The notes under the pieces are model-generated. The model searched no databases. It saw only the letters and a list, made by a program, of their open reading frames with translations, and was not told the origin of the DNA. From the IMG/VR virus record IMGVR_UViG_643348547_000010, positions 1 to 45,905 of that record: a stretch of 45,905 bases of DNA. One strand, given 5' to 3'. The stretch comes from a virus (lineage: Duplodnaviria; Heunggongvirae; Uroviricota; Caudoviricetes). Shown here in pieces: positions 1 through 45,905 of this stretch. Both the position numbers and the translations under genes were made by a program. Positions within the stretch are counted from its first letter, which is position 1. Each line of letters begins with the position of its first letter.

Positions 1-367
1 ATGAAGAAAGTTTTTCTTTGCGCCATCTTAGCCTCCTTAAGCTATCCGGCTATCGCCTCATCATTGCAGGATCAACTCTCTGCTGTCGCAGAAGCGGAAC
101 AGCAAGGTAAAAATGAAGAGCAAAGGCAGCATGACGAATGGGTCGCGGAGCGCAACAGGGAAATCCAGCAAGAGAAGCAACGTCGCGCAAACGCCCAGGC
201 CGCCGCTAACAAAAGAGCGGCAACGGCAGCGGTAAATAAGAAAGCTCGTCAGGATAAACTGGACGCCGAAGCCTCTGCGGATAAAAAACGCGATCAAAGT
301 TATGAAGATGAGCTACGCAGCTTAGAGATTCAGAAACAAAAACTGGCGCTGGCGAAAGAAGAAGCCC
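1..367 (+). pseudogene. Secreted coiled-coil protein gene, 5' portion, interrupted by IS629 (continues at 3948)
   Basis: ORF starts at 1 with signal-peptide-like N-terminus (MKKVFLCAILASLSYPAIA), Lys/Glu/Gln-rich body; reading frame runs into IS629 left end at 368. Confidence 0.6.
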
Positions 368-421
368 TGAACCGCCCCGGGAATCCTGGAGACTAAACTT
401 CCTGAGAAAGAGGTAAACAGG

Positions 422-748
422 ATGACTAAAAATACTCGTTTTTCCCCCGAAGTCCGTCAACGGGCAGTCCGTATGGTTCTGGAAAGTCAGGGCGAATATG
501 ACTCACAATGGGCGACAATTTGTTCCATTGCCCCAAAGATTGGCTGTACACCGGAGACTCTGCGTGTCTGGGTACGCCAGCATGAGCGGGATACCGGAGG
601 CGGTGATGGCGGGCTCACCACCGCTGAACGTCAGCGTCTGAAAGAGCTGGAACGTGAAAATCGTGAACTGCGCCGCAGTAACGATATCCTTCGCCAGGCT
701 TCCGCTTATTTTGCGAAGGCGGAGTTCGACCGCCTCTGGAAAAAGTGA
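422..748 (+). CDS. IS629 OrfA (IS3-family transposase N-terminal HTH protein)
   Basis: 108-aa [25 protein letters not shown]..., near-identical to orfA of the copies at 14287 and 15893-16219. Confidence 0.9.
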
Positions 749-1162
749 TGCCACTGCTGGATAAGCTGCGTAAGCTGTACGGGGTCGGACCGGTATGCAG
801 TGAACTACATATTGCCCCGTCAACGTATTACCACTGTCAGCAACAGCGACATCATCCTGATAAACGCAGTGCCCGTGCGCAGCGCGATGACTGGCTGAAG
901 AAAGAGATACTGCGCGTATACGATGGGAATCATCAGGTATACGGTGTGCGTAAAGTCTGGCGTCAGTTGTTACGGGAAGGAATCAGGGTAGCCAGATGTA
1001 CAGTGGCGCGCCTCATGGCGGTTATGGGACTTGCCGGTGTTCTCCGGGGTAAAAAGGTCCGCACTACCGTCAGCCGGAAAGCCGTTGCCGCAGGCGACCG
1101 CGTAAACCGTCAGTTTGTGGCAGAACGTCCTGACCAGTTGTGGGTGGCTGATTTTACTTACG
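745..1162 (+). pseudogene. IS629 orfB, 5' part, interrupted by group II intron
   Basis: Translation identical to intact OrfB (14610-15500) up to ...QLWVADFTY, then diverges exactly at the intron 5' end. Confidence 0.8.
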
Positions 1163-1818
1163 GTGTGCCCGGAGTTCAGGGCGGGCATGGATGCTTAAAT
1201 GAACCGCGAGTCTGTCTGGAATATTGAACCGGTAACTCACGATGAGAAACCCAACAATCCCACCGGGTGTGACGGTGGAGAACCTGAGCGGCAGTGACCT
1301 GCGGCATGCCCGCAGGGTGATGTAACCCGCTGACAACGGGGATTGAGGCGAGATCACTAAGCCGAGATGATCCTCAAGGTTAAGTACTGAAAGGCTGAAG
1401 AACATGAACCCGTTAATCCGCCTCTGTGGGTTGAAAACGTCACCACGGCCTACGTGATCTGACAGGCCGTGCAGGAGGAACTGGCAGTGATACGTAAGCA
1501 CTGCCGGTCGAAGGTGTTTTGACATGTATGCGAAACACCGGGGCAGCAGCGTCTATCACGCTTGCGTTGCTGACTTCTGCCAACTTGCGGCAAGCAAGGA
1601 TAAAGAGTGCGACGGGCAGCCTCCTCAGTATGCCTGAGTCCAGGCAGGTAAACCGGGGAAGGTCAGCGACGGATGTTAAGGGGGCATGGCTCCGATGACG
1701 CGCTGGCTGGCGGAGCTTCCGTAGTAGTCCGCGATGGGGAAAGCCCATTACATGGCGAAGGGAAGCAGTTTGAATGTGTTTGCGACGTGAATTAACTGAC
1801 CTAACGAGGTGAAGACCT

Positions 1819-3342
1819 TTGATAATCAGCGAAATGCAACGCAAGCTTGCCACATGGGCAGCCACCGATCCGTCCCTACGGATTCAACGGCTGCTGCGTC
1901 TAATAACACAACCAGAATGGCTGGCTGAAGCGGCGCGGATCACGCTTTCATCAAAGGGGGCCCATACCCCCGGCGTTGATGGCGTGAACAAAACAATGCT
2001 ACAGGCCAGACTGGCTGTTGAGCTGCAAATCCTCAGGGATGAATTACTCTCAGGCCACTACCAGCCCTTGCCCGCCAGACGGGTTTACATCCCTAAAAGC
2101 AACGGCAAACTGCGACCACTGGGTATCCCCGCGTTGCGGGATCGTATTGTTCAGCGGGCCATGCTGATGGCGATGGAGCCGATATGGGAGAGTGATTTTC
2201 ATACGCTCTCATATGGCTTCCGGCCTGAGCGCAGTGTCCACCACGCGATCCGCACGGTGAAATTACAGCTCACAGACTGCGGTGAAACCCGGGGACGCTG
2301 GGTGATTGAAGGCGACCTGTCCAGTTACTTCGACACCGTACATCATCGACTGCTGATGAAGGCTGTACGCCGCAGGATCAGTGACGCACGTTTCATGACT
2401 CTGCTGTGGAAAACCATCAAGGCGGGACATATCGATGTCGGTCTCTTTCGGGCGGCCAGTGAAGGTGTGCCACAGGGCGGTGTTATATCGCCGCTATTAT
2501 CGAACATCATGCTGAATGAGTTCGATCAATACCTGCATGAGCGCTACCTGAGCGGGAAAGCCAGAAAAGATCGGTGGTACTGGAATAACAGTATCCAACG
2601 GGGCCGAAGTACGGCGGTCAGAGAAAACTGGCAGTGGAAACCCGCGGTGGCGTACTGCCGCTATGCCGATGATTTTGTCCTCATCGTCAAAGGCACCAAA
2701 GCACAGGCGGAAGCCATCAGGGAGGAGTGTCGGGGTGTGCTCGAAGGCAGTCTGAAACTCAGGCTGAACATGGATAAGACTAAAATCACCCATGTTAATG
2801 ACGGCTTTATCTTTCTGGGGCACAGGATCATTCGCAAACGCAGTCGTTATGGCGAGATGCGAGTGGTCTCAACGATCCCGCAGGAGAAAGCCAGAAACTT
2901 CGCCGCATCGCTGACAGCACTGTTATCAGGCAACTACAGTGAAAGCAAAGTCGATATGGCTGAACAACTCAACCGAAAACTGAAAGGCTGGGCCATGTTC
3001 TATCAGTTCGTTGATTTTAAGGCCAAAGTCTTCAGTTATATCGACCGTGTCGTGTTCTGGAAGCTGGCTCACTGGCTGGCCCGCAAATACCGTACAGGTA
3101 TCGCTTCCCTGATGAGGTGGTGGTGTAAATCACCGAAACCGGGTCAGAGCAAAACGTGGGTTTTATTTGGTAAAACCAATCACGGCAAGCTCAGCGGCGA
3201 AATACTGTACCGGTTGGTGGGGCAAGGCAAGAAGCTGTTCCGCTGGCGGCTACCCGAAGGTAATCCCTATCTGAGGACGGAGACCAGAAACACGTATACA
3301 TCGCGCTTTACAGAAGTGGCAATGGCGTTCGCCAGCATTTAA
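1819..3342 (+). CDS. Group II intron-encoded reverse transcriptase/maturase
   Basis: 507-aa ORF with RT palm motifs (FDTVHHRLL, YADDFVLIV) and C-terminal maturase-like region; no HNH/En motifs visible. Confidence 0.9.
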   Translation: MIISEMQRKLATWAATDPSLRIQRLLRLITQPEWLAEAARITLSSKGAHTPGVDGVNKTMLQARLAVELQILRDELLSGHYQPLPARRVYIPKSNGKLRPLGIPALRDRIVQRAMLMAMEPIWESDFHTLSYGFRPERSVHHAIRTVKLQLTDCGETRGRWVIEGDLSSYFDTVHHRLLMKAVRRRISDARFMTLLWKTIKAGHIDVGLFRAASEGVPQGGVISPLLSNIMLNEFDQYLHERYLSGKARKDRWYWNNSIQRGRSTAVRENWQWKPAVAYCRYADDFVLIVKGTKAQAEAIREECRGVLEGSLKLRLNMDKTKITHVNDGFIFLGHRIIRKRSRYGEMRVVSTIPQEKARNFAASLTALLSGNYSESKVDMAEQLNRKLKGWAMFYQFVDFKAKVFSYIDRVVFWKLAHWLARKYRTGIASLMRWWCKSPKPGQSKTWVLFGKTNHGKLSGEILYRLVGQGKKLFRWRLPEGNPYLRTETRNTYTSRFTEVAMAFASI

Positions 3343-3347
3343 ATGGA

Positions 3348-3381
3348 GAGCCGGATGCGCTGAAAGGTGCACGTCCGGTTC
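3348..3381 (+). ncRNA. Group II intron domain V
   Basis: GAGCCGGATGCGCTGAAAGGTGCACGTCCGGTTC: 34-nt hairpin with AGC triad and GNRA-type loop, located just after the IEP stop and followed by a short domain VI-like hairpin. Confidence 0.8.
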
Positions 3382-3404
3382 GGGGAGGAGAGGCAGGGAA
3401 ATAG

Positions 3405-3905
<501 letters not shown>

Positions 3906-3947
3906 GTTCACAGATAAAACACTCTCCAGGAAACCCGGGGCGGTTCA

Positions 3948-4124
3948 GCCCGCGTTAAGCGAGAAAACGAATTTATCGATCAGGAACTGAAGCACAAAGC
4001 TGCGCAAACCGATGTGGTGCAATCTGAAGCTGACGCAAACAGAAATATGACTGAAGGCGGTCGCGATCTGATGAAAAGCGTGGGCAAAGCAGAAGAGAAC
4101 AAATCGGACAGCTGGTTTAATTAA
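3948..4124 (+). pseudogene. Secreted coiled-coil protein gene, 3' portion (downstream of IS629)
   Basis: Removing the IS and one GCCC copy joins 1-367 to this segment in frame (...KEEARVKRENEFIDQELKHK...SDSWFN stop at 4122-4124). Confidence 0.55.
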
Positions 4125-4163
4125 TCGATGTAAGTAACTTCAAGCCTATAATTCTTGAAGATA

Positions 4164-4196
4164 AAAAACCCTCTGTAGTAACAGAGGGTTTTGTTC
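4164..4196. terminator. Hairpin with flanking A- and T-runs (bidirectional terminator-like) between converging genes
   Basis: AAAAAACCCTCTGTAGTAACAGAGGGTTTTGTT. Confidence 0.55.
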
Positions 4197-4343
4197 ATTC
4201 ATAGTGCAGGGATCAAAATCATTCCCACTCAATTATTTACGATAACCATAACCAATTGAGTGATAACATTTTTCCAAATCTCAATTTTTCCCGTACCGTT
4301 TTATATACCGTCACCGGAAATCAGTACCATGAAAAATGCCATG

Positions 4344-4826
4344 CTATCTGGTCAAAGTGTCGTACTGTTTTTCGCAGACTCTTCCGGCTTCGGCTGCCCG
4401 GTCAGCATACTCTGCCAGTTGTCTGTTTCTCTCGAGAGATTTGCTGAGCACGTCGGCAAGCAAAACTCCGGTGTCTGCGGCTGACGACCCAGCGCCGACA
4501 ATGGCGTTATACTGCCTGAGCTGCTCACGGATGGCAAAGAGTTGTTGCTGCAACCGGCCAGCGCTAGCGGCAGCATCAAGAGCATCATTGCGCGCCTGGT
4601 CGATTCTCTGCTGAGCTTCACGTTCATTGGTCACTTTCTCCTGTTCGTAGTACTGACGAACTTTGTCTTCTTCGGCTTTGCGGTCTTCTTCCGCCTGAGC
4701 ATACCCGGCATCGTACTGGCGACTGCCGTGTATATTCCAGGCAACCACTCCTGATATGACCAGAACAGCAAGCACTGCCACGATAAGAAACTGTTTCCAG
4801 TATGCTTTTACGAATGCCCAGATCAT
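4344..4826 (-). CDS. Rz-like i-spanin
   Basis: 160 aa, N-terminal TM segment then charged coiled-coil periplasmic region; immediately downstream of endolysin. Confidence 0.75.
4352..4588 (-). CDS. Rz1-like o-spanin lipoprotein, embedded in Rz in the +1 frame
   Basis: Lipobox LALAGC after short signal ([14 protein letters not shown]), Pro-rich mature part; start chosen at internal Met of the track ORF 4352-4627. Confidence 0.6.
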   Translation of the reverse strand: MMLLMLPLALAGCSNNSLPSVSSSGSITPLSALGRQPQTPEFCLPTCSANLSRETDNWQSMLTGQPKPEESAKNSTTL

Positions 4827-5452
4827 ACCGCCAGCACCTTACTGGCAGTGATGTACCGCGCTCGCCGGTCGTCGATGCCGTTCCGGCCACCATTGATAAT
4901 CAGAGTTACACGTGCAATATCGCCGGTATACTTCATGCAGCCTTTGCTGACGAAGAACCACGCCGCGCTACGAGCCGCATATTCGTCCTGCGCCAGCAGT
5001 TCAGGGCTCTCCAGCAGGTCAACCTTCAGACCGTTTCCGCAATCACGATAGTTATTCAAACCGGTAATCTGGATAAGTCCGCGCCCTCGGTAATTCCAGC
5101 CATCACCAGGGGCATTGTTCCCCATGCGTTTGCTGTATACCAGATTTGCGATCGCGCGCTGGCGCTCAAGTGGCAATGGTGGTTCACCAGCACGGCGCCC
5201 CAGTGCATTAGCCTGCCCCTGAGTGAGACGCCCAGCCCGAACGAAGTTAGCCAGTCCGCTGACACTGTAGTTGAAATTCTCCTGCAACCTGGTGAAGCCC
5301 CCAGACTCATGCCCGGCTTGAGCAATAAACATTGCCTGATCTTCTGCTTTGCTGATACCAAACTCTTTCATCGCAGAAGTTATATGCGAGAACCAGCGTG
5401 CGGCCAGTGCCTCGCTGATACCAGCAGCTCGCTGGAATTGTTTAATCTCCAT
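4823..5452 (-). CDS. Endolysin, glycoside hydrolase family 19-like
   Basis: Start taken at [13 protein letters not shown]... (RBS GAGG upstream); motif [12 protein letters not shown] typical of GH19 phage endolysins. Confidence 0.8.
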
Positions 5453-5750
5453 GTTTAGACCTCGATACTTTAAAAATTTGAACGACGTTACCGCGCGTTT
5501 TAATAACCGCAGCCAGCATGACAGCGTTGATAATGACCTCAGATAAATCCACAGCCATTGGCGTACGTAACCAGATTGCATAGGCGACTCGAACAGGAAT
5601 ACTGGCCGCAGCAACAATCAGGAAATAAGCAAGCCATCCTCCCCACCTTCGATGTTGAGAGCCGTTACGCCGGAATGTGACAACGCGAATTGCTATGCCA
5701 GTGCAAATAACTGCATTAGTGATAAGCAAAAAAAACTCATGCGTTACCAT
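5442..5750 (-). CDS. Holin/antiholin-like small membrane protein
   Basis: 102 aa with 2-3 hydrophobic segments, overlapping the endolysin start. Confidence 0.5.
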
Positions 5751-6141
5751 CGTCTTTTCTCCCCGGAATTAACTCGCGTGGATTATCGGAACGGTGATAG
5801 AGCCATATACCAATACGCACAGCGACAATTGCTGACACGAATGCGCCTGCAGAGAAAACAATCCCTTTTTCAAAAGAGTCCTGCGTGATGGTAGGGATCA
5901 GGCTGGCTATGCCGATAAGAATTGATGCTGCTGGTTTGTAAAAGAGAAGGCCGCAAAGAAAGCTGAGCATCGACAGGAGCACCCGGCGACGGATGGGGTA
6001 CTCTACTGCAGAGGTAACAAAAATTACCGCCCCAGCCAAAGCCCCTAAAGCAACCTCCGGAGGGACACCTGCAATAACTGCAGCAAGAGAACCAAAACTA
6101 AGCAACTGATTTAATTGCTCACTTGTTACTTGAGCAGACAT
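5737..6141 (-). CDS. Holin-like membrane protein
   Basis: 134 aa, several hydrophobic helices, first gene of lysis cluster. Confidence 0.5.
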   Translation of the reverse strand: MSAQVTSEQLNQLLSFGSLAAVIAGVPPEVALGALAGAVIFVTSAVEYPIRRRVLLSMLSFLCGLLFYKPAASILIGIASLIPTITQDSFEKGIVFSAGAFVSAIVAVRIGIWLYHRSDNPRELIPGRKDDGNA

Positions 6142-6422
6142 ACTTTCTCCTGTTTACTATCTATAAGCCAGTCAATTATTGATGACTAAACCCGCATAGT
6201 AAACCATATATGAATCATTATTGTTCCATATCATATATCTCAATAAAAGTACTAATGATTTTACAGAACGAGCCAGCAGAGTGGGGGCAGTTGTACAGGA
6301 ACCATAGACTTAATTTTGTATTTAATAATGCTATGGTGTAATAAACCTGAACATGTATTTAAAATACGTACTGATTCATGATAGAATTCAAAGATAACTT
6401 TTCACCAACTCCGTTTTTGATA

Positions 6423-6449
6423 CCCGCAATATTTTGCGGGCTTTTTTTT
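6423..6449. terminator. GC hairpin plus T8 run abutting the tailspike stop codon
   Basis: CCCGCAATATTTTGCGGGCTTTTTTTT; the U-run is on the plus strand, so it is a better plus-strand than minus-strand terminator. Confidence 0.4.
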
Positions 6450-9400
6450 AACGTTCTTCCAGAGACTGAACCCGCTCTTTTATCTTATCCATTTCTCTGC
6501 GCTGCCATGCTGCCTCGATATAGAATAAGAGATCAGGTCTGACCCCCCATCTAGATCCTGCTGGCGTTATTTCAACGCGCTCAATGATGTCTTCTATTAC
6601 CATCACTGGATTATCATCCTCATCAACAATGATGCTCCCGTCATTATCAGTCAGCGGCATTTCCCTTTGGCCAGTAATGACGTCATCATATACTGCGGGA
6701 TAATCGTCATAGCAAAGAAAGGCATAGCGGCATGTTGTGCTTTCTTCTTCCATGAGTCCGTGAGAAATAAGAACATCACGAAGTTGCTGCGCGATTACAC
6801 CATGATGTATCCTCGCCCCTTCTTCCCCCTTTATAGCGACAGCGTTCAGCCATTTATAAGCGATATACCTGACGTCACCCCAGGCATCCAGCAATGCTTC
6901 GTCAGGAGAGACCGGCTCTGTCTTTAATGTTCCGTCACTGGTAACCACAGGATTGGAGCCAAGATAAACTGTCGAGAACCTGTTTCCCGGACCACCAAGA
7001 GCATTTACATTATCAAGATAAGGTTTAACATCTCCGTTCTCAAAAAGATGTTCGAGTGCGTTATATACCGCGCGACGTGGAGTACTGCTTCCGGAACCAT
7101 GCAACGTTATCATTGCACCATCTGCTGAAGACGTTGTTTCACCGCCGCTAACGATTAATCTCTGAGCGGTAACATCATCAGACGGTACTTTCTTCGCAAT
7201 AATGGCGTAATTACCCTCAAGTTTGACTTCCGCGCGAACTTGTCCTGATGTACCTGCATGGACAGTCAGTGACTGGACGGCAACATCATCTGTGAAATCA
7301 ACGGGTACAGGAACCGTCCTCACGCCTGACGTCGACATAAAAGTAGGAAGCGTTCTGTTAGGAGTGGCTCCGTAGACAAAATCCCTTGAAACAAATTCTT
7401 CCTGTTTAATTTTCACCCTGAAACAATACAAATCAGCCGGGTGACCATCGTGAACATAAGGATATTTTCTGTTGTTATCCCCTATGCTCCATGGGTTTAG
7501 AAAGTCTTCCCCACCGAAAATGTAGTACAGCCAGTTGTCTTTGATACAAACTGAACCAACACCAACCGCAGAGTTAACTATTCCGCCCTGATAAATCTGA
7601 TCAGTAACATTAACCCACTCTACATTATCCAGACTCCACTCATTGACGTTAACTCTGGTCATAAATGTTCTTGGATAATTTCCTGCATAACGGTTATCAG
7701 GTTCTCCTCCTTCCCACTCACCAAATGCGCGCTCACTGCCAAAAATAATCAGCTCATCGCCAACTTTGGCAAAAGGAAGGTTTGAGTGATGAACATTATT
7801 TGGGAAGCGAAGAGAATTCCATGATGTACCTAAATCAGAGCTTCTGTGCAATGAACTACCGGGTTGAGTACTTAATGTCCCCCTGGTCGTCAGATACAGA
7901 ATGCCATCATAATATTTTACACATGGCTCAGATGCATTCGCCTCATATTCTACAGGTATGCGTCTGCGAACAAAGCTACCAGGAGAACCGAAAGCATCAG
8001 AGAAATAGAGTATCCCAAGCTCGCGTGGACCAATATCACCATTATGGTAGCCAACAGCAAAACTGTTATCGCTAATCGTCGCAAAACTGTGAATCTCAGT
8101 AACAGGAGTGCTTCCGTCAACAAAAGAAGGAATAGTTCCAAGACTGGTTTTTCTCCATGGTGACGAGTGAAATGATGTGCCAAAACTCCAGTATCTACCC
8201 TCGTTATTCTGATCCACATCCTGGGTATTTTGCGTCGTAACTGTAAAGGTATTTTTATCAATAACAGTAGTCACCGTCATATTCCCGGTAACACCTGTAA
8301 CACCAGAGTTTGAGAAGTTGACAAAATCACCAGCAAATAATCCGTGATCAGTAATGCGAATATAAGCGACTTGCTGATTTGCTGCTTTCGTTATACCACC
8401 ATAAACGCGAAGGCTGCGACTCATTGGGCGATCCCACAACTCTGCAACCTGCAGTTTATTTCCTCTCACGGTCCGCGTCTCAATTACAGCAAAAAGGCGA
8501 TTTCTGACAACCCCCATACTCATGCAGTGATAGTTAACTGTGGGATAGTTTTCATGTAAATCTGTAAGCCATTCCGGCGTTGTCCAGGTCTTCCCGTCAT
8601 CTCCTGAGCGAACCCATGCAACATGGAGGTTATTTACACCATGGCGGTCTCCAGCCATAAAAGGCGCATAGATGACATTGTCATATACAAACGTTTTATC
8701 CTGCGTCCAGGCGTTGTACCACGGTGTATCTGTAATTTTAAATAACTCTCCCTGGATAAAATCTTCAGAAGCATAAAAAAGAGGCTGGCCCGGTATTCTC
8801 TCAAATAAAAAACGAGCATTTTTAAATCGACTGACATCCGGAAGAGTTGATACTTTAAAAGTAAGCCCTAATCCGTCAATTTTATAACCTGGAGATGAGG
8901 CTTCAAGGCACGCGCTTATTGCAGTGGAATCGTCATTTATACCATCACCAACAGCTCCAAAATCTTTGGGGCTAATAGCATCACGCATTTTATCCTGGAA
9001 CGTTCGGTACACAGCCCCAGAACCATACTGAATAAACCAACCAAAACCACCAACAACTCCGGCGATTGCAGCATCGACATAATTACGCATTGAGCGATTA
9101 TTTACAGCGTCCTGCTCAAATGATGGATCTGCAAGGTTAGAAATTTTGTTTTGCTTTGCATCGTAATATTTTGCAAGCAAAGATGGTTTCATCAATGCAC
9201 GTCTGAACCACCCAAAACATTGCTGGATCAGCATCGTCAGGTAGTCAAAGGCATCTTCATGCACTTCGGGGAAAAATTTTCCCTGATTGCGAAGGTCTGT
9301 GTCCTGCACTACATCAAGCACACGATCTATCGTAATTCGCCATCCAGTAGCAAGCGGAGACGGAAGAACCACAGAACCGCCACTATAAGTGCCCGCCACA

Positions 9401-9567
9401 GTTACCGTATAACCGGTATCCAGGACCAATTCTGTTACGTTCCCGTTCAGGTCAGACACCTGAACAACCAGGTCTGATTTTCTGAAAATTCGAAAAGTAT
9501 ACGGAAACGATGTCGTAACGCCGTTACCGGTGTATTCGTTGTGGTCAACTTCGGTTGAGACCGTCAT
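6448..9567 (-). CDS. Tail fibre/tailspike: T7 gp17-like N-terminal adaptor, glycosidase-like body with Asp-box motifs, C-terminal intramolecular chaperone (peptidase S74-like)
   Basis: N-terminus MTVSTEVDHNEYTGNGVTTSFPYTF... and NLADPSFEQDAVNNRS resemble tail-fibre N-domains; DFGAVGDGINDDSTAI beta-helix-type motif; Asp-boxes SGDDGKTW and SSDLGTSW; C-terminal ...SDGTLKTEP...HHGVIAQQL... chaperone-like. Confidence 0.8.
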   Translation of the reverse strand: MTVSTEVDHNEYTGNGVTTSFPYTFRIFRKSDLVVQVSDLNGNVTELVLDTGYTVTVAGTYSGGSVVLPSPLATGWRITIDRVLDVVQDTDLRNQGKFFPEVHEDAFDYLTMLIQQCFGWFRRALMKPSLLAKYYDAKQNKISNLADPSFEQDAVNNRSMRNYVDAAIAGVVGGFGWFIQYGSGAVYRTFQDKMRDAISPKDFGAVGDGINDDSTAISACLEASSPGYKIDGLGLTFKVSTLPDVSRFKNARFLFERIPGQPLFYASEDFIQGELFKITDTPWYNAWTQDKTFVYDNVIYAPFMAGDRHGVNNLHVAWVRSGDDGKTWTTPEWLTDLHENYPTVNYHCMSMGVVRNRLFAVIETRTVRGNKLQVAELWDRPMSRSLRVYGGITKAANQQVAYIRITDHGLFAGDFVNFSNSGVTGVTGNMTVTTVIDKNTFTVTTQNTQDVDQNNEGRYWSFGTSFHSSPWRKTSLGTIPSFVDGSTPVTEIHSFATISDNSFAVGYHNGDIGPRELGILYFSDAFGSPGSFVRRRIPVEYEANASEPCVKYYDGILYLTTRGTLSTQPGSSLHRSSDLGTSWNSLRFPNNVHHSNLPFAKVGDELIIFGSERAFGEWEGGEPDNRYAGNYPRTFMTRVNVNEWSLDNVEWVNVTDQIYQGGIVNSAVGVGSVCIKDNWLYYIFGGEDFLNPWSIGDNNRKYPYVHDGHPADLYCFRVKIKQEEFVSRDFVYGATPNRTLPTFMSTSGVRTVPVPVDFTDDVAVQSLTVHAGTSGQVRAEVKLEGNYAIIAKKVPSDDVTAQRLIVSGGETTSSADGAMITLHGSGSSTPRRAVYNALEHLFENGDVKPYLDNVNALGGPGNRFSTVYLGSNPVVTSDGTLKTEPVSPDEALLDAWGDVRYIAYKWLNAVAIKGEEGARIHHGVIAQQLRDVLISHGLMEEESTTCRYAFLCYDDYPAVYDDVITGQREMPLTDNDGSIIVDEDDNPVMVIEDIIERVEITPAGSRWGVRPDLLFYIEAAWQRREMDKIKERVQSLEER

Positions 9568-9670
9568 GTTAAATCTCCAGATAGTCGCAGCACCCGTTGC
9601 GCCGCATATCTGGTTATTCTATTACCTGAAAAACCATATATGGATAAAAAGACTATAAATACCAATAGAT

Positions 9671-9687
9671 ATTACCTTTCGGGTAAT
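9671..9687. promoter_or_regulatory. Operator-like 17-bp palindrome (site A)
   Basis: ATTACCTTTCGGGTAAT, intergenic, upstream of 9763 gene. Confidence 0.5.
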
Positions 9688-9762
9688 TTGCAAAACGTGC
9701 TGGATAGCAAACAAATTATTTGTTACTGTATAAACATACAGTTATTGCATGGAGAAGATAAG

Positions 9763-10020
9763 ATGCAGCAGTATCACTATCCACTGGAAGACGGATTTAC
9801 CGAAAGGATTCACACGCCGGGAGGCGTCAGGTCACTGGTGGAGGGATCGCACTTGATGAAATTACTCCGGGATCTCGATAAGGATGGATTTAATGTCGAT
9901 GGCCCACTTGCCGAACTGACTGCACTGATTAACTACGTCACCAGCTCACAGATGTCTATGCAGGATCTGCAAACACATCTCGACTATTGTGCCGAACAAT
10001 TACGAAAACAAACCAGATAA
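9763..10020 (+). CDS. Small protein paralogous to the C-terminal domain of the antirepressor at 10338-10994
   Basis: Start at internal ATG with GGAGAAG RBS; about 45 percent identity by eye to the last 80 aa of the AntA-like protein (shared ...IH-P-GV..L.E.S.LM.LL..L..DG..V.G..AELT....Y...LQTH..Y). Confidence 0.5.
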   Translation: MQQYHYPLEDGFTERIHTPGGVRSLVEGSHLMKLLRDLDKDGFNVDGPLAELTALINYVTSSQMSMQDLQTHLDYCAEQLRKQTR

Positions 10021-10023
10021 GGT

Positions 10024-10052
10024 TTGCAATTACCAAATAGAGTGCTTATATT
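10024..10052 (+). promoter_or_regulatory. Sigma70-like promoter TTGCAA-N17-TATATT
   Basis: Hexamers at 10024-10029 and 10047-10052; operator site B begins 27 bp after the -35 start. Confidence 0.45.
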
Positions 10053-10067
10053 TACCTTTGCGGTAAA
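10051..10067. promoter_or_regulatory. Operator-like 17-bp palindrome (site B)
   Basis: TTTACCTTTGCGGTAAA overlapping the -10/+1 of the promoter above. Confidence 0.5.
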
Positions 10068-10180
10068 TTTACATCGCACTCCTCTTGTGCCATAGTAATC
10101 GGGCACTGGCAAAATCCAGTGCCGGGATTGGTCTCCCGGATTACTAAGTGGCGCATACCACGCCAGACGTGGTTTTTTTA
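10059..10180 (+). ncRNA. Candidate structured leader or small RNA upstream of antirepressor gene
   Basis: About 120 nt between promoter/operator and an intrinsic terminator; contains stem-loops CACTGG...CCAGTG and CCGGGA...TCCCGG; no convincing ORF (track ORF 10119-10310 starts at GTG with no RBS). Confidence 0.3.
10158..10180 (+). terminator. Intrinsic terminator
   Basis: CCACGCCAGACGTGG followed by T7. Confidence 0.6.
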
Positions 10181-10337
10181 TGCGTATAGCACAGTCATGC
10201 CAGAATTATGGTGGGCTGAATGGGGGTCCGAAAGGACGCCGGTACCACTTAGGCCGGTAAGACCAACTCCGTTCAGTTCACCACCATCTGATTGGTCTCA
10301 GCGGTGGTGATGTAATTCGCTAAGTGGAGACGCCATC

Positions 10338-10994
10338 ATGAACGCTCAACTCATCCCCGTATTCAACGGCACTATCGCCAACGAAACCACTCTTCTCGTT
10401 AATGCTCGCGATTTACATACTTTTCTTGGGGTAGGTAAACGCTTTGCATCGTGGATTACAGAACGCATTGCTGAATATGGTTTCGTTGAAAATCAGGACT
10501 ATATTTTGGTTTCCCCAAATCGGGAAATCAAAGGTCGAGGAGGCGATCGCCGTAGCAAAGACTATCACCTCACCCTCGATACGGCCAAAGAAACTGCGAT
10601 GGTCGAGCGCAACGAAAAAGGCCGCCAGATACGCCGATACTTCATTGAATGCGAGAAACGTTTAAGACAACAAGAAACAAAGGTGGAGAAGGTCTTGTCA
10701 GGCTTCATGCCCGCCATTATGGAGGCGATCAAACTGGAAGACAAAAAAGAATACAGTGCCCCACTGAAGCCAGGCTACCGTAGCCTGATTCATTCGCCGT
10801 CTGGTGTTCTCGGCCTGACGGAGAACTCACTGCTGATGAATCTGCTGAACCAGTTGCAGGAAGACGGGCACGATGTATCGGGCGCGGCGGCGGAACTGAC
10901 CACCATGTTCTGCTACATCGTCGGTGTGAGCAAATGCCTGCGTGATATCCAGACGCACGCGGAGTACATCAACGACAAGGCAGGATTCTTCTGA
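10338..10994 (+). CDS. Antirepressor, AntA-like N-terminal domain plus C-terminal domain
   Basis: N-terminal DLHTFLGVGKRFASWITERIAEYGFVENQDYIL pattern typical of AntA/AntB-type antirepressors; RBS GGAG upstream. Confidence 0.7.
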   Translation: MNAQLIPVFNGTIANETTLLVNARDLHTFLGVGKRFASWITERIAEYGFVENQDYILVSPNREIKGRGGDRRSKDYHLTLDTAKETAMVERNEKGRQIRRYFIECEKRLRQQETKVEKVLSGFMPAIMEAIKLEDKKEYSAPLKPGYRSLIHSPSGVLGLTENSLLMNLLNQLQEDGHDVSGAAAELTTMFCYIVGVSKCLRDIQTHAEYINDKAGFF

Positions 10995-11039
10995 CAGAAC
11001 GGCGGCACAGGGATGTGCCTTTAAATAATTCTGTACAGA

Positions 11040-11068
11040 TTGCAGACTGGGGGTGAATAGCGTACTAT
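11040..11068 (+). promoter_or_regulatory. Sigma70-like promoter TTGCAG-N17-TACTAT
   Basis: Hexamers at 11040-11045 and 11063-11068; site C begins 27 bp after the -35 start. Confidence 0.4.
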
Positions 11069-11083
11069 TACCTCACGGGTGAT
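11067..11083. promoter_or_regulatory. Operator-like 17-bp palindrome (site C)
   Basis: ATTACCTCACGGGTGAT. Confidence 0.45.
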
Positions 11084-11119
11084 CCATAGCGATTAGGCAC
11101 CGATACAGGAGGAGCCCAC

Positions 11120-11152
11120 ATGAGAAAATTTGACGAGTACGAAGGCGTTTAA
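11120..11152 (+). other. Mini-ORF (10 codons, MRKFDEYEGV) with strong Shine-Dalgarno, between two operator sites
   Basis: AGGAGGA at 11107-11113, ATG at 11120, stop TAA at 11150-11152. Confidence 0.25.
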
Positions 11153-11167
11153 CATTCGGATAGTTCA

Positions 11168-11184
11168 TTTACCCTAATGGTAAA
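11168..11184. promoter_or_regulatory. Operator-like 17-bp palindrome (site D)
   Basis: TTTACCCTAATGGTAAA. Confidence 0.5.
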
Positions 11185-11223
11185 TCCCGCTTAAAGAAGC
11201 ATCTATATATTATGAGGTGATGT

Positions 11224-11859
11224 ATGCCACAACAACTGCTGAATCCGGCAAAGGTAACTGAGGTTTTCGCTCATCTGAACGAAACTCCAGACAACCGCGC
11301 CCTGTATTCAGAGTTAGTGAACGGCAACGATGTCACATCTGATGTCAAAGGCGTTTCTCTGGCTCCTGGATACCGCGTTGTCCGTGTAGACGATCGTAAG
11401 AAAGGCGAGATTCCACAGGCGCACTTTGAACTGTCATTGATAAATGACCTCACCGAAGAGGTAGTGTATTACAATCGTGTCATTATCCAGCCTGACAGCT
11501 ATCTTAACTGCCGTCCTGTCACGCAGATATTGGTATGGAGAACCCAGAAGCCTAAGCATCGTGCTGTGCTTCATGATTTCGCCGGCATCATCTTCATGAA
11601 CTACCTCTTGGAACGGTACGATATCATCGTGTCAGATCGCAACCAGACTCATGAAGGCATGTCGTTCTGGCAGGCTCGCATGTATGACGCACTGGAACTT
11701 GGCCTCCACCTCTATGGTTACGACATGATGACATGCGAGCTGATAGAGATGAATAACGAGGAAGAGCTTGAGAAAGGTGAAACCTGGTTGTGGGGTGATG
11801 CGGAAAACTTCCAAAACAGATTGGCCATAATTTCAAAGCATAAGCTGCCAATAAAATAG
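11224..11859 (+). CDS. Hypothetical protein (accessory gene in antirepressor island)
   Basis: 211-aa ORF with RBS (GAGGTGA), followed by a strong terminator; no family recognised. Confidence 0.6.
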   Translation: MPQQLLNPAKVTEVFAHLNETPDNRALYSELVNGNDVTSDVKGVSLAPGYRVVRVDDRKKGEIPQAHFELSLINDLTEEVVYYNRVIIQPDSYLNCRPVTQILVWRTQKPKHRAVLHDFAGIIFMNYLLERYDIIVSDRNQTHEGMSFWQARMYDALELGLHLYGYDMMTCELIEMNNEEELEKGETWLWGDAENFQNRLAIISKHKLPIK

Positions 11860-11865
11860 TTCTTT

Positions 11866-11888
11866 AAGCCCGCGGCGCGGGCTTTTTT
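11866..11888 (+). terminator. Intrinsic terminator
   Basis: AAGCCCGCGGCGCGGGCTTTTTT. Confidence 0.7.
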
Positions 11889-11961
11889 GTGTCTGCGGAT
11901 TCCCGCCCGGGTGGCGGTGGCATTCGTTAAAAACAAGGCCGCGAAAGCGGCCTGTGACATG

Positions 11962-12342
11962 TCACGCAACGCAATTATTACCGCGCCATGTAACATTTTT
12001 AATAATCTTATCAGCACCAAACTCAACGTAAACAGAGCAACTGAAATGGAGTGTATAACCGCCATCAGTTGTTGCGTATGTGTTTGAATATATAGTATTA
12101 CCAATTAGATTAGACGTAGTATTATACGTTGTGGTTTGTGGTACGTTATAACTACCAGAGCTTGAGTAAACATACACTCTGTTTCCATCTGGAGATGTAA
12201 GCTCTCCCTGAGGATACCCCCACTGCTGAACCATTGCGTCTATACTCTGCCCGCGCCACGTAAGCATATTTCTTTCAAACTGTGCAGCTGACTGGCATCC
12301 AACGAGAAGCATAAATCCAAAAATCAAAAATACTTTTCTCAT
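11962..12342 (-). CDS. Lipoprotein (possible superinfection-exclusion type accessory gene)
   Basis: Start at MRKVFLIFGFMLLVGCQSAA (lipobox LLVGC); Ser/Thr/Asn-rich mature part. Confidence 0.55.
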   Translation of the reverse strand: MRKVFLIFGFMLLVGCQSAAQFERNMLTWRGQSIDAMVQQWGYPQGELTSPDGNRVYVYSSSGSYNVPQTTTYNTTSNLIGNTIYSNTYATTDGGYTLHFSCSVYVEFGADKIIKNVTWRGNNCVA

Positions 12343-12389
12343 AATTACCCCTATCATGGAAAAACAGCACCAATCCACAAATTAACTAG

Positions 12390-12578
12390 TTATTTTATTA
12401 TTCTTCCGAACAATACAATTCCGAATACTACAAAGCCGAACCATGCCGCTGCACGCAACAGAGATTCCAATTGAAACCCATTTTTATCAAAATGTATGAA
12501 TAGCATAAAAACGCTGCACATATTAGTACAATAAAAGTTATTTGAACCATCATATCTCCTTTTATTGCGGAGTGACAT
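12390..12578 (-). CDS. Small hypothetical protein with C-terminal hydrophobic segment
   Basis: 62-aa ORF only; overlaps the end of the upstream gene. Confidence 0.3.
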   Translation of the reverse strand: MSLRNKRRYDGSNNFYCTNMCSVFMLFIHFDKNGFQLESLLRAAAWFGFVVFGIVLFGRIIK

Positions 12579-14232
12579 CCTGTGGTCGCCACCAGTATGT
12601 CTGGTTAAACTCTTTCTTCGAACGTTGCTCCATTTTACGCAAATAGCCTGGTGAAAAATACTCCTGCATCTGGTTAAAGATCATGTGATCGAGAGCCGCC
12701 TTCAAGTACCAGAGATTCGCACCAGGCATCAAACCTTTCCCCAGCTTCACCAGATCACCACCAGTCTGCTCACTCTTCCCTTCCACAGCATTTAACGGTA
12801 TGCCCTGAGCAATCTTCACTACGTCATCAACCAGACCAGCTACCGGGCCAAGCATCGACGCCAGCGCGCCGCTTCCGTACCTAGTGTGATCTGACAATAA
12901 AAAGTCACCGTAAAGGCCAAGACCACCACCTTTCAGTAGAGCACCAAGCCAGAATTTTGCGGCATCTTCTCCTGTCATCTCTCGAGGATTACGACCAGAC
13001 GCAAGGTCGTTAAGTTGCTGCGACAAAGCGCCAAGAATGGTCGTACTGGCAATAAACGTCGCAATATATGCCGCACGCCCACCAGCAGACGGCATACCCA
13101 TAGCGCGTGACCAGTGACGCATAACAACCGAGATAGGGAACGATTTAAACAGGAAAACACTTCTCGTTAATTCACCTTTCCATGTTCCACGCTGAATACC
13201 AGAACCGGTTATCAGTTGCTCACGTGCTCCCGGTGTAATAACAGCCATATCAACTTCTTCAGTTACGGCACCGAGCAGTTTACGCATTGCCTCAAATTTC
13301 ACGCGTTCAGGCTCACCAAGATGTTTAACTGCTGAATCAGGGATACGCATAATGCTTTCCGGTGTCAGCATCGTATTATTACCGTTCCCCCAGTCCTCCT
13401 GTTTCGCCAGCTTCCATACGCTCCAGTCTGTGTCAGTAATCCCTTTGCTTTTCAGGATACGAAAATCAGAGTCATCGAGGCTACGAAGGTCTGGTGTCCG
13501 TGACACTACTTCTCCCAGGCTTCCCATCATGGTTACGCCATAGGCGCGCTTGTGCGCATCTGACCATGCTGTAAGCCCACTGGCACGCATTACCGCCGTT
13601 GCCGCCCAACGAGACACTGACGGCCCCATATTATCCATCGCCCAGCGGTTAACGCTGCCAAGTAGAGATTCCATCGCCAGACCAGCGCGGCGCGCCCGCG
13701 CAAGTTCTGTACGGTTCGTTGGGTCCATAGCTTCAAGCTGGTTGCGGAATAACTGGTTCATTGGAAGGTTGGTAACCTTCGCAGACAGATACATGGTTCC
13801 AAGATCAGAGAACGATGACAGCAACGCGGATCCGAGTCTGCTGGCAACCAGCCAGTTGCGGATATTGTCAGACCATCGCGCGATGTGCGGATTCGCTACA
13901 GGCTGTGTCTTTCCGGAAATAAAGTTGTACAGATTCTCTGTGTTGTTCGCCAGCCGCTCGACTTTACCGGTTTTACTCGGGTTAGCTGTTGCCGTTTCTG
14001 CCTTCACCTGATCAAGAAGAGAGCGGAAAACATGATCGGGGTTTGGGCCATATGTTTCCACCAGTGCAATATCTTTACTGATACCTTCCAGGTGACCGAC
14101 CATGATTTCCCATAGAGAGCGATCGCCATAAAGTTGCTGATATTGCAGATAGGAATCTGCATCTTTGAAATGTATCTGTCGTGATGCATTACCACGGTTA
14201 GCACGTGCGCCGGAAATTCGCATTCCGGTATC
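12562..14232 (-). pseudogene. Internal virion (ejection/core) protein gene, C-terminal portion, separated from its 5' part by IS629 copies
   Basis: 557 codons of phage sequence downstream of IS629 left end; the track ORF (12562-14325) starts inside the IS. Confidence 0.7.
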
Positions 14233-14286
14233 TGAACCGCCCCGGGAATCCTGGAGACTAAACTTCCTGAGAAAGAGGTAAACAGG

Positions 14287-14613
14287 ATGACTAAAAATAC
14301 TCGTTTTTCCCCCGAAGTCCGTCAACGGGCAGTCCGTATGGTTCTGGAAAGTCAGAGCGAATATGACTCACAATGGGCGACAATTTGTTCCATTGCTCCA
14401 AAGATTGGCTGTACGCCGGAGACTCTGCGTGTCTGGGTTCGCCAGCATGAGCGGGATACCGGGGGCGGTGATGGAGGGCTCACCACCGCTGAACGTCAGC
14501 GTCTGAAAGAGCTGGAACGTGAAAATCGTGAACTGCGCCGCAGTAACGATATCCTTCGCCAGGCTTCCGCTTATTTTGCGAAGGCGGAGTTCGACCGCCT
14601 CTGGAAAAAATGA
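14287..14613 (+). CDS. IS629 OrfA
   Basis: 108-aa ORF, same protein as 422-748 apart from one residue. Confidence 0.9.
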
Positions 14614-15500
14614 TGCCACTGCTGGATAAGCTGCGTGAGCAGTACGGGGTCGGACCGCTATGCAGCGAACTGCATATTGCCCCGTCAACGTATTACCACT
14701 GTCAGCAACAGCGACATCATCCGGATAAACGCAGTGCCCGTGCGCAGCGCGATGACTGGCTGAAGAAAGAGATACAGCGCGTATACGATGAAAATCACAA
14801 GGTATACGGTGTGCGTAAAGTCTGGCGTCAGTTGTTACGGGAAGGTATCAGAGTGGCCAGATGCACTGTGGCACGTCTCATGGCGGTTATGGGACTTGCC
14901 GGTGTTCTCCGGGGTAAAAAGGTCCGTACGACCATCAGCCGGAAAGCCGTTGCCGCAGGCGACCGCGTAAACCGTCAGTTCGTGGCAGAACGACCTGACC
15001 AGCTGTGGGTGGCTGATTTTACTTACGTCAGCACATGGCGGGGCTTCGTCTATGTGGCGTTCATCATTGATGTGTTTGCCGGATACATCGTGGGGTGGCG
15101 GGTCTCATCGTCCATGGAAACGACATTCGTGCTGGATGCACTGGAGCAGGCGTTATGGGCCCGTCGACCGTCCGGCACGGTCCATCACAGTGATAAAGGT
15201 TCTCAGTATGTATCGCTGGCCTACACACAGCGGCTTAAGGAAGCCGGATTACTGGCATCAACAGGAAGTACAGGCGACTCGTATGACAACGCGATGGCGG
15301 AGAGCATCAATGGTCTTTACAAAGCGGAGGTAATACACCGTAAGAGCTGGAAAAACCGTGCAGAAGTGGAACTGGCCACACTCACGTGGGTGGACTGGTA
15401 TAACAATCGACGATTGCTGGAAAGGCTGGGCCATACTCCTCCGGCAGAAGCAGAAAAAGCTTATTATGCTTCCATCGGAAACGATGATCTGGCAGCCTGA
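14610..15500 (+). CDS. IS629 OrfB (DDE transposase catalytic part)
   Basis: 296-aa ORF overlapping orfA in the -1 frame as in IS3-family elements. Confidence 0.9.
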
Positions 15501-15542
15501 GTTCACAGATAAAACACTCTCCAGGAAACCCGGGGCGGTTCA

Positions 15543-15896
15543 GTCGCCTGCGGCAACGGCTTTCCGGCTGATGGTCGTACGGACCTTTTTACCCCGGAGA
15601 ACACCGGCAAGTCCCATAACCGCCATGAGACGTGCCACAGTGCATCTGGCCACTCTGATACCTTCCCGTAACAACTGACGCCAGACTTTACGCACACCGT
15701 ATACCTTGTGATTTTCATCGTATACGCGCTGTATCTCTTTCTTCAGCCAGTCATCGCGCTGCGCACGGGCACTGCGTTTATCCGGATGATGTCGCTGTTG
15801 CTGACAGTGGTAATACGTTGACGGGGCAATATGCAGTTCGCTGCATAGCGGTCCGACCCCGTACTGCTCACGCAGCTTATCCAGCAGTGGCATCAT
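15543..15896 (-). pseudogene. IS629 orfB, truncated
   Basis: Encodes first 117 aa of OrfB then runs into the neighbouring IS end. Confidence 0.8.
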
Positions 15897-16219
15897 TTTT
15901 TCCAGAGGCGGTCGAACTCCGCCTTCGCAAAATAAGCGGAAGCCTGGCGAAGGATATCGTTACTGCGGCGCAGTTCACGATTTTCACGTTCCAGCTCTTT
16001 CAGACGCTGACGTTCAGCGGTGGTGAGCCCTCCATCACCGCCCCCGGTATCCCGCTCATGCTGGCGAACCCAGACACGCAGAGTCTCCGGCGTACAGCCA
16101 GTCTTTGGAGCAATGGAACAAATTGTCGCCCATTGTGAGTCATATTCGCTCTGACTTTCCAGAACCATACGGACTGCCCGTTGACGGACTTCGGGGGAAA
16201 AACGAGTATTTTTAGTCAT
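15893..16219 (-). CDS. IS629 OrfA (in truncated copy)
   Basis: 108-aa ORF matching the other orfA copies. Confidence 0.85.
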
Positions 16220-16273
16220 CCTGTTTACCTCTTTCTCAGGAAGTTTAGTCTCCAGGATTCCCGGGGCGGTTCA

Positions 16274-17076
16274 GTAAGCTTATTCAGCCCACCAGTAGCG
16301 ATCGTGTTATAAGCCTCTCCAAGAAATGAAGACAACTCGGCATCGTTCATCAGTTGTCCATCGGCTCGGATATAATATTTGCGATCCAGCTTACCTATAA
16401 CATCGCTAACCCACTTATCCTTTGATACTGCCCCAACCTTTTCCATAGAATGATGTTGAGGGATCCCCCAGTTTTCGAGATAGCCAATGTCCCCACCAGC
16501 ATCATTAAACCGGCGGCGCAGCAGCTCTGTAACTTCTCTCCACGCCTTAGCACCGTTTCTTGCTTTAGCATTGCCAGTATTTTGCCCCCGCATTTCATAT
16601 ACCAGGTCACGTACGCCCGCTTCATCTTCAAACAGACCAAAAAAGCGAGGATCAACTGCTTCGAATGCCTCCTGCAATTGACTCAATGCATAATCACGGG
16701 TGGCTTTTGTTCTGGATTCAACAGAGAGGAAATTAGATTTACCGTCTGCATTAAAAGCTATAGTACGGTTAAGAGCGCCAAGTTTCCCATCAGCCCCTTG
16801 ATAGCTATTGATAAATTTATCCAATCTCTGACGTGCGGCTATAGTGAGAGCCACACGACGTTTCTTTAATGTCGCTTCTCGCTGTAATTCTTCAGATGCC
16901 AATTGTGCTGCACGATACAACCGTTCTGATTCGGAAAGTTGTCGCCACGACATCGGGTCATCACGAGCAATGGAGCGCATATTTCGATAAATGCGGTCTT
17001 CAATGTTCTGTATTTCTCGCGCCGTTAACGTGCGCTGCGCCGCCTGCTGGACCGCTTGTATACATTCCTGTCTCAT
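16274..17076 (-). pseudogene. Internal virion (ejection/core) protein gene, N-terminal portion, truncated by IS629
   Basis: Track ORF 16225-17076 reads from phage sequence into the IS end (last 16 residues IS-derived). Confidence 0.7.
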
Positions 17077-17081
17077 TTAAT

Positions 17082-18884
17082 TTAACCTCTCAAGAAACAC
17101 GCCACAGCAACATCAAACAGGCTGGAATCCTGTATTGCCTGCTCACTTTCCCTGTTCGCTTCATCCAGTACTTCACGCGCACTGCGCGATTGTGGATTAC
17201 CATCATCATCCAGCACGGTGATTATCATGTCCGGAGATTCAAGCAGCGAGTCTTCAGCTATACGCAGATCAATATCTCCTGCCGGATCTGCCATCATTTT
17301 TTGTTCTGTCTGTTGCAATATCTTACCGGGCTCAAAAGGAGCTACTTCGTCTGGCGTCCTGACCTCTGCTGTTTTATAGAATGAAACAGCCTGAGCATTA
17401 AGTTCACTTTCTGCCTGCTGTCGTCGTGCCAGTTCTGCTCGAGCTTCAAAAAACTGACCTCCAGGCTCGTGCGGCGCCAACGCGTTACGGGAAAATTCCA
17501 GGCGTTCTTGTGCCTGCCGGATTCGTTGGTCAATATCGCGAATTCTGGCCTGTTTATCTGATCGAGCACGAGACAAAGCTTTACCGCTACCAGTTGGCTC
17601 TTCTGCAAGAATTTGTGCGCGCTGTTCAGTGAGATTGTCGATAATTCGTTGGCTATTAGCGATTTCAGACTGGTAAACCTGTCTATCGCCACGCGACAAA
17701 AGCTGCGCGGCCTGTTCTTCAAGCAACCGATTTTCTATAGCGCGCGCCGTTTTTCCATCATCTACAGATGACAGAGCCTCATTAACTGCCTGAGAAAGCA
17801 GACTCTTGTGCCCAGGGATTTCACTGAAAGATGCAGACTCAACAATGCTGGCAACGTCTACAGGTCTCCCCTGGCTAACATCAGACATGGCTTTTCGCAG
17901 AGCCTGAATGTGAGAATTACGCGAAAGCACGTTGATCGGCACGCCAGGAGCAATATCAATTTCAGCATGATGAGCGGCATTCGCCGCCAGTGCAGCATCG
18001 ATATCAACTGGTGAAAAATTTGGTGCGCTTGTAGACTCGCCGCGAGAGTTAATAAATCTGCCGACACCACCAAACGCCACCCCAAGAACAGCATCAATAG
18101 CAATTGCCTGTCGATCCAACACATCATACTGGTTAGCCATTTCGCTATAGCCACCATCACGAAGCGTTTTTGCAGTAAGCCCACGCTGTGCCATACCGAA
18201 CGCAATATTTGTACCTGCGGCATAGGCAATATCTGGCGTTGCACGTACTGCTGTTGCTGCGGCGCGTCGCACTGAACTTTCACCCGTCCGCGCAAGCTGA
18301 GCCGCCACACCTTCCGCCAGCGCACCACCAGCACGTAACCCGAGGCTCATAGGGATCAGTGTTCCGGCACCAGCAGTAATACCCTGCACTAATCCCGCTT
18401 CCTGCGCCGTCCTGAAATCAACACCCTGTGCTGTAAGCCGTTCAAACTCAGAAAAACCCTGTAGAGAAGTTACCGCCGCAGCACCTCCGACCGGACCACC
18501 GAGCGTTGTACCGACAACAGCCTGCCCGCCCATATCGAACAACCCATAAAGGACCTGCCCGGCGGTTCCGGTTGTCGCGGCATCAGGCGTCAGCCGCTTA
18601 ACCTGCTGCTCTGCTAGTTTTCTCTGCTCAGCAATGTATGAAACTGAAGTGTCATTGATCGAGGTGTTTTCGTTAACAAACTGAGCAATCGGGGATACGA
18701 TTTTATCCATCCCTGCCCATAGCAACTGATCTGGCTTTGCCACCAGCCCGGAGTACAAACCAGACAATGCCGCTCCTACAGCATTGTCGAAAAAACCAAC
18801 ATCGCTGTTAAAGCCAGCTGGATTTGATGCTGCTTCGTCAAGCTGCTGATTCTGGTTTACTGGATTAAGGCCAAAGTAACTCAT
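17082..18884 (-). CDS. Internal virion protein (Gly/Ala-rich, coiled-coil C-terminal half)
   Basis: 600-aa ORF in the gp14/15/16-like block between nozzle and tail fibre genes. Confidence 0.65.
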   Translation of the reverse strand: MSYFGLNPVNQNQQLDEAASNPAGFNSDVGFFDNAVGAALSGLYSGLVAKPDQLLWAGMDKIVSPIAQFVNENTSINDTSVSYIAEQRKLAEQQVKRLTPDAATTGTAGQVLYGLFDMGGQAVVGTTLGGPVGGAAAVTSLQGFSEFERLTAQGVDFRTAQEAGLVQGITAGAGTLIPMSLGLRAGGALAEGVAAQLARTGESSVRRAAATAVRATPDIAYAAGTNIAFGMAQRGLTAKTLRDGGYSEMANQYDVLDRQAIAIDAVLGVAFGGVGRFINSRGESTSAPNFSPVDIDAALAANAAHHAEIDIAPGVPINVLSRNSHIQALRKAMSDVSQGRPVDVASIVESASFSEIPGHKSLLSQAVNEALSSVDDGKTARAIENRLLEEQAAQLLSRGDRQVYQSEIANSQRIIDNLTEQRAQILAEEPTGSGKALSRARSDKQARIRDIDQRIRQAQERLEFSRNALAPHEPGGQFFEARAELARRQQAESELNAQAVSFYKTAEVRTPDEVAPFEPGKILQQTEQKMMADPAGDIDLRIAEDSLLESPDMIITVLDDDGNPQSRSAREVLDEANRESEQAIQDSSLFDVAVACFLRG

Positions 18885-21394
18885 TGCGGAATATCTCCGG
18901 AGAATCTCTGACGCTTCTGTGTCAGATTAAGAACAACGGGAGAACCATCATCTTTCAGCAGATAACCAGTACCAAGTTTCACCAGGTACTGACTATCGCC
19001 GTAACTTTGCAAACCATACTGACCAGGCGGTGTTTTTATCCCGGAGCCGACAACTTGTTCATTCCAAGCCTGATTAACCTGCTTATCGAATTGCTCTGCA
19101 GACATTCCCCACGGCAAAAGGACATTCCCCATTCCGTTATAGTCATGCACGCCACCTGTAGCTACGTTAACAGCCTGTTTCCAGACATCATTGTCAATTT
19201 CGCCTGATACCACGCCTTTTTTCGCCATCACACCAGCGTAATAATCCTTTGCGATCTCGTATGCCATTGATGCGCCCTGAGCGTCACCAGCAAATGCATC
19301 CTTCACCATGTCAGAAAACTCAAGGCGAAGATCAGCATCTTTAGGCATCGGAATACCTTTCGCATCATCAGTACCTTTACGAGCCGCCGCGCCAGCAAGA
19401 ATTGTCTGCGCAGCGGTTTCAGGAGACACGGAAACATCCGGATTAAACCAGTTTTTTTCTGCCAAAATACCACCAGGCTTATCCATCAGTATCCCGGCAA
19501 CGGCAGCAGATGGAGCGTTGGCACTGATCTGCTGTAGTGCTGACATATACACCTGCCCACCACCAGTGCTCTGCCTGATGGTATCGAGATATGCTGCCTG
19601 TTGGGAAACTGGAGCATCACGAAAGAAAACACCGATCTGATTGGCCTCGTCTTTGGAAAAGAACGTCAGTGGAGTGCCATATGACTTAGCAAGGTCACTG
19701 ACCTGAGCGGCACGCAAGGCAACGCTCTGTCCAAAGTTATCCTTATTGCTCATGTCGATAGGCTTTGCCTGTCCGGAGGCAAGAGAGAACTGCACAGGAT
19801 CCGACTGCCGCTGCTTTATCACCTGATTTGCAGCCGAAACAACGTTGTCATAAAGAGTTGCGCGTGCCGCATACCCCTCCCCTGTATCACCAGTATCCGG
19901 GCGTAATTGCTCAACATATGCTGTAATGCTGCTTGTCGGCATGTTGCGGAAAGAGCCTATATACTGTCCGGCGATCTGCGTATTCTTAAACTCGGTATAT
20001 CGCAGGTTTCCTTCTCTGACTCCATAAGCTGCAATAAAATCATCCTCACCAGGTGGGTTAGGAAATTCAATGCCACGCATATACGCAGCCGTCGCATCGC
20101 GAACCCGGCTGTCGAGCATCGTTTTATATTCAGCCTGCTGTTGTCTGGCTAGTGCATCAGTCTGTCGCAACACGCTGGCCTGATCTGATTCACTTAAAGC
20201 ATCGAACCAGGCTATACCGGTATAACGTTTATTTTTTGTCGGTAGCTGAGAAAGCCCCAGCGCAGCACTAACACCTGCAGTTAACTGCTGATCACTGTAT
20301 GGCTGGCTACCGTTTTCATGATGGATAATGGCTGCACAAAGCGCCTTCAGGGTATCAGGATTTGATGCATCGAGAGGCTCATCAGCAGAAACGCCAAGTT
20401 GTTCGCACACTGCTTTGATATACGACATAGTGTCATTTTTATCAGTAGGCGGTGCCCAGCGATTAATTATCTCGCTGACGGTATCAATACCCTGCCGCTG
20501 ATACGACATCAGGTTCCGCCCTAATGCACGAATACCGTGTTCAGGGGTTTCGAATTTGGCAAAGCGACCATCATCACCAGTCTGCCCAACCCACGGATTA
20601 GTTTTGCTGTATTCAAGATTGCCGGGGTTATTGTTGCGTATACCGCGGGTACGATCGGAAGAGCCACTATCTGCTACAGCACGGCGATAACCAGCAGCAG
20701 TATCGCTTAACTCGCCGTTTTGCTGTCTTACCTGAAGATAGTTTGCTCCAATAGCATTTTGAGCAGTTGCTTTTGCTGTTGCTTCTTTAAACTCGATTTT
20801 CTTGGCCTGGATTTGCTCGTCACTCCAGCCATGTGCAATGCCGTAATCCTCAATTTGCTGGAAAGTTTGCTTATTAGCCAATACGTATGCGGCGTTGTCG
20901 CCATACAATGCTGCGGCATTTTTACCATTGTTCAGCAGCGTAGCCTGAAACTGGCCTTCTTCGTAGGCATTTATTTGCCCTATCTCGTGCCGCCCGGCCT
21001 GCGTAGTGAACTGAATGCGCTGCTGCTGCGCCTGCTGCATGAAAGCATTACGAGCCTGTTCATCCGGCAGCGACATAGCCAGTTGTTCGACCTGAGCATC
21101 AAACTGCTGCGTATACTCCTGACCTTTTCCAATAGCATTTTTCCCTTTCAGGTTAAGCAAACCTGTTTCAGGGTTATTCAGCAGATCGCTGCTTATCTGG
21201 CTTAAGCTAAGAGAAGCATCCTGAGCCATAGCAACATTCGCACGCTGTTTTGCCTGCGCAATAATACCTGCATATTGCTCTGCAACATCGCCAAGTACAT
21301 CACCGACATTTGGTGTCTGAAACGATGAGAATCCCTGCGTCGAAATCCCTCTGCTCTGAACCTGACGGCCCGATGTTGTTGGTACAACTGGCAT
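18881..21394 (-). CDS. Internal virion core protein (T7 gp15-like position) with a conserved globular domain
   Basis: 837-aa ORF; gene order after gp14-like gene; contains GIRNNNPGNLEY motif region. Confidence 0.7.
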   Translation of the reverse strand: MPVVPTTSGRQVQSRGISTQGFSSFQTPNVGDVLGDVAEQYAGIIAQAKQRANVAMAQDASLSLSQISSDLLNNPETGLLNLKGKNAIGKGQEYTQQFDAQVEQLAMSLPDEQARNAFMQQAQQQRIQFTTQAGRHEIGQINAYEEGQFQATLLNNGKNAAALYGDNAAYVLANKQTFQQIEDYGIAHGWSDEQIQAKKIEFKEATAKATAQNAIGANYLQVRQQNGELSDTAAGYRRAVADSGSSDRTRGIRNNNPGNLEYSKTNPWVGQTGDDGRFAKFETPEHGIRALGRNLMSYQRQGIDTVSEIINRWAPPTDKNDTMSYIKAVCEQLGVSADEPLDASNPDTLKALCAAIIHHENGSQPYSDQQLTAGVSAALGLSQLPTKNKRYTGIAWFDALSESDQASVLRQTDALARQQQAEYKTMLDSRVRDATAAYMRGIEFPNPPGEDDFIAAYGVREGNLRYTEFKNTQIAGQYIGSFRNMPTSSITAYVEQLRPDTGDTGEGYAARATLYDNVVSAANQVIKQRQSDPVQFSLASGQAKPIDMSNKDNFGQSVALRAAQVSDLAKSYGTPLTFFSKDEANQIGVFFRDAPVSQQAAYLDTIRQSTGGGQVYMSALQQISANAPSAAVAGILMDKPGGILAEKNWFNPDVSVSPETAAQTILAGAAARKGTDDAKGIPMPKDADLRLEFSDMVKDAFAGDAQGASMAYEIAKDYYAGVMAKKGVVSGEIDNDVWKQAVNVATGGVHDYNGMGNVLLPWGMSAEQFDKQVNQAWNEQVVGSGIKTPPGQYGLQSYGDSQYLVKLGTGYLLKDDGSPVVLNLTQKRQRFSGDIPQ

Positions 21395-21406
21395 CTTATT
21401 ATCCCC

Positions 21407-21946
21407 TTATCGACCGGTTGGAGTGCCAACAGCAGCAGAAATCGGCGCAGCCTTCTGAGAGAACGGGCTCCACGTTCCGCCGCCCATCTGGTATGCACCG
21501 TATGCTTTTAGTGGTGCCGTTAACAAAGTGCTGGTCATCGATGATTTAGCAGCCGACTGAGCAGCAGCCCCCTGTGCCTGAGCATTCATTCCCTGAACCT
21601 GATACCCATATGCCTCACGCTGAGCATTATTCACTGTCGTTAACGCATCAAGAGTGCCGAACTGAGCATTATCCGCAAAAACGTCAAGAGCTGTTCCGCT
21701 ACTTAATTCCGCACCGGTAGCCCCCATAGTGGCCGCCGCAGTGCCTGAGCGTTGACGCATTTCACGACGACGCTGATCCGCTTCAATATTCCCACGATTG
21801 ATTGAATCCTGTGCCTGAGCTTCAGCAATTTCAGCATTCCGATCAGCTATGGCTGACTGGTATTTTGCCTGCTTGCTCTGGCTGTACATTGACGCGGCTG
21901 TGGATGCCACTGTGACGGCAACCAAAGCGATGGCTGGGTTACACAT
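21407..21946 (-). CDS. Internal virion protein, T7 gp14-like
   Basis: 179 aa, N-terminus MCNPAIALVAVTVASTAAS... and Ala/Gln-rich composition resemble gp14-type proteins. Confidence 0.6.
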   Translation of the reverse strand: MCNPAIALVAVTVASTAASMYSQSKQAKYQSAIADRNAEIAEAQAQDSINRGNIEADQRRREMRQRSGTAAATMGATGAELSSGTALDVFADNAQFGTLDALTTVNNAQREAYGYQVQGMNAQAQGAAAQSAAKSSMTSTLLTAPLKAYGAYQMGGGTWSPFSQKAAPISAAVGTPTGR

Positions 21947-22410
21947 TATTTTCTCTCCATGTGAAATCTGTGGAAATTAAGACCAAGAGCACCATAAGGC
22001 GCGGCTTCTTCAAGCCTGAATCCAAGCCAGTGCAGCCATGCTTTGGCAACATGGTTTCGCTCGTCGACGTAGTTTTCCAGGCGCGGATAAACTGCCAGCA
22101 TCTGCTGCAATACAGGGCGGCAGTGGCGAAGAAATGTCTTCTGATATTTTTCAATACGGCTGGTTCCTACCAGCCAGGGCGTACCATTGCCACCGATCAT
22201 TGACGCCGGAGATACGCCAAACATGGTTACCAGTTCTCCGTTCGCAAATCCTGACCAGGCCATAGTCGCAGTACGCAGACCAACACGCAGCGCATCTTCG
22301 GTAGTCATCAGTGATACCGCATACAGTTCGTCAATATCAGCCTGACGAACATCCGGCAAAATCATCTGAAGATGCTCTTCGGTTGCGGGAATAATTTGAA
22401 CATCGATCAT
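21946..22410 (-). CDS. Virion protein (T7 gp13-like position)
   Basis: 154-aa ORF between nozzle and gp14-like genes; translationally coupled. Confidence 0.5.
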   Translation of the reverse strand: MIDVQIIPATEEHLQMILPDVRQADIDELYAVSLMTTEDALRVGLRTATMAWSGFANGELVTMFGVSPASMIGGNGTPWLVGTSRIEKYQKTFLRHCRPVLQQMLAVYPRLENYVDERNHVAKAWLHWLGFRLEEAAPYGALGLNFHRFHMERK

Positions 22411-24881
22411 CAGAACCCACCAACAGTAAGGCGAGGAATAACGGCAAGAACAGACAGCGGCAACGGATCAAGCTGACGGATTTTTACACGTCCGTTTTTG
22501 CCCCAGTTACTGTCCAGTTTCACTTCTACTTTTCCGGTAGCATCATCAACAGGATCATCGTAGAACTCGAATTCACGCTGTGGATATTCGTACCATTTAC
22601 CGCCGGGCGTAGTCGCCCAGATGCCGCGACTGGCATTCACAACCAGAGTAACGGACGGGATCACCTGTTTTTTGTCCAGCAGCGTTTCCTGTCCGTTAAT
22701 GTTGATATCCAGTGTTTCGAATTCAGCAGTTATTGGCAGGCCGATGTGCACTACAGCCCCCGGTGATTCCAGCGTGACGGCACCTCCGGAAACCACTTTC
22801 TGTGGTTCCACGTTCGCATCAGAGAGAATGTTTACGGTCTGGCCTTCAAGATGAGACAGGCCTCCAAATGTCCGGCGCGCCATCTGCCAGTTCGTGGTGG
22901 CCACATTCCTGAGGGATGGCGGGACGTTCCTGTTAGCACGAACCACTACAGCGGTATTGCTGGTTACAGAAATAATGTCGCAACGTAATTCTTTTGACAC
23001 CTCATCGCCAGTATCAGGATCAGTTCCGGTATAAGGGAACTGTAGTTGCGCGCCGACATCACTACTGGTGAAGTACGCACCACCAGAAACACTGATTGTA
23101 TATTCCGCGCGGTAATCCCATTCGCCAGAACCACCAGTGATGATCATCGTTCTGTCAGACGTATTTCTTCCATCATAGCTAAGGCCAGAATCAACAAAGA
23201 AAGCATCTTCATCGCTGGTAAATAAACGGCTGGACAGTCGCTCGATGTATCTCACTGTTTGCCCGTTAACGGTTCGGTTAACGACGAAATACACCGCATC
23301 TTCATTGCCTTCGCTGATACTGCATGTGCTTTCATATTTTCCGGTACTGGATTGTGGTGCCCATGCAAAAACCTGCTGATCACGCAAATAGGTCATCACC
23401 AGTAATTTACCGTCATCACGGATGCAGAAGGCGCTGGAGTAAGGGACTATTGAGAAGCACCAGTCAACAATGCTGTGCTTCTGAAAAAGATGATTGGCAA
23501 GGATAGTAAGGTCGTTCCCCTGATAGCCGTCAACATCGAATGAGTAGGCCAGATCACGGACAACACTGCCTTTCTCCTGGACGAACAGAGCAATATTCGC
23601 CACGGCAATTGGTGGGACATTGCTCGAGCCATTTGATCCCTGAGAGCTGAATGCAAATGATGATGGGGTAAGCACTTTGTTCTGGTCGCCAGTGATGACG
23701 TACTCACCTCCGGAAGTCAGCGCCACCAGCGAACCAACATCAATCAGGTGACGGATCTCATTAACCTGACGCCCGGCATAGGTGTAGATAATTCTGTCGT
23801 CATCCTGCGTAGGATTGCTTTTGCCAAAATCCTTATAATCCCCAGTACGGCTGGCCCAGATAGTCTGAGGGAACGCAGTCGATGCGGCGAAGTAAAGACG
23901 CTGTTGATAATAAACAACAGTGCCAGGATAACCATTAACACTGTTCCAGGCATATTTAGCCCATTTATAGCTGGCATTATCCTCGCCAACGACCTGCGAA
24001 GGGATATAGGAAATCACCTCGGCAGTTGCAGTAGTGCCATTTGCAGCAGTGATACGGGCAATGCCAAAACCACTGTGCAGATACTCCCACTCAATGCCAG
24101 TATCATCATCACCGGATCCGCCCCAGCCATCCCATGATGTGCCTTCTGTATGCGAAGGGCGCAAAGTACCTGTTTTGCCTGCTGTAACGGCGCGATAGTA
24201 GTTACTGTCTGCACGGCGAATATCGCCAATCGACGTACTCTTACTGGTTTCCCATACAGGTACTGAATCCACTGCAGGCTGTTCCAGATAGAACAATTTG
24301 CCTACCTGCTCCGCGCCAAAAATAGAGACGCTTGCCGTTAACGTAATTGTCCCGGTGCTGGCGCTGGCATAAACCGTCACTGACTCATCAATATTGATAT
24401 CTTCAAATGGCCCGTTCTTCGTTACCACATCAACCAGTTGCCAGTTGTCATGCGCATAGCGACGCAACTCTTTCGGCGGGTATGCCGGATGAACAAGCGT
24501 AAGCACGTCTGCGCTTTGCGTGAATTTAATTCGGAACAGATCGGCTTCAGTATATGGCGTGGCAATTTCATAAATAACATTGCTGCTGTTCAGCACCAAC
24601 GCACCATCTTTGATAACGCGCATGTACTGGTGTCCGAACTCCAGAGCATAAGTCTGAACCGTCGAGAACTGGAACGGGATCAGGCGGCATTTCCGATTTG
24701 GGTATTTGGCGGCACCGACAAAACGCGTACCAGGTCGATTCTCAACTCCGCCATACTGCCGCACGATAAAGTTATCGCACTTGCGCAATGCCACCTGGTA
24801 CTTCGCCATGTCGATACGACCGTACAACGACGGTCCAATCTCACCACCGGCAAAGCTGGGCTGGATCCAACTGATAGCCAT
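22410..24881 (-). CDS. Tail tubular protein B / nozzle (T7 gp12-like)
   Basis: 823 aa; N-terminus MAISWIQPSFAGGEIGPSLYGR resembles gp12-type N-termini; position after adaptor gene. Confidence 0.7.
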   Translation of the reverse strand: MAISWIQPSFAGGEIGPSLYGRIDMAKYQVALRKCDNFIVRQYGGVENRPGTRFVGAAKYPNRKCRLIPFQFSTVQTYALEFGHQYMRVIKDGALVLNSSNVIYEIATPYTEADLFRIKFTQSADVLTLVHPAYPPKELRRYAHDNWQLVDVVTKNGPFEDINIDESVTVYASASTGTITLTASVSIFGAEQVGKLFYLEQPAVDSVPVWETSKSTSIGDIRRADSNYYRAVTAGKTGTLRPSHTEGTSWDGWGGSGDDDTGIEWEYLHSGFGIARITAANGTTATAEVISYIPSQVVGEDNASYKWAKYAWNSVNGYPGTVVYYQQRLYFAASTAFPQTIWASRTGDYKDFGKSNPTQDDDRIIYTYAGRQVNEIRHLIDVGSLVALTSGGEYVITGDQNKVLTPSSFAFSSQGSNGSSNVPPIAVANIALFVQEKGSVVRDLAYSFDVDGYQGNDLTILANHLFQKHSIVDWCFSIVPYSSAFCIRDDGKLLVMTYLRDQQVFAWAPQSSTGKYESTCSISEGNEDAVYFVVNRTVNGQTVRYIERLSSRLFTSDEDAFFVDSGLSYDGRNTSDRTMIITGGSGEWDYRAEYTISVSGGAYFTSSDVGAQLQFPYTGTDPDTGDEVSKELRCDIISVTSNTAVVVRANRNVPPSLRNVATTNWQMARRTFGGLSHLEGQTVNILSDANVEPQKVVSGGAVTLESPGAVVHIGLPITAEFETLDININGQETLLDKKQVIPSVTLVVNASRGIWATTPGGKWYEYPQREFEFYDDPVDDATGKVEVKLDSNWGKNGRVKIRQLDPLPLSVLAVIPRLTVGGF

Positions 24882-25489
24882 CAGGACAACCTCGCAATGG
24901 TAAACTCGTCAACCGGTGGCAGTGGTTCCTGTGATTCATTCTGGCTATGCGAGCCAGCACTAAGAATCACGCGATTGTACATATTGAGGGCAAACGTACC
25001 GAGGTCTGCATTCCCAGTCAGCGCCATGTTAATAGCTGCCGCAAGACGCCAGGCCAACGCCTCCATAAAAATGGCATCAAACATGTTCACATCTGAAACG
25101 CGAGAGACATACTTGAGCCATGCCTGCGGCTGGTCTGTGTAGATCAACTTTCCTGTTCCGTTGGTGTCTGCACCAACTTCGTACTGAACGCGCATTGCTG
25201 CTGTTGGATTGCGTACACCAGGAAGCATAATTTCAGTAATGCGCAGACAATCTGACGGGTACTGGTACGCATATTCCCAGTCAGGCGGTGGATTGCTCGT
25301 ATCTGCAAGCGCCACGCGTTTGGTAGCAAAGTTCCAGTCAAAATCAGAAAGCACAGCATCACGGCAGGCCTCAAAGTGCAGCGAACATTCCCCCGCTTCC
25401 TTGCTGGCTTCCGTCAGGCTGTTAATGCTGCGGCTGTTGCCAATATTGGACAGCGCACGATTACAGATCTCTACTACAGAGGCCATCAC
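24881..25489 (-). CDS. Tail tubular protein A / adaptor (T7 gp11-like)
   Basis: 202 aa; N-terminal SVVEICNRALSNIGNSRSINSL pattern like gp11-type adaptors. Confidence 0.65.
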   Translation of the reverse strand: MMASVVEICNRALSNIGNSRSINSLTEASKEAGECSLHFEACRDAVLSDFDWNFATKRVALADTSNPPPDWEYAYQYPSDCLRITEIMLPGVRNPTAAMRVQYEVGADTNGTGKLIYTDQPQAWLKYVSRVSDVNMFDAIFMEALAWRLAAAINMALTGNADLGTFALNMYNRVILSAGSHSQNESQEPLPPVDEFTIARLS

Positions 25490-25815
25490 TCACCTCCGTT
25501 ACCGTACAGAGTTTCAGCCGCTGATTTTTCTACATCCCCGGAAACAGGAGCGATCGCCATATCAGTGATCTGCAGATCGGCGCTGCGATTAACACCATCG
25601 TCAGTTTCTCTGGCAGACAGGCCTCGAATAACAGCCTTTGCAGTTATCATCACTTCTGTTCCGACGCCCTGAGGTTGCGCCTTCAGCTTATTCAATGTGT
25701 CGTTATTAAGAGTGATGCACAGCCCCCACGGGTATTCATCGCGAGTTCTGGTTTCTCCGCTCTCATCCTGGTAGCTGTCAGTGCCGGTTTTGAGGTTTAC
25801 GAGTTCCATATACAC
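25486..25815 (-). CDS. Hypothetical virion-module protein
   Basis: 109-aa ORF, coupled to downstream gene. Confidence 0.5.
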   Translation of the reverse strand: MYMELVNLKTGTDSYQDESGETRTRDEYPWGLCITLNNDTLNKLKAQPQGVGTEVMITAKAVIRGLSARETDDGVNRSADLQITDMAIAPVSGDVEKSAAETLYGNGGE

Positions 25816-25859
25816 TCCTGCAATAAAGGGGCCGAAGCCCCTTGTCTGATCCGCGAGGC

Positions 25860-26204
25860 TTACACGCCCAGTTCTTTACGCTTATCTGCGATCTTCTCGC
25901 GGAGCGTTTCGGCTTTGGCGTTATGGTGTGGCTTCTCGTTAAAGAGCAATTCGTACTCTTCACGGAGCTTATCCAGTTCACCATCATCTGACACGTCGTT
26001 GATGATTTTGGTGCTGGTTGCTGCCATTGACACCTTTCCTGCAACTTTTGCTTTTGCCTGTCTGGCTGCATCGTTAACAGGTTCCAGTGCGCTACCAGGC
26101 TCACCTTCGTATTCGATTTCTGCCCCCTCCGGCCACAGAGTGTTATGGATATGAGAGAGGCGCAGAACGCGGTATCTTGGTTTCTCACCTGACATCGATA
26201 TCAC
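25860..26204 (-). CDS. Hypothetical virion-module protein
   Basis: 114-aa ORF. Confidence 0.5.
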   Translation of the reverse strand: MISMSGEKPRYRVLRLSHIHNTLWPEGAEIEYEGEPGSALEPVNDAARQAKAKVAGKVSMAATSTKIINDVSDDGELDKLREEYELLFNEKPHHNAKAETLREKIADKRKELGV

Positions 26205-26205
26205 C

Positions 26206-26643
26206 TTAACCAGTTACTTTTGAGCGGATCGGATACGGCGTATTGGCATCAACATCAAGACTGATACCAGCAGTGAATTCGCCAGCCGTTAGTGGGCCAG
26301 TTGCGACGGAGTAGTTAACACGCAGATATCGCTGAACACCGGCAGGCACCTTTGCAGAAACAACTCGTTTACCTGCTGTCAGGGCGGTCTTTGCCAGTGC
26401 GCCACTATCATAAATAGTGGTCCATGAGCTGTTATTCTCACTCGTCTGCAACTGGATGTTTACAGTTGCATCACCGCTTGCTGCGGCGGCTGTGTTAACC
26501 AGCGCCCAAAACTCAAGCGGGTAACCCACGCCGATATCACGACGTTTTCCGTCAATTGGACCGAGATCGATTACGTCAGTAGAAGCCGCGGTATTCGTAA
26601 CCGCCTGAGCTTCGGAGAACATCAACAGTTTGTCGGTGATCAT
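26206..26643 (-). CDS. Probable capsid-associated protein (decoration or minor capsid)
   Basis: 145-aa ORF directly downstream of major capsid gene. Confidence 0.5.
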   Translation of the reverse strand: MITDKLLMFSEAQAVTNTAASTDVIDLGPIDGKRRDIGVGYPLEFWALVNTAAAASGDATVNIQLQTSENNSSWTTIYDSGALAKTALTAGKRVVSAKVPAGVQRYLRVNYSVATGPLTAGEFTAGISLDVDANTPYPIRSKVTG

Positions 26644-26694
26644 CTTCTTTCTCCATTAGTGGGTCTGTTACGACCCACAGGTTAATAACAGGCG

Positions 26695-27687
26695 TTACAC
26701 CACGCGGGCTTCTGTTTCCAGAAGCGCATCAGTTTCACGGATTGGTACACCACGGAATGAAGTCCACCACTCGCCTTCTGTCTCTTTTACGCTGATAGCC
26801 AGAGATGTTTTCTCCAGAGACTGCAGATCAAGAGCCTGGCCTACAGTGCGGTTCATGTAGAACACCGGGCGGCCCATGCCACGGTTTGGAATGCGATGTA
26901 GTGCTTTAACCATCAACTTCGCAATATTTGCGGCAGAGGATGGTTCTGAAAGATTGCTGACATCGATGTTTGCAATGCGAACAACATAACGCCAGTCACG
27001 CAGAGCAAGTCCGTTATCCCATTTGTAATGGGTGCGATAGCCTTCGTACTTGCCGCCATTAGCATCTTCCAGTGTCACCTGGCCTTTATCTTCCATCTGG
27101 ATGCCAGCCTTCTGCCCTTTCGGGAAGATGCCATGCACGGTGTTTTCGCCCCACACCACTAACCAGATTGAGGTGTTATCTGTACCCGTGCCACCAGCAT
27201 CAATGATGTTCTGAGCATTACCCGCAGACAGGCTGGAATAGCGGGAGGACAGTCCCATAAACTGCTGAGGGTTAACGCTGGAATCACCATAAAACAGCGT
27301 CTGCGCCATCTGCTGATTCATCGCTTCAATAAATGCGCGGTCTTCAGACAGGCGGAATTCGGCGGTATTGCCGTTCAGATCAGCCAGTGACTTATCGACT
27401 TCCGCATAGGTTTCCAGCATGCCAACGGAATCGGTTACCTGCACTGTGGTTGATTTGCTTGGCTGTACGCCATAGTTCAGCAAACGCCAGGTAGCTGAAG
27501 GTAAACCAGAACGAATGGTGGTTCGGTGTCCGGTAGGAAGGTTCCCTTCAACAAAAGGCATATCCTGAAGGATTGGGTTGGTTTGACTGAGAAGCTCGAT
27601 AATCTTATCGACTTTCCCGTTTGGATCGACGCGCTTACCCCAGTCAGCCAGCGTTAGCGCAGTTAAGCCTTTAACAGCCATTGTCAT
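26695..27687 (-). CDS. Major capsid protein
   Basis: 330 aa, position after scaffold gene, size and composition typical of podovirus HK97-fold capsid proteins. Confidence 0.75.
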   Translation of the reverse strand: MTMAVKGLTALTLADWGKRVDPNGKVDKIIELLSQTNPILQDMPFVEGNLPTGHRTTIRSGLPSATWRLLNYGVQPSKSTTVQVTDSVGMLETYAEVDKSLADLNGNTAEFRLSEDRAFIEAMNQQMAQTLFYGDSSVNPQQFMGLSSRYSSLSAGNAQNIIDAGGTGTDNTSIWLVVWGENTVHGIFPKGQKAGIQMEDKGQVTLEDANGGKYEGYRTHYKWDNGLALRDWRYVVRIANIDVSNLSEPSSAANIAKLMVKALHRIPNRGMGRPVFYMNRTVGQALDLQSLEKTSLAISVKETEGEWWTSFRGVPIRETDALLETEARVV

Positions 27688-27695
27688 TTCCTCTC

Positions 27696-28397
27696 TTATT
27701 TGCCATAGAGCACTTCGGCCGCACTACGCTGGCCTTCATTACCACCGGTGACCATGCCATCTTCAGACATCGCCTTTCCGATTTTCACGAACGTTTTGAC
27801 CAGATCAGGGTGATTACCCAGCCCGGTGGTGTTCAGATATTCTTTGAGTTCAGGTGTCCCGAACTGGTCAAGCGCACGCTGTGCGGCGCTAAGGTTAGAA
27901 ATCAACTTGTCGCCACCGATTTCTTTGTCGGCTTTTACATCCGCAGCCCACTGCTCGGTTGTTTTCTGCCAGGCTTCTGCCTGGCGCTGCTGAACACCTG
28001 CCAGAATCTTCGGATAAGCATCAACCAGCTTTTGCGCTTGCTCGTTGGTCAGGTTTAGTTCTCGCGCCACCGGCTCGAATTCCTTCAACGCTTCTGTATC
28101 CAGCTCTACGCCTTCGGCAGCCTGAAACTCGTACTTTTCAGGCGCACCCTCTGGTTTATCGCCGTCCTTTTTTTCATCCTGCTTATCGTTTTCAGGCTTT
28201 TTGTCATCAGCAGGTTTATCGCCATCAGCAACAGGTTGTGGCTTATCACCTTCCTGTTGTGATGGATCACCAACTGGAGCAGGGTTATCACCTGCAGGCG
28301 CTGACGGTTCTGACGCAGCCGGAGCTGCTCCACCATCGACTGGTTGCTCATTGCAAAGACGGCGATACAGCAAACGCTCAAATAAATTCATGATCAC
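27696..28397 (-). CDS. Scaffolding protein
   Basis: Highly acidic, Pro/Ala/Asp/Lys low-complexity N-terminal half and helical C-terminal half, between portal and capsid genes. Confidence 0.7.
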   Translation of the reverse strand: MIMNLFERLLYRRLCNEQPVDGGAAPAASEPSAPAGDNPAPVGDPSQQEGDKPQPVADGDKPADDKKPENDKQDEKKDGDKPEGAPEKYEFQAAEGVELDTEALKEFEPVARELNLTNEQAQKLVDAYPKILAGVQQRQAEAWQKTTEQWAADVKADKEIGGDKLISNLSAAQRALDQFGTPELKEYLNTTGLGNHPDLVKTFVKIGKAMSEDGMVTGGNEGQRSAAEVLYGK

Positions 28398-28690
28398 TCC
28401 TGTTCACTGGCCTCTTTGGCCATCTTCAAATACTGTTCAGGGCAATGCGCCATAACGCGCTGAAACAGTTCCAGCGCCAGATTGCGTTGCCCCTCATTAA
28501 ATGCCATTGCCATAGCGTCCATCGGTGAGATAGCGGAAAACACACGGCCTTTCTCCAGCACTGACCAGACAACGCGACGCCCCTGTTCACTGCTCATGAC
28601 AAAGCGAATGTCATCAATTTCACGCTGTGCCATGTCACGTTGATTACGGGCGTTTTCTTCTTTCAGTTGATCGTCTTCGTAATCTGTCAT
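28394..28690 (-). CDS. Hypothetical protein between portal and scaffold genes
   Basis: 98-aa ORF, coupled to flanking genes. Confidence 0.5.
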   Translation of the reverse strand: MTDYEDDQLKEENARNQRDMAQREIDDIRFVMSSEQGRRVVWSVLEKGRVFSAISPMDAMAMAFNEGQRNLALELFQRVMAHCPEQYLKMAKEASEQE

Positions 28691-30366
28691 TGTGATTGCC
28701 CACCCTGACCACTAACTGCATTCGCCATAGCTGACAAAACACTCGGATCCGAAGTTTTAGCTTCGCTTAGCGTCTTGGCACCCTGTGCCGCCACCATCCC
28801 CATCGCCATCATTTGTTGCTGCTGTTGTTGCTGTGCCCGTTGCTGGCGAGCCTGCTCAACCTGTTCCTGCGGAACAATGACGGTTGGAGACACTCCGGAC
28901 ATATCAGCGAATGCATCGATCGCCTGATCAACGTTGAGTTTGTCGAGAGCTTCTGGTTTCGCTTGCGCAAGTTGACCAATGAAGTTGACCGTAGACGCCA
29001 GACTGGACAGGCCGATAGACTTCTGCGCCTGAGCCATGACGGAAATGTATTCGACCTTCAGGGGCATACCTTCCATCGCGTCAGGCGGTGGCGGCAGCAT
29101 GTTTTTACGCACCATCATCGAGAAAGCGCGGTCAATGAGAGGATTAAGACATTCGTCGTTCAGACGCTCCAGAACCGGCCCCAACATCAGAAGTTTTTCT
29201 TCTTTCATTTCGATCACCGCTTCAACAGGCATCGAGCGGGTATTGATGTTCTGCAACATCATGAACAGATCGACAAAGTAGGCGCTGTTAATGATTTGAC
29301 GGGTGTCCTGAATGTCTGCCACCAAATCTGCTGTACTGGGGTTAACCAGATAAGCAGGCCTGAAACCATCCTGACCAGTAATCTGATCGATATACGTGAT
29401 GTCGCCAGGAAGAAGGGAGGCACGCTGATTCTTGAGGGAAGTCGGAGCAACCATCGGCGGATTGGTGGCTTTATCAATCAACTGCGACTTGCGCTTCTGG
29501 AGAAGCTGCAATGCCTTAACAGGTCCAAGCGCCAGCATACCCGGGCATGATGATCCATAAACATCTTCGCCGTTAACTTCCCAGCGCGGAGCCATAATTG
29601 GAAACTCATCGAATCCGGACTCACGCAACAACTTGTCGTTATCGCCACCAACCTCGTAATAAACCGATTTGAATGGCTTGTTCTTGCTATCCAGCTTCGA
29701 TGTATCGCGGTCAATGTTCGGGTAAACCGAATGCATCACTTCAATCCACTTCTCGTAGGTGCCGCTTTCCCACATGCTTTTTACGGATTCGCTGACGTTA
29801 TTTAGCCCGAACTCCTGAACAAGCTGACGAACAGTCATAGAGAACTTGCGGAAACAGGTGTCCACACTGCCACGAGGTGAGTTAGCCAGGTAGTAACTGC
29901 CTATCGGGAATGGCATTGTGCGAATGATGTCCTCGTCATCCTCCAGCACCGCCATTGCACCAGTGCTGTATGTGCCGAGGCTTCCGTATAACTGCGGAAG
30001 GGACTGGTAGAGATTCGAATTATTGAACATATCGTTCATGCGGTTCTGAACTGCCTCAAGCCACAACTTAACAGGGCCATAGTCCATCATTTCAGGATCT
30101 GGCGTAGCCAGGCGAAACCACGGACGGGCGGGGCTTGTTATGCCTGACATCATGCCGCTGGCAAGAGTGCGCGCCGCCATAGTCCCGGTCGAATCAATAA
30201 TGCGTGTATTGCGTCGATCGTTACGGTTAACCTCAGAAGTCAGAAAGCGGGAACCACGCGGGTTGATGTAATCACTCAACTCGCGCCAGTGCGGCTCGAA
30301 CGACTGACGCTCGCTTTCAAGTTGTGCGAACTGTTTGTTCAATCGCTCTTTAGTTGTTTCCGCCAT
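28687..30366 (-). CDS. Portal (head-tail connector) protein, T7 gp8-like
   Basis: 559 aa; Gln-rich low-complexity C-terminus (...QQRAQQQQQQQMMAMGMVAAQGAK...) like T7-type portals. Confidence 0.85.
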   Translation of the reverse strand: MAETTKERLNKQFAQLESERQSFEPHWRELSDYINPRGSRFLTSEVNRNDRRNTRIIDSTGTMAARTLASGMMSGITSPARPWFRLATPDPEMMDYGPVKLWLEAVQNRMNDMFNNSNLYQSLPQLYGSLGTYSTGAMAVLEDDEDIIRTMPFPIGSYYLANSPRGSVDTCFRKFSMTVRQLVQEFGLNNVSESVKSMWESGTYEKWIEVMHSVYPNIDRDTSKLDSKNKPFKSVYYEVGGDNDKLLRESGFDEFPIMAPRWEVNGEDVYGSSCPGMLALGPVKALQLLQKRKSQLIDKATNPPMVAPTSLKNQRASLLPGDITYIDQITGQDGFRPAYLVNPSTADLVADIQDTRQIINSAYFVDLFMMLQNINTRSMPVEAVIEMKEEKLLMLGPVLERLNDECLNPLIDRAFSMMVRKNMLPPPPDAMEGMPLKVEYISVMAQAQKSIGLSSLASTVNFIGQLAQAKPEALDKLNVDQAIDAFADMSGVSPTVIVPQEQVEQARQQRAQQQQQQQMMAMGMVAAQGAKTLSEAKTSDPSVLSAMANAVSGQGGQSQ

Positions 30367-30380
30367 TTCAATGACTCCGG

Positions 30381-30587
30381 TTACTGACCAAGCAGCGTTT
30401 TACCGCTGGTATTAGCGGTTGATGTGTCGCCCTGAGAACCGGTAAGCAGCGTAGAACTACGACCAGCAGCAGCGCGACGGCGACGAGTTTCTTCGTCGCG
30501 GGCATCAACAACGGCGGCATCCTGCTCCTGTGGTGCTGCCTGAACTTCTGGTGTTGCAGGCACTGACGGTGAGCTACCCATGCACAT
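30381..30587 (-). CDS. Small hypothetical protein upstream of portal
   Basis: 68-aa ORF, charged and Ala-rich. Confidence 0.35.
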   Translation of the reverse strand: MCMGSSPSVPATPEVQAAPQEQDAAVVDARDEETRRRRAAAGRSSTLLTGSQGDTSTANTSGKTLLGQ

Positions 30588-30655
30588 ATCAATGACTCCG
30601 TACGCAATTAAATTATTACCAATTTAACCATATATGATTTATTTATCGTAGATAG

Positions 30656-30684
30656 TTGACATTTAACGCACGAATTATTACCTT
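30656..30684 (+). promoter_or_regulatory. Possible promoter for the tRNA transcript (TTGACA at 30656-30661)
   Basis: Consensus -35 hexamer; -10 is weak and overlapped by operator site E. Confidence 0.3.
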
Positions 30685-30693
30685 TCAGGTAAG
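30677..30693. promoter_or_regulatory. Operator-like 17-bp palindrome (site E)
   Basis: ATTACCTTTCAGGTAAG. Confidence 0.45.
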
Positions 30694-31014
30694 CAAATGG
30701 TTCATTCCGGTTATTAACCTGACTGGCTTGTCGTTAAATTGAACAGGTGGAGTGAGCTTTTATTTTGAGCAGTACGGCGTATGGCACATGCGCCGATAGC
30801 GGTCTGGATACGTTTAAGGGGCACCCTCCCTTGCTCGAGCAAACGAACCAGGTAGCCGGAATGTGCAAGTCGAGCGGTTTTATTCCGCGCACGGGGATTC
30901 ACCATCCCGGCGATTCGGTGTGACGCCTCGGAAGAGACGAGGGTACAACGATGAGAGCATTTATGGAGCCGCGACAAAGTGTGGCGCCTTAACAGGCTAA
31001 GTGCTCTCAGCGTT

Positions 31015-31091
31015 GTGGCATTAGCTCACTTGGACAGAGCAACCGCCTTCTAAGCGGTTGGTCGCAGGTTCGAATCCTGCATGCCACGCCA
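31015..31091 (+). tRNA. tRNA-Arg (anticodon UCU), phage-encoded
   Basis: Cloverleaf by hand: acceptor GTGGCAT/ATGCCAC, D-arm GCTC/GAGC, anticodon stem ACCGC/GCGGT with loop CTTCTAA, T-arm GCAGG-TTCGAAT-CCTGC, discriminator G, CCA; sequence differs from host argU. Confidence 0.85.
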
Positions 31092-31134
31092 GAATCACGC
31101 CTAAGGACCGTGATGCCAGAAGTTCCAGGGGCTT

Positions 31135-31176
31135 GGCGGTGATGGTTTCCCTTGAAGGACTATCACCGCCCTTTTT
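31135..31176 (+). terminator. Intrinsic terminator downstream of tRNA
   Basis: 9-bp stem GGCGGTGAT/ATCACCGCC followed by TTTTT. Confidence 0.6.
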
Positions 31177-31254
31177 ACAGCAGGACGCCATTGCGATGGC
31201 TTCATGCTGTAAACCAGTACAGCCACGGAAGGCATAACTCATTGCTTCCAGTTC

Positions 31255-31279
31255 GCCCGGTTCGCCGGGCATTTTTTTT
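31255..31279 (+). terminator. Intrinsic terminator
   Basis: GCCCGGTTCGCCGGGC followed by T8. Confidence 0.65.
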
Positions 31280-31387
31280 GGCGTGATACGTCACAATTAT
31301 GATATCGATGCAGATTACGACATACATGAAAAACATGTCATAGTATCTCCTGAGGTTAATCTCGATTCAAAAAGAGGATGATTTATA

Positions 31388-31735
31388 ATGATTAAAATCA
31401 ATAACGTACGTGGTGCTAGCGTTAGCGTCAACGGAGAAGACTTCACTGGTCATCATATTACGATTAACAATGGAAAAGTGATCGTTGATGGTGTCGAAAA
31501 AAATAGCAATCTTGACGGACAGATTAACGTAACAATTAATGGAAGCGTGGAAGGTGTTGAGATTGAAAATGGATCAGTGACTGTAAGCGGTGATGCACAT
31601 TATGTGAAAACTATGTCTGGTGATGTCCATTGTTCCAATGTATTGGGAAATGTAAACACCATGTCTGGAGATGTAATCTGCGAAACTGTTGGTGGAAACG
31701 CCAGCACAATGTCTGGAAATATTATCAAGAAATAA
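31388..31735 (+). CDS. Small repeat-containing protein (beta-strand-rich, bactofilin-like pattern); accessory gene
   Basis: 115 aa with alternating G/V/N pattern and tandem TMSGDV/TMSGNI repeats; strong RBS AAGAGGATG; own terminator. Confidence 0.6.
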   Translation: MIKINNVRGASVSVNGEDFTGHHITINNGKVIVDGVEKNSNLDGQINVTINGSVEGVEIENGSVTVSGDAHYVKTMSGDVHCSNVLGNVNTMSGDVICETVGGNASTMSGNIIKK

Positions 31736-31747
31736 TTATTTAAAAAT

Positions 31748-31779
31748 AAAGCCCGCGCATTTGGCGGGCTTTATTTTAT
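31748..31779 (+). terminator. Intrinsic terminator
   Basis: AAAGCCCGCGCATTTGGCGGGCTTT followed by T-rich run. Confidence 0.65.
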
Positions 31780-31820
31780 CCTCATCAGAGGATATCAACG
31801 ACATTATCCCCAGCAGCGGA

Positions 31821-33296
31821 TTAAGCATAGGGATCGTAATCTGTAATGGCCCTTCCCTGCTGGCTTTGCTGTCCTGGTATATTTATGCGTTTCGAGACCG
31901 GGAAAGCAAACGTCAGCAGTAGCGCATCGCCTTTACCCGGCGAACGCCCAAGCCGCTCCTTGATATCTTCCTTCGGTTCGATAACGATTTTACCGTCCAC
32001 TCGAACTTTGTACTCTGCCGCCGACAGGTCGTCCGCTGTTTCCTGGTCATCCAGCATGCCGCCCAGCCTCAGCCATGTCTTGCATGAGTTGAACATCTCC
32101 CCACGCTTGTTGAGCATCTGCGGGTCAGTAGACGCGCCACCGAACGGAACAAGTTGCCATGTGCGCCCCCAACCGTCACCGATTGACTTCAGACCAGTTC
32201 CGTAACCGAAGTCGATGAACACCGCGTCAGCCTGATACTGGTCTTCAAAGTCAGCGATACGCTTTGCCATAATCAGATCGTCAGTGGTCTTGTTGCCGGT
32301 CCACAGCACCTTACTGTGCAGCCCCTGCCGCAGGTATATCACCGCGTCATCAACACCGGAGTATGCAGGGTCAACGCCGATTATCACCGGAGCATGCGCC
32401 ACCTGCGCAGCGGTTACCACCCGTTTCATTGCCTCATCAGTAAGACCGGTAGGGATAAACTGCAATTCAGATGCATCAGGGAATATGCCGCGCACACGGA
32501 TTTTAACGAAGTCGCTGTCTTCCCCGTAGTCATCAACCCATTTCTGCAACTGCTGTTTGTTAGTGCCTTCCACCGTTCGGCTGTCAATCTGCGCAGTTTT
32601 CCAGCGGTGTTTATATTTGCGGAAACATTCGCGGAAACGTCCGGTATTACGCGTCGGGTTTCCGAACGCCACCCAGATAATCTCAGTGTCTTCGTCCGTT
32701 AGTGCACCCTCGGCAACTTCCCACACCAGATCCGCAATGTTCGACGCTTCATCGAATACCACGATGATGCGTTTGCGCTCGTTGTGTAGTCCGGCGAATG
32801 CCTCAGTGTTGTGCTCAGACCAGGGGATTGCGTCAGCTCGCCACCGCTTGTCGTGTCCAGGATCATTGCTGTACATCGCGGTAGCGGTACAGGTAAACCA
32901 GTCTTTCGTGATAGCAAGGTTCGACCACTTGATAATTTCCGGCCAGGTCTTCGTTCGTAGCTGGTTGTCGGTGTTGGCGGTCACCACGACCTTACAATCC
33001 TCGCAAGTGGACATGCCCCAGTTGATCAGCATTGAGATGAATGCGGATTTACCAATACCGTGACCAGAAGCGCGTGCCAGCATAAGCGGCTGATAGCGCG
33101 TCTCTGGATTCTGCAGGTGATCACGTATCTCTCGGAACGCATCAGCCTGCCACTGACGTGGGCCGGTAGCATGTGCCAGTTCAGTCCCCTCTTCCCCCCA
33201 CGGGAACGCATAGAGGGCATAGCCAAGCGGATCGTGAGTGAACCCTGCAATATCATCGATCAACTGCTCTTCAGGAGATAACGCTGTATCTGTCAC
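31821..33296 (-). CDS. Terminase large subunit
   Basis: 491 aa, Walker A-like ASGHGIGKS, acidic nuclease-type C-terminal half; directly downstream of small subunit. Confidence 0.85.
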   Translation of the reverse strand: MTDTALSPEEQLIDDIAGFTHDPLGYALYAFPWGEEGTELAHATGPRQWQADAFREIRDHLQNPETRYQPLMLARASGHGIGKSAFISMLINWGMSTCEDCKVVVTANTDNQLRTKTWPEIIKWSNLAITKDWFTCTATAMYSNDPGHDKRWRADAIPWSEHNTEAFAGLHNERKRIIVVFDEASNIADLVWEVAEGALTDEDTEIIWVAFGNPTRNTGRFRECFRKYKHRWKTAQIDSRTVEGTNKQQLQKWVDDYGEDSDFVKIRVRGIFPDASELQFIPTGLTDEAMKRVVTAAQVAHAPVIIGVDPAYSGVDDAVIYLRQGLHSKVLWTGNKTTDDLIMAKRIADFEDQYQADAVFIDFGYGTGLKSIGDGWGRTWQLVPFGGASTDPQMLNKRGEMFNSCKTWLRLGGMLDDQETADDLSAAEYKVRVDGKIVIEPKEDIKERLGRSPGKGDALLLTFAFPVSKRINIPGQQSQQGRAITDYDPYA

Positions 33297-33889
33297 TGAT
33301 TACCATCCTGACGTTCTTTGAGTCGCTTCCTGGCTGCTGCTATGCGATCAGCAATTGTCACATTCACATTAACATCCAGACGTTCTTTGAACGCGTTGAC
33401 ATCAACATGCTTACCAATCAGCTCAAGGTTCTTCACCTTGTCAGGCCATTTAATTTTTTTGAGGATTGTCTCTATCGAATCCTCGTTCATGTTCATGATG
33501 GTCGATGACAGATCAAAGCCACTAAGCGTAGTGCGCCAGATTTTCGGCCACTCACGGATTGGTTTAAGGCTCCCATCGTCGTTGAGGATGTCGATCACGT
33601 CCATCTGGTCGATCTCCACCAGGCGCATGAGAACGTAATCAGCACTGACGCGCATTCGTTTGTTGCGCTCCTCCATCAACTCGGCAATCCGTTTTTGAAT
33701 GCGTTCATCGCGCATCATGACACTGGCTTTAACTGCCGCTGTATTTGGGGAGAATCCTGCGTTAATCGCTGCCTGAGTCTGGTTTTCAGGCGTTTTGATG
33801 TATGACTGGCAATAAGCCTCCTGCATTGCTGTTAGTGGCTTAAATTGCGTTGATTTGCGTTTATAGGTTTTAGGTTCAGCAGGCATCAT
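33293..33889 (-). CDS. Terminase small subunit
   Basis: Motif QEAYCQSYIKTPENQTQAAINAGFS typical of terminase small subunits; start moved to ATG at 33889 because a terminator hairpin lies inside the longer track ORF. Confidence 0.7.
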   Translation of the reverse strand: MMPAEPKTYKRKSTQFKPLTAMQEAYCQSYIKTPENQTQAAINAGFSPNTAAVKASVMMRDERIQKRIAELMEERNKRMRVSADYVLMRLVEIDQMDVIDILNDDGSLKPIREWPKIWRTTLSGFDLSSTIMNMNEDSIETILKKIKWPDKVKNLELIGKHVDVNAFKERLDVNVNVTIADRIAAARKRLKERQDGNQ

Positions 33890-33905
33890 AACCACCGTGG
33901 TAATA

Positions 33906-33922
33906 GTTACCGTTGTGGTAAT
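33906..33922. promoter_or_regulatory. Operator-like 17-bp palindrome (site N) upstream of terS
   Basis: GTTACCGTTGTGGTAAT, preceded by GGTAATAGTTACC. Confidence 0.45.
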
Positions 33923-33932
33923 AGTACCATGC

Positions 33933-33958
33933 AAAATAAAGCCGCCATAGTTGGCGGC
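33933..33958 (-). terminator. Intrinsic terminator upstream of terS
   Basis: Minus-strand hairpin GCCGCCAACTATGGCGGC followed by TTTATTTT. Confidence 0.5.
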
Positions 33959-34007
33959 AGTATTCAAAACCCATCAAATTCATCATGCATAATCTACTCG
34001 TGACATG

Positions 34008-34346
34008 TCACACTATTAATTTCGTTTCATGCCAGCCTTTAGTCACCCAGCATTGCGAGTCACCATTACACGGGCATGAATTAACTGGAACTCTCTCGCC
34101 GCACTTACCGCAACATTTTCTGCTGATCGATTTTATACGCCCGCGCACGCGTGCATCATCCTGGCGGATCAGCAGCGCGATGTACTCGGCCATTTCATAG
34201 GGATCGCGACCAGGGCGCCGGGCGGCGCAGTTCCGCGCCAGCATTTCCTGCTCCTGCTTATCCAGCACCAGTTCAATTTTGCGCTCACCAGATGCAGCTT
34301 GTCTGGCTCTCTGAGCGGCTTTGCGCTCTGCTGCTGATTTAGCCAT
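34008..34346 (-). CDS. Hypothetical Cys-rich protein (possible zinc-binding regulator)
   Basis: 112 aa; basic N-terminus, C-terminal CCGKCG...CPC...C cluster. Confidence 0.5.
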   Translation of the reverse strand: MAKSAAERKAAQRARQAASGERKIELVLDKQEQEMLARNCAARRPGRDPYEMAEYIALLIRQDDARVRGRIKSISRKCCGKCGERVPVNSCPCNGDSQCWVTKGWHETKLIV

Positions 34347-34701
34347 TCTGATTTTCCTGCATCATGAGAAATACAATCATGGCGGCGCGGAGAACATTTT
34401 CATGCTCATGCTCCCAAATAGGGTTGGCAGAAGCACCGTGCAAACCGCTTTCGTTCCAGTCCCAGAGAATGTTAACTCCGTTATCAGCAATAATCGGCCA
34501 TGCATCTGCTGGGTTTGCGCATGGGTTAAAGGATCCGCGCTCAACTTCTACTTCAACTGCGTCTCCGTTTACAATGTCTCCCACAAATGAGATAAACACC
34601 ATCGCGCCATTCTCACCTTCTTTGTAATCCGGTGATCCGTTATGAATGGCTTCGAATACCGCCACGTTAATTTCAAAATCACTTAACTGTGAATAGTCCA
34701 T
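34339..34701 (-). CDS. Hypothetical acidic protein
   Basis: Start at MDYSQLSDFEIN... overlapping upstream stop (ATGA). Confidence 0.5.
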   Translation of the reverse strand: MDYSQLSDFEINVAVFEAIHNGSPDYKEGENGAMVFISFVGDIVNGDAVEVEVERGSFNPCANPADAWPIIADNGVNILWDWNESGLHGASANPIWEHEHENVLRAAMIVFLMMQENQNG

Positions 34702-35414
34702 CACTTCACCTCCTGCGGCGGTTCTGGTAGCGGCATCCAGTGTGATGGTATCCACGACGCACCAGGTATTACCCACCCATCATTAGCGTCAGGATGCCCC
34801 GGGATGTAAGTCGCCCATTTCATTCGCCAGTCACCTTTCCTGTCAAACTCCCTGGCAACAAGAACGGCTGTTTTGGTATCCGGCATTCGCTCACTACAGC
34901 TTATCCAACCATCCGGAGTTACCGGAGAGCTGGTTGACGCTTCCGGGATTTTCCGAAAATTATTGGTTGACGAATCTTTATTTTCCCGAAAGTTTCCGGA
35001 CTGAAGCATGGCTTCGCGGCAATCGTTCCAGCCTGTAGCGTATGCAGCCGCTTTGCTGCTGCCTTCAACTGGCGCATCCTGCCAATACATTTCATCCGGC
35101 ACTACCGGCGCTGGCAAGGCAGCGTGATAGTAGAGTGGCATAGTTTTGTACAGTGGTTCGCCAGGACTTCCGTCAACCTGATTCCATTCTTCAACCCAGG
35201 CATCAACAACCGCTTTGCTGGTTGATACATGTTCTTCTGAATCTACATTTTGTCCTGATATACAGAACATAACTGCCTCTGCTTCCAGCGATGCCAGAGC
35301 AATTCGTGCCAGTTCTTCCGCTTCTTCTGCTGGCAGTACAACGTTGCTACCAGGTCCGTATGTTTCGCGCCACTGCTTGATTGTCAGCAGTCGCTCTTTG
35401 GTTATAGTGGTCAT
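34701..35414 (-). CDS. DUF551-type phage protein
   Basis: C-terminus ...VLVAREFDRKGDWRMKWATY...WMPLPEPPQ matches the DUF551 pattern common in enterobacterial prophages. Confidence 0.6.
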   Translation of the reverse strand: MTTITKERLLTIKQWRETYGPGSNVVLPAEEAEELARIALASLEAEAVMFCISGQNVDSEEHVSTSKAVVDAWVEEWNQVDGSPGEPLYKTMPLYYHAALPAPVVPDEMYWQDAPVEGSSKAAAYATGWNDCREAMLQSGNFRENKDSSTNNFRKIPEASTSSPVTPDGWISCSERMPDTKTAVLVAREFDRKGDWRMKWATYIPGHPDANDGWVIPGASWIPSHWMPLPEPPQEVK

Positions 35415-35424
35415 TTGTTAATCC

Positions 35425-36180
35425 TTAAACTGCTAGTTGCAATTGCATTTCAAAGCGGTCGCGTTGTTCACAATACGCAAGAGAACCAGGGCTATTGTGT
35501 GCCTCAATCCGTTCTACCATTAATGCTGCTCGTGTCTCTTTACTTGCAGGTGCATAAGCCCCAGACCAGGCTTTATCAATACCGATGTTTCGAGCGACGT
35601 TCGTACTATCTGCGCTGGCTAAGGGTAATTTTGTGAATATCAGCGGATTTAACATGCGCAACCCATGTAGTTTCGTAACCGGCTGACCATACTCATCAAC
35701 AATGTGACGAATCAGGTCTTTCATTCTGGCTACCGCAAGAGTTGGGCGCTTTACGTCATAGTCGCCACAACTACCGATAGCCACTCGCGGAAACTCATTG
35801 CACAAATGAATAAATCGCTCGTCACTTTCATTCATGTGCCACACTGGAACGCCAGCTAGTTTTCCGTGAGGCCACTCATTCAGAAGCGCATCATTTTCTT
35901 CCTCTCCGCCATCAATAACATCAGGGATAATGGCAAAATCGAATCCTGGGTGATTCTTCCAGCGAGCAACAAACTCGTAGTAATCGCTCCAGTCGATTTT
36001 GTTTTTGCCAGCTGCTTTCCAGGCGGTGAATGCACCGTTGTCCAGCGCGAACGACTGACAGTATTCAGCCGCGAGATTGATCTGGCCTGAATGCGCAAAA
36101 CTGATAAACGCATGTCGCCCTTTCCATGCTCTCATGGCGCACGTATCAGGAGTAATAGGCCCACCGTGATAGTGAATCAT
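35425..36180 (-). CDS. Hypothetical enzyme-like protein (possible TGT/DpdA-like fold)
   Basis: 251-aa ORF; motifs LDNGAF, VAIGSCGD and DSTNVARN loosely resemble the three conserved blocks of tRNA-guanine transglycosylases; low confidence in function. Confidence 0.5.
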   Translation of the reverse strand: MIHYHGGPITPDTCAMRAWKGRHAFISFAHSGQINLAAEYCQSFALDNGAFTAWKAAGKNKIDWSDYYEFVARWKNHPGFDFAIIPDVIDGGEEENDALLNEWPHGKLAGVPVWHMNESDERFIHLCNEFPRVAIGSCGDYDVKRPTLAVARMKDLIRHIVDEYGQPVTKLHGLRMLNPLIFTKLPLASADSTNVARNIGIDKAWSGAYAPASKETRAALMVERIEAHNSPGSLAYCEQRDRFEMQLQLAV

Positions 36181-36181
36181 C

Positions 36182-36748
36182 TCACTCTCCTTTGATGCGA
36201 ATGCCAGCGACGCGTAATGCGTGTTCTAGGTCAATCAGGTAAAGCCAACTGCCATTTTCTTTAGGTATCATGACATGTCGCTCATCTGCATTTATCGGGT
36301 GTCCATATCGAAGGTCGTAGCGAGTCGGTAATTGAACTTCCCGCGCTTCCAGTTCAGCAATACGCTTCTCTGCGGCCTCTGCCCTGCATTGTTCCCGTTG
36401 GAACATTTTGTGGGTGCGGTCGAGCGCCTCAAGTCTGGCTGCTGATGTTTTCTCTTCTGCTTCAAGCTCAACGCGCAGCTTCCCAACCGTAAGCGCAATA
36501 TCCTCGTTCTCCTGGTCGCGGCGTTTGATGTATTGCTGGTTTCTTTCCCGTTCATCCAGTAGTGCCAGCACGGTTTCTGGTCCGGTCAGAAATTTGAAGG
36601 CATTGAGCGCATCAATATCCACACCGTAATCTTTAAGTTCCTGTTCACTTAACAAATCATCATCAGCTGGCAACATTAACAGGCGTTCCATTGCTGGAAT
36701 TGCACGTTCCGCCACCTCACGCAGTGACTGGTAATTAATTTCGCTCAC
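36182..36748 (-). CDS. Hypothetical coiled-coil protein
   Basis: 188-aa ORF, early region. Confidence 0.5.
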   Translation of the reverse strand: MSEINYQSLREVAERAIPAMERLLMLPADDDLLSEQELKDYGVDIDALNAFKFLTGPETVLALLDERERNQQYIKRRDQENEDIALTVGKLRVELEAEEKTSAARLEALDRTHKMFQREQCRAEAAEKRIAELEAREVQLPTRYDLRYGHPINADERHVMIPKENGSWLYLIDLEHALRVAGIRIKGE

Positions 36749-37320
36749 TGGTTGCCTCCTTTGCGAAGCTGTTCAGCAATACTTACGCATATCTCTGCGC
36801 CTCTAATCAGCCCCGGAACGTTCTTGTTTGGCCCAACTTCACCATCAACAAAATCAATCATCGCGTTACGAGCCATATCCACGCCCTGCGCCCGCACTTC
36901 AGCCAGGCATTTGCGAAACTCGGAAACGTACTGTTCGACGCTCATTCCCCAGCTAAGTGGACATTCATTGAATGTTTCGCCTTCGTGCTCTTCATCAGGT
37001 AGCTCTTTGGTAAAGAACTCACGTTCAATGGCGTGGAGTGTGTCAGCAAAACGACGTAAGTTACTCAAACCTGTCGTAATGGAGAATTCAGGAGCATCAC
37101 ATCCGACGCCCATCTGCTGATAAACGGCGGTTTTGAAGGCCTTAAGCCCAGCATTCTCCGCCGCCAGCGCATTAGCACGCACCAGTTGCACTTCCAGTTG
37201 CGTTGCCAAATCGCTGATCAGCTTTGCCACACTGCGCATATCAACGGCACCACATTCTGCTTTCAGTTCCGAAGCCATCTCATGCCCGGCGGAAACTAAC
37301 CCTTTGATATTACTTTCCAT
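36745..37320 (-). CDS. Hypothetical protein
   Basis: 191-aa ORF, early region. Confidence 0.5.
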   Translation of the reverse strand: MESNIKGLVSAGHEMASELKAECGAVDMRSVAKLISDLATQLEVQLVRANALAAENAGLKAFKTAVYQQMGVGCDAPEFSITTGLSNLRRFADTLHAIEREFFTKELPDEEHEGETFNECPLSWGMSVEQYVSEFRKCLAEVRAQGVDMARNAMIDFVDGEVGPNKNVPGLIRGAEICVSIAEQLRKGGNQ

Positions 37321-37381
37321 CTTTACCCTCGCTTATCCACATAACTTATTGATTACATTGATAACTAAAAAGATCGTCGAT

Positions 37382-37726
37382 TCAGAACTCTTCGATGTTC
37401 CAGCCACCACCTGCTTTCTTTGGCTTAACCGTTACCCCGATGATTCGGAACGGATACTGATCTGCGGCGACTTTGGTTTTCACCCTGGCGTCGTCGGTCC
37501 AGAAACCTTTCACTTCGTGCAGTTCCATCTCTCCGGTGGCGAGCATCACAGCGAAATCTGGCGTATAGAACGTGTTGTCAGCTAACCGCAGCTTGATACC
37601 CTCGAATCGATACCAGGCGATTTCCCCTGCACGTTTACGCAGCTCAAGGTGCTGGCAATACGCAGATTCAGTTTTGTTCATCTGGCCTGTTTTGAGTCGA
37701 CCAAGAGCCTGTATCTGTTTTTTCAT
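37382..37726 (-). CDS. Small PD-(D/E)xK-like protein (DUF1064-like, possible resolvase/nuclease)
   Basis: 114 aa with D...E.K arrangement (FYTPDF ... ELHEVKG). Confidence 0.5.
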   Translation of the reverse strand: MKKQIQALGRLKTGQMNKTESAYCQHLELRKRAGEIAWYRFEGIKLRLADNTFYTPDFAVMLATGEMELHEVKGFWTDDARVKTKVAADQYPFRIIGVTVKPKKAGGGWNIEEF

Positions 37727-37728
37727 GA

Positions 37729-37745
37729 TTTACCTCTAAGGTAAT
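37729..37745. promoter_or_regulatory. Operator-like 17-bp palindrome (site O), overlapping RBS of 37382-37726 gene
   Basis: TTTACCTCTAAGGTAAT. Confidence 0.45.
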
Positions 37746-37790
37746 TAAAAACCACATAAGACACGAAATCAATAGATTTTAGAATATTTT

Positions 37791-37807
37791 ATTACCCGCC
37801 AGGTAAT
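37791..37807. promoter_or_regulatory. Operator-like 17-bp palindrome (site F)
   Basis: ATTACCCGCCAGGTAAT. Confidence 0.5.
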
Positions 37808-37843
37808 CATTGAAACGTAAAAAAATGCGCTATCGCGCTGGTA

Positions 37844-38626
37844 TTACTTGATAAATCCTGCCGCCTTTCCCCGCCTGTATTCCTCCATCAGCCACTGCGC
37901 CGGTGTTATTCCCCCCAGGGTGGCGGCGTTAGGCATGCACCCGAAACTTCGCCCTGGTGGATGGTAAACGTCTCTCCCTGTATCCGGAGGTGTACTCATG
38001 GGTTCTGGCTTTGCCTGTATGCTGATCACCGGATCGGGTATCTGCTGTCCGGAAGCCACCTTTTTCGCCCAATCATCGAGCAGCCTGCACGCGTGTTTCT
38101 CAACCTCAATCTCGCTAAGCTGGCGCTGATACATTGCACGGCGGGTATCACATACGACCCAGTACATAACCGGATGTCGCCACGGGAATCTTTCGGGACC
38201 ACCAGGATATAAACTTTTTTCCTTGCTGTACCGGTGAAACTCCGCCATCACATCGTCAATGGTGACGCCAAGAACCATCTTGCTGTCTTTACACCACTTG
38301 ATAAATTGCCCTGGCGACGGCCAGAACGGAGACTCACTGGCGCGGGCGTGGCGCATACCAGCGTTAACCTGTTCCATTGTTGTGATCCCATTCTCCAGAA
38401 ACGCAAGCATCCATTGTTTTCGAAATTCGTTTAGCTTTCCTTGCTCGCTGATAGCAGCGATGCTGCCTGGAAATGCAGCCTGTAACTGGACAAACATTTC
38501 GTTGAAAATTCTTGCAACCTGCTCCTTCTTTGCCCTTTCATCGTCAGCAGAAGCAACCGCCGTCGAGTGGTCATGCCCACCACGAAAGCGATCGTACTCA
38601 TTAAGAAGTTCTGGAGTTGATTTCAT
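37844..38626 (-). CDS. Replication protein P-like (helicase loader)
   Basis: Blocks ENGITTMEQVNAGMR and PFWPSPGQF closely match lambda P; start taken at MKSTPELL. Confidence 0.8.
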   Translation of the reverse strand: MKSTPELLNEYDRFRGGHDHSTAVASADDERAKKEQVARIFNEMFVQLQAAFPGSIAAISEQGKLNEFRKQWMLAFLENGITTMEQVNAGMRHARASESPFWPSPGQFIKWCKDSKMVLGVTIDDVMAEFHRYSKEKSLYPGGPERFPWRHPVMYWVVCDTRRAMYQRQLSEIEVEKHACRLLDDWAKKVASGQQIPDPVISIQAKPEPMSTPPDTGRDVYHPPGRSFGCMPNAATLGGITPAQWLMEEYRRGKAAGFIK

Positions 38627-39434
38627 CCCACACCTCATCTATCCAGTCAGTGTTATGCCAGTCAAGGCTCTTTCTGACTTCACCTGATTTCTGTCTACAG
38701 AACTGGATGCGCCTTGCCAGCTTCTGCTCCCACTGTGCCTGATGGTATGCCTTACCCTCAGCCATCCAGTAAATTCTGAACTCTGCAAGTTCCTGTGCCG
38801 TTGGCAGACTGTCCAGGTAGATTCCCTGCAATGAGCTTTTCCGAAGAAAGTCATCTGATGGCTGCCATTGTTCATGCATGACAAATTTGCCTAATTGCCC
38901 TGGCCCACCAGGAGGAACAAAGTTATTCATCACGGCGTTGTTTGCGCCGGGGTCATGAGGAACAGAATCCCCGGTTTTTGTCCTGCTCTCCCTCTCTTGG
39001 TTAAATGACTGGTTATATGACTGGTTCTGGATCCCGTTTTTGGGATCATTCAACATCCCGTTTTTGGGATCATTCAACATCCCGTTTTTGGGTATATTCC
39101 CGTTTTCGGTAACATTACCGTTTTCGGGTTCATTGCCCCCCTCCCGGTTGCCTTTAATGTTCCCGTTTTTGGTTATATTAAGAGAGAAAACCCGCACTCT
39201 TTTTGTCGCTCCCTTTCTCTCTCCGGTATCTGAAATAAGCCCCATTTTCATGAGCGATATAAGCCCGGCCTGCACGGTTTTTTTATTCAGGCAAGTGTCT
39301 TTAACGAGGCGTTCTATGCTGGGGTAGCAGAGGTTATATTCATCGGCTCTGTCAGCCATCGAGAGCAGTATGAGCTTTAATGATGAGCTACCTGGATCTG
39401 TCTCCCAGGCCCAATCTGTTGCATGTCTGCTCAT
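38601..39434 (-). CDS. Replication initiator O-like protein with internal ori iterons
   Basis: N-terminal winged-helix-like region (LKLILLSMADRADEYNLCYPSIERLVKD...), Asn/Gly-rich repeat region encoded by DNA iterons. Confidence 0.7.
   Translation of the reverse strand: MSRHATDWAWETDPGSSSLKLILLSMADRADEYNLCYPSIERLVKDTCLNKKTVQAGLISLMKMGLISDTGERKGATKRVRVFSLNITKNGNIKGNREGGNEPENGNVTENGNIPKNGMLNDPKNGMLNDPKNGIQNQSYNQSFNQERESRTKTGDSVPHDPGANNAVMNNFVPPGGPGQLGKFVMHEQWQPSDDFLRKSSLQGIYLDSLPTAQELAEFRIYWMAEGKAYHQAQWEQKLARRIQFCRQKSGEVRKSLDWHNTDWIDEVWDEINSRTS
39031..39176. repeat. Origin iterons inside the O-like gene
   Basis: ATCCCGTTTTTGGGATCATTCAAC repeated in tandem twice, followed by four degenerate CCCGTTTT(T/C)GG units. 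Confidence 0.6.
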
Positions 39435-39449
39435 GATTAATCTCCGCTA

Positions 39450-39650
39450 TCAGCTTGAGTGTTGTGGGGAGGAATTAATCATGATCTGCTTAATCTCTGC
39501 CCTGATGCGACGGTTTGATTCCATGGTGCACTCAACACAGTGTCCGTTGTAAACCCAGCGTTCACTGTCATGTCCATGCTTACATGGTTTTCCGGTGTAG
39601 TAGCGTTTAAGTCCGCGCTTTGCGGCATCAATACGTGTAATGATTTCCAT
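39450..39650 (-). CDS. Small zinc-ribbon-like protein (CII-position gene)
   Basis: Start at MEIITRIDAAKRGLKRYYTGKPCKHGH...CVEC; two Cys pairs. Confidence 0.45.
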   Translation of the reverse strand: MEIITRIDAAKRGLKRYYTGKPCKHGHDSERWVYNGHCVECTMESNRRIRAEIKQIMINSSPQHSS

Positions 39651-39729
39651 GGTAAGCCCTGTTATTAGTATTGGGATTACGGTCATTTTGTGCTGACACA
39701 AAAAAAAGATCAACCAGATTTGGTTTTTT

Positions 39730-39746
39730 ATTACCTTTGAGGTACG
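39730..39746. promoter_or_regulatory. Operator-like site (site G, weaker right half)
   Basis: ATTACCTTTGAGGTACG. Confidence 0.35.
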
Positions 39747-39756
39747 AATAGATATG

Positions 39757-39778
39757 AAAAGACCGCCGGGTGGCGGTC
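39757..39778 (-). terminator. Intrinsic terminator after Cro-like gene (tR1-like position)
   Basis: Minus-strand hairpin GACCGCC-ACCC-GGCGGTC followed by TTTT. Confidence 0.45.
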
Positions 39779-39800
39779 TACAGAGGGTTGTAGCTGGATA

Positions 39801-40031
39801 TCATGAGTAGAAGAAGTATGCCAGTTCTGCTTTTGAGCGCAGCCATTGTCTTGTTTTACAGGCTTTAAAAAGCCCATTCATCAATACCTTACCTGGCATT
39901 TTGCGCTTACCTGTTAAGTGAGTCTGGATATAGTGACTCGTCGTTCCGGCTTCCTGTGCGAAGGCTTCACGCTCATCCGGAGTAAGTGCAAGCCAGTGCT
40001 TTTTGAAATCGAAATGTCCGTTATCGCTCAT
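39801..40031 (-). CDS. Cro-like HTH regulator
   Basis: 76 aa; HTH-like segment LTPDEREAFAQEAGTTSHYIQTHLTGKR; first gene of leftward early operon, divergent from repressor. Confidence 0.6.
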   Translation of the reverse strand: MSDNGHFDFKKHWLALTPDEREAFAQEAGTTSHYIQTHLTGKRKMPGKVLMNGLFKACKTRQWLRSKAELAYFFYS

Positions 40032-40066
40032 AGCTATTGCCTGATATTTATTTCAGATAATAAATA

Positions 40067-40083
40067 TTCACCCATAAGGTAAC
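40067..40083. promoter_or_regulatory. Operator-like site H in the divergent immunity intergenic region
   Basis: TTCACCCATAAGGTAAC. Confidence 0.45.
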
Positions 40084-40097
40084 AAAAATCAAGGATA

Positions 40098-40114
40098 GTT
40101 ACCTACGGGGTGCA
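40098..40114. promoter_or_regulatory. Operator-like site I (degenerate right half)
   Basis: GTTACCTACGGGGTGCA. Confidence 0.35.
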
Positions 40115-40131
40115 TTTACCTGTTGGGTAAT
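40115..40131. promoter_or_regulatory. Operator-like site J
   Basis: TTTACCTGTTGGGTAAT. Confidence 0.5.
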
Positions 40132-40185
40132 ATTGCTTTAAATTGAATCATCTACTGATTCATATATGAGGCGATTTTCCAGAAA

Positions 40186-40770
40186 ATGAAAAGTATCCAG
40201 GACGTCCGCAGGCAAAATCTCAACGACTTGATCGACCGTGAATTCAATGGTGTTCAGACGCGGATGGCAGAAAAACTTGGAACTCAGGCAAATCTGGTAA
40301 ACCGCTGGGCTCTTGGCAAGAAGGTTATCGGCGACCAGGTTGCACGAAAAATTGAAGCTGCCGCCAATAAACCCCGTAACTGGCTTGATATTGATCGTTC
40401 GCTTTCTCAGGAGGGTTTTCAGCCTGTCGGCCCGAGCGATATAGGTCAGCTGGCGGCTCACAACCTGGAACGCTGGATGAGCGAAAGCCGCGACCTTTCA
40501 ACGCAGGGAAAACTTCACCGCGCATCCGGCGTCGCCCAGGTGACAATCAGTCGCCTGTTAAACAATGAGGTCAGCGTTTCCATTTCCACCCTGGAGAATG
40601 TTGCATCCGCATTCGGGCGTCACGGATATGAACTACTGATTCACCCGCACGACCCTGCGACTATCAACTATGACCGCTCGCGCTACGCATTGTTACCCGA
40701 AACCGAGAAAGCAAAGATCGAAAGTTACATTGAATTTGTCATCAACCAGAACGAAAAAAACAAACAATAA
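40186..40770 (+). CDS. Immunity repressor candidate: double-HTH DNA-binding protein without peptidase domain
   Basis: 194 aa; two Cro/C1-type HTH segments (QTRMAEKLGTQANLVNRWALGKK and VAQVTISRLLNNEVSVSISTLENVASAF); no Ser-Lys S24 motifs; own terminator. Confidence 0.65.
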   Translation: MKSIQDVRRQNLNDLIDREFNGVQTRMAEKLGTQANLVNRWALGKKVIGDQVARKIEAAANKPRNWLDIDRSLSQEGFQPVGPSDIGQLAAHNLERWMSESRDLSTQGKLHRASGVAQVTISRLLNNEVSVSISTLENVASAFGRHGYELLIHPHDPATINYDRSRYALLPETEKAKIESYIEFVINQNEKNKQ

Positions 40771-40791
40771 AATCATACTCTTCAGTAAGTA

Positions 40792-40814
40792 AGCCGCCTT
40801 CTGGCGGCTTTTTT
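40792..40814 (+). terminator. Intrinsic terminator after repressor gene
   Basis: AGCCGCCTTCTGGCGGCT followed by T6. Confidence 0.7.
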
Positions 40815-40826
40815 ATTGCCTATACT

Positions 40827-40843
40827 ATTACCTAATGGGTAAT
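40827..40843. promoter_or_regulatory. Operator-like site K
   Basis: ATTACCTAATGGGTAAT (both half-sites perfect). Confidence 0.5.
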
Positions 40844-40861
40844 TTTTTTAACTCATATCTA

Positions 40862-40890
40862 TTGACATCAAACCAAATACGCATAATTAT
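40862..40890 (+). promoter_or_regulatory. PL-like early promoter (TTGACA at 40862-40867, AT-rich -10 region)
   Basis: Consensus -35; site L begins 27 bp after the -35 start, as at the promoters at 10024 and 11040. Confidence 0.45.
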
Positions 40891-40905
40891 TACCTCAACG
40901 GTAAC
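40889..40905. promoter_or_regulatory. Operator-like site L
   Basis: ATTACCTCAACGGTAAC. Confidence 0.5.
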
Positions 40906-40923
40906 AGACCGAGGTAACAAGTT

Positions 40924-41076
40924 ATGCAGTGGAAAATCATCAACGGTTGGTACTGCGTTACTGCATGCGGATTCATGAGCTGGAAGTTCCGCACCTTACA
41001 GGAAGGCATTAAGTGGGCTTTCGTCAGCAAAGAAGCTCGCGATGTAGCCAACGATAACGAGATATGGGAGGGCTGA
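40924..41076 (+). CDS. Small hypothetical protein (first gene of rightward early operon)
   Basis: 50-codon ORF MQWKIINGWYCVTACGFMSWKF... with RBS GAGGTAA; not in the supplied track (below size cut-off). Confidence 0.35.
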   Translation: MQWKIINGWYCVTACGFMSWKFRTLQEGIKWAFVSKEARDVANDNEIWEG

Positions 41077-41078
41077 TA

Positions 41079-41378
41079 ATGAACGTTAATCAGCAGAAAA
41101 ATCTTCAAAAAATCATGCTGGCATTCGACAAGGACTACCGCCTGTCAGAACAGCTATATGACCGACAAGTTGAACTGATTGAGAGCATCCGACTTCATCA
41201 ACTGTCCTCAACTTTCGACGTTGTAACAGGCAAAGGCGTTCGTCAGGAAGTGCTGGAGGCTGCTAAAGACAGCCCTGAGTTCGAAGAACTGATGGATGCC
41301 TACCGGCGCGAGGCAATGGCAATTATAGCGCGCTGGGATCTGGCGGATCAGCTTGATGGACAGAGGGACGCGGCATGA
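41079..41378 (+). CDS. Hypothetical early protein
   Basis: Start at MNVNQQKNLQKIM...; stop overlaps next start (ATGA). Confidence 0.5.
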   Translation: MNVNQQKNLQKIMLAFDKDYRLSEQLYDRQVELIESIRLHQLSSTFDVVTGKGVRQEVLEAAKDSPEFEELMDAYRREAMAIIARWDLADQLDGQRDAA

Positions 41379-42196
41379 AACCGGGAATTTATTTCGACAT
41401 CAGCAACGAAGACTACCACGCCGGTGACGGCGTGAGTAAGTCGCAACTGGACATGGTTGCCAAGAATCCGGCGCTTCTTAAATGGGTTCAGGCAGCACCA
41501 GAAGACGAAGAGAAAAAGTCTGCACTGGATATGGGAACCGCATTGCACTGTCTGCTTCTGGAGCCTGGAGAATTCGACAAACGCTTCATTGTTTCACCGA
41601 AGTTCGATCGTCGGACGAAACAAGGTAAAGCTGACGAAGAAGCATTTCTTCGTGATGTAGCGGATATGGGGATTACGGTACTTGATGCCGAGCAGTGGCG
41701 GAAACTGGAGCTGATGCGTGATAGCGCAATGGCTCACCCGGCGGCACGCTGGATGCTGGAAGCACCTGGTTACTGCGAAGCATCAATGTACTGGAACGAT
41801 GAAGAGACGGGTGAGTTGTGCCGAATTCGTCCAGACAAATGGCTGAACGAGCACAACGTGATCGTCGACGTGAAAAAGGTTGCAGATATGGACCGTTTTG
41901 CACGTCACATCGAGGAATTCCGCTACCACGTGCAGGACGCAATGTACCGCGAAGGCGCAATGAGGGTTACTGGTCAGCCGCATGGTTTTTTCTTTCTTGC
42001 CGTGAGCGAAAGCATTGATTGTGGTCGGTATCCGGTACGCGTGTTCGGGCTGGATGCGCCGGATGTCGATGCCGGGCACGCTCTGTTCCGCCGGGATCTG
42101 AATACCTATCACGAATGCCGCATCAGCGATGAATGGGGCGGCGTGGAAATTATTAAACGCCCTGAGTGGGCACGCAAACAGGATATGTACGTATGA
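41375..42196 (+). CDS. PD-(D/E)xK exonuclease (RecE/YqaJ-like recombination exonuclease)
   Basis: 273 aa; N-terminal ISNEDYHAGDGVSKSQL pattern; coupled to the RecT gene. Confidence 0.7.
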   Translation: MKPGIYFDISNEDYHAGDGVSKSQLDMVAKNPALLKWVQAAPEDEEKKSALDMGTALHCLLLEPGEFDKRFIVSPKFDRRTKQGKADEEAFLRDVADMGITVLDAEQWRKLELMRDSAMAHPAARWMLEAPGYCEASMYWNDEETGELCRIRPDKWLNEHNVIVDVKKVADMDRFARHIEEFRYHVQDAMYREGAMRVTGQPHGFFFLAVSESIDCGRYPVRVFGLDAPDVDAGHALFRRDLNTYHECRISDEWGGVEIIKRPEWARKQDMYV

Positions 42197-43110
42197 GCAA
42201 CGAAATTGCAATCACCAATGATGTGTTGGCTATTCGGGGAATCGATGAAGTTACATGGAGCGCTCTGAAAAACAGTATTTACCCTGGGGCAAAAGATGAA
42301 TCGGTAATGATGGCAGTCGATTACTGCCGGGCGCGTCAACTCGATCCTCTTCTTAAGCCGGTACACCTGGTACCAATGAGTGTTAAAGACTCGAAGAGTG
42401 GAAAGAATGAATGGCGCGACGTGGTCATGCCTGGCATTGGACTTTATCGCATTCAGGCCTACCGTTCCGGCGATTACGCAGGCGCTAATGAACCTGAGTT
42501 CGGTCCAGATGTAACACAAACGCTTTCAGGAGTGGAGGTTACCTTCCCTCAGTGGTGTAAGTACACCGTCAGCAAGCGAATGGCAAGCGGGGAAATCGTA
42601 GAGTTTAGCGCCAAAGAATACTGGATTGAGAACTATGCAACTGGGGGGCGTGACACATCGGCACCAAATGCCATGTGGAAAAAGCGCCCTTATGCGCAGT
42701 TGGCAAAATGCGCAGAGGCACAGGCATTACGTAAAGCATGGCCGGAGATTGGTCAACAAGCCACAGCTGAGGAAATGGAAGGTAAATATATCGACTCACC
42801 TGACATTATTGAACGTGACGTAACTCCAAGAAGTCAGGCAAAGCACGGCACAGCATCCAGCATGAACAGTCTGATCAACGCTAAAACAGTGAAAAAGCCT
42901 GATGAGCAAACGCGTAAAGCGGATAGCCGTGATCCAGAAGAAATGCTGATGGCCTTTACCAGCGCAGCGATGAATTACAGCACTGTCTCCGAACTGGATA
43001 AGGCTTACAAATACATTGCACAAAAACTTTCAGATGATGACGAACTGCTGGCAAAAGCCACCGACGTTTACAGCGTTCGTCGGGAAGAATTAAACGAAAC
43101 ATCTATGTAA
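42193..43110 (+). CDS. RecT-family single-strand annealing protein
   Basis: Start at MSNEIAITNDV...; block YPGAKDESVMMAVDYCRARQLDPLLKPVHLVPM typical of RecT family. Confidence 0.75.
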   Translation: MSNEIAITNDVLAIRGIDEVTWSALKNSIYPGAKDESVMMAVDYCRARQLDPLLKPVHLVPMSVKDSKSGKNEWRDVVMPGIGLYRIQAYRSGDYAGANEPEFGPDVTQTLSGVEVTFPQWCKYTVSKRMASGEIVEFSAKEYWIENYATGGRDTSAPNAMWKKRPYAQLAKCAEAQALRKAWPEIGQQATAEEMEGKYIDSPDIIERDVTPRSQAKHGTASSMNSLINAKTVKKPDEQTRKADSRDPEEMLMAFTSAAMNYSTVSELDKAYKYIAQKLSDDDELLAKATDVYSVRREELNETSM

Positions 43111-43159
43111 CCACCACCGCGGCGCCACGTGCGCCGCACTGCAACCAAGAGAGGTATTC

Positions 43160-43408
43160 ATGAAAGGTGCATTAGGTAAGAAGGAACTCCTGGCGGTGGT
43201 GCCACTGTCATGGAGCACTATCGACCGTATGGAGCGCGCAGGGGAATTTCCTAAACGCTGGTATATCACCGATAAACGCTGCGCATGGAACCGTGATGAA
43301 GTTGAGCGTTGGCTTGATGAACGTCAGGCAGCAAGCCCGGCAGAGTTCCAGGGTAAAAAGCCTCCTGTTCAGCAACGTGTATATCGTCCCGTGAGCAACG
43401 CTGCATGA
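43160..43408 (+). CDS. AlpA/Xis-like HTH protein (excisionase or regulator)
   Basis: 82 aa; LSWSTIDRMERAGEFPKRWYITDKRCAWNRDEVERWL matches AlpA-type pattern. Confidence 0.7.
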   Translation: MKGALGKKELLAVVPLSWSTIDRMERAGEFPKRWYITDKRCAWNRDEVERWLDERQAASPAEFQGKKPPVQQRVYRPVSNAA

Positions 43409-43517
43409 GTGCGCTGCTAAGGCACTGGAGCAAATGGTCAGGATGGTACTTATTCCTGGCCTCTGTTTCAGCATGGCTTTATCTGCTGGCATTAATTTTC
43501 AGAGAGGGTTGGATTAA

Positions 43518-43817
43518 GTGAGAAAGTTAAGCCGACTTGAAAAATATAACATGAACAAGGTTTCAGTGCGCAGTCCGTCAAAGATTGTCGCCGTTACTCC
43601 TGCGGCGATAGAGATCGAAAAACGCGCGATTGAAAGAGAGAAAAAAGGGCAATTCCGCATTGCCGCTCACCTTTGGCTTCAGTGTATGGATGTTGCTTCT
43701 GGTGATGTTGAACGTGCAAGGATCGCGGTTCGCAGGGACCAATGTATCACAAAAGGTAACGGCCTTCGCCGTGGCGACTATAACGGCATAGGATGTTGTG
43801 GGGTGGTTTATGACTAA
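43518..43817 (+). CDS. Small regulator-like protein (PerC/ANR-like pattern)
   Basis: 99-aa ORF with GTG start and GAGGG RBS; motif FRIAAHLWLQCMDVAS...ERARIAVRRDQC. Confidence 0.4.
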   Translation: MRKLSRLEKYNMNKVSVRSPSKIVAVTPAAIEIEKRAIEREKKGQFRIAAHLWLQCMDVASGDVERARIAVRRDQCITKGNGLRRGDYNGIGCCGVVYD

Positions 43818-44460
43818 GAAATACACACTAATCTATGCAGATCCACCCTGGGTATACCGGGACAAAGCCGCAGATGGTAATCGCGGTGCCGGTTTTAAAT
43901 ATCCGGTTATGAGTGTGCTGGATATCTGCCGCCTTCCTGTGTGGGATTTGACCGCTGAAAACTGTCTGTTGGCCATGTGGTGGGTGCCAACACAACCACT
44001 CGAAGCACTAAAAGTTGTTGAAGCCTGGGGATTTCGTCTGATGACGATGAAGGGCTTCACGTGGATAAAATGTGGTAGTCGACAACCAGATAAACTGGTT
44101 ATGGGTATGGGACACATGACTCGCGCCAATAGTGAAGATTGCCTGTTTGCGGTAAAGGGAAAACTACCTACGCGCATTAATGCAGGGATCGTTCAGTCAT
44201 TTACCGCACCGCGGCTTGAGCATTCAAGAAAGCCAGATATCGTTCGTGAAAAACTTGTGCAATTATTAGGCGATGTTTCTCGCATTGAACTGTTCGCCCG
44301 CCAGACGTCTCATGGCTTCGATGTTTGGGGTAATCAGTGCGAAGACCCGGCAGTGCAACTACACCCTGGATACGCGTTGGATATTGGCGGATTAACAAAT
44401 GCATTCAGCAATGCTCCGCTGTCACCAACAGACATCCAGGGGCGGGAGCGTGCTGCATGA
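43810..44460 (+). CDS. DNA N6-adenine methyltransferase, MT-A70 family
   Basis: Catalytic DPPW motif (LIYADPPWVY); start at ATG 43810 overlapping upstream stop. Confidence 0.8.
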   Translation: MTKKYTLIYADPPWVYRDKAADGNRGAGFKYPVMSVLDICRLPVWDLTAENCLLAMWWVPTQPLEALKVVEAWGFRLMTMKGFTWIKCGSRQPDKLVMGMGHMTRANSEDCLFAVKGKLPTRINAGIVQSFTAPRLEHSRKPDIVREKLVQLLGDVSRIELFARQTSHGFDVWGNQCEDPAVQLHPGYALDIGGLTNAFSNAPLSPTDIQGRERAA

Positions 44461-44651
44461 ACAGGGCATCACCAGCAGATTTAAGAAAATGCCTTGAAAC
44501 TGCAAACATGCTTGCACACAGCGGGATCAGGTTTGTTCCAATTCCCGCTGTCACTGATGCTGAATTTGCAACACTGTCAGCAATATTCGAAAACAAAATT
44601 GAATCACTGGCAGCAGAAGCAGAGATGGAAGAAAATCAGCAGAACTATTAA
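44457..44651 (+). CDS. Small hypothetical protein coupled to the methyltransferase
   Basis: 64 aa; ATG overlaps the methyltransferase stop (ATGA). Confidence 0.45.
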   Translation: MNRASPADLRKCLETANMLAHSGIRFVPIPAVTDAEFATLSAIFENKIESLAAEAEMEENQQNY

Positions 44652-44654
44652 ACG

Positions 44655-45905
44655 TTATTCCCCCGCTATCCACTTCTCAAACTTCGACGGGGAGAACGGA
44701 ATCAGATCCGTATGCTCCCCGTCAATCCATGAATCAATCATATCGGCCCACTGCTGCAACATGTAGGCGCGCTGTCTGGCGTATTCCGCTTTGTTATATA
44801 CGGCGCGCACACCTTTCTGCTCATGTGCCAGAGCCTTTTCAATCCAGTCTGAAGGATAACCAGCCTCATGCAACAACGTACTGGCTGTACGGCGCATATC
44901 GTGTACGGTGAAGCCCTGAATATGCTCACCATCTTCATTTATTATTTTCACCGTTCTGTCGATCAGAGAGTTCAGCGCGGCATTAGATAATGGCTTCCGG
45001 AAATTGTAACGACCAGGAACCAGATATTCACTTCCACCAGCGCACATCTGCAACCCAACCAATATATCCTGTGCCTGTTTAGGCAGGTAAATAACGTGCG
45101 CCCGGCTTCCCTTCATGCGGTCTGAAGGAATTGTCCATGTCCATTTTTTAAAATCTATTTCATCCCACGTTGCATTGGTGAATTCGCCTTTACGAACCAT
45201 AGTGATAAGCACCAGCTTTAAAGCCATTTTCATAGTGCCCATAGCACCAATGGCATCCAGCGTGCGGAAGAACAGGCCAATTTCTTCTGGTGTCAGTGTT
45301 CGCTCTCGTGGTTTAAATATGGCGATAGACGAAGGTTTAATGTCAGCCGCAGGATTAAACAAACCATGACCACGGTCATTGGCGTGACGGTATACGCTGC
45401 TGATGATCTCCCTGGCCTGTACTGCTGTTGCCCGACCACCGCGTTCGACAATCCGGTCACACAAATCACGAACCATCGATGTGGTAATTTCAGCCATCAT
45501 TTTGTTACCAAGAACAGGAAGTATGTCACGGTCGATCACCGCCTGCTTCATTGCGCGGGTACTGTCAGCCAGGATGACGTGTTTCATATAACTGTCGGTA
45601 TGTACCGCAAACGTCTCGGCACCACGAATCTTTTTGATACCGTCACGTTTAGCCGCAGCCGGTGACTGGCCTGCTTTAAGCAGCTTCTTTGCAGCAATCA
45701 GTTCTTCTCGCGCTTCTGCCAGGCTGATACCGTCACGCCCATACTGCCCGATTACCAGTGTTTCGCGGCGACCGTTGATACGGTAGTCATAGCGAAACGA
45801 GACCGTGCCTGACGTAAGCACAGCTACATACAGCCCGTCACGATCGGAGACCTTGTACAGTTTGTCCTGCGGCTTGAGGTTTTTTAATTTTGTATCGGTA
45901 AGCAC
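44655..45905 (-). CDS. int: Tyrosine integrase (P4/CP4-type), 5' end at or beyond the window edge
   Basis: 416-aa ORF; N-terminal LTDTKLKNLKPQDKLYKVSDRDGLYVAV and C-terminal catalytic region (...HDMRRTASTLLHEAGYPSDWIEKALAHE...); reaches the last base of the window. Confidence 0.9.
   Translation of the reverse strand: MLTDTKLKNLKPQDKLYKVSDRDGLYVAVLTSGTVSFRYDYRINGRRETLVIGQYGRDGISLAEAREELIAAKKLLKAGQSPAAAKRDGIKKIRGAETFAVHTDSYMKHVILADSTRAMKQAVIDRDILPVLGNKMMAEITTSMVRDLCDRIVERGGRATAVQAREIISSVYRHANDRGHGLFNPAADIKPSSIAIFKPRERTLTPEEIGLFFRTLDAIGAMGTMKMALKLVLITMVRKGEFTNATWDEIDFKKWTWTIPSDRMKGSRAHVIYLPKQAQDILVGLQMCAGGSEYLVPGRYNFRKPLSNAALNSLIDRTVKIINEDGEHIQGFTVHDMRRTASTLLHEAGYPSDWIEKALAHEQKGVRAVYNKAEYARQRAYMLQQWADMIDSWIDGEHTDLIPFSPSKFEKWIAGE

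What the first reader, a model, noticed from the sequence alone, without database searches (positions are those of the whole stretch)
11107..11152. Ten-codon mini-ORF with ideal Shine-Dalgarno between two operator sites
AGGAGGA (11107-11113) is followed 6 nt later by ATG AGA AAA TTT GAC GAG TAC GAA GGC GTT TAA. It sits between operator-like sites C and D, downstream of a promoter and upstream of the 211-aa gene. A leader peptide here could couple translation to expression of the downstream gene, or it could be a microprotein.
Basis: seen in the sequence. Interest (0 to 1): 0.4.

Follow-up and report, generated by a model that had tools for sequence, protein, structure and literature searches.

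The report
Conserved phage decapeptide gene, orphaned here
The ten-codon reading frame is a real, unannotated peptide gene that phages from E. coli to Pseudomonas keep in front of a transcription terminator and a membrane protein of unknown function (DUF4760), but in this prophage recombination has cut it off from both and joined it to an unrelated gene.

Summary
In detail: AGGAGGA at 11107-11113, ATG at 11120, TAA at 11150-11152, encoding MRKFDEYEGV, between two copies of a palindrome that occurs 14 times in the window.

A strong ribosome-binding site plus ATG is not above chance here. Comparison shows the frame is real. Nearly every DUF4760 gene examined has a 10-11-codon ORF upstream, in E. 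coli, Klebsiella, Serratia, Pantoea, Erwinia, Yersinia and P2-like phages; a Pseudomonas phage has 21 codons. All end in [DE]-E-[YF]-[DE]-[GL]-[VFI]-TAA.

Variation is concentrated at third codon positions and the flanks cannot be aligned. The native order is ribosome-binding site, ORF, a 13-27 nt spacer, a GC-rich terminator, then DUF4760.

The window is a chimera. Homology to that cassette ends about 14 nt after the stop. Operator D and a 211-aa gene with a GNAT-like fold follow, and that gene lacks the ORF in other lineages.

- **Best reading (inferred):** the peptide is the product, made in excess of DUF4760, as with mccA and mccB.
- **Main rival:** a cis-acting stalling leader.

Coupling to the 211-aa gene is unsupported. 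I found no publication or annotation of it.

The parts
11003..11019 (+). Hairpin GGCACA-GGGA-TGTGCC followed by TTTAAATAATT, just after the ant stop codon. It is a possible weak terminator of the ant transcript.
   Evidence: Sequence. Invariant in all aligned relatives. Not flagged by the terminator scan.
11040..11068 (+). Inferred sigma-70 promoter: TTGCAG at 11040-11045, 17-nt spacer, TACTAT at 11063-11068. It would start transcription at about 11075.
   Evidence: Read; only 7 of 12 consensus matches and not listed. The orthologous Klebsiella promoter TTGACG-16-TAAGAT is listed. Relatives with a 7-nt deletion use TGTACA with an 18-nt spacer. Inferred, not shown.
11067..11083 (.). Operator-like palindrome C (ATTACCTCACGGGTGAT), overlapping the -10 hexamer and the inferred start site.
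   Evidence: One of 14 TTACC-N5-GGTAA sites in the window (0.9 expected).
11084..11119 (+). 5' leader of the mini-ORF, including the Shine-Dalgarno AGGAGGA at 11107-11113. It is predicted to be unstructured.
   Evidence: z = +0.88, ribosome-binding site unpaired in the centroid structure. Identical in 44 of 51 E. coli genomes that carry it. A Shine-Dalgarno of the GGAG/GAGG type is kept in the distinct lineages listed; one subgroup (L092/L130) has only AAGGAA or AAGGGA.
11120..11152 (+). Ten-codon ORF encoding MRKFDEYEGV with a TAA stop. It belongs to the micro-ORF family associated with DUF4760 genes.
   Evidence: 23 peptide variants sharing the end [DE]E[YF][DE][GL][VFI]. Column entropy is 0.25 bit at codon positions 1 and 2, 1.11 bit at position 3, and 1.4-1.7 bit in the flanks. 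TAA is invariant.
11153..11166 (+). The remaining part of the DUF4760-cassette spacer. Homology to that cassette ends here, so the recombination junction lies at about 11165-11168. The native terminator and DUF4760 gene are missing.
   Evidence: Alignments and the downstream contexts listed.
11167..11185 (.). Operator-like palindrome D (ATTTACCCTAATGGTAAAT). It corresponds to the single operator of the 211-aa cassette but has no usable -10 hexamer of its own here.
   Evidence: In L008 and L009 the equivalent operator overlaps a TAATAT -10 hexamer.
11214..11859 (+). Shine-Dalgarno GAGGTG (11214-11219) and the 211-aa gene (11224-11859). The protein has a GNAT-like fold and belongs to phrog_1349, function unknown. 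It is an unrelated cargo gene now transcribed through the mini-ORF leader.
11866..11884 (+). Intrinsic terminator that closes the transcription unit.
   Evidence: 8 pairs, 6 of them G-C, followed by TTTTTGTG.

Best explanation
The mini-ORF is a genuine, translated decapeptide gene.

**Native setting.** It is the first part of a mobile phage accessory module: a repressor-controlled promoter, a strong ribosome-binding site, a 10-11-codon ORF ending ...[FY]-D-E-[YF]-[DE]-G-[VF]-TAA, a spacer of about 18 nt, a GC-rich intrinsic terminator, and then the ribosome-binding site and gene of DUF4760. DUF4760 is a membrane-anchored, all-helical protein.

**Most likely mechanism (inferred).** The peptide itself is the functional product.
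- Most transcripts would end at the terminator, giving a short, heavily translated peptide mRNA.
- A minority would read through to make a little DUF4760.
- The terminator would thus fix a high peptide-to-DUF4760 ratio. This is the logic shown experimentally for mccA-terminator-mccB.
- The spacer would keep terminating ribosomes clear of the hairpin.
- The peptide would then act on or with DUF4760, as ligand, inhibitor or substrate.

**In this window.** Recombination about 14 nt after the stop codon replaced the terminator and DUF4760 with operator D and an unrelated GNAT-like gene. The peptide gene is now an orphan sitting in that gene's 5' leader. It is probably still translated, but nothing suggests it controls that gene.

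**Shown:** coding-type conservation, the module architecture, and the chimeric junction. **Inferred:** translation, the promoter, the ratio-setting role of the terminator, and any peptide-DUF4760 interaction.
For: **Coding signature**
- Across 13 ORF variants all 9 third-codon positions vary, against 3 of 9 first and 3 of 9 second positions. pS is 0.82 and pN is 0.126.
- Across 35 distinct sequence contexts, column entropy is 0.25 bit at positions 1 and 2, 1.11 bit at position 3, 1.4-1.7 bit in the flanks, and 0 bit at the stop codon.
- The other two reading frames are full of stop codons.

**Link to DUF4760**
- The ORF lies upstream of DUF4760 homologs down to 30% identity.
- It occurs in four phage backbones and one chromosomal site.
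- 29 of 31 distinct upstream regions have it.

**Terminator**
- It is the only conserved RNA structure. 3 of its 8 pairs show compensatory changes.
- The scan flags it in the P2-like and Klebsiella loci.
- The DUF4760 ribosome-binding site starts within about 10 nt of the U run, leaving no room for a promoter.

**Spacer and translation signals**
- The spacer is 13-27 nt, median 18, while its sequence is free to vary.
- The ribosome-binding site is unstructured.
- A strong Shine-Dalgarno is kept in nearly all lineages.

**Chimera**
- Searches show the junction and the absence of the ORF from other 211-aa genes.
- There is no DUF4760 in the window.

**Precedent**
- PMC4231749 describes a 7-codon gene followed by an intergenic intrinsic terminator. 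It gives an abundant short transcript and a minor read-through transcript.
Against: - There is no direct evidence of translation or of any peptide-DUF4760 contact.
- Free cytoplasmic decapeptides are usually short-lived.
- Conservation concentrated at the C-terminus and the stop codon, with a variable N-terminal length (8 to at least 21 residues before the motif), is also typical of nascent-chain stalling peptides.
- The near-constant distance from stop codon to hairpin could reflect ribosome-polymerase geometry rather than mere avoidance.
- The E. coli-type hairpin has a short U run (TTTTCATG) and was not flagged by the terminator scan. Termination there may be weak.
- The only non-synonymous change in the E. 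coli group (Y7H, L040) lies in the 211-aa context. That fits a peptide that is useless without DUF4760, but it is a single observation.
Confidence: 0.45

Rival explanations
1. Cis-acting regulatory leader peptide. The conserved C-terminal residues of the nascent chain would stall the ribosome at or near the UAA stop codon, perhaps in response to a small molecule or a phage-infection state. The stalled ribosome would change read-through of the terminator or translation of DUF4760. In the window the sensor would be left without its terminator.
For: - Conservation is strongest at the last six residues and the invariant TAA. The N-terminal part and the length vary.
- The spacing from stop codon to terminator is narrow, 16-20 nt in about 24 of 26 lineages.
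- DUF4760 cannot be transcribed without terminator read-through.
- There is a precedent: MsrDL, a 6-codon leader that stalls at UAA and blocks an intrinsic terminator (PMC10314930).
Against: [quoted passage not shown] Here the stem starts 13-27 nt after the stop. By general knowledge of ribosome footprints, that is beyond the roughly 9-12 nt a ribosome at the stop codon protects.
- RNAalifold finds no conserved alternative (antiterminator) structure.
- Pairing between the spacer and the downstream ribosome-binding site is no better than in shuffled sequences.
- The peptide resembles no stalling motif known to me.
Confidence: 0.3
2. One reading: translation of the mini-ORF is coupled to, and controls, expression of the 211-aa gene at 11224-11859 in this prophage.
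For: - The ORF lies in the only plausible 5' leader of that gene, because operator D has no usable -10 hexamer of its own.
- The arrangement is kept in 10 E. coli records and 9 viral contigs, with three upstream promoter variants.
Against: - The same gene is expressed without the ORF in L008 and L009, and in Dickeya, Serratia and Photorhabdus.
- The stop codon lies 71 nt upstream of the 211-aa start.
- No structure links the two. The leader folds no better than shuffled sequences.
- All copies with this arrangement are near-identical, so their persistence says little.
Confidence: 0.1
3. The segment encodes a non-coding small RNA, a counterpart of IsrJ, which lies downstream of the antirepressor gene in Gifsy-1. 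On this view the ORF is incidental.
For: - It has the same position as IsrJ: downstream of an ant-type gene that follows isrK/C4, with its own promoter and, in the native context, an intrinsic terminator.
- The 22 nt upstream of the Shine-Dalgarno are also invariant within the E. coli group.
Against: - There is no Rfam match, even at E = 10.
- IsrJ has no Shine-Dalgarno or ORF and no sequence similarity.
- The 3-nt periodicity of variation and the conserved peptide, set among unalignable flanks, cannot be explained by an RNA-level constraint.
- The leader is unstructured.
Confidence: 0.03
4. In this particular window the ORF is an inert relic. It was carried along by recombination, has not yet been mutated, and has no current role whatever its function in the DUF4760 cassette.
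For: - Its native partners are absent.
- The chimeric copies are all nearly identical, so they are young.
- The one non-synonymous variant in the E. coli group is in this context (L040).
Against: - The ORF, its Shine-Dalgarno and its stop codon are intact in all 9 viral and 10 E. coli copies of the chimera.
- If the peptide acts in trans, an orphan copy could still act on a DUF4760 protein encoded elsewhere or by an incoming phage.
Confidence: 0.12

Closest known systems
mccA - intrinsic terminator - mccB (microcin C operon; PMC4231749)
   Same: - A very short ORF (7 codons there, 10 here) with its own ribosome-binding site.
- An intrinsic terminator in the intergenic region directly before the next gene.
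- There it is shown to give an abundant short peptide mRNA and a minor read-through transcript, which sets the peptide-to-enzyme ratio.
   Different: - The downstream protein is DUF4760, a membrane-anchored helical protein, not an MccB-type adenylating enzyme.
- The peptide ends in V, F or I rather than Asn or Asp.
- The upstream sequences that attenuate the mcc terminator have no detectable counterpart here.
- In this window the terminator and the partner gene are missing altogether.
MsrDL/msrD and related stalling-leader attenuators (PMC10314930)
   Same: A short leader ORF with a UAA stop lies upstream of an intrinsic terminator that gates the downstream gene. Neither system has a classical antiterminator hairpin.
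   Different: - There the stalled ribosome physically covers the 5' half of the hairpin. Here the hairpin starts 13-27 nt after the stop codon.
- No inducer is known.
- The peptide sequences are unrelated.
IsrJ sRNA of Gifsy-1 (Rfam RF01393; PMC2330248, PMC4825925)
   Same: It holds the same genomic position: a short unit with its own promoter and terminator, immediately downstream of the antirepressor gene of an isrK/C4 (P1 immI-like) locus.
   Different: IsrJ is non-coding, with no Shine-Dalgarno or ORF in L177 33480-33406. It does not match this sequence with the Rfam model.
Type III toxin-antitoxin layout (ToxIN: antitoxin repeats - terminator - toxin gene); from my own knowledge
   Same: A small upstream product is separated from a downstream effector gene by a terminator that keeps the small product in excess. 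Both are carried by mobile elements involved in phage conflicts.
   Different: The antitoxin there is a repeated RNA, not a translated peptide. Nothing shows that DUF4760 is toxic. This is an analogy only.
P1 immI / dispersed C1 operators; from my own knowledge, plus Rfam C4 and c4-a1b1 hits
   Same: The surrounding locus (c4-a1b1 targets, C4 RNA, then ant) and the repressor palindrome scattered over many promoters resemble P1's C1-controlled immI operon.
   Different: This concerns the context, not the mini-ORF. To my knowledge P1 immI has no such decapeptide gene.

Membership tests
DUF4760-associated micro-ORF family (defined here) | Shine-Dalgarno 5-9 nt before an ATG that opens a 10-11-codon ORF | tested here: met
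   AGGAGGA, 6 nt, then ATG; 10 sense codons. The same layout is seen in the other lineages examined, with a weaker purine-rich site in L092/L130.
DUF4760-associated micro-ORF family (defined here) | C-terminal motif [DE]-E-[YF]-[DE]-[GL]-[VFI] followed by TAA | tested here: met
   The window has D-E-Y-E-G-V-TAA. 35 of 35 distinct contexts use TAA.
DUF4760-associated micro-ORF family (defined here) | GC-rich intrinsic terminator 13-27 nt after the stop codon | tested here: not met
   In the window the sequence after 11165 is operator D, a 7-bp AU-rich palindrome, with no U run. The terminator is present in the DUF4760 contexts.
DUF4760-associated micro-ORF family (defined here) | DUF4760 gene immediately downstream | tested here: not met
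   The downstream gene is the unrelated 211-aa protein (hhalign probability 0.1%). tblastn finds no DUF4760 anywhere in the window.
Stalling-leader transcription attenuator of the MsrDL type | The footprint of the ribosome stalled on the leader overlaps the 5' arm of the terminator | tested here: not met
   The distance from stop codon to stem is 13-27 nt, median 18, in 26 lineages. The requirement is taken from PMC10314930.
Stalling-leader transcription attenuator of the MsrDL type | Ligand- or condition-dependent ribosome stalling on the leader | not testable with these tools
   This needs toeprinting or ribosome profiling.
Classical amino-acid attenuation leaders (trp, his, leu type) | A run of regulatory codons, and mutually exclusive antiterminator and terminator hairpins | tested here: not met
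   No repeated codon in MRKFDEYEGV. RNAalifold finds only the terminator. The weak Rfam Trp_leader and Leu_leader hits lie at 11783-11890, on the 211-aa gene's terminator, below threshold.
Microcin C-type precursor gene (mccA) | Downstream MccB-like adenylating enzyme, and a precursor peptide ending in Asn or Asp | tested here: not met
   The downstream protein matches only Pfam DUF4760. Its closest structural matches are helical EP domains. The peptide ends in V, F or I.
IsrJ sRNA (Rfam RF01393) | Match to the Rfam covariance model | tested here: not met
   No hit at E <= 10 in the window at 9550-11950 or in L003. The model does find IsrJ in Gifsy-1 at 100 bits.

The most novel reading that the evidence does not exclude
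The decapeptide is a labile, trans-acting partner of DUF4760, either an inhibitor or a ligand. DUF4760 is a membrane-anchored phage protein whose cytoplasmic domain resembles the EP domain of the plant immune proteins EDS1, PAD4 and SAG101. Together they would form a two-component phage conflict module (defence, anti-defence or exclusion) with one of the smallest known protein components. Orphan peptide genes like the one in this window would then work as stand-alone 'immunity' against DUF4760 proteins of other phages.
Probability: 0.2. Interest if true: 0.8.

Novelty: new member of a known kind. Interest (0 to 1): 0.6.

Why it matters
- **Missed by pipelines.** Ten-codon genes fall below every annotation threshold. 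None of the annotated records examined carries a feature here.
- **Unusually deep conservation.** This ORF is kept at the amino-acid level from E. coli phages to a Pseudomonas phage. Over the same distance its partner protein has drifted to 30% identity.
- **A handle on DUF4760.** It gives a concrete experimental route into an uncharacterised protein family that sits in accessory or hotspot positions of several temperate phage types.
- **A testable mechanistic question.** Either answer would be informative: a new nascent-peptide sensor, or a new very small functional peptide.
- **Practical consequence for this window.** The element should not be read as a regulator of the gene it now precedes.

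Tried and rejected
1. **Known RNA family.** The Rfam gathering scan and the E-value scans gave no hit on the module.
2. **IsrJ homology.** I fetched Gifsy-1. IsrJ has no ORF and no similarity to this sequence.
3. **Antiterminator or other conserved RNA structure.** RNAalifold on 13 lineages shows only the terminator. The window leader folds worse than shuffled sequences.
4. **Long-range pairing between the post-stop spacer and the DUF4760 ribosome-binding site.** Single-sequence folds suggested it. RNAduplex against 300 shuffles per lineage gave z scores around 0 to +1, so I rejected it.
5. **Significance of the ribosome-binding site plus ATG alone.** Not above chance.
6. **Mini-ORF as a general feature of the 211-aa family.** Absent in Dickeya, Serratia, Photorhabdus and two E. 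coli prophages.
7. **A second family member in the window.** MHDEFDGF* at 33990-33964 on the minus strand turned out to be a deletion remnant of a 70-aa gene related to T4 uvsY.-1.
   - The intact gene is present in strain 90-3040, the remnant is frameshifted in IHE3034, and it is absent in E2348/69.
   - T4-type relatives do not share the C-terminal motif.
   - The idea of a shared C-terminal binding motif is therefore not supported.
8. **Scans of the species-representative genome collection.** Both found nothing.
9. **PADLOC defence models.** No hit for DUF4760 or the 211-aa protein.
10. **Literature.** No paper contains the peptide sequence. The only paper that mentions DUF4760 does so once; I did not read it.

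Full report
**1. The observation**

The sequence is as described. AGGAGGA lies at 11107-11113, followed by six bases (GCCCAC). The ORF is ATG AGA AAA TTT GAC GAG TAC GAA GGC GTT TAA at 11120-11152, encoding MRKFDEYEGV.

It lies between two palindromes:
- ATTACCTCACGGGTGAT at 11067-11083 (site C);
- ATTTACCCTAATGGTAAAT at 11167-11185 (site D).

Allowing one mismatch, the core TTACC-N5-GGTAA occurs 14 times in the window against 0.9 expected. Two pairs of sites flank a 194-aa double helix-turn-helix gene at 40186-40770. I infer that this palindrome is the prophage repressor's operator, scattered over many promoters much as the C1 operators are in P1.

A strong Shine-Dalgarno plus ATG is not in itself above chance. 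There are 3 such pairs in the window against 1.5 +/- 1.3 simulated.

**2. Context**

The window is a prophage of the epsilon15/phiV10 type (Uetakevirus). The phage hits are TL-2011b and phiv142-3.

Next to the tailspike gene (6448-9567, minus strand) lies a locus that resembles P1 immI:
- operator A, followed by an 85-aa gene homologous to the C-terminal domain of Ant;
- operator B, followed by the c4-a1b1 targets, isrK and C4 RNA (Rfam);
- ant at 10338-10994, with an AntA domain;
- a hairpin after the ant stop codon;
- an inferred promoter, TTGCAG-17-TACTAT, overlapped by operator C;
- the mini-ORF, then operator D, then the 211-aa gene and a terminator.

**3. The module is mobile and nearly invariant in E. 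coli**

The stretch 11076-11166 is found in 51 of 5426 complete E. coli genomes. In 44 of them it is at least 99% identical, and no record carries an annotated feature on it. It is also in 31 IMG/VR contigs and 11 metagenome contigs.

Two downstream contexts exist:
- **Majority.** The ORF is followed by ACGGGGCC-ATTA-GGCCCCGTTTTC and then a DUF4760 gene.
- **Minority, including this window.** Homology stops about 14 nt after the stop codon. Operator D and the 211-aa gene follow.

In two other E. coli prophages (L008, L009) the same 211-aa gene sits directly behind one promoter and one operator, with no mini-ORF. More distant members of the 211-aa family, in Dickeya, Serratia and Photorhabdus, also lack it.

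The window arrangement is therefore a recombinant, with its junction at about 11165-11168. The mosaic boundaries coincide with the operators.

**4. The ORF is a conserved coding sequence**

I followed DUF4760 homologs outward through protein searches, contig look-ups and viral-contig scans.

Of 31 distinct upstream regions, 29 carry a ribosome-binding site and a short ORF of the same family. Of the other two, one has its upstream region replaced from within the terminator. The other locus does not capture the upstream region: the match starts at residue 41 and unrelated sequence precedes it.

Examples of the peptides:

| Source | Peptide |
|---|---|
| E. coli | MRKFDEYEGV |
| Klebsiella, Serratia | MKKFDEYEGV |
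| Metagenomic contigs | MEKFDEYEGV, MSKFDEYELV, MKKFFDEYELV |
| Pantoea, Erwinia | MRKFDEFEGF, MQKFDEFEGF |
| Yersinia | MKKFDEFDGF |
| P2-like and related contigs | MKKMYDEFDGF, MRKLFDEFDGF, MTQRFDEFDGF and others |
| Pseudomonas phage (DUF4760 only 30% identical) | ...VVVREEYEGI |

Evidence that the constraint is on the protein:
- Between lineages, the 5' leaders and the sequences after the stop codon cannot be aligned.
- In 13 variants every third-codon position varies, against 3 of 9 first and 3 of 9 second positions. pS is 0.82 and pN is 0.126.
- In 35 distinct contexts the mean column entropy is 0.25 bit at positions 1 and 2 and 1.11 bit at position 3. It is 1.4-1.7 bit in the flanks and zero at the stop codon, which is always TAA.

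This is the signature of purifying selection on a protein sequence, not on an RNA.

**5. Native architecture**

RNAalifold finds one conserved structure, the terminator hairpin CGGGGC[CU]-loop-[GA]GCCCCG. Three of its eight pairs show compensatory changes.

The scan tool flags the hairpin as terminator-like in the P2-like and Klebsiella loci. It does not flag the E. coli type, whose U run is shorter.

The distance from stop codon to stem is 13-27 nt, median 18, and 16-20 nt in most lineages, while the spacer sequence is free to vary. The DUF4760 ribosome-binding site begins within about 10 nt of the U run. DUF4760 can therefore be transcribed only by read-through.

The module occupies accessory positions in at least four phage backbones and one chromosomal site:
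- after ant in epsilon15-like phages;
- after the tail genes L and K in lambda-like prophages;
- between the portal gene and the replication gene in P2-like phages;
- next to cI in a Pseudomonas phage;
- between a PTS EIIC gene and a decarboxylase gene on a chromosome.

**6. Mechanism**

Two readings fit a conserved peptide.

*(a) The peptide is the product, and the terminator fixes a high peptide-to-DUF4760 ratio.* This is the logic shown for the 7-codon mccA gene and its intergenic terminator (PMC4231749). It accounts for:
- the strong ribosome-binding site;
- the TAA stop codon;
- a spacer just long enough to keep a terminating ribosome off the hairpin;
- the lack of any alternative RNA structure.

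*(b) The nascent peptide stalls the ribosome and controls read-through, as MsrDL does* (PMC10314930). This fits the C-terminal and stop-codon conservation and the narrow spacing. [quoted passage not shown] Here the hairpin starts well beyond a ribosome positioned at the stop codon.

A third idea, that the spacer pairs with the DUF4760 ribosome-binding site, did not beat shuffled controls.

I therefore favour (a) at roughly 0.45 and (b) at 0.3. Neither is demonstrated.

**7. What this means for the window**

The ORF here is intact and has an accessible ribosome-binding site. It has lost its terminator and its DUF4760 partner, and no DUF4760 gene exists anywhere in the 45.9 kb.

The only non-synonymous variant in the E. 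coli group, Y7H in L040, is in this chimeric context.

**8. Comparison with known systems, and novelty**

- The module matches no Rfam family.
- It is not IsrJ. IsrJ shares only the position downstream of the antirepressor gene.
- It is not a classical attenuator.
- No paper in the library contains the peptide sequence. The one paper that mentions DUF4760 does so only once; I did not read it.
- PADLOC has no model for DUF4760.

I file it as a new member of a known kind: a very small upstream ORF followed by an intrinsic terminator in front of a gene. The open question is whether it acts in cis or in trans.

**9. Side observations**

- The DUF4760 model (pLDDT 92) has an N-terminal membrane helix and a helical domain. 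The best structural matches to that domain are the EP domains of plant EDS1, PAD4 and SAG101.
  - Foldseek ranks the same proteins first, at probability 0.8-0.9 but a non-significant E of about 0.5.
- A second '...DEFDGF-stop' at 33990-33964 on the minus strand is a deletion remnant of a uvsY.-1-like gene. It is not a family member.

Noticed in passing
window 9672, 10052, 11068, 11169, 30678, 33889, 33907, 37730, 37792, 39731, 40068, 40116, 40828, 40890 (start positions): There are 14 copies of the palindrome TTACC-N5-GGTAA against 0.9 expected, mostly at promoter-like positions. Two pairs flank a 194-aa double helix-turn-helix gene at 40186-40770. This looks like one repressor controlling many dispersed operators, as C1 does in P1. 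The same palindrome precedes cargo genes in Klebsiella, Serratia and Dickeya relatives.
   Followed up: partly
window 11067-11185; loci L003, L006-L009: The mosaic junctions between alternative cargo cassettes (DUF4760, the 211-aa gene, YafO-type toxin, small ORFs) fall at or next to the operator palindromes. The operators may therefore serve as recombination joints.
   Followed up: partly
[not shown]
   Followed up: partly
[not shown]
   Followed up: partly
window 33990-33964 (minus strand): ATG CAT GAT GAA TTT GAT GGG TTT TGA (MHDEFDGF*), followed by a terminator-like hairpin, mimics the mini-ORF family. It is in fact the remnant of an internally deleted 70-aa gene related to T4 uvsY.-1. The gene is intact in E. 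coli 90-3040, the remnant is frameshifted in IHE3034, and it is absent in E2348/69.
   Followed up: yes
window 9763-10020 and 10338-10994: The 85-aa gene behind operator A is homologous to the C-terminal domain of the Ant antirepressor. Both match phrog_450 and phrog_15539. It is a free-standing copy of the Ant C-terminal domain, encoded next to the full-length protein.
   Followed up: no
window 10090-10288: An antisense control cassette of the P1 immI type lies upstream of ant: the c4-a1b1 targets, isrK and C4 RNA. The same cassette occurs in Gifsy-1, APSE and Stx phages.
   Followed up: partly
window 703-819, 14568-14684, 15822-15938, 3346-3432, 31015-31088: The prophage region holds three ALIL pseudoknot matches (Rfam RF01497). 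From my own knowledge these mark the frameshift site of IS3-family elements. One pair is inverted, around 14.5-16 kb. There is also a group II intron domain and a tRNA gene. I did not examine these.
   Followed up: no
window 33886-33967 (minus strand): RefSeq relatives annotate the small terminase subunit from a start equivalent to the TTG at 33967. That reading would run through a terminator-like hairpin and two operator palindromes. The ATG ATG at about 33886 looks like the more likely start.
   Followed up: no

Follow-up and report, generated by a model that had tools for sequence, protein, structure and literature searches.

How did a full-length IS629 and an inverted piece of another copy come to lie side by side in a prophage gene, with no target duplication around them, and what has their presence cost the prophage? 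The locus belongs to a prophage of Escherichia coli IAI39 (CU928164.2), an O7:K1 extraintestinal isolate and not an EHEC strain, and the window referred to here is the whole stretch of DNA that was analysed (45,905 nt). The prophage is a K1-type, Uetakevirus-like (epsilon15 / phiV10) temperate podovirus: it matches the isolated phage vB_EcoP_ZX5 in eight collinear blocks at 94–99% identity, and it is this collinearity with isolated members, at high identity, that places it in the Uetakevirus-like group.

A putative virion protein gene in two pieces

The interrupted gene lies on the minus strand, with its 3' part at 12562–14232 (1671 nt, 557 codons; residues 269–824 and the stop) and its 5' part at 16274–17076 (803 nt, 267 codons plus 2; residues 1–267 and two bases of codon 268). 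Six other assemblies (L011–L013, L015–L017) carry the gene intact (2475 nt, 824 aa), and both fragments align to these copies with 0 mismatches, the translation of 12562–14232 being identical to the intact 824-aa protein from residue 269 to its end, without a start codon of its own in the phage sequence. The phage flanks of the insert are equally well preserved, with 0 substitutions in 13.8 kb relative to L011 and L016. Since the empty site reads GGTATC-A-GTAAGC and the IAI39 site GGTATC[2041 bp]GTAAGC, exactly one base (A) was lost. The suspicion voiced in the first-pass annotation that phage sequence might be missing thus comes down, on alignment to the intact copies, to a single base pair. 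Its description of flanks (ATC and GTAA) lacking a target duplication and of gene halves in different reading phases was accurate: there is no direct repeat between GGTATC on the left and GTAAGC on the right, and with an insert of 2041 nt, i.e. 1 modulo 3, the halves cannot be in phase. Codon 268 is completed by the first IS base, after which the frame enters the IS for 15 codons until a stop. Exact removal of the insert would leave a 2474-nt gene that is still frameshifted; with one base gone, such removal would not restore the gene.

As to the identity of the product, the gene is a homologue of phiV10 gp20 (the DNA is 97.8% identical to the phiV10 gp20 region), which is itself annotated as similar to BcepC6B gp17; epsilon15 gp17 and BcepC6B gp17 have been placed in the IVP-D class (PMC4819975). 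A match to PHROG 684 ('virion structural protein') spans the full length of the disrupted protein, and comparison with Pfam and PDB sequences returned no match. The gene follows genes for an 837-aa and a 600-aa protein, the T7_gp14 Pfam family matches a 179-aa protein, and the cluster includes this T7 gp14-like protein together with a transglycosylase-bearing protein. Homology and synteny therefore make it plausible that the gene, first annotated as one for an internal virion protein of the ejection apparatus, encodes a homologue of the T7 gp16-type internal virion protein D, a putative ejection protein.

Read from the sequence, the 824-aa protein is broken in two: 268 N-terminal residues, and a C-terminal part that is out of phase and has no promoter. 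The split gene is the sole truncated one among the genes common to the prophage and vB_EcoP_ZX5, and since all the others are full length, the prophage is probably defective, as had been proposed, through this lesion alone; infectious particles would not be expected. That the gene is essential in epsilon15-like phages is a view we extend from T7 and P22. The lesion thus pinpoints the probable cause of a non-infectious K1-specific epsilon15-like prophage in the reference strain IAI39, and identical undamaged prophages in other isolates make it a clean natural knockout of an IVP-D homologue, open to complementation. Its importance is mostly local.

Two IS629 alleles joined tip to middle

The insert is composed of a full-length IS629 (14233–15542, plus strand, 1310 bp; referred to as Y) abutting an inverted 731-bp piece (15543–16273, minus strand; referred to as X) that runs from IS position 731 down to position 1, the tip of the left inverted repeat, coordinates that had been given exactly in the first-pass annotation. 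The pair had been termed 'head-to-head': it is indeed an inverted pair, but transcriptionally the two copies are convergent, with their 3' ends facing. Y starts with TGAACCGCCCC and ends with GGGGCGGTTCA, and has the ~1310-bp length, TG start, CA end and imperfect inverted repeats of IS629 (terminal repeats TGAACCGCCCCGGG...; left, TGAACCGCCCCGGGAATCCTGGAGA; right, TGAACCGCCCCGGGTTTCCTGGAGA). Its coding content is that of the IS3 family, with orfA (14287–14613, plus strand, 108 aa; Pfam HTH_Tnp_1) and orfB (14610–15500, plus strand, 296 aa; Pfam HTH_21, rve, rve_3, the DDE integrase core) in 0/-1 phases and an ALIL frameshift pseudoknot in between (14568–14684; Rfam, 120 bits). X retains an intact orfA (15893–16219, minus strand; I40T) and an ALIL pseudoknot (15822–15938), its orfB being truncated to 118 codons (15540–15896, minus strand). 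Both parts match IS629-annotated records at ~100%: Y agrees at 100% identity with the IS (1310 bp) of record AF017626, and many E. coli genomes carry its allele (~100% identity), while X matches at 99.7% a copy annotated by RefSeq as 'IS3-like element IS629 family transposase'. IS629 isoforms are also annotated as IS1203 / IS3411.

All three junctions fall exactly on IS tips. On the left (14232..14233), phage sequence ending in CCGGTATC is joined to TGAACC, the tip of Y at its left inverted repeat. The inner junction (15542..15543) joins the right-end tip of Y (...GGTTCA) to position 731 of the inverted X, and since microhomology is absent there, this join looks transposase-made. On the right (16273..16274), the left-end tip of X (...GGTTCA) is joined to GTAAGC; in the intact phage GTAAGC is preceded by CGGTATCA, so that the target has TCA in common with the IS tip; this CGGTATCA is a pseudo-end that resembles the end of an IS (CGGT[A]TCA against CGGTTCA). 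Ordinary IS629 insertions elsewhere are flanked by a target duplication of 3 bp (nine of ten simple cases) or 4 bp (one case). Here the gene halves are 1 bp short of being contiguous, the flanks are ATC and GTA with one base lost, and no 3–4 bp duplication accompanies them. As had been argued from the missing duplication and the out-of-phase halves, this is not a simple insertion; the missing duplication marks the structure as rearranged, not as a different IS.

Repeated IS copies are a classic source of misassembly, and a spurious join would be a trivial explanation for an odd IS structure. However, the junctions sit exactly on IS tips, the arms are of different alleles, the unique phage DNA continues unbroken on either side, and a simple insertion with its duplication, in either orientation, cannot reproduce both outer junctions. 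An artefact in the IAI39 genome, which we take to be a finished, Sanger-era one, is thus very improbable.

The inverted arms (731 nt) differ by one mismatch only, at IS position 173 (T in Y, C in X), a similarity far exceeding chance. Near-identity of this kind could result from a single IS629 (duplication ATC) whose right 3'-OH attacked its own opposite strand at 731/732, with repair on the TCA microhomology giving an inverted partial self-copy and using up the duplication. Such a fold-back takes only two events and would account for arms that are nearly identical, a junction exactly at the right tip, flanks that are contiguous and the overlap of TCA, and in one look-alike unit (L008) the arms are indeed identical (814/814). 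Yet the sole arm difference is C173, a circulating multi-copy IS629 allele (full-length copies that differ from Y by C173 alone are present in several genomes), and a new mutation at that very position is improbable when 13.8 kb of flanks gained 0 substitutions. Moreover, the arms of another such unit (L005) differ by 5%, so that hetero-copy origins certainly occur, and we know of no documented opposite-strand reaction in the IS3 family. We consider self-copying improbable. Because C173 circulates and the flanks are free of substitutions, X and Y are best taken as two independent insertions, the alleles pointing to different donors.

Routes to the rearranged structure

The reading that we prefer, with a probability of roughly 0.45, is that two opposed IS629 insertions of different alleles occurred at one spot and were followed by one deletion with an IS end as its anchor; the exact route is our reconstruction. 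The deletion would have removed the 3' 579–582 bp of one copy and the short target duplications between the copies, leaving IRL-Y-IRR joined to X(731..1)-IRL between phage flanks minus one base. First, one copy would insert in the normal manner and duplicate 3 bp (ATC for Y, GTA for X); only a few bases away, the second would then land with its right end facing the right end of the first. The resulting intermediate with abutted right ends would read GGGGCGGTTCAATCTGAACCGCCCC or GGGGCGGTTCAGTATGAACCGCCCC, and the junction of X alone, or of a nested form, GGTATCAGTATGAACCGCCCC. The abutted right ends could subsequently behave like the reactive junction of ends in an IS circle or dimer and integrate intramolecularly at positions 729–731 of the neighbour, whereupon a ~582-bp circle would be excised and the spacer discarded. 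Besides the exact tips at all three junctions, this route is favoured by a worked strand-transfer scheme in which abutted right ends attack positions 729–731, which yields the observed product exactly.

Reactive abutted-end junctions are features of IS circles and (IS)2 dimers (IS911, IS2, IS30), and IS911, a relative in the IS3 family, reportedly inserts beside an existing end of its own kind. The adjacency of the second insertion would be in keeping with this behaviour of IS911 and with the resemblance of the target to an IS end. Work on targeted insertion of IS911 is cited in PMC7986276. Natural cases of an IS629 end abutting an IS629-type end at 3-bp spacing do exist (IRR-CTT-IRL in L039; IRR-TGA followed by a 13-nt tip in L041), the L039 junction being tandem and that of L041 ambiguous in orientation; a further candidate (L040) was discarded as a chance IR-like flank. 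Among 5,426 complete E. coli genomes, right-end-to-right-end IS629 pairs had spacers of at least 105 bp only, closely abutted inverted right ends were sought and none was seen, and the junction that we propose for IAI39 has never been observed directly.

Strand polarity bears on a further origin, in which a 2041-bp unit with two left ends was formed elsewhere and then transposed as a composite into the gene. In its favour, the insert has an intact left inverted repeat at either outer end, the two being inverted relative to each other, and a unit of 2037 bp on plasmid NZ_CP062874 aligns end to end at 96% identity. However, one concerted integration cannot give both outer junctions, as these would need a 1-nt stagger of opposite polarity, and we found neither a flanking duplication nor further copies with the identical internal junction, its 118-aa product occurring in one place only, IAI39. 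The look-alike units differ in their breakpoints (719, ~727, 814, 937) and have no duplications, and hence represent independent events. Arrival of the unit ready-made is very unlikely.

The first-pass annotation had suggested either an IS-into-IS insertion followed by deletion or recombination between IS copies. That it took at least two IS events and a deletion holds up, but the nested version is now a rival to the opposed-insertion route, possible although we doubt it. In the nested version X inserts first (minus orientation, duplication GTA) and Y then enters X at 729–731, giving X'(1310..729), Y and X'(731..1) in series with a GCGGTCTGAACCGCC-type join of X'729 and the left tip of Y; a deletion of 586 bp anchored on that tip next takes away X'(1310..729) and AGTA, through a 'sloppy' one-ended same-strand transfer or through primer realignment on the 2-nt TC during copy-out replication. 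An intact precedent for the nested state is known from plasmid p1 of E. coli E28 (L009, IS629 within an inverted IS629, 3-bp duplication ATG), and derivatives without the other recipient half are common (L005, L006, L008, L026). The IEE literature discusses models for deletions next to IS629 (sloppy strand transfer, primer slippage), and TC is common to the phage breakpoint (GGTA-TC) and the predicted X'729–731 end (G-TC). Against this, a 2-nt microhomology has a chance expectation of 1/16, and the deletion must halt just 4 bp past the end of X, a coincidence that goes unexplained. According to the strand-polarity working, the two ends are direct, not inverted, and in a synapse of canonical geometry the attack would fall on the other strand. 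Instead of two recipient halves and a duplication, IAI39 has IS positions 1–731 alone as recipient and phage DNA next to the left tip of Y, and no nested intermediate was present among the collections searched.

Three canonical insertions (Y and X 1 bp apart, then a third copy in the orientation of Y into X at 729–731) with a RecA deletion between direct copies would involve standard steps only, and the absence of duplications from 4 of 14 full-length IS629 copies surveyed implies that recombination between copies is frequent. This scheme nonetheless demands four events at one site while 13.8 kb of flanks gained 0 substitutions; being the least parsimonious, it is improbable. The copy at 368–3947, which had been named as a possible partner and described as oppositely oriented, is so relative to the X fragment only. 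It shares the orientation of Y and is only 96–98% identical, and strain CE10, in which the phage gene is undamaged, already has it at the same yfgI site; the phage DNA, both in the interval separating the IS copies and outside it, runs collinear with that of CE10 and ZX5. We therefore discount its involvement.

The three IAI39 junctions and a single-IS version of the gene were absent from the 5,426 complete E. coli genomes and from viral, genome and metagenome collections. Exact-protein look-ups of the truncated ORFs found none, a weak result given that the IAI39 annotation itself is without those ORF calls. Five draft contigs encoding the same 118-aa product do not count as further 731 junctions, as they end at normal IS position 732.

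Relation to known IS629 arrangements and abutted-end systems

The architecture in which an IRR tip adjoins an inverted 5' fragment is found repeatedly. The L005 flanks sit in different plasmid backgrounds, and neither the L005 nor the L008 flanks are contiguous in empty sites (an apparent contiguity for L008, 210/271, was a chance TCACCA match); these two structures probably arose by a different route from that in IAI39. The IAI39 case is an ordinary prophage disabled by insertion sequences and, with similar IS629 architectures known elsewhere, is not novel. For transposon biology it offers a well-resolved example of the recurrent 'full copy plus inverted 5' fragment' architecture, with the empty site known to the base and the copies told apart by allele, and could help to test models of IS3-family end deletions. 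We further raise, with some hesitation, the idea that we see here the natural footprint of a side pathway of the IS3 family, in which a second IS629 inserts beside a resident end and the reactive abutted-end junction so created integrates intramolecularly ~370–590 bp into the neighbour. To our knowledge, such a pathway is so far known mainly from IS911 plasmid assays. If this were true, the breakpoints (719, ~727, 731, 814, 937) would be set by a preferred distance of looping or by a target hot spot within IS629.

Akin to the T7 gp16-type IVP-D proteins (epsilon15 gp17, BcepC6B gp17, phiV10 gp20), the disrupted gene takes the last place in a cluster of gp14-like and large internal proteins; in contrast to them, its ejection role would follow from remote homology described in the literature rather than from a Pfam or PDB match. 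As in other IS629 gene disruptions and small deletions in E. coli, the element is 1310 bp long with orfA/orfB, ALIL and TG...CA ends, a prophage gene is inactivated, and the deletion starts exactly at the IS tip; unlike in ordinary disruptions, two alleles are joined tip to middle with no duplication and a net target loss of 1 bp. The L009 nested insertion likewise has the right tip of a full IS629 adjoining the inverted 5' part of another, whereas IAI39 is without the recipient 3' half and any duplication. Finally, akin to the abutted-end systems of IS911, IS2 and IS30, the second copy would have landed a few bases from the end of the first, and the product fits an intramolecular integration; by this analogy, however, the proposed IS629 junction would join two right ends instead of a right and a left end.

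Structure and empty site of the IS629 pair

A repeat finder run on the window returned an inverted repeat of 732 nt, with arms at 14232-14963 and 15543-16274, as well as direct repeats linking the region that begins at 367 with the one that begins at 14232. Reading of the junctions resolved the former into a complete IS629 of 1310 bp, from TGAACCGCCCC at 14233 to GGGGCGGTTCA at 15542, directly continued by IS positions 731 to 1 in reverse complement, which end on the left-end tip at 16273; the flanks (...CCGGTATC on the left, GTAAGCTT... on the right) carry no direct repeat. In the full copy (14233-15542), orfA (108 aa) and orfB (296 aa) are intact and the ALIL frameshift pseudoknot is present. 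The inverted fragment (15543-16273) retains orfA, the pseudoknot and an orfB cut to 118 codons; it could remain a source of OrfA (I40T) and of a truncated, catalytically dead OrfAB. The 731-bp arms (14233-16273) enclose the 579-bp 3' part of IS629, and homologous recombination between them would invert this segment and swap the arm owned by the complete copy, so that the labels 'full copy' and 'fragment' are interchangeable. The first-pass annotation had located and described the pair correctly, but the copies it called head-to-head are convergent, and the third IS629-like copy (368-3947) has the same orientation as the full copy, not the opposite one.

This third copy (96-98% identical) interrupts host yfgI (DUF5384) with a 4-bp duplication, GCCC, and in turn harbours a group II intron (about 1163-3423; RT/maturase ORF at 1819-3342, Rfam Intron_gpII match at 3346-3432) that divides it at IS position ~787-795. 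E. coli CE10 carries the same IS at the same yfgI site but lacks the intron. IS629 is cut at the same position next to ltrA in four comparison loci (L009, L010, L027 and L032), a pattern suggesting that IS629 contains a homing site for the intron.

The IAI39 chromosome (CU928164.2), reached by an exact match to the 600-aa protein encoded next to the split gene, is identical to the window across the 13.8 kb fetched. In six other assemblies the same neighbouring 600-aa protein is encoded beside an intact 2475-nt (824-aa) gene, which matches both window fragments (12562-14232 and 16274-17076, minus strand) with no mismatch. The site reads GGTATC-A-GTAAGC in these six assemblies, CE10, FDAARGOS_1301 and phage phiV10. 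The gene fragments in the window add up to 2474 nt (803 + 1671), exactly one base pair short of the intact gene, and the lost base is position 3 of the Thr268 codon. Residues 1-268 and a further 15 encoded by the IS make up the N-terminal ORF; the C-terminal part begins at residue 269. Such flanks, contiguous to within one base, are unusual compared with other rearranged IS629 units. Two intact-gene relatives, L011 (13.8 kb overlap) and L016 (12.2 kb overlap), show no substitution in the entire overlap and, judged by this identity, the rearrangement is very recent. No IS of any kind occurred in this gene among 5,426 complete E. coli genomes, and none of the three junctions of the pair was found in viral, genome or metagenome collections.

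Probable origin from two insertions and the loss of one IS end

In transposition it is the 3' end of an element that transposase links to the target. On this basis, the left junction points to a cut between C and A in the bottom strand and the right junction to one between A and G in the top strand; the resulting stagger is 1 nt and opposite in polarity to the 3-4-nt stagger behind IS629 duplications (3 bp in nine and 4 bp in one of the ten ordinary insertions present in the loci fetched). It is therefore unlikely that a 2041-bp unit with a left end on either side integrated in one step; in addition, the protein that marks the inner junction has a single coding locus, in IAI39. Five draft contigs encoding an identical product were discarded as further junctions: they simply end at the normal IS position 732.

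The two arms differ at one position, IS 173, where the full copy has T and the fragment C. Of the 3,714 E. coli records matching that stretch, 45 carry C173, and several genomes hold full-length, multi-copy IS629 differing from the window's full copy only by C173. Because the flanks are free of substitutions over 13.8 kb, a fresh mutation recreating this circulating allele appears improbable, and the arms most likely had separate donor copies and so record two insertion events. Such an origin would disfavour both a self-templated fold-back duplication, which we regard as less likely, and re-insertion of a copy into its own parent.

Every route to the present arrangement needs two insertions, the loss of ~580 bp of one copy and the loss of the duplications. 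We favour, with a probability of about 0.45, a route through abutted right ends. A first copy would insert normally and a second would land right end to right end with it, a few bases off; behaving like the junction of an IS circle or dimer, the abutted ends would next attack the neighbouring copy and integrate at its positions 729-731. Strand transfer would join the right tip of the full copy to position 731 of the other, whose remainder (1310 to 729) would leave as a circle, and with the spacer discarded the observed chromosome would result. If the first duplication served as a 3-bp spacer, the only extra need would be a 1-nt overlap at the distal junction, namely the A common to IS tip and phage.

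Several observations argue indirectly for this route. The target resembles an IS629 end (CGGTATCA against CGGTTCA, i.e. CGGT[A]TCA; window 14225-14232 plus 16274, with CGGTATCA running directly into GTAAGC in the intact gene), a likeness noticed post hoc, and TCA is common to the insertion site and the IS tip at the right junction. Natural IS629 end-to-end junctions with 3-bp spacers were found twice: IRR-CTT-IRL with a degenerate tandem second copy in strain XDL (L039, 1660-1735), and IRR-TGA with a 13-nt tip followed by unrelated DNA in strain UTAK-8 (L041, 1660-1690); both resemble chromosomal remnants of junctions like those of IS circles or dimers. A passage of PMC7986276 also cites a report of IS911 inserting beside its own ends. 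Against the route, we saw no closely abutted inverted IS629 right ends, all pairs seen in the 5,426 complete genomes having spacers of at least 105 bp. Again post hoc, an IR-like hot spot may lie at the insertion site. Outside the IS DNA, the window contains the motif CGGT.?TCA 10 times when both strands are counted together, and none of the collections searched yielded a second insertion at the site.

Alternatively, and in our view somewhat less probably, after a nested insertion, 586 bp would have been deleted between the left tip of the full copy and a point 4 bp past the end of the other, through sloppy one-ended transfer or primer realignment on TC microhomology. Deletions of these kinds are discussed in the literature for IS629 and IEE; the weak point of the route is that it gives no reason for the 4-bp endpoint. 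Three insertions with recombination, composite mobilisation and an assembly artefact are less likely than either of these two routes. The first-pass annotation was confirmed in its observation and partly supported in its interpretation as nested insertion with deletion or recombination between copies.

The disrupted gene and its prophage

The prophage is an epsilon15/phiV10-like (Uetakevirus-like) temperate podovirus beside yfgI, with a K1 endosialidase tailspike. From end to end, the split gene has a match to PHROG 684 ('virion structural protein'). It stands last in a cluster that also encodes an internal virion protein like T7 gp14, an 837-aa protein containing a transglycosylase-type region and the 600-aa protein; sequence searches with its product gave no Pfam or PDB match. 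Its phiV10 homologue, gp20, is annotated as similar to BcepC6B gp17, and Hardies et al. (PMC4819975) used profile comparison to assign epsilon15 gp17 and BcepC6B gp17 to the family of T7 gp16, internal virion protein D. Compared with the isolated phage vB_EcoP_ZX5, every other shared protein is full length, including terminase, portal, capsid, tail, lysis, integrase and repressor proteins. Because ejection proteins are essential in T7 and P22, we infer that the prophage is defective through the IS629 lesion alone.

Three further features were observed. The K1 endosialidase tailspike (1039 aa; 6448-9567) is complete and includes an intramolecular chaperone domain; in the 837-aa virion protein (18881-21394) the transglycosylase-like region is recognised by PHROG matches, and there is no Pfam hit; and positions 10103-10288 match the Rfam families isrK (67.7 bits) and C4 antisense RNA (61.2 bits) a short way upstream of an AntA-type antirepressor gene (10338-10994), which points to a P1/P7-style c4-ant immunity module in a podovirus prophage.

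Related IS629 architectures

A full IS629 right tip abutting an inverted 5' fragment recurs with differing breakpoints, at position 163 on plasmid p1 of strain E28 (L009), 719 and ~727 on two katP-bearing plasmids (L006 and L005), 731 in the IAI39 chromosome, 814 in the WS3294A chromosome (L008) and 937 on pERL05-1306 (L026). L009, with both halves present, is the complete form, an IS629 inside an inverted IS629 with a 3-bp duplication; the rearranged units have no target duplication. The two arms of L008 are identical and those of L005 diverge by 5%; the flanks of both loci are non-contiguous in empty sites. Three of the six independent junctions (L005, L006 and the window) fall within 12 bp, at IS positions 719-731 of the 1310-bp element, and the duplication predicted at 729-731 (GAC) is that of an unrelated IS629 insertion, L035 (CCGAC-IS-GACCAC); in this very small sample of six junctions, there may be a target hot spot inside IS629. 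Among full-length copies examined in other genomes, 4 of 14 (L031, L034, L036 and L037) lack a target duplication, which indicates that recombination or deletion between copies is frequent in IS629-rich strains.

A recent, multi-step IS629 rearrangement with loss of one phage base thus inactivates the internal virion protein D homologue of the otherwise intact K1 prophage of IAI39, and the pair, a well-resolved case, belongs to a known kind of event and does not represent a new kind of system.

Follow-up and report, generated by a model that had tools for sequence, protein, structure and literature searches.

The virion module of an epsilon15/phiV10-like prophage of Escherichia coli, with putative operators among its virion genes and an apparent IS3-family interruption

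Several temperate podoviruses related to epsilon15 have been described, and for three of them, ZX5, phiV10 and epsilon15 itself, the attachment core ATTGAGTGGGAATGATT at guaA has been published (PMC9782041). Overexpression of the ZX5 repressor cut endolysin and holin transcripts by >99.9% (PMC9782041). A relationship of the tail and ejection proteins to those of phage T7, with the same assignments as are made here, was published by Hardies 2016 (PMC4819975), in which epsilon15 gp17 is the homologue of T7 gp16, and the epsilon15 RefSeq record also notes a relationship to T7. In published trees the epsilon15 terminase and capsid group with siphoviruses (PMC4819975).

The DNA analyzed here (the window) is a stretch of 45,905 nucleotides, of which positions 12562-33967 are the packaging, head, tail and ejection module of an epsilon15/phiV10-like (Uetakevirus) prophage of E. 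coli. The explanation that best accounts for the data as a whole, and in which confidence is high, is that this is the virion module of a temperate podovirus of the epsilon15/phiV10 type integrated between yfgI and guaA in a K1-type E. coli. Everything except the insertion sequence is 97-98% identical in DNA to HEMP4, vB_EcoP_ZX5, phiv142-3 and phiV10, with 76% identity to epsilon15, and the prophage is flanked by yfgI and guaA with the att core ATTGAGTGGGAATGATT at 4217-4233. Gene order is identical in phiV10, epsilon15 and Tyrion, and the whole genome, including its regulatory half, is collinear with all three. The best homologues of the virion proteins are all podoviral (the epsilon15/phiV10 group, Carin-1 and LME-1), as expected in an earlier note on this DNA, which had described a T7-type virion module inside a lambdoid-regulated prophage. 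Its observations are confirmed in part, for the gene block, the temperate genes and a repeated palindrome but not for a fibre gene or an intact module, and its interpretation is supported in part. The integrase, repressor, Cro, O/P and RecET-like genes it listed are found outside the module as an integrase, an HTH repressor, a cro-like gene, a DnaT-like initiator, lambda-P, RecT and a PD-(D/E)XK exonuclease. The unusual mosaic it proposed is instead the usual layout in a genus already described, of a prophage type that is common (the nozzle gene is present at full length in 504 of 5426 complete E. coli genomes); nothing in the region is new, and the finding is an ordinary one.

The module is a contiguous minus-strand block in which TerS and TerL precede the portal, as had been noted, followed in the predicted order by a scaffold-position protein, the capsid, adaptor and nozzle, and then four to five internal proteins. 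The small terminase subunit TerS (33293..33889; Pfam Terminase_2 E 1.4e-29, PHROG 51) likely starts at the ATG at 33889, alignment with epsilon15 and Tyrion suggesting that the ORF from TTG 33967 is over-extended; the large subunit (31821..33296; PHROG 2 terminase large subunit E 1e-52) had no match to T7 gp19 in direct comparison. Packaging and head genes are separated by an opposite-strand insert (31015..31735, plus strand) with a tRNA-Arg(TCT) (31015-31091, plus; ARAGORN, Rfam tRNA) and a gene for 115 aa (31388-31735, plus; PHROG 3163). Back on the minus strand are a 68-aa homologue of epsilon15 gp3 (30381..30587; PHROG 831, phiV10 and epsilon15 annotation) and the portal (28687..30366), which has the Gln-rich C-terminus reported earlier, belongs with T7 gp8 to family PF12236 (E 3.6e-187), also matched by T7 gp8 itself, and matches the Carin-1 portal 8CK0_A at E 4e-178. 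Next are a Bbp19-like small head-module protein (28394..28690; PF25181 E 2.8e-17) and the scaffold-position protein (27696..28397; PHROG 458), called 'protease' in databases, in which no protease domain, no Pfam or NCBIfam match and no match to the T7 gp9 family PF05396 was found. The major capsid protein (26695..27687) is of the epsilon15 gp7 family (PF20911 E 6e-150), whereas T7 gp10 is in PF21703, and is followed by a Bbp16-family capsid cement protein (26206..26643; PF21190 E 4.7e-47), a 114-aa homologue of epsilon15 gp9 (25860..26204; PHROG 590) and a capsid staple protein of the epsilon15 gp10 family (25486..25815; PF21628 E 1.2e-51; 'capsid staple protein' is its PGAP name in CE10). Terminase, capsid, cement and staple proteins are of the epsilon15/BPP-1 head lineage and not that of T7.

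The 202-aa head-to-tail adaptor (24881..25489, minus) is folded like T7 gp11 (tail tubular protein A): its AF2 model (pLDDT 85.5) matched by Foldseek the Carin-1 connector (E 1.5e-16, TM 0.81; E 1.5e-26 for the Carin-1 adaptor against the window adaptor) and T7 gp11 7BOX_M (E 1.5e-6, TM 0.56, probability 1.0), the latter a likeness of fold only, at 12% identity and with no match to gp11 at the sequence level. The 823-aa tail nozzle (22410..24881, minus), which corresponds to T7 gp12 (tail tubular protein B), matches 8CK1_A 'Tail Nozzle' at E 2e-217, and its profile matches another solved nozzle chain, '23sh_T nozzle gp13' (E 1.8e-5), and T7 gp12 by hhalign (E 6.4e-5, probability 64%) over about 145 columns of the central domain only. 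The nozzle and adaptor of LME-1 also match those of the window. The real receptor-binding protein is an endosialidase tailspike at 6448..9567 (minus; Pfam End_beta_propel E 1.7e-232, End_tail_spike, Peptidase_S74), outside the 12562-33967 range first considered. It begins with a tail-attachment domain, continues with a K1 endosialidase and ends in a chaperone domain; the first 180 aa match the fibre of the Carin-1 tail complex 8CK1 (E 9e-31), and the hit of the tailspike to PF03906 is sub-threshold (E 0.0027) at a place syntenic with the T7 gp17 N-terminus. Homology shows that the gp8-family portal carries a gp11-fold adaptor ring and a gp12-type nozzle, and that the tailspikes are anchored by an N-terminal domain resembling the one in the Carin-1 tail structure. 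The gp17-like fibre N-terminus once assigned to the ORF at 12562-14325 was rejected, that ORF being the C-terminal two-thirds of an ejection protein (PHROG 684 positions 271-831).

Five internal proteins (all minus strand) come after the nozzle. Internal virion protein A (154 aa, 21946..22410; PHROG 308) is syntenic with T7 gp13 and matches PF11090 T7_Gp13 only below threshold (E 0.088), and the 179-aa protein (21407..21946) matches PF24072 T7_gp14 (E 8.2e-8) at 32.8 bits, above the cut-off of 27, and bears the PGAP name 'virion core protein, T7 gp14 family'. In the gp15 position is an 837-aa protein (18881..21394; PHROG 992, 1044, 7182) that contains a muralytic domain (residues about 249-403) and matches the Gp29 N-terminus 9VVP_L (E 1e-38) and endolysin 7Q47 (E 2e-17), and next to it a 600-aa homologue of epsilon15 gp16 (17082..18884; PHROG 1145) is another candidate for the gp15-like role (PMC4819975), on the basis of synteny and not of sequence similarity. 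The gp16-position protein (epsilon15 gp17, phiV10 p20) is in two pieces by alignment, its N-terminal 270 codons at 16275..17076 (PHROG 684 positions 1-272) and its C-terminal approximately 554 codons at 12562..14232; the ORFs 16225-17076 and 12562-14325 together make up the 824-aa gene that is intact in CE10 and as phiV10 p20. It had no PDB match and an E of 0.18 against T7 gp16, and its homology to gp16 is inferred from the literature and synteny. From work on T7, P22 and epsilon15, the 154-, 179-, 837-, 600- and 824-aa proteins would be packaged inside the head and, once ejected, would build a channel across the cell envelope.

The palindrome TTACC-N5-GGTAA has 14 sites against 0.9 expected, with 14/14 in non-coding DNA, which is 7.5% of the sequence (P about 2e-16). 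Three operator-like sites (OR, 40068..40130) lie between the cro-like gene (39801-40031, minus) and the 194-aa repressor gene (40186-40770, plus), one of them in the spacer of a PR-like promoter TTGTTA-17-TATTAT, and two (OL, 40828..40904) flank the TTGACA-17-AATTAT promoter of the recombination operon. At the start of TerS a pair (33907-33921 and 33889-33903) follows a terminator at 33941-33958, the second palindrome ending on the A of the TerS ATG; another (30678..30692) precedes the genes for the 68-aa protein and the portal, and one is upstream of the tailspike gene. Neither the TerS sites nor the portal site showed a clear sigma-70 promoter. Both the TerS pair and 30678-30692 are conserved in phiV10, Tyrion and epsilon15, with epsilon15 repressor sites annotated at 12-27 (RefSeq) and 2931-2947, and the motif in general is at syntenic places in the three phages, RefSeq labeling those of epsilon15 as repressor binding sites; the window and epsilon15 repressors are 42% identical, yet their N-terminal HTH segment is conserved. 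Transcription is probably organized in separate blocks, each with sites identical to those of OR and OL ahead of it and several with a terminator as well, and through these putative operators the HTH repressor would directly shut off the blocks for packaging, head-tail, tailspike and antirepressor genes. The suggestion that repressor control extends into the virion module has, judged from the sequence, a real basis, but as part of a layout conserved across the genus and not as a result of mosaicism.

Resemblance to T7 is supported as real but deep, in the portal, adaptor, nozzle and gp14-like protein, with capsid, scaffold and terminase outside the T7 families. "T7-like" overstates the relationship because direct comparison of window proteins with those of T7 gave no significant match to any, because capsid, scaffold, adaptor, nozzle and fibre score below the Pfam gathering scores of the T7 families and the terminase does not reach its T7 family, and because of the siphovirus affinities of the epsilon15 terminase and capsid in published trees (PMC4819975). 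A genuine T7-type (Autographiviridae-like) cassette recently recombined into a lambdoid prophage, which would make a novel mosaic, is accordingly most improbable, even though the order portal, scaffold, capsid, adaptor, nozzle, internal proteins parallels T7 genes 8-16 and two Pfam families are common to both: besides the missing direct similarity and the missed families, the terminase genes are at the end of the module opposite to their T7 position, the genome is collinear with its relatives in the regulatory half too, and the same operator motif is in both genome halves of epsilon15, phiV10 and Tyrion, pointing to long co-evolution rather than a recent graft. The epsilon15/phiV10-type module appears not to be intact, its gp16-position gene apparently interrupted at codon 270, where about 2 kb of IS3-family DNA (14233..16274) has been inserted that went unseen when the module was first read as whole. 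A complete copy (14233 to about 15543, plus strand) abuts an inverted copy (15543-16274) of the element's own first 732 bp, the 732-nt repeat being 100% complementary; IRL is present at both outer ends, and there are two ALIL frameshift pseudoknots and an NCBIfam transpos_IS3 match (E 1e-93). Mis-joined reads could produce such a palindromic element in an assembly, in which case the real prophage would have either no interruption or just one simple IS insertion, and the perfect inverted duplication right against a complete IS, the IRL at both ends, the lack of a target duplication at the junctions relative to intact CE10 and the absence of the junction from all 5426 complete E. coli genomes all speak for this. 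It is nonetheless unlikely, as both junctions are at the same phage-gene nucleotide with contiguous flanks against CE10, as for a real single-site insertion, and the IS family is active in this genome, with a second copy in yfgI as in strain CE10. With this gene split by a real insertion, the prophage most likely is unable to make infectious particles.

It is also rather unlikely that the virion-module palindromes do not serve as repressor operators but are bound by another factor (the cro-like protein alone, a predicted transcriptional regulator at 34008-34346 or the terminase at a pac site) or act as roadblocks like the stoperators of mycobacteriophage L5. In L5, many copies of one repressor site are found in non-coding regions beyond the immunity region; they lack symmetry, follow the direction of transcription and outnumber the window sites, which are likewise spread over non-coding DNA but are palindromic and mostly at promoter-like positions. 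The TerS pair is exactly where packaging sites are often found and overlaps the ribosome-binding region and start codon instead of an obvious -35/-10 pair, several sites come after terminators, and the regulator (PHROG 536) is encoded immediately upstream of TerS. Against this, three copies of the same 15-bp palindrome stand at the divergent repressor/cro promoters and two at PL, all in classic operator positions; the palindrome abuts or overlaps the -10 hexamer at four promoter-like sequences and suits a dimeric HTH protein, and the epsilon15 curators annotated repressor sites.

Among known systems, phiV10, vB_EcoP_ZX5, phiv142-3, HEMP4 and the CE10 and APEC O1 prophages are closest, being alike in virion-module DNA (97-98% identity), gene order, repressor family and guaA att core (PMC9782041); ZX5 and the K1-strain prophages also have the endosialidase tailspike (PMC9782041), whereas phiV10 has an O157-specific tailspike and an O-acetyltransferase in its place, and the window prophage is unlike the whole group in the IS3-family insertion in its phiV10 p20 orthologue. 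Epsilon15, a Salmonella phage, type of the genus and cryo-EM model podovirus, is collinear, with homologues of its gp4 portal, gp7 capsid, gp10 staple, gp11, gp12 and gp13-gp17, and its syntenic copies of the operator motif are identical and carry a repressor-site annotation; it differs in tailspike and serotype-conversion genes, with about 76% DNA identity and a repressor only 42% identical. A LexA box upstream of the gp19 homologue is also common to both. Cobetia marina phage Carin-1 offers the closest solved structures (portal 8CK0, tail 8CK1) for the portal, nozzle, adaptor and fibre N-terminal domain, and differs in its marine host and the other depolymerase domain on its fibre. Legionella element LME-1 (9EFK) is also integrated and has a virion with a T7-type portal-adaptor-nozzle-fibre tail (PMC12407071), but is much more distant (adaptor 20% identity by Foldseek), with another host and other regulation. 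T7 itself (an Escherichia phage, Autographiviridae) is alike in portal family PF12236, gp14 family PF24072, gp11 adaptor fold and central nozzle domain, in the order adaptor, nozzle, then internal proteins, and in having a muralytic domain in an internal protein, which is at the N-terminus of gp16 in T7 and in the gp15-position protein here. There is no significant pairwise similarity, the capsid, scaffold and terminase families differ, and unlike T7 the window phage has its terminase genes before the portal, has tailspikes in place of fibres, is temperate and lacks a phage RNA polymerase.

The prophage is a Uetakevirus, an epsilon15/phiV10-like temperate podovirus of a known kind that is nearly identical to published phages. 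By megablast, the virion block (12562-33967, minus strand) has 97–98% DNA identity with HEMP4, vB_EcoP_ZX5, phiv142-3, phiV10, and O157 typing phages 9 and 10 over 85% of the query, the 15% without phage match being insertion-sequence DNA, and 76% identity with epsilon15. Gene order is that of the annotated epsilon15, phiV10, and Tyrion genomes, all three Uetakevirus, and the head proteins of the Uetakevirus type are all present: the gp7-type capsid (PF20911, E 6e-150), the gp10 staple (PF21628, E 1e-51), and the Bbp16-type cement protein (PF21190, E 5e-47). A P22-like or siphovirus identity was rejected, as there were no matches to P22 gp4, gp10, or gp26 and the best matches were all in the epsilon15 group. 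An exact copy of ATTGAGTGGGAATGATT, the core sequence reported for integration at the guaA 3′ end (PMC9782041), lies at 4217-4233 adjoining yfgI, with a second att copy past the window end, and the integrase gene is the last in the window. The core beside yfgI and the terminal integrase indicate that the window is almost the whole prophage between yfgI and guaA. The nozzle gene was full-length in 504 of 5426 complete E. coli genomes (~9%); the best-matching prophages were in K1 strains such as CE10 and APEC O1, and the best genomic matches are K1 ExPEC and APEC strains. The phage group, its distant kinship to the T7 tail and ejection proteins, its K1-endosialidase members, and its scattered repressor sites are already known from the literature or RefSeq annotation.

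The virion block is a single minus-strand gene block with an opposite-strand insert. In order of transcription it opens with the small terminase subunit (TerS, Pfam Terminase_2) and the large terminase, followed by the insert (a tRNA-Arg(TCT) and a 115-aa gene), a 68-aa protein homologous to epsilon15 gp3, and the portal. A Bbp19-like protein and a 233-aa protein in the scaffold position come next, then the capsid protein of the epsilon15 gp7 family (PF20911), the Bbp16 cement protein, a 114-aa protein, the epsilon15 gp10-type staple protein, and the 202-aa and 823-aa tail proteins; proteins of 154, 179, 837, and 600 aa and a final large protein end the block. An NCBIfam search of ten unassigned proteins recognised the IS3 transposase alone.

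The earlier note, made by a model from sequence alone, had described this block as a T7-like virion module, and that description was partly confirmed as an observation and partly supported as an interpretation. The portal family and one gp14-family protein agree with it, but no significant direct match to T7 was obtained and the gp9 and gp10 families were not reached. T7 genes 8-19 were retrieved, and comparison of 20 window virion proteins with 12 T7 structural proteins by phmmer and BLASTP gave no significant match, with syntenic partners weakly favoured; in Pfam, window proteins did not reach the families holding T7 gp9, gp10, gp11, gp12, gp13, or the gp17 N-terminus. Among the head proteins, the portal is common ground, since PF12236 contains both the window protein (E 3.6e-187), which has the Gln-rich C-terminus seen in the earlier note, and T7 gp8 (E 2.8e-113). 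T7-type capsid and scaffold assignments are not supported: the capsid belongs to PF20911 and not to the gp10 family PF21703, and the 233-aa protein had no Pfam match to the gp9 scaffold family PF05396. Terminase and capsid of epsilon15 have been reported to group with siphoviruses (PMC4819975). A fair statement is that the tail and ejection apparatus belongs to the broad T7/P22/epsilon15 "transient tail" lineage, while the module overall is epsilon15-type and not T7-type.

For the 202-aa adaptor (24881..25489), likeness to T7 gp11 appears in the fold and not in sequence profiles: there was no Pfam match to the gp11 family PF17212 "Tube", and adaptor profiles run against the PDB and against T7 gp11 matched no T7 protein, but an AlphaFold (AF2) model (pLDDT 85.5) matched T7 gp11 with E 1.5e-6, probability 1.0, and TM 0.56, and also KP32 tail tubular protein A. 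The same model matched the Carin-1 connector, from a Cobetia marina phage, with E 1.5e-16 and TM 0.81, as well as the LME-1 adaptor. In RefSeq, the epsilon15 entry already mentions that HHpred matches its gp11 to T7 tail tubular protein A. The 823-aa nozzle (22410..24881) matches the solved Carin-1 "Tail Nozzle" at E 2e-217 and had no Pfam match to the gp12 family PF25675. Among the homologue matches listed, nearly all full-length adaptor matches had at least 58% identity and nozzle matches at least 82%, almost only from close enterobacterial sequences; such listings are of little use for deep profiles, so that a representative search was needed, and this showed the nozzle family to be very large, with 18,296 clusters at 50% identity. 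A 34-sequence nozzle-family profile matched a solved "nozzle gp13" chain at E 1.8e-5 and aligned with T7 gp12 residues 306-466 (E 6.4e-5, probability 64%), the same central nozzle domain in which Hardies et al. reported a strong epsilon15-T7 HMM-HMM match at E < 1e-10 (PMC4819975).

Among the ejection proteins, the gp14-like internal protein that had been proposed was borne out, as the 179-aa protein falls in the T7 gp14 family PF24072 (E 8.2e-8, 32.8 bits against a curated cut-off of 27). The 154-aa protein reached the T7 gp13 family PF11090, of which it is the syntenic partner, only below threshold (E 0.088). The 837-aa protein, in the gp15 position, has a muralytic domain, and the protein matches the N-terminus of the 1295-aa Gp29 chain (PDB 9VVP) at E 1e-38 and also an endolysin; besides this domain, no T7 link was found for the 837-aa protein or for the 600-aa homologue of epsilon15 gp16. 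A shallow profile of the 824-aa protein in the gp16 position gave E 0.18 against T7 gp16 and nothing informative against the PDB. Its assignment as the T7 gp16 counterpart rests on synteny and on PMC4819975, where the link between epsilon15 gp17 and T7 gp16 was made only via joined HMMs. By homology, the portal would carry the adaptor ring and nozzle, and endosialidase tailspikes would dock by their N-terminal domains and degrade K1 capsule. Products of the genes that follow the nozzle would be carried inside the head until ejection, when they would bridge the envelope, and the 837-aa protein would cut peptidoglycan; work on T7, P22, and epsilon15 (PMC4819975, PMC8954989) is the basis for these steps.

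A gp17-like fibre N-terminus had been placed at 12562-14325, and this is refuted. PF03906, the gp17 N-terminal domain, is absent there, and PHROG 684 ("virion structural protein") is split between this ORF, which holds positions 271-831, and the ORF at 16225-17076, which holds positions 1-272. In alignment with epsilon15 gp17 and the intact 824-aa orthologues of CE10, phiV10, and Tyrion, the pieces abut between "...GGLNKLT" and "DTGMRISG...". The two ORFs are one gene, the orthologue of phiV10 p20 and epsilon15 gp17, cut at codon 270, and ORF 12562-14325 should not be named a fibre in annotation. Between the pieces (14233-16274) lies a complete IS3-family element with transposase NF033516 (E 1e-93) and ALIL frameshift pseudoknots, directly followed by an inverted copy of its first 732 bp that is 100% complementary. 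Each outer end is a left inverted repeat, and the phage sequence runs on without a gap from one flank to the other; no target-site duplication was found at the junctions, and the junction occurred in 0 of the 5426 complete E. coli genomes searched. This odd structure may be a real rearrangement or an assembly artefact. As it stands, this copy does not have a complete virion gene set, the p20/gp17 orthologue being split by the IS, which bears on viability and not on ancestry. With the gp16-position protein not intact, the copy should be unable to deliver DNA; the prophage is probably defective for this reason, and should be flagged as such in annotation. Another IS3-family copy is inserted in the host gene yfgI (DUF5384; 1-4123), in the same place as in CE10, and in this window carries a group II intron (RT/maturase ORF 1819-3342, Rfam Intron_gpII 3346-3432).

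The true receptor-binding protein is the 1039-aa tailspike at 6448-9567, outside the range covered by the earlier note. All endosialidase domains are present (End_beta_propel, E 1.7e-232), along with an S74 chaperone domain at the C-terminus, and over its first 180 residues the protein matches the N-terminal part of the Carin-1 fibre, which is seen in the solved tail complex 8CK1 (E 9e-31). PF03906 is detected in this N-terminus (8968-9567), the syntenic partner of that of gp17, below threshold, with E 0.0027 and 17.8 bits against 25.2. From its domain set the tailspike is specific for the K1 polysialic-acid capsule, a specificity reported for ZX5 (PMC9782041), and the prophage family accordingly targets polysialic-acid-capsulated E. 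coli. Possession of a K1 endosialidase marks the host as a K1-capsule lineage, and the family is frequent among extraintestinal pathogenic E. coli.

Palindromic operator-like sites (TTACC-N5-GGTAA) are scattered through the prophage. Three copies lie between the cro-like and repressor genes, and two at PL, upstream of the recombination operon; allowing at most one mismatch, the whole window has 14 against 0.9 expected, a count reached in 0 of 100 shuffles, and all 14 fall in the non-coding 7.5% of the prophage (binomial 2e-16). The others include a pair at 33889-33921, placed after a terminator and with its end on the start codon of TerS; single sites upstream of the 68-aa gene and the portal gene (30678), ahead of the antirepressor region (10052), and in the gap that separates the tailspike gene from a small divergent gene (9672); and pairs at 37730/37792 and 11068/11169. 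At PL, PR, 37.7 kb, 10.05 kb, and 11.07 kb, where promoter-like hexamers are recognisable, the site overlaps or abuts the -10 or lies in the spacer. Relatives have similar counts at syntenic places (epsilon15 15, phiV10 14, Tyrion 15), alignment shows the TerS and portal sites to be conserved, and the epsilon15 RefSeq record labels these sites "protein_bind: repressor". The proposal that repressor control may extend to virion-module promoters is thus well founded in sequence, with TerS and portal among the 14 sites, and is not new. Covariation of operator and repressor across epsilon15, phiV10, and Tyrion was uninformative, as half-sites are identical in all despite repressors only 42% identical; the N-terminal HTH segment is conserved, which fits unchanged half-sites and removes the test. 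In two places, at PL (40828-40904) and between the P-like gene and a DUF1064 gene (37730-37806), a promoter-like sequence is enclosed by a pair of sites spaced exactly 62 bp, and the spacing recurs in epsilon15, phiV10, and Tyrion, suggesting a repeated promoter-operator cassette. A leader of ~90 nt (30587-30680), from site 30678 to the 68-aa gene, is conserved among epsilon15, Tyrion, phiV10, and the window above the level of sequence upstream of the site, and IHF and RNase III sites are annotated nearby in the epsilon15 record.

Two further regions hold genes of other kinds. In the early region, a 251-aa protein (35425-36180) matches PHROG 887 "queuine tRNA-ribosyltransferase" at E 6e-103; it could be an enzyme of the DpdA kind, which modifies DNA with 7-deazaguanine. 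The stretch 11224-12378, which separates the antirepressor region from the end of the virion block, holds a plus-strand gene for a 211-aa protein, with two operator-like sites ahead of it, and a minus-strand gene for a predicted lipoprotein of 138 aa. Neither product matched a family, and the two are candidate lysogenic-conversion or exclusion genes.

The lambdoid regulation claimed earlier holds in part. Two features are of lambda type, a divergent repressor/cro pair served by multiple operators and a PL operon that carries the recombination genes, and the early region encodes a lambda-P homologue, a DnaT-like initiator, RecT, and an exonuclease. On the other side, no N or Q family antitermination homologues were found among the early-region proteins scanned, and the 194-aa repressor (40186-40770) has HTH domains only, with no S24 peptidase (autocleavage) domain, and so is not of the RecA-cleavable type. 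It is possible, though we would put it at somewhat under an even chance, that Uetakeviruses lack a lambda-like antitermination cascade and that one HTH repressor directly occupies the ~14 palindromic sites, gating each transcription block separately. The blocks so gated would be PL, PR, post-replication, packaging, head-tail, tailspike, two antirepressor genes, and a moron; at TerS a bound site would cover the ribosome-binding region and start codon, and the virion module would be silenced block by block. Such a block-wise operator layout offers a cheap, tractable system for the study of non-lambda immunity circuits. Because the repressor has no cleavage domain, SOS induction may instead act through a putative small antirepressor of 85 aa, as suggested by a perfect LexA box, TACTGTATAAACATACAGT, at 9724-9742 upstream of its gene (region to 10020); epsilon15 and Tyrion have the box ahead of their homologues of this gene as well, and the PHROG anti-repressor match is weak. 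Immediately upstream of an antirepressor gene of AntA/BRO-N type (10338-10994), Rfam identifies isrK (10103-10179) and a C4 antisense RNA (10204-10288), with the operator-like site at 10052 before them, and this isrK/C4/AntA cassette resembles the antisense-controlled antirepressor of P1 and P7.

Follow-up and report, generated by a model that had tools for sequence, protein, structure and literature searches.

Lambdoid phages without the N gene are known to carry nascent structured RNAs just past the early-left promoter and before terminators, namely the putL and putR sites of HK022 and a putL-like site of HK639; a put site is about 70 nt long, folds into two stem-loops and is usually present in two copies. 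The nut sites of lambda-type phages and the boxB-boxA-boxC leaders of rrn operons are likewise promoter-proximal, and the boxB loop of lambda nutL is GAAGA. The CI RNA of phage P4 and the C4 RNA of phages P1 and P7 are cut from leader transcripts by RNase P and act on their own operon. Finally, in MALAT1-mascRNA and among the stable RNAs of the T4 tRNA cluster, a structured RNA is followed immediately on its 3' side by a tRNA or tRNA-like element. The locus described here, part of a 45,905-nt stretch of viral DNA that we analyzed as a whole (the window), contains a single RNA, about 240 nt long and folded into six helices plus a pseudoknot, which we call Domain A (30775-31014, plus strand). 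Like put, it is found just downstream of the early promoter in N-less lambdoid phages and, like MALAT1 and the T4 RNAs, it is followed directly by a tRNA or tRNA-like structure, so that RNase P cleavage would set its 3' end. However, MALAT1 is eukaryotic, the T4 species 1 and 2 RNAs are unrelated to Domain A in sequence, and processing of Domain A is a prediction, while the P4 and P1/P7 RNAs are antisense-type molecules of about 70-80 nt with a different fold.

In the window, the locus is flanked by a minus-strand ORF of 559 aa (28687-30366) and an ORF of 491 aa (31821-33296), whose annotated homologues in epsilon15, Tyrion, and SPN1S are the head-tail connector/portal and the terminase large subunit, respectively. 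A sequence-only reading had placed a 77-nt plus-strand tRNA with anticodon UCU between these two genes and regarded it as acquired by the phage and distinct from host argU, and our results bear this out. ARAGORN identified a single tRNA in the window, a tRNA-Arg (anticodon tct) at 31015-31091 on the plus strand, and the Rfam tRNA model RF00005 scored the same interval at 69.5 bits (gathering score, 29), such that the cloverleaf was accepted by both predictors. The gene shares 97-99% identity with copies from strains that carry prophages but only 84.5%, across 71 nt, with the tRNA-Arg genes resident in other E. coli, and some relatives (O157 typing phages 9 and 10 and phiv142-3) have it annotated. 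Across 40 window ORFs, AGA and AGG occur at 7.4 and 4.6 per 1000 codons; they cluster in tailspike and accessory genes and are nearly missing from the virion genes beside the tRNA. Similar to other phage-borne tRNA-Arg(UCU) genes (e.g., argO of Stx phages), this is an ordinary phage rare-codon tRNA, unusual only in its exact fusion to the last helix of Domain A. The tRNA is thus real but ordinary, and the leader is the notable part of the locus.

The leader of about 320 nt had been proposed to be non-coding and potentially structured and to have room for a small RNA or a degenerate second tRNA. Its structure is supported by a minimum free energy of -139 kcal/mol (z = -4.1 relative to shuffles), and the small RNA has a counterpart in 30775-31014, which is a conserved structured RNA. 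The second tRNA, in contrast, had to be discarded: ARAGORN made no call, the Rfam tRNA clan yielded no match at E<=10 across 30693-31014, and the comparative fold consists of the six helices and pseudoknot. The leader is not a spacer, and it is not a decayed tRNA either. Specifically, Domain A comprises helix P1 (30775-83/30787-95); helix P2 (30799-806/30849-56), with a variable tip; an invariant junction at 30857-30870 (CGGAAUGUGCAAGU); helices P3 (30874-77/30885-88) and P4 (30894-97/30905-08); a pseudoknot that pairs 30900-03 with 30917-20; helix P5 (30926-30/30938-42), with the loop GAAGAGA; and helix P6 (30947-59/31002-14), with a variable insert (30960-31001). Among 61 non-redundant homologues, 97.5% of the cells are paired and 12 pairs exhibit compensatory changes, values attained by none of 500 shuffles, and slid controls were 26-48% paired. 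P6 covaries, one pseudoknot pair shows a C-G to A-U switch in six sequences, and the minimum free energy fold finds the same helices as the comparative structure. About 45 positions are invariant, mostly in the junctions, and the peripheral hairpins are variable; the loops and junctions remained invariant under an independent search anchor as well. A covariance model assigned 163 bits to the window copy. No family in Rfam 15 matched 30775-31014, or the mEp460 copy, at the gathering threshold or at E<=10, and we found no description of this RNA in the literature.

The pattern of changes also identifies the strand and the level at which the conservation acts. Domain A is read from the plus strand, since 12 pairs carry double changes and many of its G-U pairs would be A-C mismatches if read from the opposite strand. 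Short ORFs occur on both strands, and hypothetical proteins are annotated in some records, which could suggest that a small protein gene, or else a DNA-level site (an operator or a packaging, recombination, or origin sequence), underlies the conservation. We give this explanation almost no credence, given that the helix changes are compensatory, the G-U pairs are strand-specific, the variable hairpins differ by indels of arbitrary length, and the annotated ORFs vary in strand and frame between records. Very improbable, too, is the earlier interpretation of the region as a plain tRNA precursor leader, perhaps with a decayed second tRNA, that lacks a function of its own. It would fit the position upstream of a tRNA in the window and a T-arm-like GGTTCAATTCC in the P6 inserts of SPN1S and Stx2a_1447, but the comparative data contradict it: a tRNA adjoins Domain A at just 48 of 156 loci and at none of the other 108, the tRNA predictors found nothing in the leader, the covarying helices and pseudoknot do not form a cloverleaf, and the structure is conserved across three unrelated phage types.

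Domain A defines a large RNA family that is mobile, supported by covariation, and not tied to the tRNA. Of 5426 complete E. coli genomes, 1839 (about one third) carry it, never annotated, with up to four copies per genome and one per phage (covariance model, one match per locus). The three phage backgrounds are epsilon15-like (the type of the window), lambdoid, and the phage P1 family; unrelated phages share the cassette at about 80% nucleotide identity, and the carriers include Stx2-converting phages, P1-type phage-plasmids, and O157 typing phages. Other candidates were rejected. A pattern used as a probe for distant homologues (GTAGCCN{0,4}GTGCAAGC) returned 120 loci, all of them chance matches; an Oscillospiraceae locus from the first scan (L021) was a chance match according to the covariance model; and ST64B has no core by the model, though a P6-like helix, a tRNA-like domain, and a terminator are present.

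In the lambdoid phages, Domain A lies directly behind the operators and promoter that follow cI, and in approximately 85 of the 156 loci, it is located 100-160 nt past the stop codon of a gene for a CI-type repressor; the cI stop codon of mEp460 is followed by a terminator. Operator-like 11-mers common to the cI-cro region occur between cI and Domain A and almost never downstream of it. This position after cI, together with the upstream 11-mers, places Domain A at the start of the early-left transcript, where nutL and putL are found. Even 5'-truncated variants remain right behind operator-flanked TTGACA promoters, and some loci contain another conserved leader element, of 64 nt, upstream of Domain A. 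In the phage P1 family, the copy lacks P6 and T1 (the first terminator, below) and lies mid-operon in a tRNA cluster, between trnI and ban, with its core some 65 nt upstream of the start codon of ban. Each of the neighboring phage P1 genes, from tciA to dbn, was non-essential by CRISPRi (PMC10695390). Across contexts, the flanking genes vary and include no conserved protein partner, and the neighbors include Tad2-like anti-defence domains.

The putative early promoter of the window (30656-30684, plus strand) combines a -35 element, TTGACA (30656-30661), with a 17-nt spacer and a weak -10 element, TACCTT (30679-30684). A consensus scan of the region did not call this promoter, because the -10 element matches the consensus at only 3 of 6 positions. 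The palindrome TTACC-N5-GGTAA has 14 copies in the window, relative to 0.9 expected (0 of 100 shuffles attained 14), and one of these (TTACCTTTCAGGTAA) is at 30678-30692; an annotated repressor-binding site of epsilon15 occupies the equivalent position. A TTGACA promoter element overlapped by an operator had been proposed here, and both the TTGACA and the operator, as a repeat family, are real, but the operator copy overlaps the -10 region and not the TTGACA. The palindrome could just as well control a divergent minus-strand virion promoter.

Downstream of the tRNA, the two terminators previously proposed are present, each as a hairpin with a T-run. T1 ends the tRNA 3' trailer (31092-31180, plus strand) and consists of a 14-pair hairpin (31135-31170), then CTTTTTACAG / CUUUUUACAG. 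T2 (31255-31279, plus strand) consists of the hairpin GCCCGG-TTCG-CCGGGC (31255-31270; six G-C pairs), then T8 / ATTTTTTTT. In nearly all lambdoid and epsilon15-like loci, an energy-based scan found a strong hairpin (-16 to -26 kcal/mol) with a conserved UUUUUACA ahead of the first protein gene; downstream of Domain A, the hairpin is followed by TTTT(T)ACA(R) in nearly all of them, and most epsilon15-like loci also have a second hairpin, with T7-8. T1 is therefore a conserved part of the Domain A module and not a generic tRNA terminator. Because a T1-type terminator precedes the first protein gene, all early-left genes depend on passing it. In the window, the first plus-strand gene after T2 encodes 115 aa (31388-31735; PHROG 3163, function not assigned by PHROGs) and would be reachable from the early promoter only by read-through; an insensitive scan found no consensus promoter between T2 and this gene.

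Domain A and the tRNA are joined without a gap. In the window, nucleotide +1 of the tRNA abuts the P6 3' strand, and in 29 of 29 loci with tRNA-Arg, the tRNA starts where P6 ends, despite the variable P6 insert (offsets, +163 to +229). Elsewhere, P6 meets the GUGG of a tRNA-like domain; automated extraction of this domain over all loci gave data too noisy to test formally for covariation. Since P6 ends exactly at the tRNA or tRNA-like start, RNase P probably frees Domain A; the cleavage that forms the mature 5' end of the tRNA would release it at the same time, with a helix-protected 3' end.

We tentatively favor a role for Domain A as a cis-acting early-leader signal that governs read-through of T1 and T2, as a functional analogue, in phages lacking an N gene, of lambda nutL and HK022 putL, and not as a homologue of put. 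It belongs to a large family of leader RNAs located right behind the repressor-controlled early promoters of temperate enterobacterial phages, and the locus may form a single early unit comprising the operator-overlapped promoter, a 5' stretch of about 80 nt, Domain A, the tRNA-Arg, T1, T2, and small accessory genes. Being made first by each polymerase that leaves the early promoter, Domain A would decide whether T1 and T2 are passed and the early genes reached, and the tRNA would additionally supply AGA decoding. We found no N-like gene among the first downstream genes, whose functions are unassigned in PHROGs. A close relative of mEp460 is also reported to have no N homologue, and RNA-mediated antitermination was suggested for it in 2025 (PMC12315714). 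The tRNA-like and terminator module downstream is, moreover, distantly related to STnc100/PasD, and PasD lies near the late antiterminator gene Q (PMC13192938). Further, release by RNase P would be compatible with a put-like mode, as put remains active without a tether (PMC9378689).

Local alignment to the put sites of HK022 and HK639 gave no significant similarity. HK022 putL (CAUGCGUCGGGAGCG) matches the 3' strand of helix P1 in mEp460 at 13 of 15 positions, but 14-79 of 500 shuffles attained the observed score, and the covariance model had no match in HK022 or HK639. With respect to nut and rrn leaders, P5 is a 5-bp hairpin with a purine loop (GAAGAGA), a boxA-like YGCUCUYW lies downstream of it, and two elements are GU-rich (GGUGUGAC, before P5, and GUUGUGG). 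One Domain A variant carries an exact UGCUCUUUAACAA. These features may serve as a lead, although no N-like gene was found, the order of the elements differs from that in lambda, and the boxA-like motif, located in the P6 3' strand of 97 of 143 unique sequences (68%), is base-paired and missing from some variants.

Several observations count against antitermination by Domain A. First, the boxA-like motif is paired within P6 and is not universal. Second, the covariance model found no second copy on the rightward early operon, whereas HK022 has both putL and putR. Third, the phage P1-family copy is mid-operon and lacks P6 and T1, and CRISPRi found every gene around it non-essential, from tciA to dbn. 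Finally, epsilon15 keeps the terminator and the downstream gene with only a 40-bit remnant of Domain A. The 64-nt upstream element of some loci could be the real antiterminator.

One alternative is that Domain A senses a ligand (a small molecule, an ion, a tRNA, or a protein) in the manner of a riboswitch, setting T1 read-through or expression of the next gene and coupling early phage expression to the state of the host. The roughly 45 invariant positions in junctions, the pseudoknot, and the variable hairpins would suit such a role, as would the location of the phage P1-family core just before the ban start codon. RNAalifold also proposed an alternative pairing between the 3' half of helix P1 (GCACAU..YCG) and the invariant CGGAAUGUGC, which would allow two conformations, but this pairing involves invariant or wobble positions only, with no double changes. 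A classical overlapping expression platform is absent, given that the terminator is 120-250 nt from the core and, in the window, an entire tRNA intervenes. With heterogeneous downstream contexts and no match to a known riboswitch class in Rfam, we consider this alternative improbable.

A trans-acting stable RNA would be equally in line with the predicted RNase P release, the tandem terminators, and the mobility of the cassette. Under this possible, though doubtful, explanation, the main rival, the locus is a non-coding RNA operon whose products are Domain A, the tRNA or tRNA-like domain, and the T1-ended trailer; T1, whose hairpin and U-tail would make a typical Hfq-binding end, and T2 would merely close the unit, and Domain A would act on a target of the host or phage, such as a ribonuclease, RNA polymerase, a defence system, or the translation machinery. 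In every background, P6 lies flush with the 5' end of the tRNA or tRNA-like domain, the loops and junctions stay invariant whichever anchor is used, the phage P1-family copy is in a tRNA cluster, and unrelated phages exchange the cassette, with multiple copies per genome. Tad2-like domains occur among the neighbors, and the non-essential phage P1 genes would fit an accessory function. In addition, the tRNA-like and terminator module downstream of P6 in lambdoid loci, but not Domain A itself, resembles and is distantly related to STnc100/PasD (RF02076), which are sRNAs; RIL-seq recovered PasD with Hfq, and northern blotting verified it (PMC13192938). ST64B scored 35 bits against RF02076 (E = 8e-6), below the gathering score of 47, and neither the window nor 18 other loci gave a match. 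The Q gene is reported within 10 kb of >98% of PasD copies, and STnc100 is usually beside Fels-1 prophage genes (PMC13192938). However, this explanation leaves unaccounted for the strong terminator between the sole operator-controlled promoter and all lambdoid early-left genes, and we found no target, complementarity, partner protein, or conserved neighboring protein gene. In a related form, which we also regard as possible but on the unlikely side, Domain A would represent a class of large structured phage RNA that has its own activity or a dedicated partner (for example, a ribozyme, an RNA that binds RNA polymerase or the ribosome, or one that inhibits a bacterial defence system or serves as its decoy). 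Such an RNA would be made immediately upon induction, would mature by RNase P cleavage at the fused tRNA or tRNA mimic, and would have spread as a cassette through unrelated temperate phages.

An RNA carried by roughly a third of the complete E. coli genomes has thus been missing from Rfam and from the annotations examined. If Domain A does control read-through, it would explain how the early-left operon is turned on in lambdoid phages that lack N, adding a third mechanism to N/nut and put. If Domain A instead works in trans, it would be a new phage effector RNA, produced as soon as induction begins. In both cases, it is a testable element in the genetically tractable phages P1, mEp460, and phiV10, and its entry in RNA family databases would remove spurious "hypothetical protein" calls over Domain A. 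Elsewhere in the window, the Rfam search identified a C4/isrK pair at 10103-10288.

Domain A, the conserved leader that precedes the phage tRNA-Arg in the window (30775-31014, plus strand), is a structured RNA of the leader type known from early operons of phages, and it belongs to no Rfam family; none of the Rfam 15 families matched it, even at E ≤ 10. By BLAST, window positions ~30774-31018 share about 83% identity with unannotated DNA in unrelated phages. We found the domain in lambdoid phages (mEp460, cdtI, 2H10, Ayreon, mEp390, and Stx2c- and some Stx2a-converting phages), in the P1/P7/D6/SJ46 phage-plasmid family, in Klebsiella and Enterobacter phages, and in one phage whose recorded host is Stenotrophomonas. 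It is present in 1839 of 5426 complete E. coli genomes, at up to four copies per genome, and no annotation lies beneath it in any of those 1839. Homologues were collected by scanning public collections with an invariant 19-mer, GGTAGCCGGAATGTGCAAG, which gave 24 genome loci and at least 120 viral contigs (135 unique sequences); the genome loci were all from Enterobacterales, except one chance match and one Bacillota MAG contig that was probably misbinned. GenBank "hypothetical protein" ORFs, in differing strands and frames, run across the domain in mEp460 (L001 2943-3311 and 3353-3496, minus strand), Tyrion, Ayreon, and phiSTEC1575, and are probably spurious. A full-text search of incomplete coverage found no description of Domain A, and an earlier one is possible. 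Abundant, unannotated, and carried by medically relevant as well as model phages, the domain is directly testable; that it forms a new class with an activity of its own is a real possibility, though less likely than not.

Evidence for the structure comes from an alignment (A2) of 61 representatives of <93% identity, from which the structure was read and then tested by pair counts. Five helices with 29 pairs were tested, and 97.5% of the cells are paired, compared to 90.1% in column shuffles and 26-48% when partners were slid by 1-3 columns. Both-sided changes occur in 12 pairs (124 cells), and the observed values were reached by 0 of 500 shuffles, a statistic that overstates independence, given the kinship of the sequences through descent and horizontal transfer. 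Specifically, one pair in helix P1 is G-C or A-U (29 versus 30 sequences), one in P2 is C-G or U-A (47 versus 14), three pairs covary in P4 and four in P5, and the P4 loop (CACC) forms a pseudoknot with a downstream GGUG, in which C-G becomes A-U in six sequences. The frequent G-U pairs identify the plus strand as the RNA. P6, the sixth helix and a long one, closes around a variable insert of 40-120 nt and covaries between flavors (for example, GAUGAGAGCA/UGCUCUCAGC, GGUAAGAGCA/UGCUCUUUCC, and GGGUAGCUCAC/GUGAGCUACUC), with a duplex energy of -17.2 kcal/mol for its own partner versus -13.5 for swapped partners. The single-sequence MFE fold of the window copy recovered the same helices (z = -4.1), and a covariance model from A2 scored that copy at 163 bits, with exactly one copy per locus. 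We consider the identification of Domain A as a structured RNA strongly supported. The comparative data contradict a passive tRNA leader, a small protein gene, and a DNA site, and also a leader holding a decayed second tRNA, as the sequence-only reading had entertained; ARAGORN sees one tRNA in the window. A riboswitch-like sensor is a further reading, which we regard as improbable.

The first data set was ascertained with the 19-mer, and a second scan used an unrelated anchor, GGTGTGACNCCNNGGAAGAG; there, AAUGUGCAAG and the helix P1 tip, UGGCACAUG, stay nearly invariant, and the GGUAGCC part, which is the 3' strand of P2, varies. RNAalifold offered an alternative pairing of the P1 3' half with the invariant junction (GCACAU with AUGUGC), supported by invariant or wobble positions only, which may represent a switch or another pseudoknot. 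In phages SPN1S (L008) and Stx2a_1447 (L011), the P6 insert includes GCTGGTTCAATTCCAGAC, a perfect T-arm-like stretch, and then AGTCCCA; this is a T-loop module or else a 3' fragment captured from a tRNA. Just 5' of helix P1, epsilon15-like and Klebsiella loci carry GGCGGAGUGCGCUUCCAGGUGUGA (window 30727-30774; for example, L012 1464-1500), which is much like the P6 3' strand with its GUUGUG junction in other variants; the likeness hints at duplication or recombination at this junction.

Across 156 loci surveyed, Domain A occupies three main contexts. In the lambdoid context (about 85 loci), it lies 100-160 nt past the stop of a CI-type repressor (Peptidase_S24 and HTH domains), on the same strand. 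The order in mEp460 is cI stop, terminator, two 15-bp palindromes that match the cI-cro ones in type, then a plausible promoter and, ~40 nt further, Domain A. Among 43 distinct loci, operator-like 11-mers that also occur in the cI-cro region stand between cI and Domain A in most and downstream of it almost never, which argues that the RNA is the start of a repressor-controlled early-left transcript. The epsilon15-like context (about 45 loci) is arranged as in the window. In the P1-family context (about 20 loci), the core helices P1-P5, without P6, begin ~10 nt past tRNA-Ile(CAU) and stop ~65 nt before ban; in D6-type elements, the core precedes a gene with a Tad2-like domain instead. Further, 5'-truncated variants start at the junction between P2 and P3 (window 30857-30870), without helices P1 and P2, or keep only GGUGUGAC-P5-P6, and all follow immediately after a TTGACA promoter that is flanked by operators and lies downstream of a repressor gene. 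These variants suggest that GGUGUGAC-P5 is the common denominator and helices P1-P4 an add-on. Epsilon15 itself, the type phage (L004 1512-1633), has a Domain A remnant of only 40 bits and lacks a tRNA, yet the terminator and downstream gene are still there; over the remnant region, its record marks an RNase III site on the other strand. Genes directly 3' of the RNA include those for Tad2-like proteins (Thoeris anti-defence 2; Pfam PF11195, E = 1e-9) and, in epsilon15-like loci, a 98-aa protein similar to them by eye only and of unknown function in PHROGs; this position is filled in L069, L092, L098, and L138 (+361 from the 19-mer) and by the downstream ORF in L131 and L120. The site 3' of Domain A behaves as an accessory or anti-defense gene slot.

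In all 29 loci bearing the tRNA-Arg, the tRNA starts at the exact 3' end of P6, despite the varying insert length. GUGG also directly follows P6 in loci without the tRNA, and in many of these comes a tRNA-like domain. It has a closing stem of 6-7 bp (GUGGUGA...UCACCAC) and two hairpins, one like a D-arm and one like a T-arm; canonical GGUUCGAUUCC occurs in some versions, complementary loops (GCUGAU/AUCAGC) in others. This domain is described from many loci, its extraction over all loci being too noisy to formalize. Further downstream, a terminator made of a strong hairpin then conserved UUUUUACA(R) is present in nearly every lambdoid and epsilon15-like locus, with a second terminator in most of the latter; in the window it is T1 (31135-31170). 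The geometry of P6 and the tRNA (or its mimic) suggests that cleavage by RNase P at the 5' end of either would free Domain A with a helix-protected 3' end. Such maturation would suit an operon of stable RNAs that act in trans, as would the tandem terminators, residence in the tRNA cluster of phage P1, cassette-like mobility, and anti-defense-type neighbors. This is the main rival of the cis-acting reading given below and somewhat less likely than it; it leaves the terminator ahead of all early-left genes unexplained.

The tRNA-like domain of phage ST64B matched Rfam STnc100 at 35 bits (E = 8e-6), under the gathering score; this likeness to STnc100/PasD is confined to the downstream module, not Domain A, and the window gave no match. 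STnc100 and PasD are described as related prophage-encoded sRNAs (2026 preprint, PMC13192938); PasD was recovered on Hfq by RIL-seq, and >98% of its copies have the Q antiterminator gene within 10 kb (PMC13192938). In ST64B (L158 about 7570-7950, minus strand), ~300 nt of different GC-rich sequence stands in for helices P1-P5, while a P6-like helix, tRNA-like domain, and terminator are retained; a short stretch, CCUGUAGCC-AGUGCAAGCG, bears a faint likeness to the junction of Domain A. It seems that alternative 5' modules have been swapped onto a common 3' module.

The position and logic of the unit, which would run from an operator-controlled promoter through the large conserved RNA, the tRNA or mimic, and a strong terminator to the early genes, suggest that Domain A works in cis as a signal for elongation or antitermination, in the manner of nutL or putL; we favor this role over the others, at somewhat under even confidence. 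In lambdoid phages, the only operator-bearing promoter lies upstream of the RNA, so that all early-left genes depend on passing T1. Some motifs are suggestive: helix P5 (loop GAAGAGA) resembles a boxB hairpin, and a boxA-like YGCUCUYW, base-paired in P6, occurs in the P6 3' strand of 97 of 143 unique sequences. The boxB-like and boxA-like elements are flanked by GU-rich GGUGUGAC and GUUGUGG. One variant has the exact rrn boxA, UGCUCUUUAACAA; in variant L115 (about 3340-3400), a hairpin and then TGCTCTTTAACAA, an exact match to the rrn boxA consensus, replace P6. No N-like gene was found among the first downstream genes, all of unknown function, and for a close relative of mEp460 a 2025 analysis found no N homologue and proposed put-type RNA antitermination (PMC12315714). 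Against a cis-acting signal, each phage has a single copy of the RNA, P6 and T1 are missing from the P1-family copy, each phage P1 gene around the RNA scored as non-essential in a CRISPRi screen (PMC10695390), and epsilon15 retains the terminator, yet only a remnant of the RNA. Similarity to put is not significant, and neither in sequence nor in architecture is Domain A a put RNA. In addition, several loci have another conserved leader element of 64 nt upstream that could be the actual antiterminator. This ~64-nt element (AGCGAACAGGCAGGACGCCC...GGATGATTCGCTG) sits right after the early-left promoter in ST64B (L158 7854-7953, minus strand) and also occurs in L013, L015, L025, L028, L118, and L124, sometimes upstream of Domain A. 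It is 81-95% conserved across Salmonella, E. coli, Citrobacter, Klebsiella, Yersinia, and Pectobacterium phages, has no Rfam match, and may be another leader or antiterminator RNA.

The tRNA-Arg (anticodon UCU; 31015-31091, plus strand) is the sole tRNA that ARAGORN finds in the 45.9-kb window and scores 69.5 bits with the Rfam tRNA model. As the sequence-only reading had it, the gene lies between portal and terminase, in a gap between two minus-strand genes; the homologues of these two in epsilon15, Tyrion, and SPN1S carry the annotations portal/head-tail connector and large terminase. The tRNA gene is also phage-like in that it differs from host genes (≤84.5% identity to resident E. coli tRNA-Arg genes) and is followed by two terminator-like hairpins (31135-31170 and 31255-31270). 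The surrounding region is 99% identical by BLAST to epsilon15-like phages TL-2011b and phiV10. In the window ORFs, AGA and AGG make up 7.4 and 4.6 of every 1000 codons, several-fold over the E. coli average and mostly in tailspike and accessory genes. The sequence-only observation thus holds up, and this is an ordinary phage rare-codon tRNA, already known in kind.

Upstream, TTGACA is present on the plus strand (30656-30661), and the putative -10 read from the sequence after a 17-nt spacer, a weak TACCTT (30679-30684), was not accepted by a promoter consensus scan. The operator-like palindrome TTACC-N5-GGTAA occurs 14 times in the window versus 0.9 expected (15-fold), and one copy (30678-30692) covers the -10 region; epsilon15 has an annotated repressor site at the equivalent relative place, and this operator could equally serve a divergent virion promoter. 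Copies (for example, at 9672, 10052, 11169, 33907, 37730, 37792, 40116, 40828, and 40890) are often paired, with ~50-60 nt between partners, a spacing that suggests several repressor-controlled promoters in the window.

The window also holds an isrK and C4 antisense RNA pair (10103-10179 and 10204-10288, plus strand; Rfam 67.7 and 61.2 bits), seen in lambdoid mEp460 as well (L001 706-894), which looks like a P1-type immI module for antirepressor control, in this case within an epsilon15-like prophage. Finally, the prophage carries several mobile-element insertions: three ALIL frameshift pseudoknots of IS3-family insertion sequences (703-819 and 14568-14684, plus strand; 15822-15938, minus strand), two of them in inverted orientation, and a group II intron domain match (3346-3432, plus strand).

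Follow-up and report, generated by a model that had tools for sequence, protein, structure and literature searches.

A horizontally acquired single-gene cassette of a Uetakevirus encodes a predicted mini beta-solenoid from a large, unnamed protein family of mobile elements

The DNA analyzed here, referred to as the window, is a stretch of 45,905 nucleotides from a Uetakevirus, i.e., an epsilon15/phiV10-like podophage, with 98.8% identity to Escherichia phage TL-2011b over the region of interest. On its plus strand, at 31388..31735, lies an open reading frame (ORF) of 115 amino acids, whose translation agrees with that given in an earlier note on this DNA. Its product is a member of PHROG 3163 and would be a soluble, mildly acidic, all-beta solenoid protein (11.9 kDa, pI 5.1, net charge -5), in which G, N, V and S are abundant; neither a signal peptide, nor a transmembrane or hydrophobic segment, nor a catalytic motif was found in the 115-residue sequence. 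TL-2011b encodes a 100% identical protein, AEW24577.1, annotated only as hypothetical. A Shine-Dalgarno sequence, AAGAGGA with a GAGG core, can be read at 31372..31378 on the same strand, 10 nt 5' of the ATG. The earlier note had described a self-contained unit with a strong ribosome-binding site. A self-contained unit is supported, with the ORF, the Shine-Dalgarno sequence and a strong hairpin terminator; the 10-nt spacing makes the ribosome-binding site good rather than ideal. No sigma-70 promoter for the ORF passes a standard scan of the plus strand. A relaxed hexamer scan returned one weak candidate at 31317..31344 (plus strand), ACGACA / 16 nt / TGtCATAGT, with an extended -10 element and 4/6 and 4/6 matches plus the TG; as a putative promoter it offers nothing beyond this match to the consensus.

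The ORF occupies a gap in a block of genes on the opposite strand. The minus-strand order is TerS, TerL, the gap, a 68-aa gene and the portal gene, and the large-terminase gene TerL (31821-33296, minus strand) is convergent with the ORF. The plus strand of the gap carries tRNA-Arg(UCU) at 31015-31091, two terminator hairpins 3' of it at 31135-31170 and 31255-31270 (both on the plus strand), and then the ORF, which these hairpins insulate from the tRNA transcript. A functional tie between the ORF and the adjacent tRNA gene was considered and discarded, as the lone Arg codon of the ORF is CGT and two terminators separate the genes. An 83-aa ORF on the minus strand (31021-31272) runs antisense across tRNA-Arg(UCU) and both of the hairpins that follow. 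It appears as a CDS in TL-2011b (AEW24578.1) and in phiV10 (PhiV10p04), two records that carry no tRNA-Arg annotation, and RefSeq annotation of E. coli prophages drops or shortens it; this ORF probably does not represent a real gene. The tRNA-terminator block (30900-31278) is ~80% conserved in Klebsiella and Salmonella epsilon15-like phages. By megablast, 64 Synechococcus phage records match positions 30900-31900 of the window at 80-90% identity, and we presume that these matches fall on the tRNA-Arg(UCU) gene.

Downstream of the ORF, two perfect 14-nt arms (31743-31756 and 31764-31777) form an intrinsic terminator at 31743..31777. The hairpin folds with -21.7 kcal/mol on the plus strand (z = -6.3) and -20.2 kcal/mol on the minus strand (z = -5.2). 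Because it folds on both strands and has U-runs on either side, the terminator is bidirectional, and common to the ORF and to the convergent TerL gene; the equivalent hairpin in the phiV10 record is annotated on the TerL strand. The ORF had been credited with a terminator of its own, and a strong one is there, but it is shared. In the prophage of E. coli 2013C-3033, a compensatory T>C / A>G pair is found in the outer stem, which supports the pairing and selection for the hairpin. The loop and inner stem (31756-31766) read GCGCATTTGGC in the window, the exact reverse complement of GCCAAATGCGC in TL-2011b and two E. coli prophages; by its sequence, this difference is an inversion of the hairpin loop, of the kind that template switching at a quasi-palindrome leaves behind. 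The terminator also lies within the minus-strand late operon, with TerL on one side and the 68-aa and portal genes on the other. Given this position of a strong bidirectional terminator, expression of the portal and head genes would depend on read-through, on antitermination or on another promoter.

The ORF sits in an accessory-gene slot, or moron cassette, at 31278..31773 (496 nt), with a conserved anchor on either side, the left one being the T-run of the second tRNA terminator and the right one TTTTATCCTCA. Aligned to phiV10, the sequence is nearly identical as far as this T-run and again from the 3' arm of the downstream terminator onward, while the sequence in between is unrelated. With a GC content of 38%, the cassette differs from the window (50%), from TerL (54%) and from the portal gene (51%). 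The slot of the window, like that of TL-2011b, measures 496 nt (GC 38%) and holds the 115-aa solenoid gene. In phiV10, O157 typing phage 9 and PH444 it measures 432-436 nt and holds a gene of the N4 Gp49/Sf6 gp66 family (PF13876), and in phiv142-3 only 83 nt are left. At the same position upstream of TerL, phage PAS61 carries, per its record annotation, a 140-aa phrog_4846 gene, although its left anchor has no match. Thus, the slot has at least three measured states among collinear relatives, plus a different gene in PAS61. The phiV10 gene (PhiV10p03) resembles the cassette gene in position, strand and the common downstream terminator flank, and the PAS61 gene in position and strand and in being a small single gene; neither has an assigned function, and both are unrelated to the cassette gene in sequence and family. 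The slot, bounded by the terminators of the tRNA on one side and of TerL on the other, is a hot-spot of recombination.

The cassette itself is found in only 10 of 5,426 complete E. coli genomes; in the two of these that were inspected, it occupies the same slot of a Uetakevirus prophage. The earlier note had taken the gene for a moron from its position and orientation. This label is well supported, because the cassette is replaced or absent in collinear sister phages, its boundaries are sharp and its GC content deviates from that of the window. We conclude that this single-gene cassette is genuine and was acquired horizontally; it is located between the tRNA-Arg(UCU) terminators and the 3' end of TerL.

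The encoded protein contains a repeat in its C-terminal part. TMSGDV is found at residues 75-80 (31610..31627) and 91-96 (31658..31675), and TMSGNI at residues 107-112 (31706..31723), all on the plus strand; that is, the repeats start at residues 75, 91 and 107, with a period of exactly 16 residues, or 48 nt. The DNA copies are 64-76% identical to one another, and although a repeat-finding analysis of the DNA recovers them as a repeat family, Tandem Repeats Finder reported nothing on the ORF. Given this divergence, the repeat is an old feature at the protein level rather than a recent duplication of DNA. Among 89 homologues with 40-67% identity to the query, each of the three motifs is at least 90% conserved, if not invariant, which places them beyond chance; the earlier description of three tandem, in-frame, coding repeats of the TMSGDV type is confirmed. 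The consensus of the 89 members reads ...V.IDGR.F.G.S..I...KVIVDGVEQ.G.LVG...VTV.GDVE......G.V.V.G..G.VKTMSGDV.CGDV.GSV.TMSGDVTCG.IGGSVSTMSGDI..R., and the alignment shows little or no variation at the Gly, Ser and Asp of each motif and at a stacked Cys. Distant members from phages have a relaxed motif, S-T-T-N-G-D-I-x-C in KVP40 and T-S-V-N-C-N-N in a Bacillus phage. Because the motif degenerates in this way, its conservation is no proof of a binding face. The ladder of TMSGD and Cys residues may be purely structural, contributing turn and core residues to a solenoid, and the pattern would suit such residues at least as well as a ligand-binding site.

A structural model of the protein was obtained with AlphaFold2 (AF2) from the 89-member alignment. 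The model is confident, with a pLDDT of 88.8 and a pTM of 0.76, and consists of 14 strands with no helix and no disordered tail; strand extends from residue 2 to residue 114, and no segment falls below a pLDDT of 70. A single chain is therefore predicted to form a short beta-solenoid, with about seven rungs of 16 residues each and the conserved T-M-S-G-D-V-x-C ladder on the last three. The beta-helical fold proposed in the earlier note was thus right at the level of fold class. Structural comparison with the model gave values of 7.4 for the Ca-dependent antifreeze protein 3p4g, 7.2 for the Bacteroidales "putative pectinase" 3lyc, 6.4 for the MinC C-terminal domain 1hf2, 5.6 for the bactofilin 6ria and 5.1 for the Toastrack structure 4qrk. 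A Foldseek search of the model against the PDB returned nothing significant (best E = 0.62). For the beta-solenoid of the MinC C-terminal domain and FapA (PF03961), ~60 residues align with the cassette protein, with no significant match in sequence. In BFVD, the model matches family members of other phages, with TM values of 0.8-0.9; weaker matches are to giant-virus proteins and to one viral protein named "Bactofilin" (E = 1e-6, TM 0.55).

The protein matches PHROG 3163 over its full length (E = 7.2e-37, 127 bits, residues 2-115 on profile positions 6-120 of 121), a group labeled "unknown function". No family was assigned to it by Pfam, NCBIfam or PADLOC; the sole Pfam line, Pilin at E = 0.9, is noise. 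The exact 115-aa protein is present on 448 contigs. A word-indexed search retrieved 1,096 homologues, and a profile search 4,499 clusters at 50% identity with E <= 1e-3, or 1,714 with E <= 1e-10. Nearly all members of PHROG 3163 are stand-alone proteins of 105-150 residues, and the extra part of the longer homologues contains no Pfam domain. The KVP40.0139-like proteins of this group, among them AEW24577.1 of TL-2011b, GAP32_102 and fHeYen801_133, are of the same family as the cassette protein and share with it both the stand-alone architecture of ~115 residues and three C-terminal rungs of the type T-x-[SN]-G-[DN]-[IV]. A literature search yielded nothing on the PHROG 3163 / KVP40.0139-like family or on its function. 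PHROG 3163 is a very large, unnamed family, and it is confined to mobile elements.

The earlier note had suggested a beta-helical or bactofilin-like fold; as a family assignment, bactofilin is not borne out by the comparisons. Neither the 115-aa protein, at E <= 10, nor the family consensus matches the Pfam Bactofilin model (PF04519, DUF583; gathering score, 27.9 bits). The best PF04519 score anywhere, 15.7 bits (E = 0.019), belongs to one Bacillus-phage homologue and is sub-threshold, and Bactofilin is outside the 25 Pfam families most often matched by the 89 members. For comparison, a BacA-like sequence that served as bait only retrieved 1,950 proteins, with PF04519 on all 120 of the matches listed. 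An earlier bait, a 45-aa Thermus fragment, had retrieved one truncated protein. When the 89-member family profile was compared using hhalign with 30 PF04519-annotated proteins, a set that is alphaproteobacterial and of low diversity, the probability was 0.72% (E = 0.079). Searches of PDB sequences with the family profile and with single sequences returned only noise (NudC, L6 and bactofilin); a Thermus bactofilin was the top PDB hit of phmmer, with E = 0.29. By Foldseek, the model aligns with the bactofilin 6ria with E = 2.4 and a TM of 0.21. Bactofilins have a beta-helical core with disordered N- and C-terminal tails, and their rung is longer than 16 residues. The cassette protein, as modeled, differs on both counts, as it has a 16-residue rung and is not flanked by disordered tails. 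Judged by these comparisons, the PHROG 3163 protein is not a bactofilin.

Another family compared is Toastrack (DUF4097/DUF2154/DUF2807), a domain that includes LiaG, YvlB, the LiaF C-terminal domain and PspC fusions. Like PHROG 3163 proteins as modeled, it is a single-stranded beta-helix, predicted to be intracellular, with an "SGD[IV]" rung motif. Among Pfam families, DUF4097 is the one touched most often by the 89 members, 24 of which show hits (best E = 0.0016), all of them sub-threshold; one longer member reaches 19.3 bits, against the Toastrack (PF13349) gathering score of 22.9 bits, and another bears the JGI name "DUF4097 and DUF4098 domain-containing protein YvlB". Neither the query nor the family consensus has a DUF4097 hit, however, and the Toastrack model is 247 positions long whereas the cassette protein has 115 residues and no match at the Pfam cut-off. 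The other beta-solenoid families to which the earlier note had pointed yielded, for Toastrack/DUF4097, a similarity that stays sub-threshold. Toastrack has been described as an intracellular protein-docking platform, and the gene contexts that define it include PspC, LiaI-LiaF-TM and two-component systems (PMC11237479). In the loci that we examined, PspC, LiaI-LiaF-TM, PspA and two-component genes are absent both as fusions and as neighbors, and every context is a phage, a prophage or a conjugative element. PHROG 3163 may be distantly related to Toastrack; because nothing reaches the Toastrack threshold and none of its contexts is found, we treat PHROG 3163 as a distinct, unnamed family of mini-solenoids.

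Homologues were matched by tblastn in 181 phage records, the majority of which are large virulent phages. These include the T4-like Vibrio and Aeromonas phages KVP40, nt-1, phiAS5 and Aeh1; Bastille-like Bacillus phages; Klebsiella, Erwinia and Proteus phages of ~145 kb; Acinetobacter phages of ~97 kb; and the jumbo phages GAP32, BF, fHe-Yen9-04 and XbC2. In KVP40 and in the unrelated Vequintavirinae Erwinia phage Hena1, the homologue lies between RNA ligase 2 (rnlB) and rIIA/rIIB, among small hypothetical genes, and in Bestia, Emiliahah and Deep Blue it is found within arrays of such genes. In prophages, the homologue is usually in the early-left operon, on the same strand as RecT/Erf/RdgC and int. 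In A. baumannii prophages, it comes next after the gene for the S24 repressor, with which it shares the strand, and is followed by RecT; in a Shewanella prophage, it has methylase or other small genes on one side and xis/int on the other. A DnaJ-domain gene precedes it, and int follows, in a Gilvimarinus prophage. In one metagenomic contig, it has Erf and Ead/Ea22 before it and int after it, and in another it comes directly after RdgC. In Fusobacterium necrophorum, it belongs to a conjugative element, flanked by a DNA methyltransferase gene and by T4SS genes. The cassette gene is a lone unit in the packaging module, whereas other members of PHROG 3163 are in early gene arrays; in an Enterobacter podophage, the homologue lies between a portal-adjacent 280-aa gene and the capsid gene. 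A conserved partner gene was sought and discounted, the upstream gene encoding a protein with one transmembrane segment in Acinetobacter, one with two in Shewanella, and unrelated soluble proteins in KVP40, Emiliahah and fHe-Yen8-01. Since no partner is conserved across contexts, the protein most likely acts alone.

Two homologues carry annotations that refer to the virion. Bacillus phage Emiliahah gp233 is annotated as "structural protein", and fHeYen801_133 of Yersinia phage fHe-Yen8-01 (42% identity), next to a tail fiber, as "particle associated protein". In fHe-Yen8-01 (1-2839), the homologue is located just 3' of a gene for a particle-associated, 2,146-aa "ADP-ribosyltransferase toxin" and of two further particle-associated proteins, a neighborhood that is possibly a cluster of ejected effector proteins.

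Because the family is common in phages that do not lysogenize, is located in early regions and has no partner, a protein that binds a host component during infection is the most likely reading. We propose, tentatively and at a confidence that stops somewhat short of calling it probable, that the cassette protein is a non-enzymatic, cytoplasmic binding module for host takeover or counter-defense during infection. It would be produced at an early stage of lytic growth, or might be carried in the virion; inside the infected cell it would act stoichiometrically, as a rigid protein-binding surface, and thereby neutralize or redirect a conserved bacterial component. Its role would be in host takeover or counter-defense, and not that of a lysogenic-conversion factor or a bactofilin-type cytoskeleton. 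Pfam, NCBIfam and PADLOC gave no signature of an enzyme, toxin or defense system. Time and again, single genes that are small and fast-moving, in early or accessory regions, have proved to be counter-defense or host-takeover factors. A counterpoint to expression early in the lytic cycle is that the gene in the window is a lone unit of the packaging/portal module, outside the early operon and encoded on the opposite strand. The possibility of a DNA mimic was also considered, and is disfavored by the net charge of -5, the pI of 5.1 and a median net charge of -3 across the family.

The earlier note had read the gene as expressed in the lysogen, in which case a promoter of its own would be active in the prophage and the product would benefit the lysogen, e.g., through superinfection exclusion or host fitness. 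Because the copy in the window is insulated and on the opposite strand, such a role is possible for this copy: it is an isolated unit facing against the late operon, with two terminators upstream and a strong one downstream, and its AT-rich 5' region contains the weak extended -10 candidate. The cassette also differs between sister prophages, and the arrangement in A. baumannii, directly 3' of the S24 repressor gene and on its strand, resembles that of rexAB beside cI in lambda. However, the standard scan gives no promoter, PADLOC gives no defense hits, and the family occurs mostly in strictly virulent phages, for which there is no lysogenic state; in other prophages, the homologue is co-oriented with early recombination and int genes. 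The prevalence of the family in virulent phages and early-left prophage operons, and its presence in a conjugative element, count against a lysogen-specific role. On the sequence evidence, expression of the cassette gene in the lysogen thus appears somewhat disfavored, and we consider the explanation as a whole unlikely. Rather unlikely, too, is a minor virion-associated or ejected protein, packaged and delivered with the DNA or decorating the particle. This idea draws on the Emiliahah label and on that of fHeYen801_133, which is found amid other particle-associated proteins, by the giant ADP-ribosyltransferase toxin and the tail fiber; on the location of the gene here, between the terminase and portal genes; and on that of the homologue in the Enterobacter podophage. 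These two labels are known from record annotation alone, though, and the gene is on the strand opposite the late operon, while in most phages the homologue belongs to arrays of small hypothetical genes, outside annotated structural modules. Moreover, sister Uetakeviruses lack the gene or have unrelated genes in the slot, and so it cannot encode an essential structural component.

Two further explanations take their cue from the fold, and to both we assign a low probability. A polymer of the bactofilin type, in which end-to-end stacking of solenoids would yield filaments without need of a nucleotide, and these would reorganize the infected cell, would be compatible with a small beta-solenoid whose strands, in the model, run to the last residues with no separate C-terminal element. 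Bactofilin is also the leading phmmer hit in the PDB, one Bacillus-phage homologue touches the Pfam model, and BFVD contains the viral protein of that name. Yet every one of the sequence matches is sub-threshold, the hhalign probability against the 30 bactofilins is 0.7%, the Foldseek alignment to 6ria is not significant, the 16-residue rung is shorter than that of bactofilins, and the tails typical of bactofilins are missing from the model; we regard such a polymer as very improbable. Just as improbable is a free-standing copy of a Toastrack-type beta-helix that would dock, as a decoy, onto envelope-stress machinery of the PspC/LiaF type in the host and modulate it. The weak DUF4097 hits, including that of the longer member, the YvlB name and the docking function ascribed to Toastrack (PMC11237479) all point in this direction, as do the small transmembrane proteins encoded directly 5' of the homologue in two prophages. 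That upstream partner is not conserved, however; the query and the consensus have no DUF4097 hit, the family profile misses 4qrk and 4opw among the PDB sequences, and PspC, LiaF and two-component genes are found in none of nine contexts.

What was already known of this gene is its deposition as a hypothetical protein, its place in a PHROGs family without a function, and the fold class. What is new is the recognition of a distinct and very widespread family of mini-solenoids, the rejection of the bactofilin label, and an argument from genomic context for a role in the lytic phase. A more far-reaching proposal, which we offer as doubtful, is that PHROG 3163 constitutes a new, widespread class of beta-solenoid anti-host effectors from phages, conjugative elements and possibly giant viruses. 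Delivered early or in the virion, these proteins would use the flat T-x-S/G-D ladder to bind and block a bacterial component conserved from Firmicutes to Proteobacteria, e.g., an immune sensor, or a division or envelope-stress protein.

The gene is ordinary in itself, but it provides a handle on an uncharacterized family of about 4,500 clusters (50% identity) for which there is no Pfam model, and which recurs in virulent phages, early prophage operons, a conjugative element and, apparently, giant viruses. The slot in Uetakeviruses offers natural isogenic comparisons in a tractable E. coli host, with this gene, with another gene, or nearly empty, and PHROG 3163 is a candidate for functional screens. 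A rigid mini beta-solenoid in a counter-defense or host-takeover role would represent a structural solution of a new kind.

What the first reader, a model, noticed from the sequence alone, without database searches (positions are those of the whole stretch)
33890..34011. Regulatory cluster upstream of terS: perfect 12-bp palindrome, terminator and operator-like repeats
Between the upstream Cys-rich gene and terS lie, in order on the minus strand: GTGACATGTCAC (34000-34011, perfect palindrome), an intrinsic terminator (33933-33958), and GGTAAT-A-GTTACC-GTTGT-GGTAAT (33899-33922) with operator-like half-sites in both arrangements. This is where a late promoter and/or packaging initiation (pac or cos) signals would be expected, and there is no obvious Q-like antiterminator gene nearby.
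Basis: seen in the sequence. Interest (0 to 1): 0.4.

Follow-up and report, generated by a model that had tools for sequence, protein, structure and literature searches.

The report
Repressor-controlled late promoter before terS
This short stretch is the junction between the early and late genes of an epsilon15-like prophage: a terminator, then a promoter covered by two binding sites for the prophage repressor, which is largely what the epsilon15 GenBank record already annotates; the 12-bp palindrome is a separate conserved signal tied to the upstream regulator gene, and its role is unknown.

Summary
All three elements are at the stated coordinates. The window is an epsilon15/phiV10-like (Uetakevirus) prophage. 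The "operator-like repeats" are two abutting 17-bp sites of ATTACC-N5-GGTAAT (33906-33922 and 33888-33904). This motif has 16 hits in the window against 1.25 expected, overlaps the early promoters beside the repressor gene, and is annotated as "repressor" binding sites in the epsilon15 record, including one before terS. The window's repressor is a homolog of SPC32H Rep (PDB 5d50). The hairpin 33933-33958 ends the early-right operon and is also annotated in epsilon15. Between the hairpin and the operators lies an extended -10 (TGgTACTAT, 33921-33929). Across 85 related loci its key bases are invariant and its neutral bases vary. The likely mechanism, inferred and not shown, is that Rep blocks the late promoter and the terS ribosome site directly, with no Q-like step. 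A 12-bp palindrome alone is at chance level. This one, GTGAC-NN-GTCAC, overlaps the TGA stop of the upstream gene family in about 83 close relatives and 15 of 20 other genomes, recurs next to other terminators, and the gene encodes a predicted ribbon-helix-helix plus Cys-rich, probably zinc-binding protein. I found no evidence for pac or cos. The cluster is mostly ordinary; the palindrome and its regulator are the open part.

The parts
34008..34346 (-). 112-aa gene, homolog of epsilon15 gp49 and N15 gp46. It is the last gene of the early-right operon and encodes a predicted ribbon-helix-helix domain plus a Cys-rich, probably zinc-binding C-terminal module.
34000..34011 (.). Palindrome GTGACATGTCAC, a member of the GTGAC-NN-GTCAC element. 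It contains the TGA stop of the 112-aa gene.
   Evidence: The 10-bp core TGACATGTCA is present in 83 of 87 related loci and sits at the stop of the gp49-family gene in all but one of them, although the last codons and the downstream DNA differ. It overlaps the stop in 15 of 20 genomes of other genera.
33964..33990 (-). Nine-codon remnant (ATG CAT GAT GAA TTT GAT GGG TTT TGA) of a 62-aa gene that fills this variable slot in about 30 related loci.
   Evidence: Comparison of 42 haplotypes and the split BLAST matches.
33933..33958 (-). Intrinsic terminator ending the early-right operon: 7-bp stem, ACTA loop, TTTATTTT tail.
   Evidence: The stem is invariant in 85 loci except for two changes that keep G.U pairs. 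The homologous hairpin is annotated as a rho-independent terminator in epsilon15 at 39646..39672.
33921..33929 (-). Candidate late promoter: extended -10 TG-g-TACTAT. The predicted transcript start is near 33914-33912.
   Evidence: Across 85 loci, TG, TA and TAT are invariant while the n position and the third hexamer base vary. The same element is present in epsilon15 (TGTTACTAT) and in L105 (TGATAGTAT). The -10/operator overlap matches that of the early-left promoter TTGACA-17-AATTAT at 40862-40890. The transcript start is inferred.
33906..33922 (.). Operator O1 (minus strand ATTACCACAACGGTAAC). It overlaps the -10 hexamer and the predicted +1.
   Evidence: Half-sites are invariant and the central spacer is variable. 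It corresponds to the epsilon15 'protein_bind repressor' feature at 12..27.
33888..33904 (.). Operator O2 (minus strand ATTACCACGGTGGTTAT). It abuts O1 (18 bp centre to centre) and covers the Shine-Dalgarno sequence and the terS start region.
   Evidence: The epsilon15 counterpart ATTACTTCGGTGGTAAC has 2 mismatches and is not annotated there.
33293..33886 (-). terS (Terminase_2 family). The start is the ATG at 33886, and the SD is GGTGG at 33892-33896.
   Evidence: Pfam PF03592, E = 1e-29. The ATG at 33886 is invariant and the one at 33889 is not. The length equals TL-2011b terS, 594 nt.
40186..40770 (+). Prophage repressor Rep, the presumed binder of O1 and O2.
   Evidence: Match to PDB 5d50 (SPC32H Rep), E = 4e-42. 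100% identical to phiV10 Rep.
40827..40905 (.). Early-left control region: operators at 40827-40843 and 40889-40905 around promoter TTGACA-17-AATTAT. It sits just after the rep terminator, and the terminator-plus-operator cassette resembles the one before terS.
30677..30693 (.). Operator in front of the next late unit (gp3 and portal), beyond the reverse-oriented insert and the tRNA-Arg gene.
   Evidence: The epsilon15 counterpart at 2931..2947 is annotated 'repressor'.
11929..11965 (-). Second perfect copy of the palindrome (11954-11965). It again holds the TGA stop of a late gene (11962..12378) and is followed one base later by a terminator (GGCCGC-TTTC-GCGGCC-TTGTTTTT).
   Evidence: The epsilon15 counterpart is at 19517, 3 nt before the annotated terminator 19531..19556.

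Best explanation
The interval is the boundary between the early-right operon and the first late (packaging) operon of an epsilon15-like prophage. It works as a direct repressor switch rather than through antitermination.

Reading the minus strand:
1. The early-right operon ends at the 112-aa gene.
2. A short variable slot follows.
3. An intrinsic terminator (33958-33933) stops early transcripts.
4. Directly after its T-tract lies an extended -10 promoter (TGgTACTAT, 33929-33921) that starts the late transcript near 33914.
5. Two abutting 17-bp operators follow. O1 overlaps the -10 hexamer and +1. O2 overlaps the Shine-Dalgarno sequence and the terS start region.

In the lysogen one Rep tetramer, which has two DNA-binding dimers, is proposed to occupy O1 and O2 and exclude RNA polymerase. 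When the SOS-controlled antirepressor removes Rep, the late promoter fires together with the other Rep-controlled units.

The palindrome at the stop codon of the 112-aa gene is a separate element. It is most likely the binding site of that gene's own ribbon-helix-helix product, and what binding achieves is unknown.

Shown by sequence and comparison: the elements themselves, their conservation pattern, the genome-wide distribution of both motifs, the presence of a Rep homolog, and the fold prediction. Inferred: Rep binding at O1/O2, the transcript start, and who binds the palindrome.
For: - Operator motif: 16 hits against 1.25 expected. The hits include sites that overlap the -10 of the early-left promoter TTGACA-17-AATTAT (40862-40890; operator 40889-40905) and sites in the rep/early-right divergent region.
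- The epsilon15 record annotates the same motif as repressor binding sites before terS, gp3, the tailspike gene and RuvC, and next to the repressor gene. It also annotates the terminator after gp49.
- SPC32H and epsilon15 carry perfect sites at the same places, plus a 1-mismatch site before the lysis genes.
- The window's Rep is homologous to SPC32H Rep (PDB 5d50, E = 4e-42).
- SPC32H Rep binds DNA as a tetramer, and one tetramer suffices for repression (PMC9638917).
- In 85 loci from several genera, the O1 and O2 half-sites, the TG and the TA..TAT of the extended -10, and the terminator stem are invariant. Operator spacers, the linker base, the 'n' of TGn and the third -10 base vary. Stem changes keep G.U pairs.
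- The arrangement is retained in Salmonella and Pseudescherichia.
- For the palindrome.
Against: - There is no experimental transcript start or footprint for this phage group in the papers I could read. The primary papers (Kropinski 2007; Kim & Ryu 2013; Kim 2016) are not in the library. The assignment of the motif to Rep therefore rests on its position at the immunity promoters and on a GenBank annotation.
- The promoter has no recognisable -35. Its TAT overlaps the operator, so part of its conservation could come from the operator.
- The right half of O2 (GGTTAT) coincides with the Shine-Dalgarno region, so its conservation is confounded.
- Direct Rep control alone does not explain any delay of late relative to early genes.
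Confidence: 0.68

Rival explanations
1. A Q-like or N-like antitermination switch. The 112-aa protein, made last in the early-right operon at the position Q holds in lambda, recognises the palindrome as DNA or as an RNA hairpin just upstream of terminators. It lets polymerase read through them, joining early-right, terS-terL and the later units into one late transcript.
For: - The gene sits where Q would be, directly before a terminator and terS.
- Palindrome copies lie 1-50 nt upstream of intrinsic terminators at the ends of the gp49 and gp18 units, in the window, epsilon15 and SPC32H.
- The protein has a DNA-binding fold, a Cys-rich C-terminal module and an Arg-rich N-terminal helix with invariant R8 and R13.
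- GTGACA-18-CATGAT scores 9 of 12 as a promoter upstream of the hairpin.
Against: - Every late unit has its own operator and, for terS, a conserved promoter downstream of the terminator.
- The distance from palindrome to terminator varies from 1 to about 230 nt, with a gene in between in many loci.
- The family member in N15 coexists with a true Q and a separate late promoter.
- In Pantoea, Erwinia and N15-type loci the palindrome is followed by another gene with no terminator.
- There is no sequence similarity to Q families.
- The putative upstream promoter is not conserved.
Confidence: 0.12
2. The palindrome, the repeats or both are packaging signals (pac or cos) recognised by the small terminase. 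This would parallel SPP1, where pac spans the terS promoter and the 5' end of the gene.
For: - terS belongs to Terminase_2, the family of SPP1/SF6 G1P (HHpred note in the epsilon15 record).
- Several GenBank records of this group start in this interval.
Against: - Both motifs are multi-copy. There are about 10 good operator sites, including at the immunity promoters, and 2-4 palindromes per genome.
- The palindrome follows the gp49-family gene in cos phages (N15, P2-like Yersinia phages), far from their terminase genes.
- The record starts differ between phages and coincide with gene or feature boundaries, so they look like convention.
- A pac site inside terS is not excluded and was not examined.
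Confidence: 0.05
3. The palindrome is mainly a module boundary. It would be a short conserved sequence at the edge of hypervariable insertion slots, persisting because it mediates exchange of cassettes between phages rather than because a regulator binds it.
For: - Homology among relatives breaks within 2 bp after the palindrome.
- Each copy borders a slot with different cargo: a 62-aa gene, a LexA-controlled umuD-like gene, gp50 and tRNA-Arg, or different ant modules.
- The other side of each slot is bounded by a repressor operator.
Against: - Twelve bp is too short for efficient homologous exchange.
- The half-sites are conserved across homologs of 32-43% protein identity while the centre varies (AT, CT, GC, TG). 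This is the pattern of a protein-binding site.
- No recombinase is consistently linked to it.
Confidence: 0.1

Closest known systems
Epsilon15 (NC_004775.2) and SPC32H control regions: Rep repressor, its ATTACC-N5-GGTAAT operators, and the terminator after gp49
   Same: The order is the same: gp49 homolog, palindrome at its stop, terminator, operator, terS. The operator motif and its genome-wide placement before each transcription unit are the same. Rep belongs to the same family (PDB 5d50).
   Different: The window's Rep is only about 42% identical to epsilon15 and SPC32H Rep, and 100% identical to phiV10 Rep. The epsilon15 record annotates one site before terS; I find a second, abutting one (O2) and an extended -10. 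The window retains a remnant of an extra gene between palindrome and terminator.
Lambda late control: Q gene, PR' with Q-binding element, tR'
   Same: A small Cys-rich regulator gene is the last early gene. It is followed by a terminator and then by late genes.
   Different: There is no Q homology, and the fold is ribbon-helix-helix. A promoter and repressor operators lie downstream of the terminator, so read-through is not needed. No conserved promoter lies between the regulator gene and the terminator.
Repressors with operators scattered over the whole genome (P1 C1; mycobacteriophage L5 gp71 'stoperators')
   Same: One prophage repressor has sites in front of many units, late ones included, instead of only at an immunity region. 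This comparison rests on my own knowledge of those systems.
   Different: Here the sites are symmetric 17-bp inverted repeats placed at promoters. L5 sites are asymmetric and act on elongation. Rep is an XRE-type tetramer inactivated by an antirepressor.
Ribbon-helix-helix regulators with short repeated sites (P22 Arc and Mnt at the ant promoter; omega of pSM19035 with 7-bp heptads; CopG)
   Same: The predicted fold of the 112-aa protein matches. The half-sites GTGAC/GTCAC lie 7 bp centre to centre. From my own knowledge, that equals the 7-bp period of the omega heptads. The family is often found next to SOS-controlled antirepressor-type modules.
   Different: The protein carries an extra N-terminal Arg-rich helix and a C-terminal Cys-rich module. 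The site sits at the 3' end of its own gene and next to terminators, not at a defined promoter. Binding is untested.

Membership tests
Rep (SPC32H/epsilon15-type) operator | 17-bp inverted repeat ATTACC-N5-GGTAAT | tested here: met
   O1 and O2 each have 1 mismatch. Half-sites are invariant and spacers variable in 85 loci.
Rep (SPC32H/epsilon15-type) operator | The same motif overlaps the early promoters flanking the repressor gene | tested here: met
   Sites at 40115, 40827 and 40889. The site at 40889 overlaps the -10 of TTGACA-17-AATTAT.
Rep (SPC32H/epsilon15-type) operator | A cognate Rep gene is present in the same element | tested here: met
   40186..40770 matches PDB 5d50, E = 4e-42.
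Rep (SPC32H/epsilon15-type) operator | Rep binds the site and represses | not testable with these tools
   Requires EMSA, footprinting or reporter assays. The primary SPC32H papers were not readable.
Intrinsic (rho-independent) terminator | G+C-rich hairpin followed by a U-tract, more stable than shuffled sequence | tested here: met
   7-bp stem with 6 G-C pairs, TTTATTTT tail. Folding energy -16.7 kcal/mol, z = -3.6.
Intrinsic (rho-independent) terminator | Pairing is preserved in relatives | tested here: met
   Only two stem positions vary, and both keep G.U pairs. No fully compensatory change was seen, so the support is modest.
Sigma-70 extended -10 promoter | TGn immediately upstream of a TAnnnT hexamer | tested here: met
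   TGGTACTAT at 33929-33921. TG, TA and TAT are invariant while the n position and the third base vary.
Sigma-70 extended -10 promoter | Transcript start 6-8 nt downstream | not testable with these tools
   Needs 5' RACE or dRNA-seq.
Lambda-type Q antitermination module | A Q-family protein encoded just upstream | tested here: not met
   No Pfam, NCBIfam or PDB sequence hit. The fold is ribbon-helix-helix.
Lambda-type Q antitermination module | A constitutive promoter between the regulator gene and the terminator, at a fixed distance from the regulator's DNA site | tested here: not met
   Only a 9/12 match exists. It is not conserved, and about 30 loci have a 62-aa gene inserted there.
pac/cos packaging site | A site unique in the genome that coincides with virion DNA ends | tested here: not met
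   Uniqueness fails for both motifs. Virion ends cannot be tested here.
Ribbon-helix-helix protein operator (for the palindrome) | A short inverted repeat linked to a gene for an RHH protein | tested here: met
Ribbon-helix-helix protein operator (for the palindrome) | The protein binds the repeat | not testable with these tools
   Needs EMSA or ChIP. Note that the predicted beta-strand residues vary while the half-site does not. The reading element may therefore be the invariant Arg-rich N-terminal helix.

The most novel reading that the evidence does not exclude
GTGAC-NN-GTCAC together with the gp49/N15-gp46 family (ribbon-helix-helix plus a Cys-rich, probably zinc-binding module) is an undescribed phage regulatory pair shared by podo-, sipho- and myovirus prophages of Enterobacterales. 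The protein binds a site built into its own stop codon and further copies placed next to terminators and SOS-controlled modules. There it sets how much transcription crosses operon boundaries, acting as a boundary insulator or as a local antiterminator. In epsilon15-like phages this could supply the missing timing element for late genes.
Probability: 0.3. Interest if true: 0.6.

Novelty: new member of a known kind. Interest (0 to 1): 0.38.

Why it matters
For the cluster itself the value is mostly in annotation. Epsilon15-like prophages occur in about 13% of complete E. coli genomes (688 of 5426). They appear to keep their packaging and head genes silent by direct repressor binding at each late unit, not through a Q or N cascade. 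That bears on predicting induction behaviour and on engineering phiV10- and SPC32H-type reporter phages. The fragment from 33888 to 33960 could serve as a compact promoter-operator cassette controlled by Rep and Ant.

The open part is the palindrome and its ribbon-helix-helix gene family. The family has no Pfam or NCBIfam model, apart from a few distant homologs with a recorded PF10723 hit, and is named only 'hypothetical' or 'transcriptional regulator'. It is widespread, and it comes with a ready-made candidate binding site, so it can be tested directly.

Tried and rejected
- **Truncated prophage.** I first suspected the prophage ended after terL, because a tRNA-Arg gene lies downstream. TL-2011b and SPC32H have the same reverse-oriented insert and tRNA, so I rejected this.
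- **Classical -35/-10 promoter between terminator and terS.** TTGCAT is 17-20 nt from only poor hexamers (GGTAAC, TAACTA). I dropped it in favour of the extended -10.
- **Palindrome as a class I or Ogr-type activator site at a fixed distance from the late promoter.** Rejected, because the distance is about 74, 92 or 277 bp in different relatives.
- **Palindrome as a CRP site.** Rejected, because the half-site spacing is wrong.
- **Palindrome as a -35 (GTGACA) of a promoter.** A -10-like hexamer follows at 17-18 nt in some lineages. It is absent in Pantoea, Yersinia and N15, and at copies that abut terminators.
- **Stop-restart translation (TGA-C-ATG).** Rejected, because the centre is not AT in other lineages.
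- **Heteroimmune covariation test.** I looked for a relative with a different repressor and correspondingly different sites before terS. All relatives that share this terS module share the operator motif, so the test could not be run.
- **Primary literature.** The primary papers on epsilon15 and SPC32H regulation are not held. No held paper contains the palindrome sequence. Searches for packaging-type data on this genus found nothing useful.

Full report
**What the window is.** The region around the finding is 94-98% identical to epsilon15-like podophage genomes (Uetakevirus): phiV10, TL-2011b, HEMP4, ZX5 and PAS61. It is about 76-84% identical to Salmonella epsilon15, SPN1S and PAT1. Related DNA occurs in 688 of 5426 complete E. 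coli genomes.

The late direction is the minus strand. Reading that strand, the genes run as follows:
- integrase at 44655-45905;
- the early-left genes, which lie on the plus strand, and the repressor gene at 40186-40770 (+);
- the early-right operon, ending with NinX (34339-34776) and a 112-aa gene (34008-34346);
- terS (33293-33886) and terL (31821-33296);
- a reverse-oriented insert with a tRNA-Arg gene;
- portal, head and tail genes, an antirepressor region at 9640-11859 (+), the tailspike gene and the lysis genes.

**Check of the observation.**
- The palindrome GTGACATGTCAC is at 34011-34000. It includes the TGA stop (34010-34008) of the 112-aa gene.
- The hairpin GCCGCCA-ACTA-TGGCGGC plus TTTATTTT occupies 33958-33933. 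The terminator scan finds it, and it folds at -16.7 kcal/mol with z = -3.6 against shuffles.
- The repeats are two complete 17-bp inverted repeats. O1 is 33906-33922 and O2 is 33888-33904, each one mismatch from ATTACC-N5-GGTAAT.

A perfect 12-bp palindrome is not by itself unusual. The window has 11, and shuffles give 11.6 +/- 3.2.

**The repeats are repressor operators.** ATTACC-N5-GGTAAT has 16 matches at up to 2 mismatches, against 1.25 expected. None of 100 shuffles reached 16.
- The good sites are not random. The site at 40889-40905 overlaps the -10 of a near-consensus promoter, TTGACA-17-AATTAT at 40862-40890, for the early-left genes just after the repressor gene. The site at 40827 lies 62 bp upstream of it.
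- The site at 40115 lies in the region between the repressor gene and the early-right operon.
- Further sites precede an internal early unit (37729, 37791), the portal unit (30677) and the antirepressor/tailspike region (9671, 11067).
- The product of 40186-40770 matches the crystal-structure sequence of the SPC32H repressor Rep (PDB 5d50, E = 4e-42) and is identical to the phiV10 repressor.
- The GenBank record of epsilon15 annotates the same motif as 'protein_bind: repressor'. The annotated positions are 12-27 (35 bp before terS), before gp3, before the tailspike gene, three times beside the repressor gene, and before RuvC.
- My scan of epsilon15 and SPC32H finds perfect sites at these places, a 1-mismatch site before the lysis genes, and two abutting sites (17 bp apart) between rep and the early-right genes.
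- A later paper states that SPC32H Rep binds DNA as a tetramer, that its DNA-binding dimers come from different dimers of the tetramer, and that one tetramer suffices for repression (PMC9638917). Two abutting operators would suit such a protein.

**Conservation pattern.** I collected 80 related loci from viral contigs, 20 from genomes of other species, and several phage records. Eighty-five of them align without gaps from the terminator to terS.
- In O1, ATTACCA and GGTAA are invariant, while four spacer bases and the last base vary.
- In O2, ATTAC is almost invariant (one locus differs at one base) and GGTGG is invariant, while the spacer varies. The single base between O1 and O2 also varies.
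- Upstream of O1, T33929 and G33928 are invariant and 33927 varies (G, T or A). T33926 and A33925 are invariant, 33924 varies (C, T or G), and TAT at 33923-33921 is invariant. This is the conservation expected for an extended -10 promoter (TGnTAnnnT), and it holds in epsilon15 (TGTTACTAT) and in Pseudescherichia (TGATAGTAT).
- The last two bases of this -10 hexamer are the first two of O1. This is the same geometry as at the early-left promoter (AATTAT/ATTACC).
- The terminator stem varies at two positions only, and both changes keep a G.U pair.
- The ATG at 33889 is lost in the Salmonella-type sequences, whereas the ATG at 33886 is invariant. terS therefore starts at 33886, 5 nt after GGTGG.

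**Mechanism proposed.** The terminator ends the early-right operon. Just after it, an extended -10 promoter starts the late transcript near 33914. Rep on O1 and O2 covers roughly -9 to +27 and should exclude polymerase. O2 would also mask the ribosome-binding site on the DNA. Because each late unit carries its own operator, late genes appear to be direct repressor targets. This explains why no Q-like gene is found. The existence and conservation of the elements are shown. Rep binding, the transcript start and the repression are inferred.

**The slot between palindrome and terminator.** Homology among relatives breaks 2 bp after the palindrome and resumes 22 bp before the hairpin.
- About 30 E. 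coli-type loci carry a 62-aa gene there, beginning MPKIRYDLEDM and ending DEFDGL. The window keeps only ATG plus its last eight codons, including the stop (33990-33964).
- Klebsiella and Citrobacter relatives carry a promoter with a LexA box and a umuD-like gene. Epsilon15 has 22 unrelated bases.
- The palindrome therefore has no fixed distance to the terminator or to the late promoter.

**The palindrome.** It is linked to the upstream gene, not to terS.
- Its 10-bp core TGACATGTCA is present in 83 of 87 related loci. In all but one of these it sits at the stop of the gp49-family gene, although the last three or four codons differ and the downstream DNA is unrelated.
- In 20 loci from other species, found with a profile of distant homologs, GTGAC-NN-GTCAC overlaps the TGA stop in 15. 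In three more it follows within 5 to about 290 bp.
- The centre differs by lineage: AT in epsilon15-like phages, CT in Pantoea, GC in P2/186-like Yersinia prophages, and TG in N15-type.
- The last sense codon varies (GTG, ATG, CTG, TTG, GCG, CCG, TCG), but its third base, which is the first base of the palindrome, is always G. Selection therefore acts on the nucleotides.
- The motif is expected 0.04 times per 46 kb.
- Further copies lie next to other terminators. In the window, 11954-11965 again holds a TGA stop and is followed one base later by a terminator. Epsilon15 has copies at 19517, 3 nt before an annotated terminator, and at 2142, between terL and a convergent gene beside a hairpin. 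SPC32H has copies at 2145, 19634 and 38629, plus a one-mismatch copy at the Rz stop.
- N15 has a copy at the end of the repA operon, about 64 bp upstream of a promoter-like TTGACG-17-TAGAGT that I read by eye before the antirepressor operon.

**The 112-aa protein.**
- It has no Pfam, NCBIfam or PDB sequence match. It belongs to phrog_536, and public sources call its relatives hypothetical.
- A few distant homologs carry a precomputed hit to Pfam PF10723, the RepB replication regulator family.
- An AlphaFold2 model from a 70-sequence alignment has mean pLDDT 88. It shows an Arg-rich N-terminal helix, two helices in ribbon-helix-helix order, a Cys-rich hairpin region and a last helix.
- I infer that the protein binds the palindrome.
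- One caveat applies. The predicted beta-strand residues vary among homologs while the half-site does not. The invariant residues are R8 and R13 in the N-terminal helix and R43, R47, Y50 and E54. The element that reads the DNA is therefore uncertain, and RNA binding is not excluded.
- What binding would achieve is unknown. A role as boundary insulator, as a local antiterminator, or in control of the adjacent SOS-regulated modules all remain possible.
- N15 has both this family and a true Q with its own late promoter. This argues against the family being the general late activator.

**Packaging signals.** I found nothing that points to pac or cos in the interval. Both repeated motifs are multi-copy. 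The palindrome accompanies its gene in cos phages, far from their terminase genes. The start points of GenBank records in this region coincide with feature boundaries and differ between phages. A pac site within terS was not examined and cannot be excluded.

**Comparison and novelty.** The terminator and one operator before terS are already annotated in the epsilon15 record, so the core of the finding is a new instance of a known arrangement. What I add is the following:
- the second operator, O2;
- the conserved extended -10 and its geometry;
- the corrected terS start;
- the variable slot between palindrome and terminator;
- the link between GTGAC-NN-GTCAC and an uncharacterised ribbon-helix-helix gene family found in four phage types.

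No held paper contains the palindrome sequence, but the primary papers on this phage group could not be read.

**Verdict.** Interest in the cluster itself is low to moderate. The palindrome and its regulator deserve a direct binding experiment.

Noticed in passing
window 12565-17076: The homolog of epsilon15 tail gene gp17 is split. Residues 1-319 lie at 17076..16276 and residues 327-907 at 14214..12565, with about 2 kb of IS3-family DNA between them (two ALIL frameshift elements at 14568 + and 15822 -). The prophage is probably defective.
   Followed up: partly
window 400-3900: A group II intron (reverse-transcriptase ORF 1819..3342; Rfam intron domain 3346-3432) and another IS3-type element (ALIL at 703-819) lie just beyond the prophage lysis genes (Rz at 4347..4826).
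   Followed up: no
window 9640-11859 (+): The antirepressor region looks like a hybrid. It holds a LexA box (TACTGTATAAACATACAGTT, near 9728-9747), an Ant homolog 84% identical to epsilon15 gp19 (9766..10014), then isrK (10103-10179) and a C4 antisense RNA (10204-10288) as in P1/N15-type immunity, and a second Ant-like segment (10743..10967). Four repressor operators lie in this region.
   Followed up: partly
window 31015-31091 (+); L001 722-973: The tRNA-Arg(TCT) gene is phage-borne and reverse-oriented, as in SPC32H. The CDS gp24 in the TL-2011b RefSeq record is an ORF called across this tRNA gene.
   Followed up: partly
window 35425-36180 (-): A 251-aa early gene matches phrog_887, 'queuine tRNA-ribosyltransferase' (E = 6e-103), with no Pfam hit. 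It may be a DpdA-like enzyme for 7-deazaguanine DNA modification.
   Followed up: no
L071, L072, L094, L095, L100, L108-L112 (downstream of the gp49-family gene): In lineages other than the E. coli/Salmonella terS type, a LexA box (CTGT-N8-ACAG) follows the palindrome within 31-285 bp in 11 loci. Chance expectation is about 0.005 per locus. This suggests a recurrent link between this gene family and SOS-controlled modules (umuD-like genes; a tum-like position in 186-like Yersinia prophages).
   Followed up: partly
window 40791-40843 compared with 33906-33958: The terminator-plus-operator cassette after the rep gene (GCCGCCTTCTGGCGGC TTTTTTATTGCCTATACTATTACC...) resembles the one before terS (GCCGCCAACTATGGCGGC TTTATTTTGCATGGTACTATTACC...). 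They look like duplicated regulatory cassettes.
   Followed up: no
window 31388-31735 (+): The reverse-oriented 115-aa gene after terL has no Pfam hit. It is repetitive (GDV/MSGD repeats, possibly bactofilin-like) and occupies a slot that holds different cargo in epsilon15 (gp50) and in BUCT554 (an N4 gp49-like protein).
   Followed up: no
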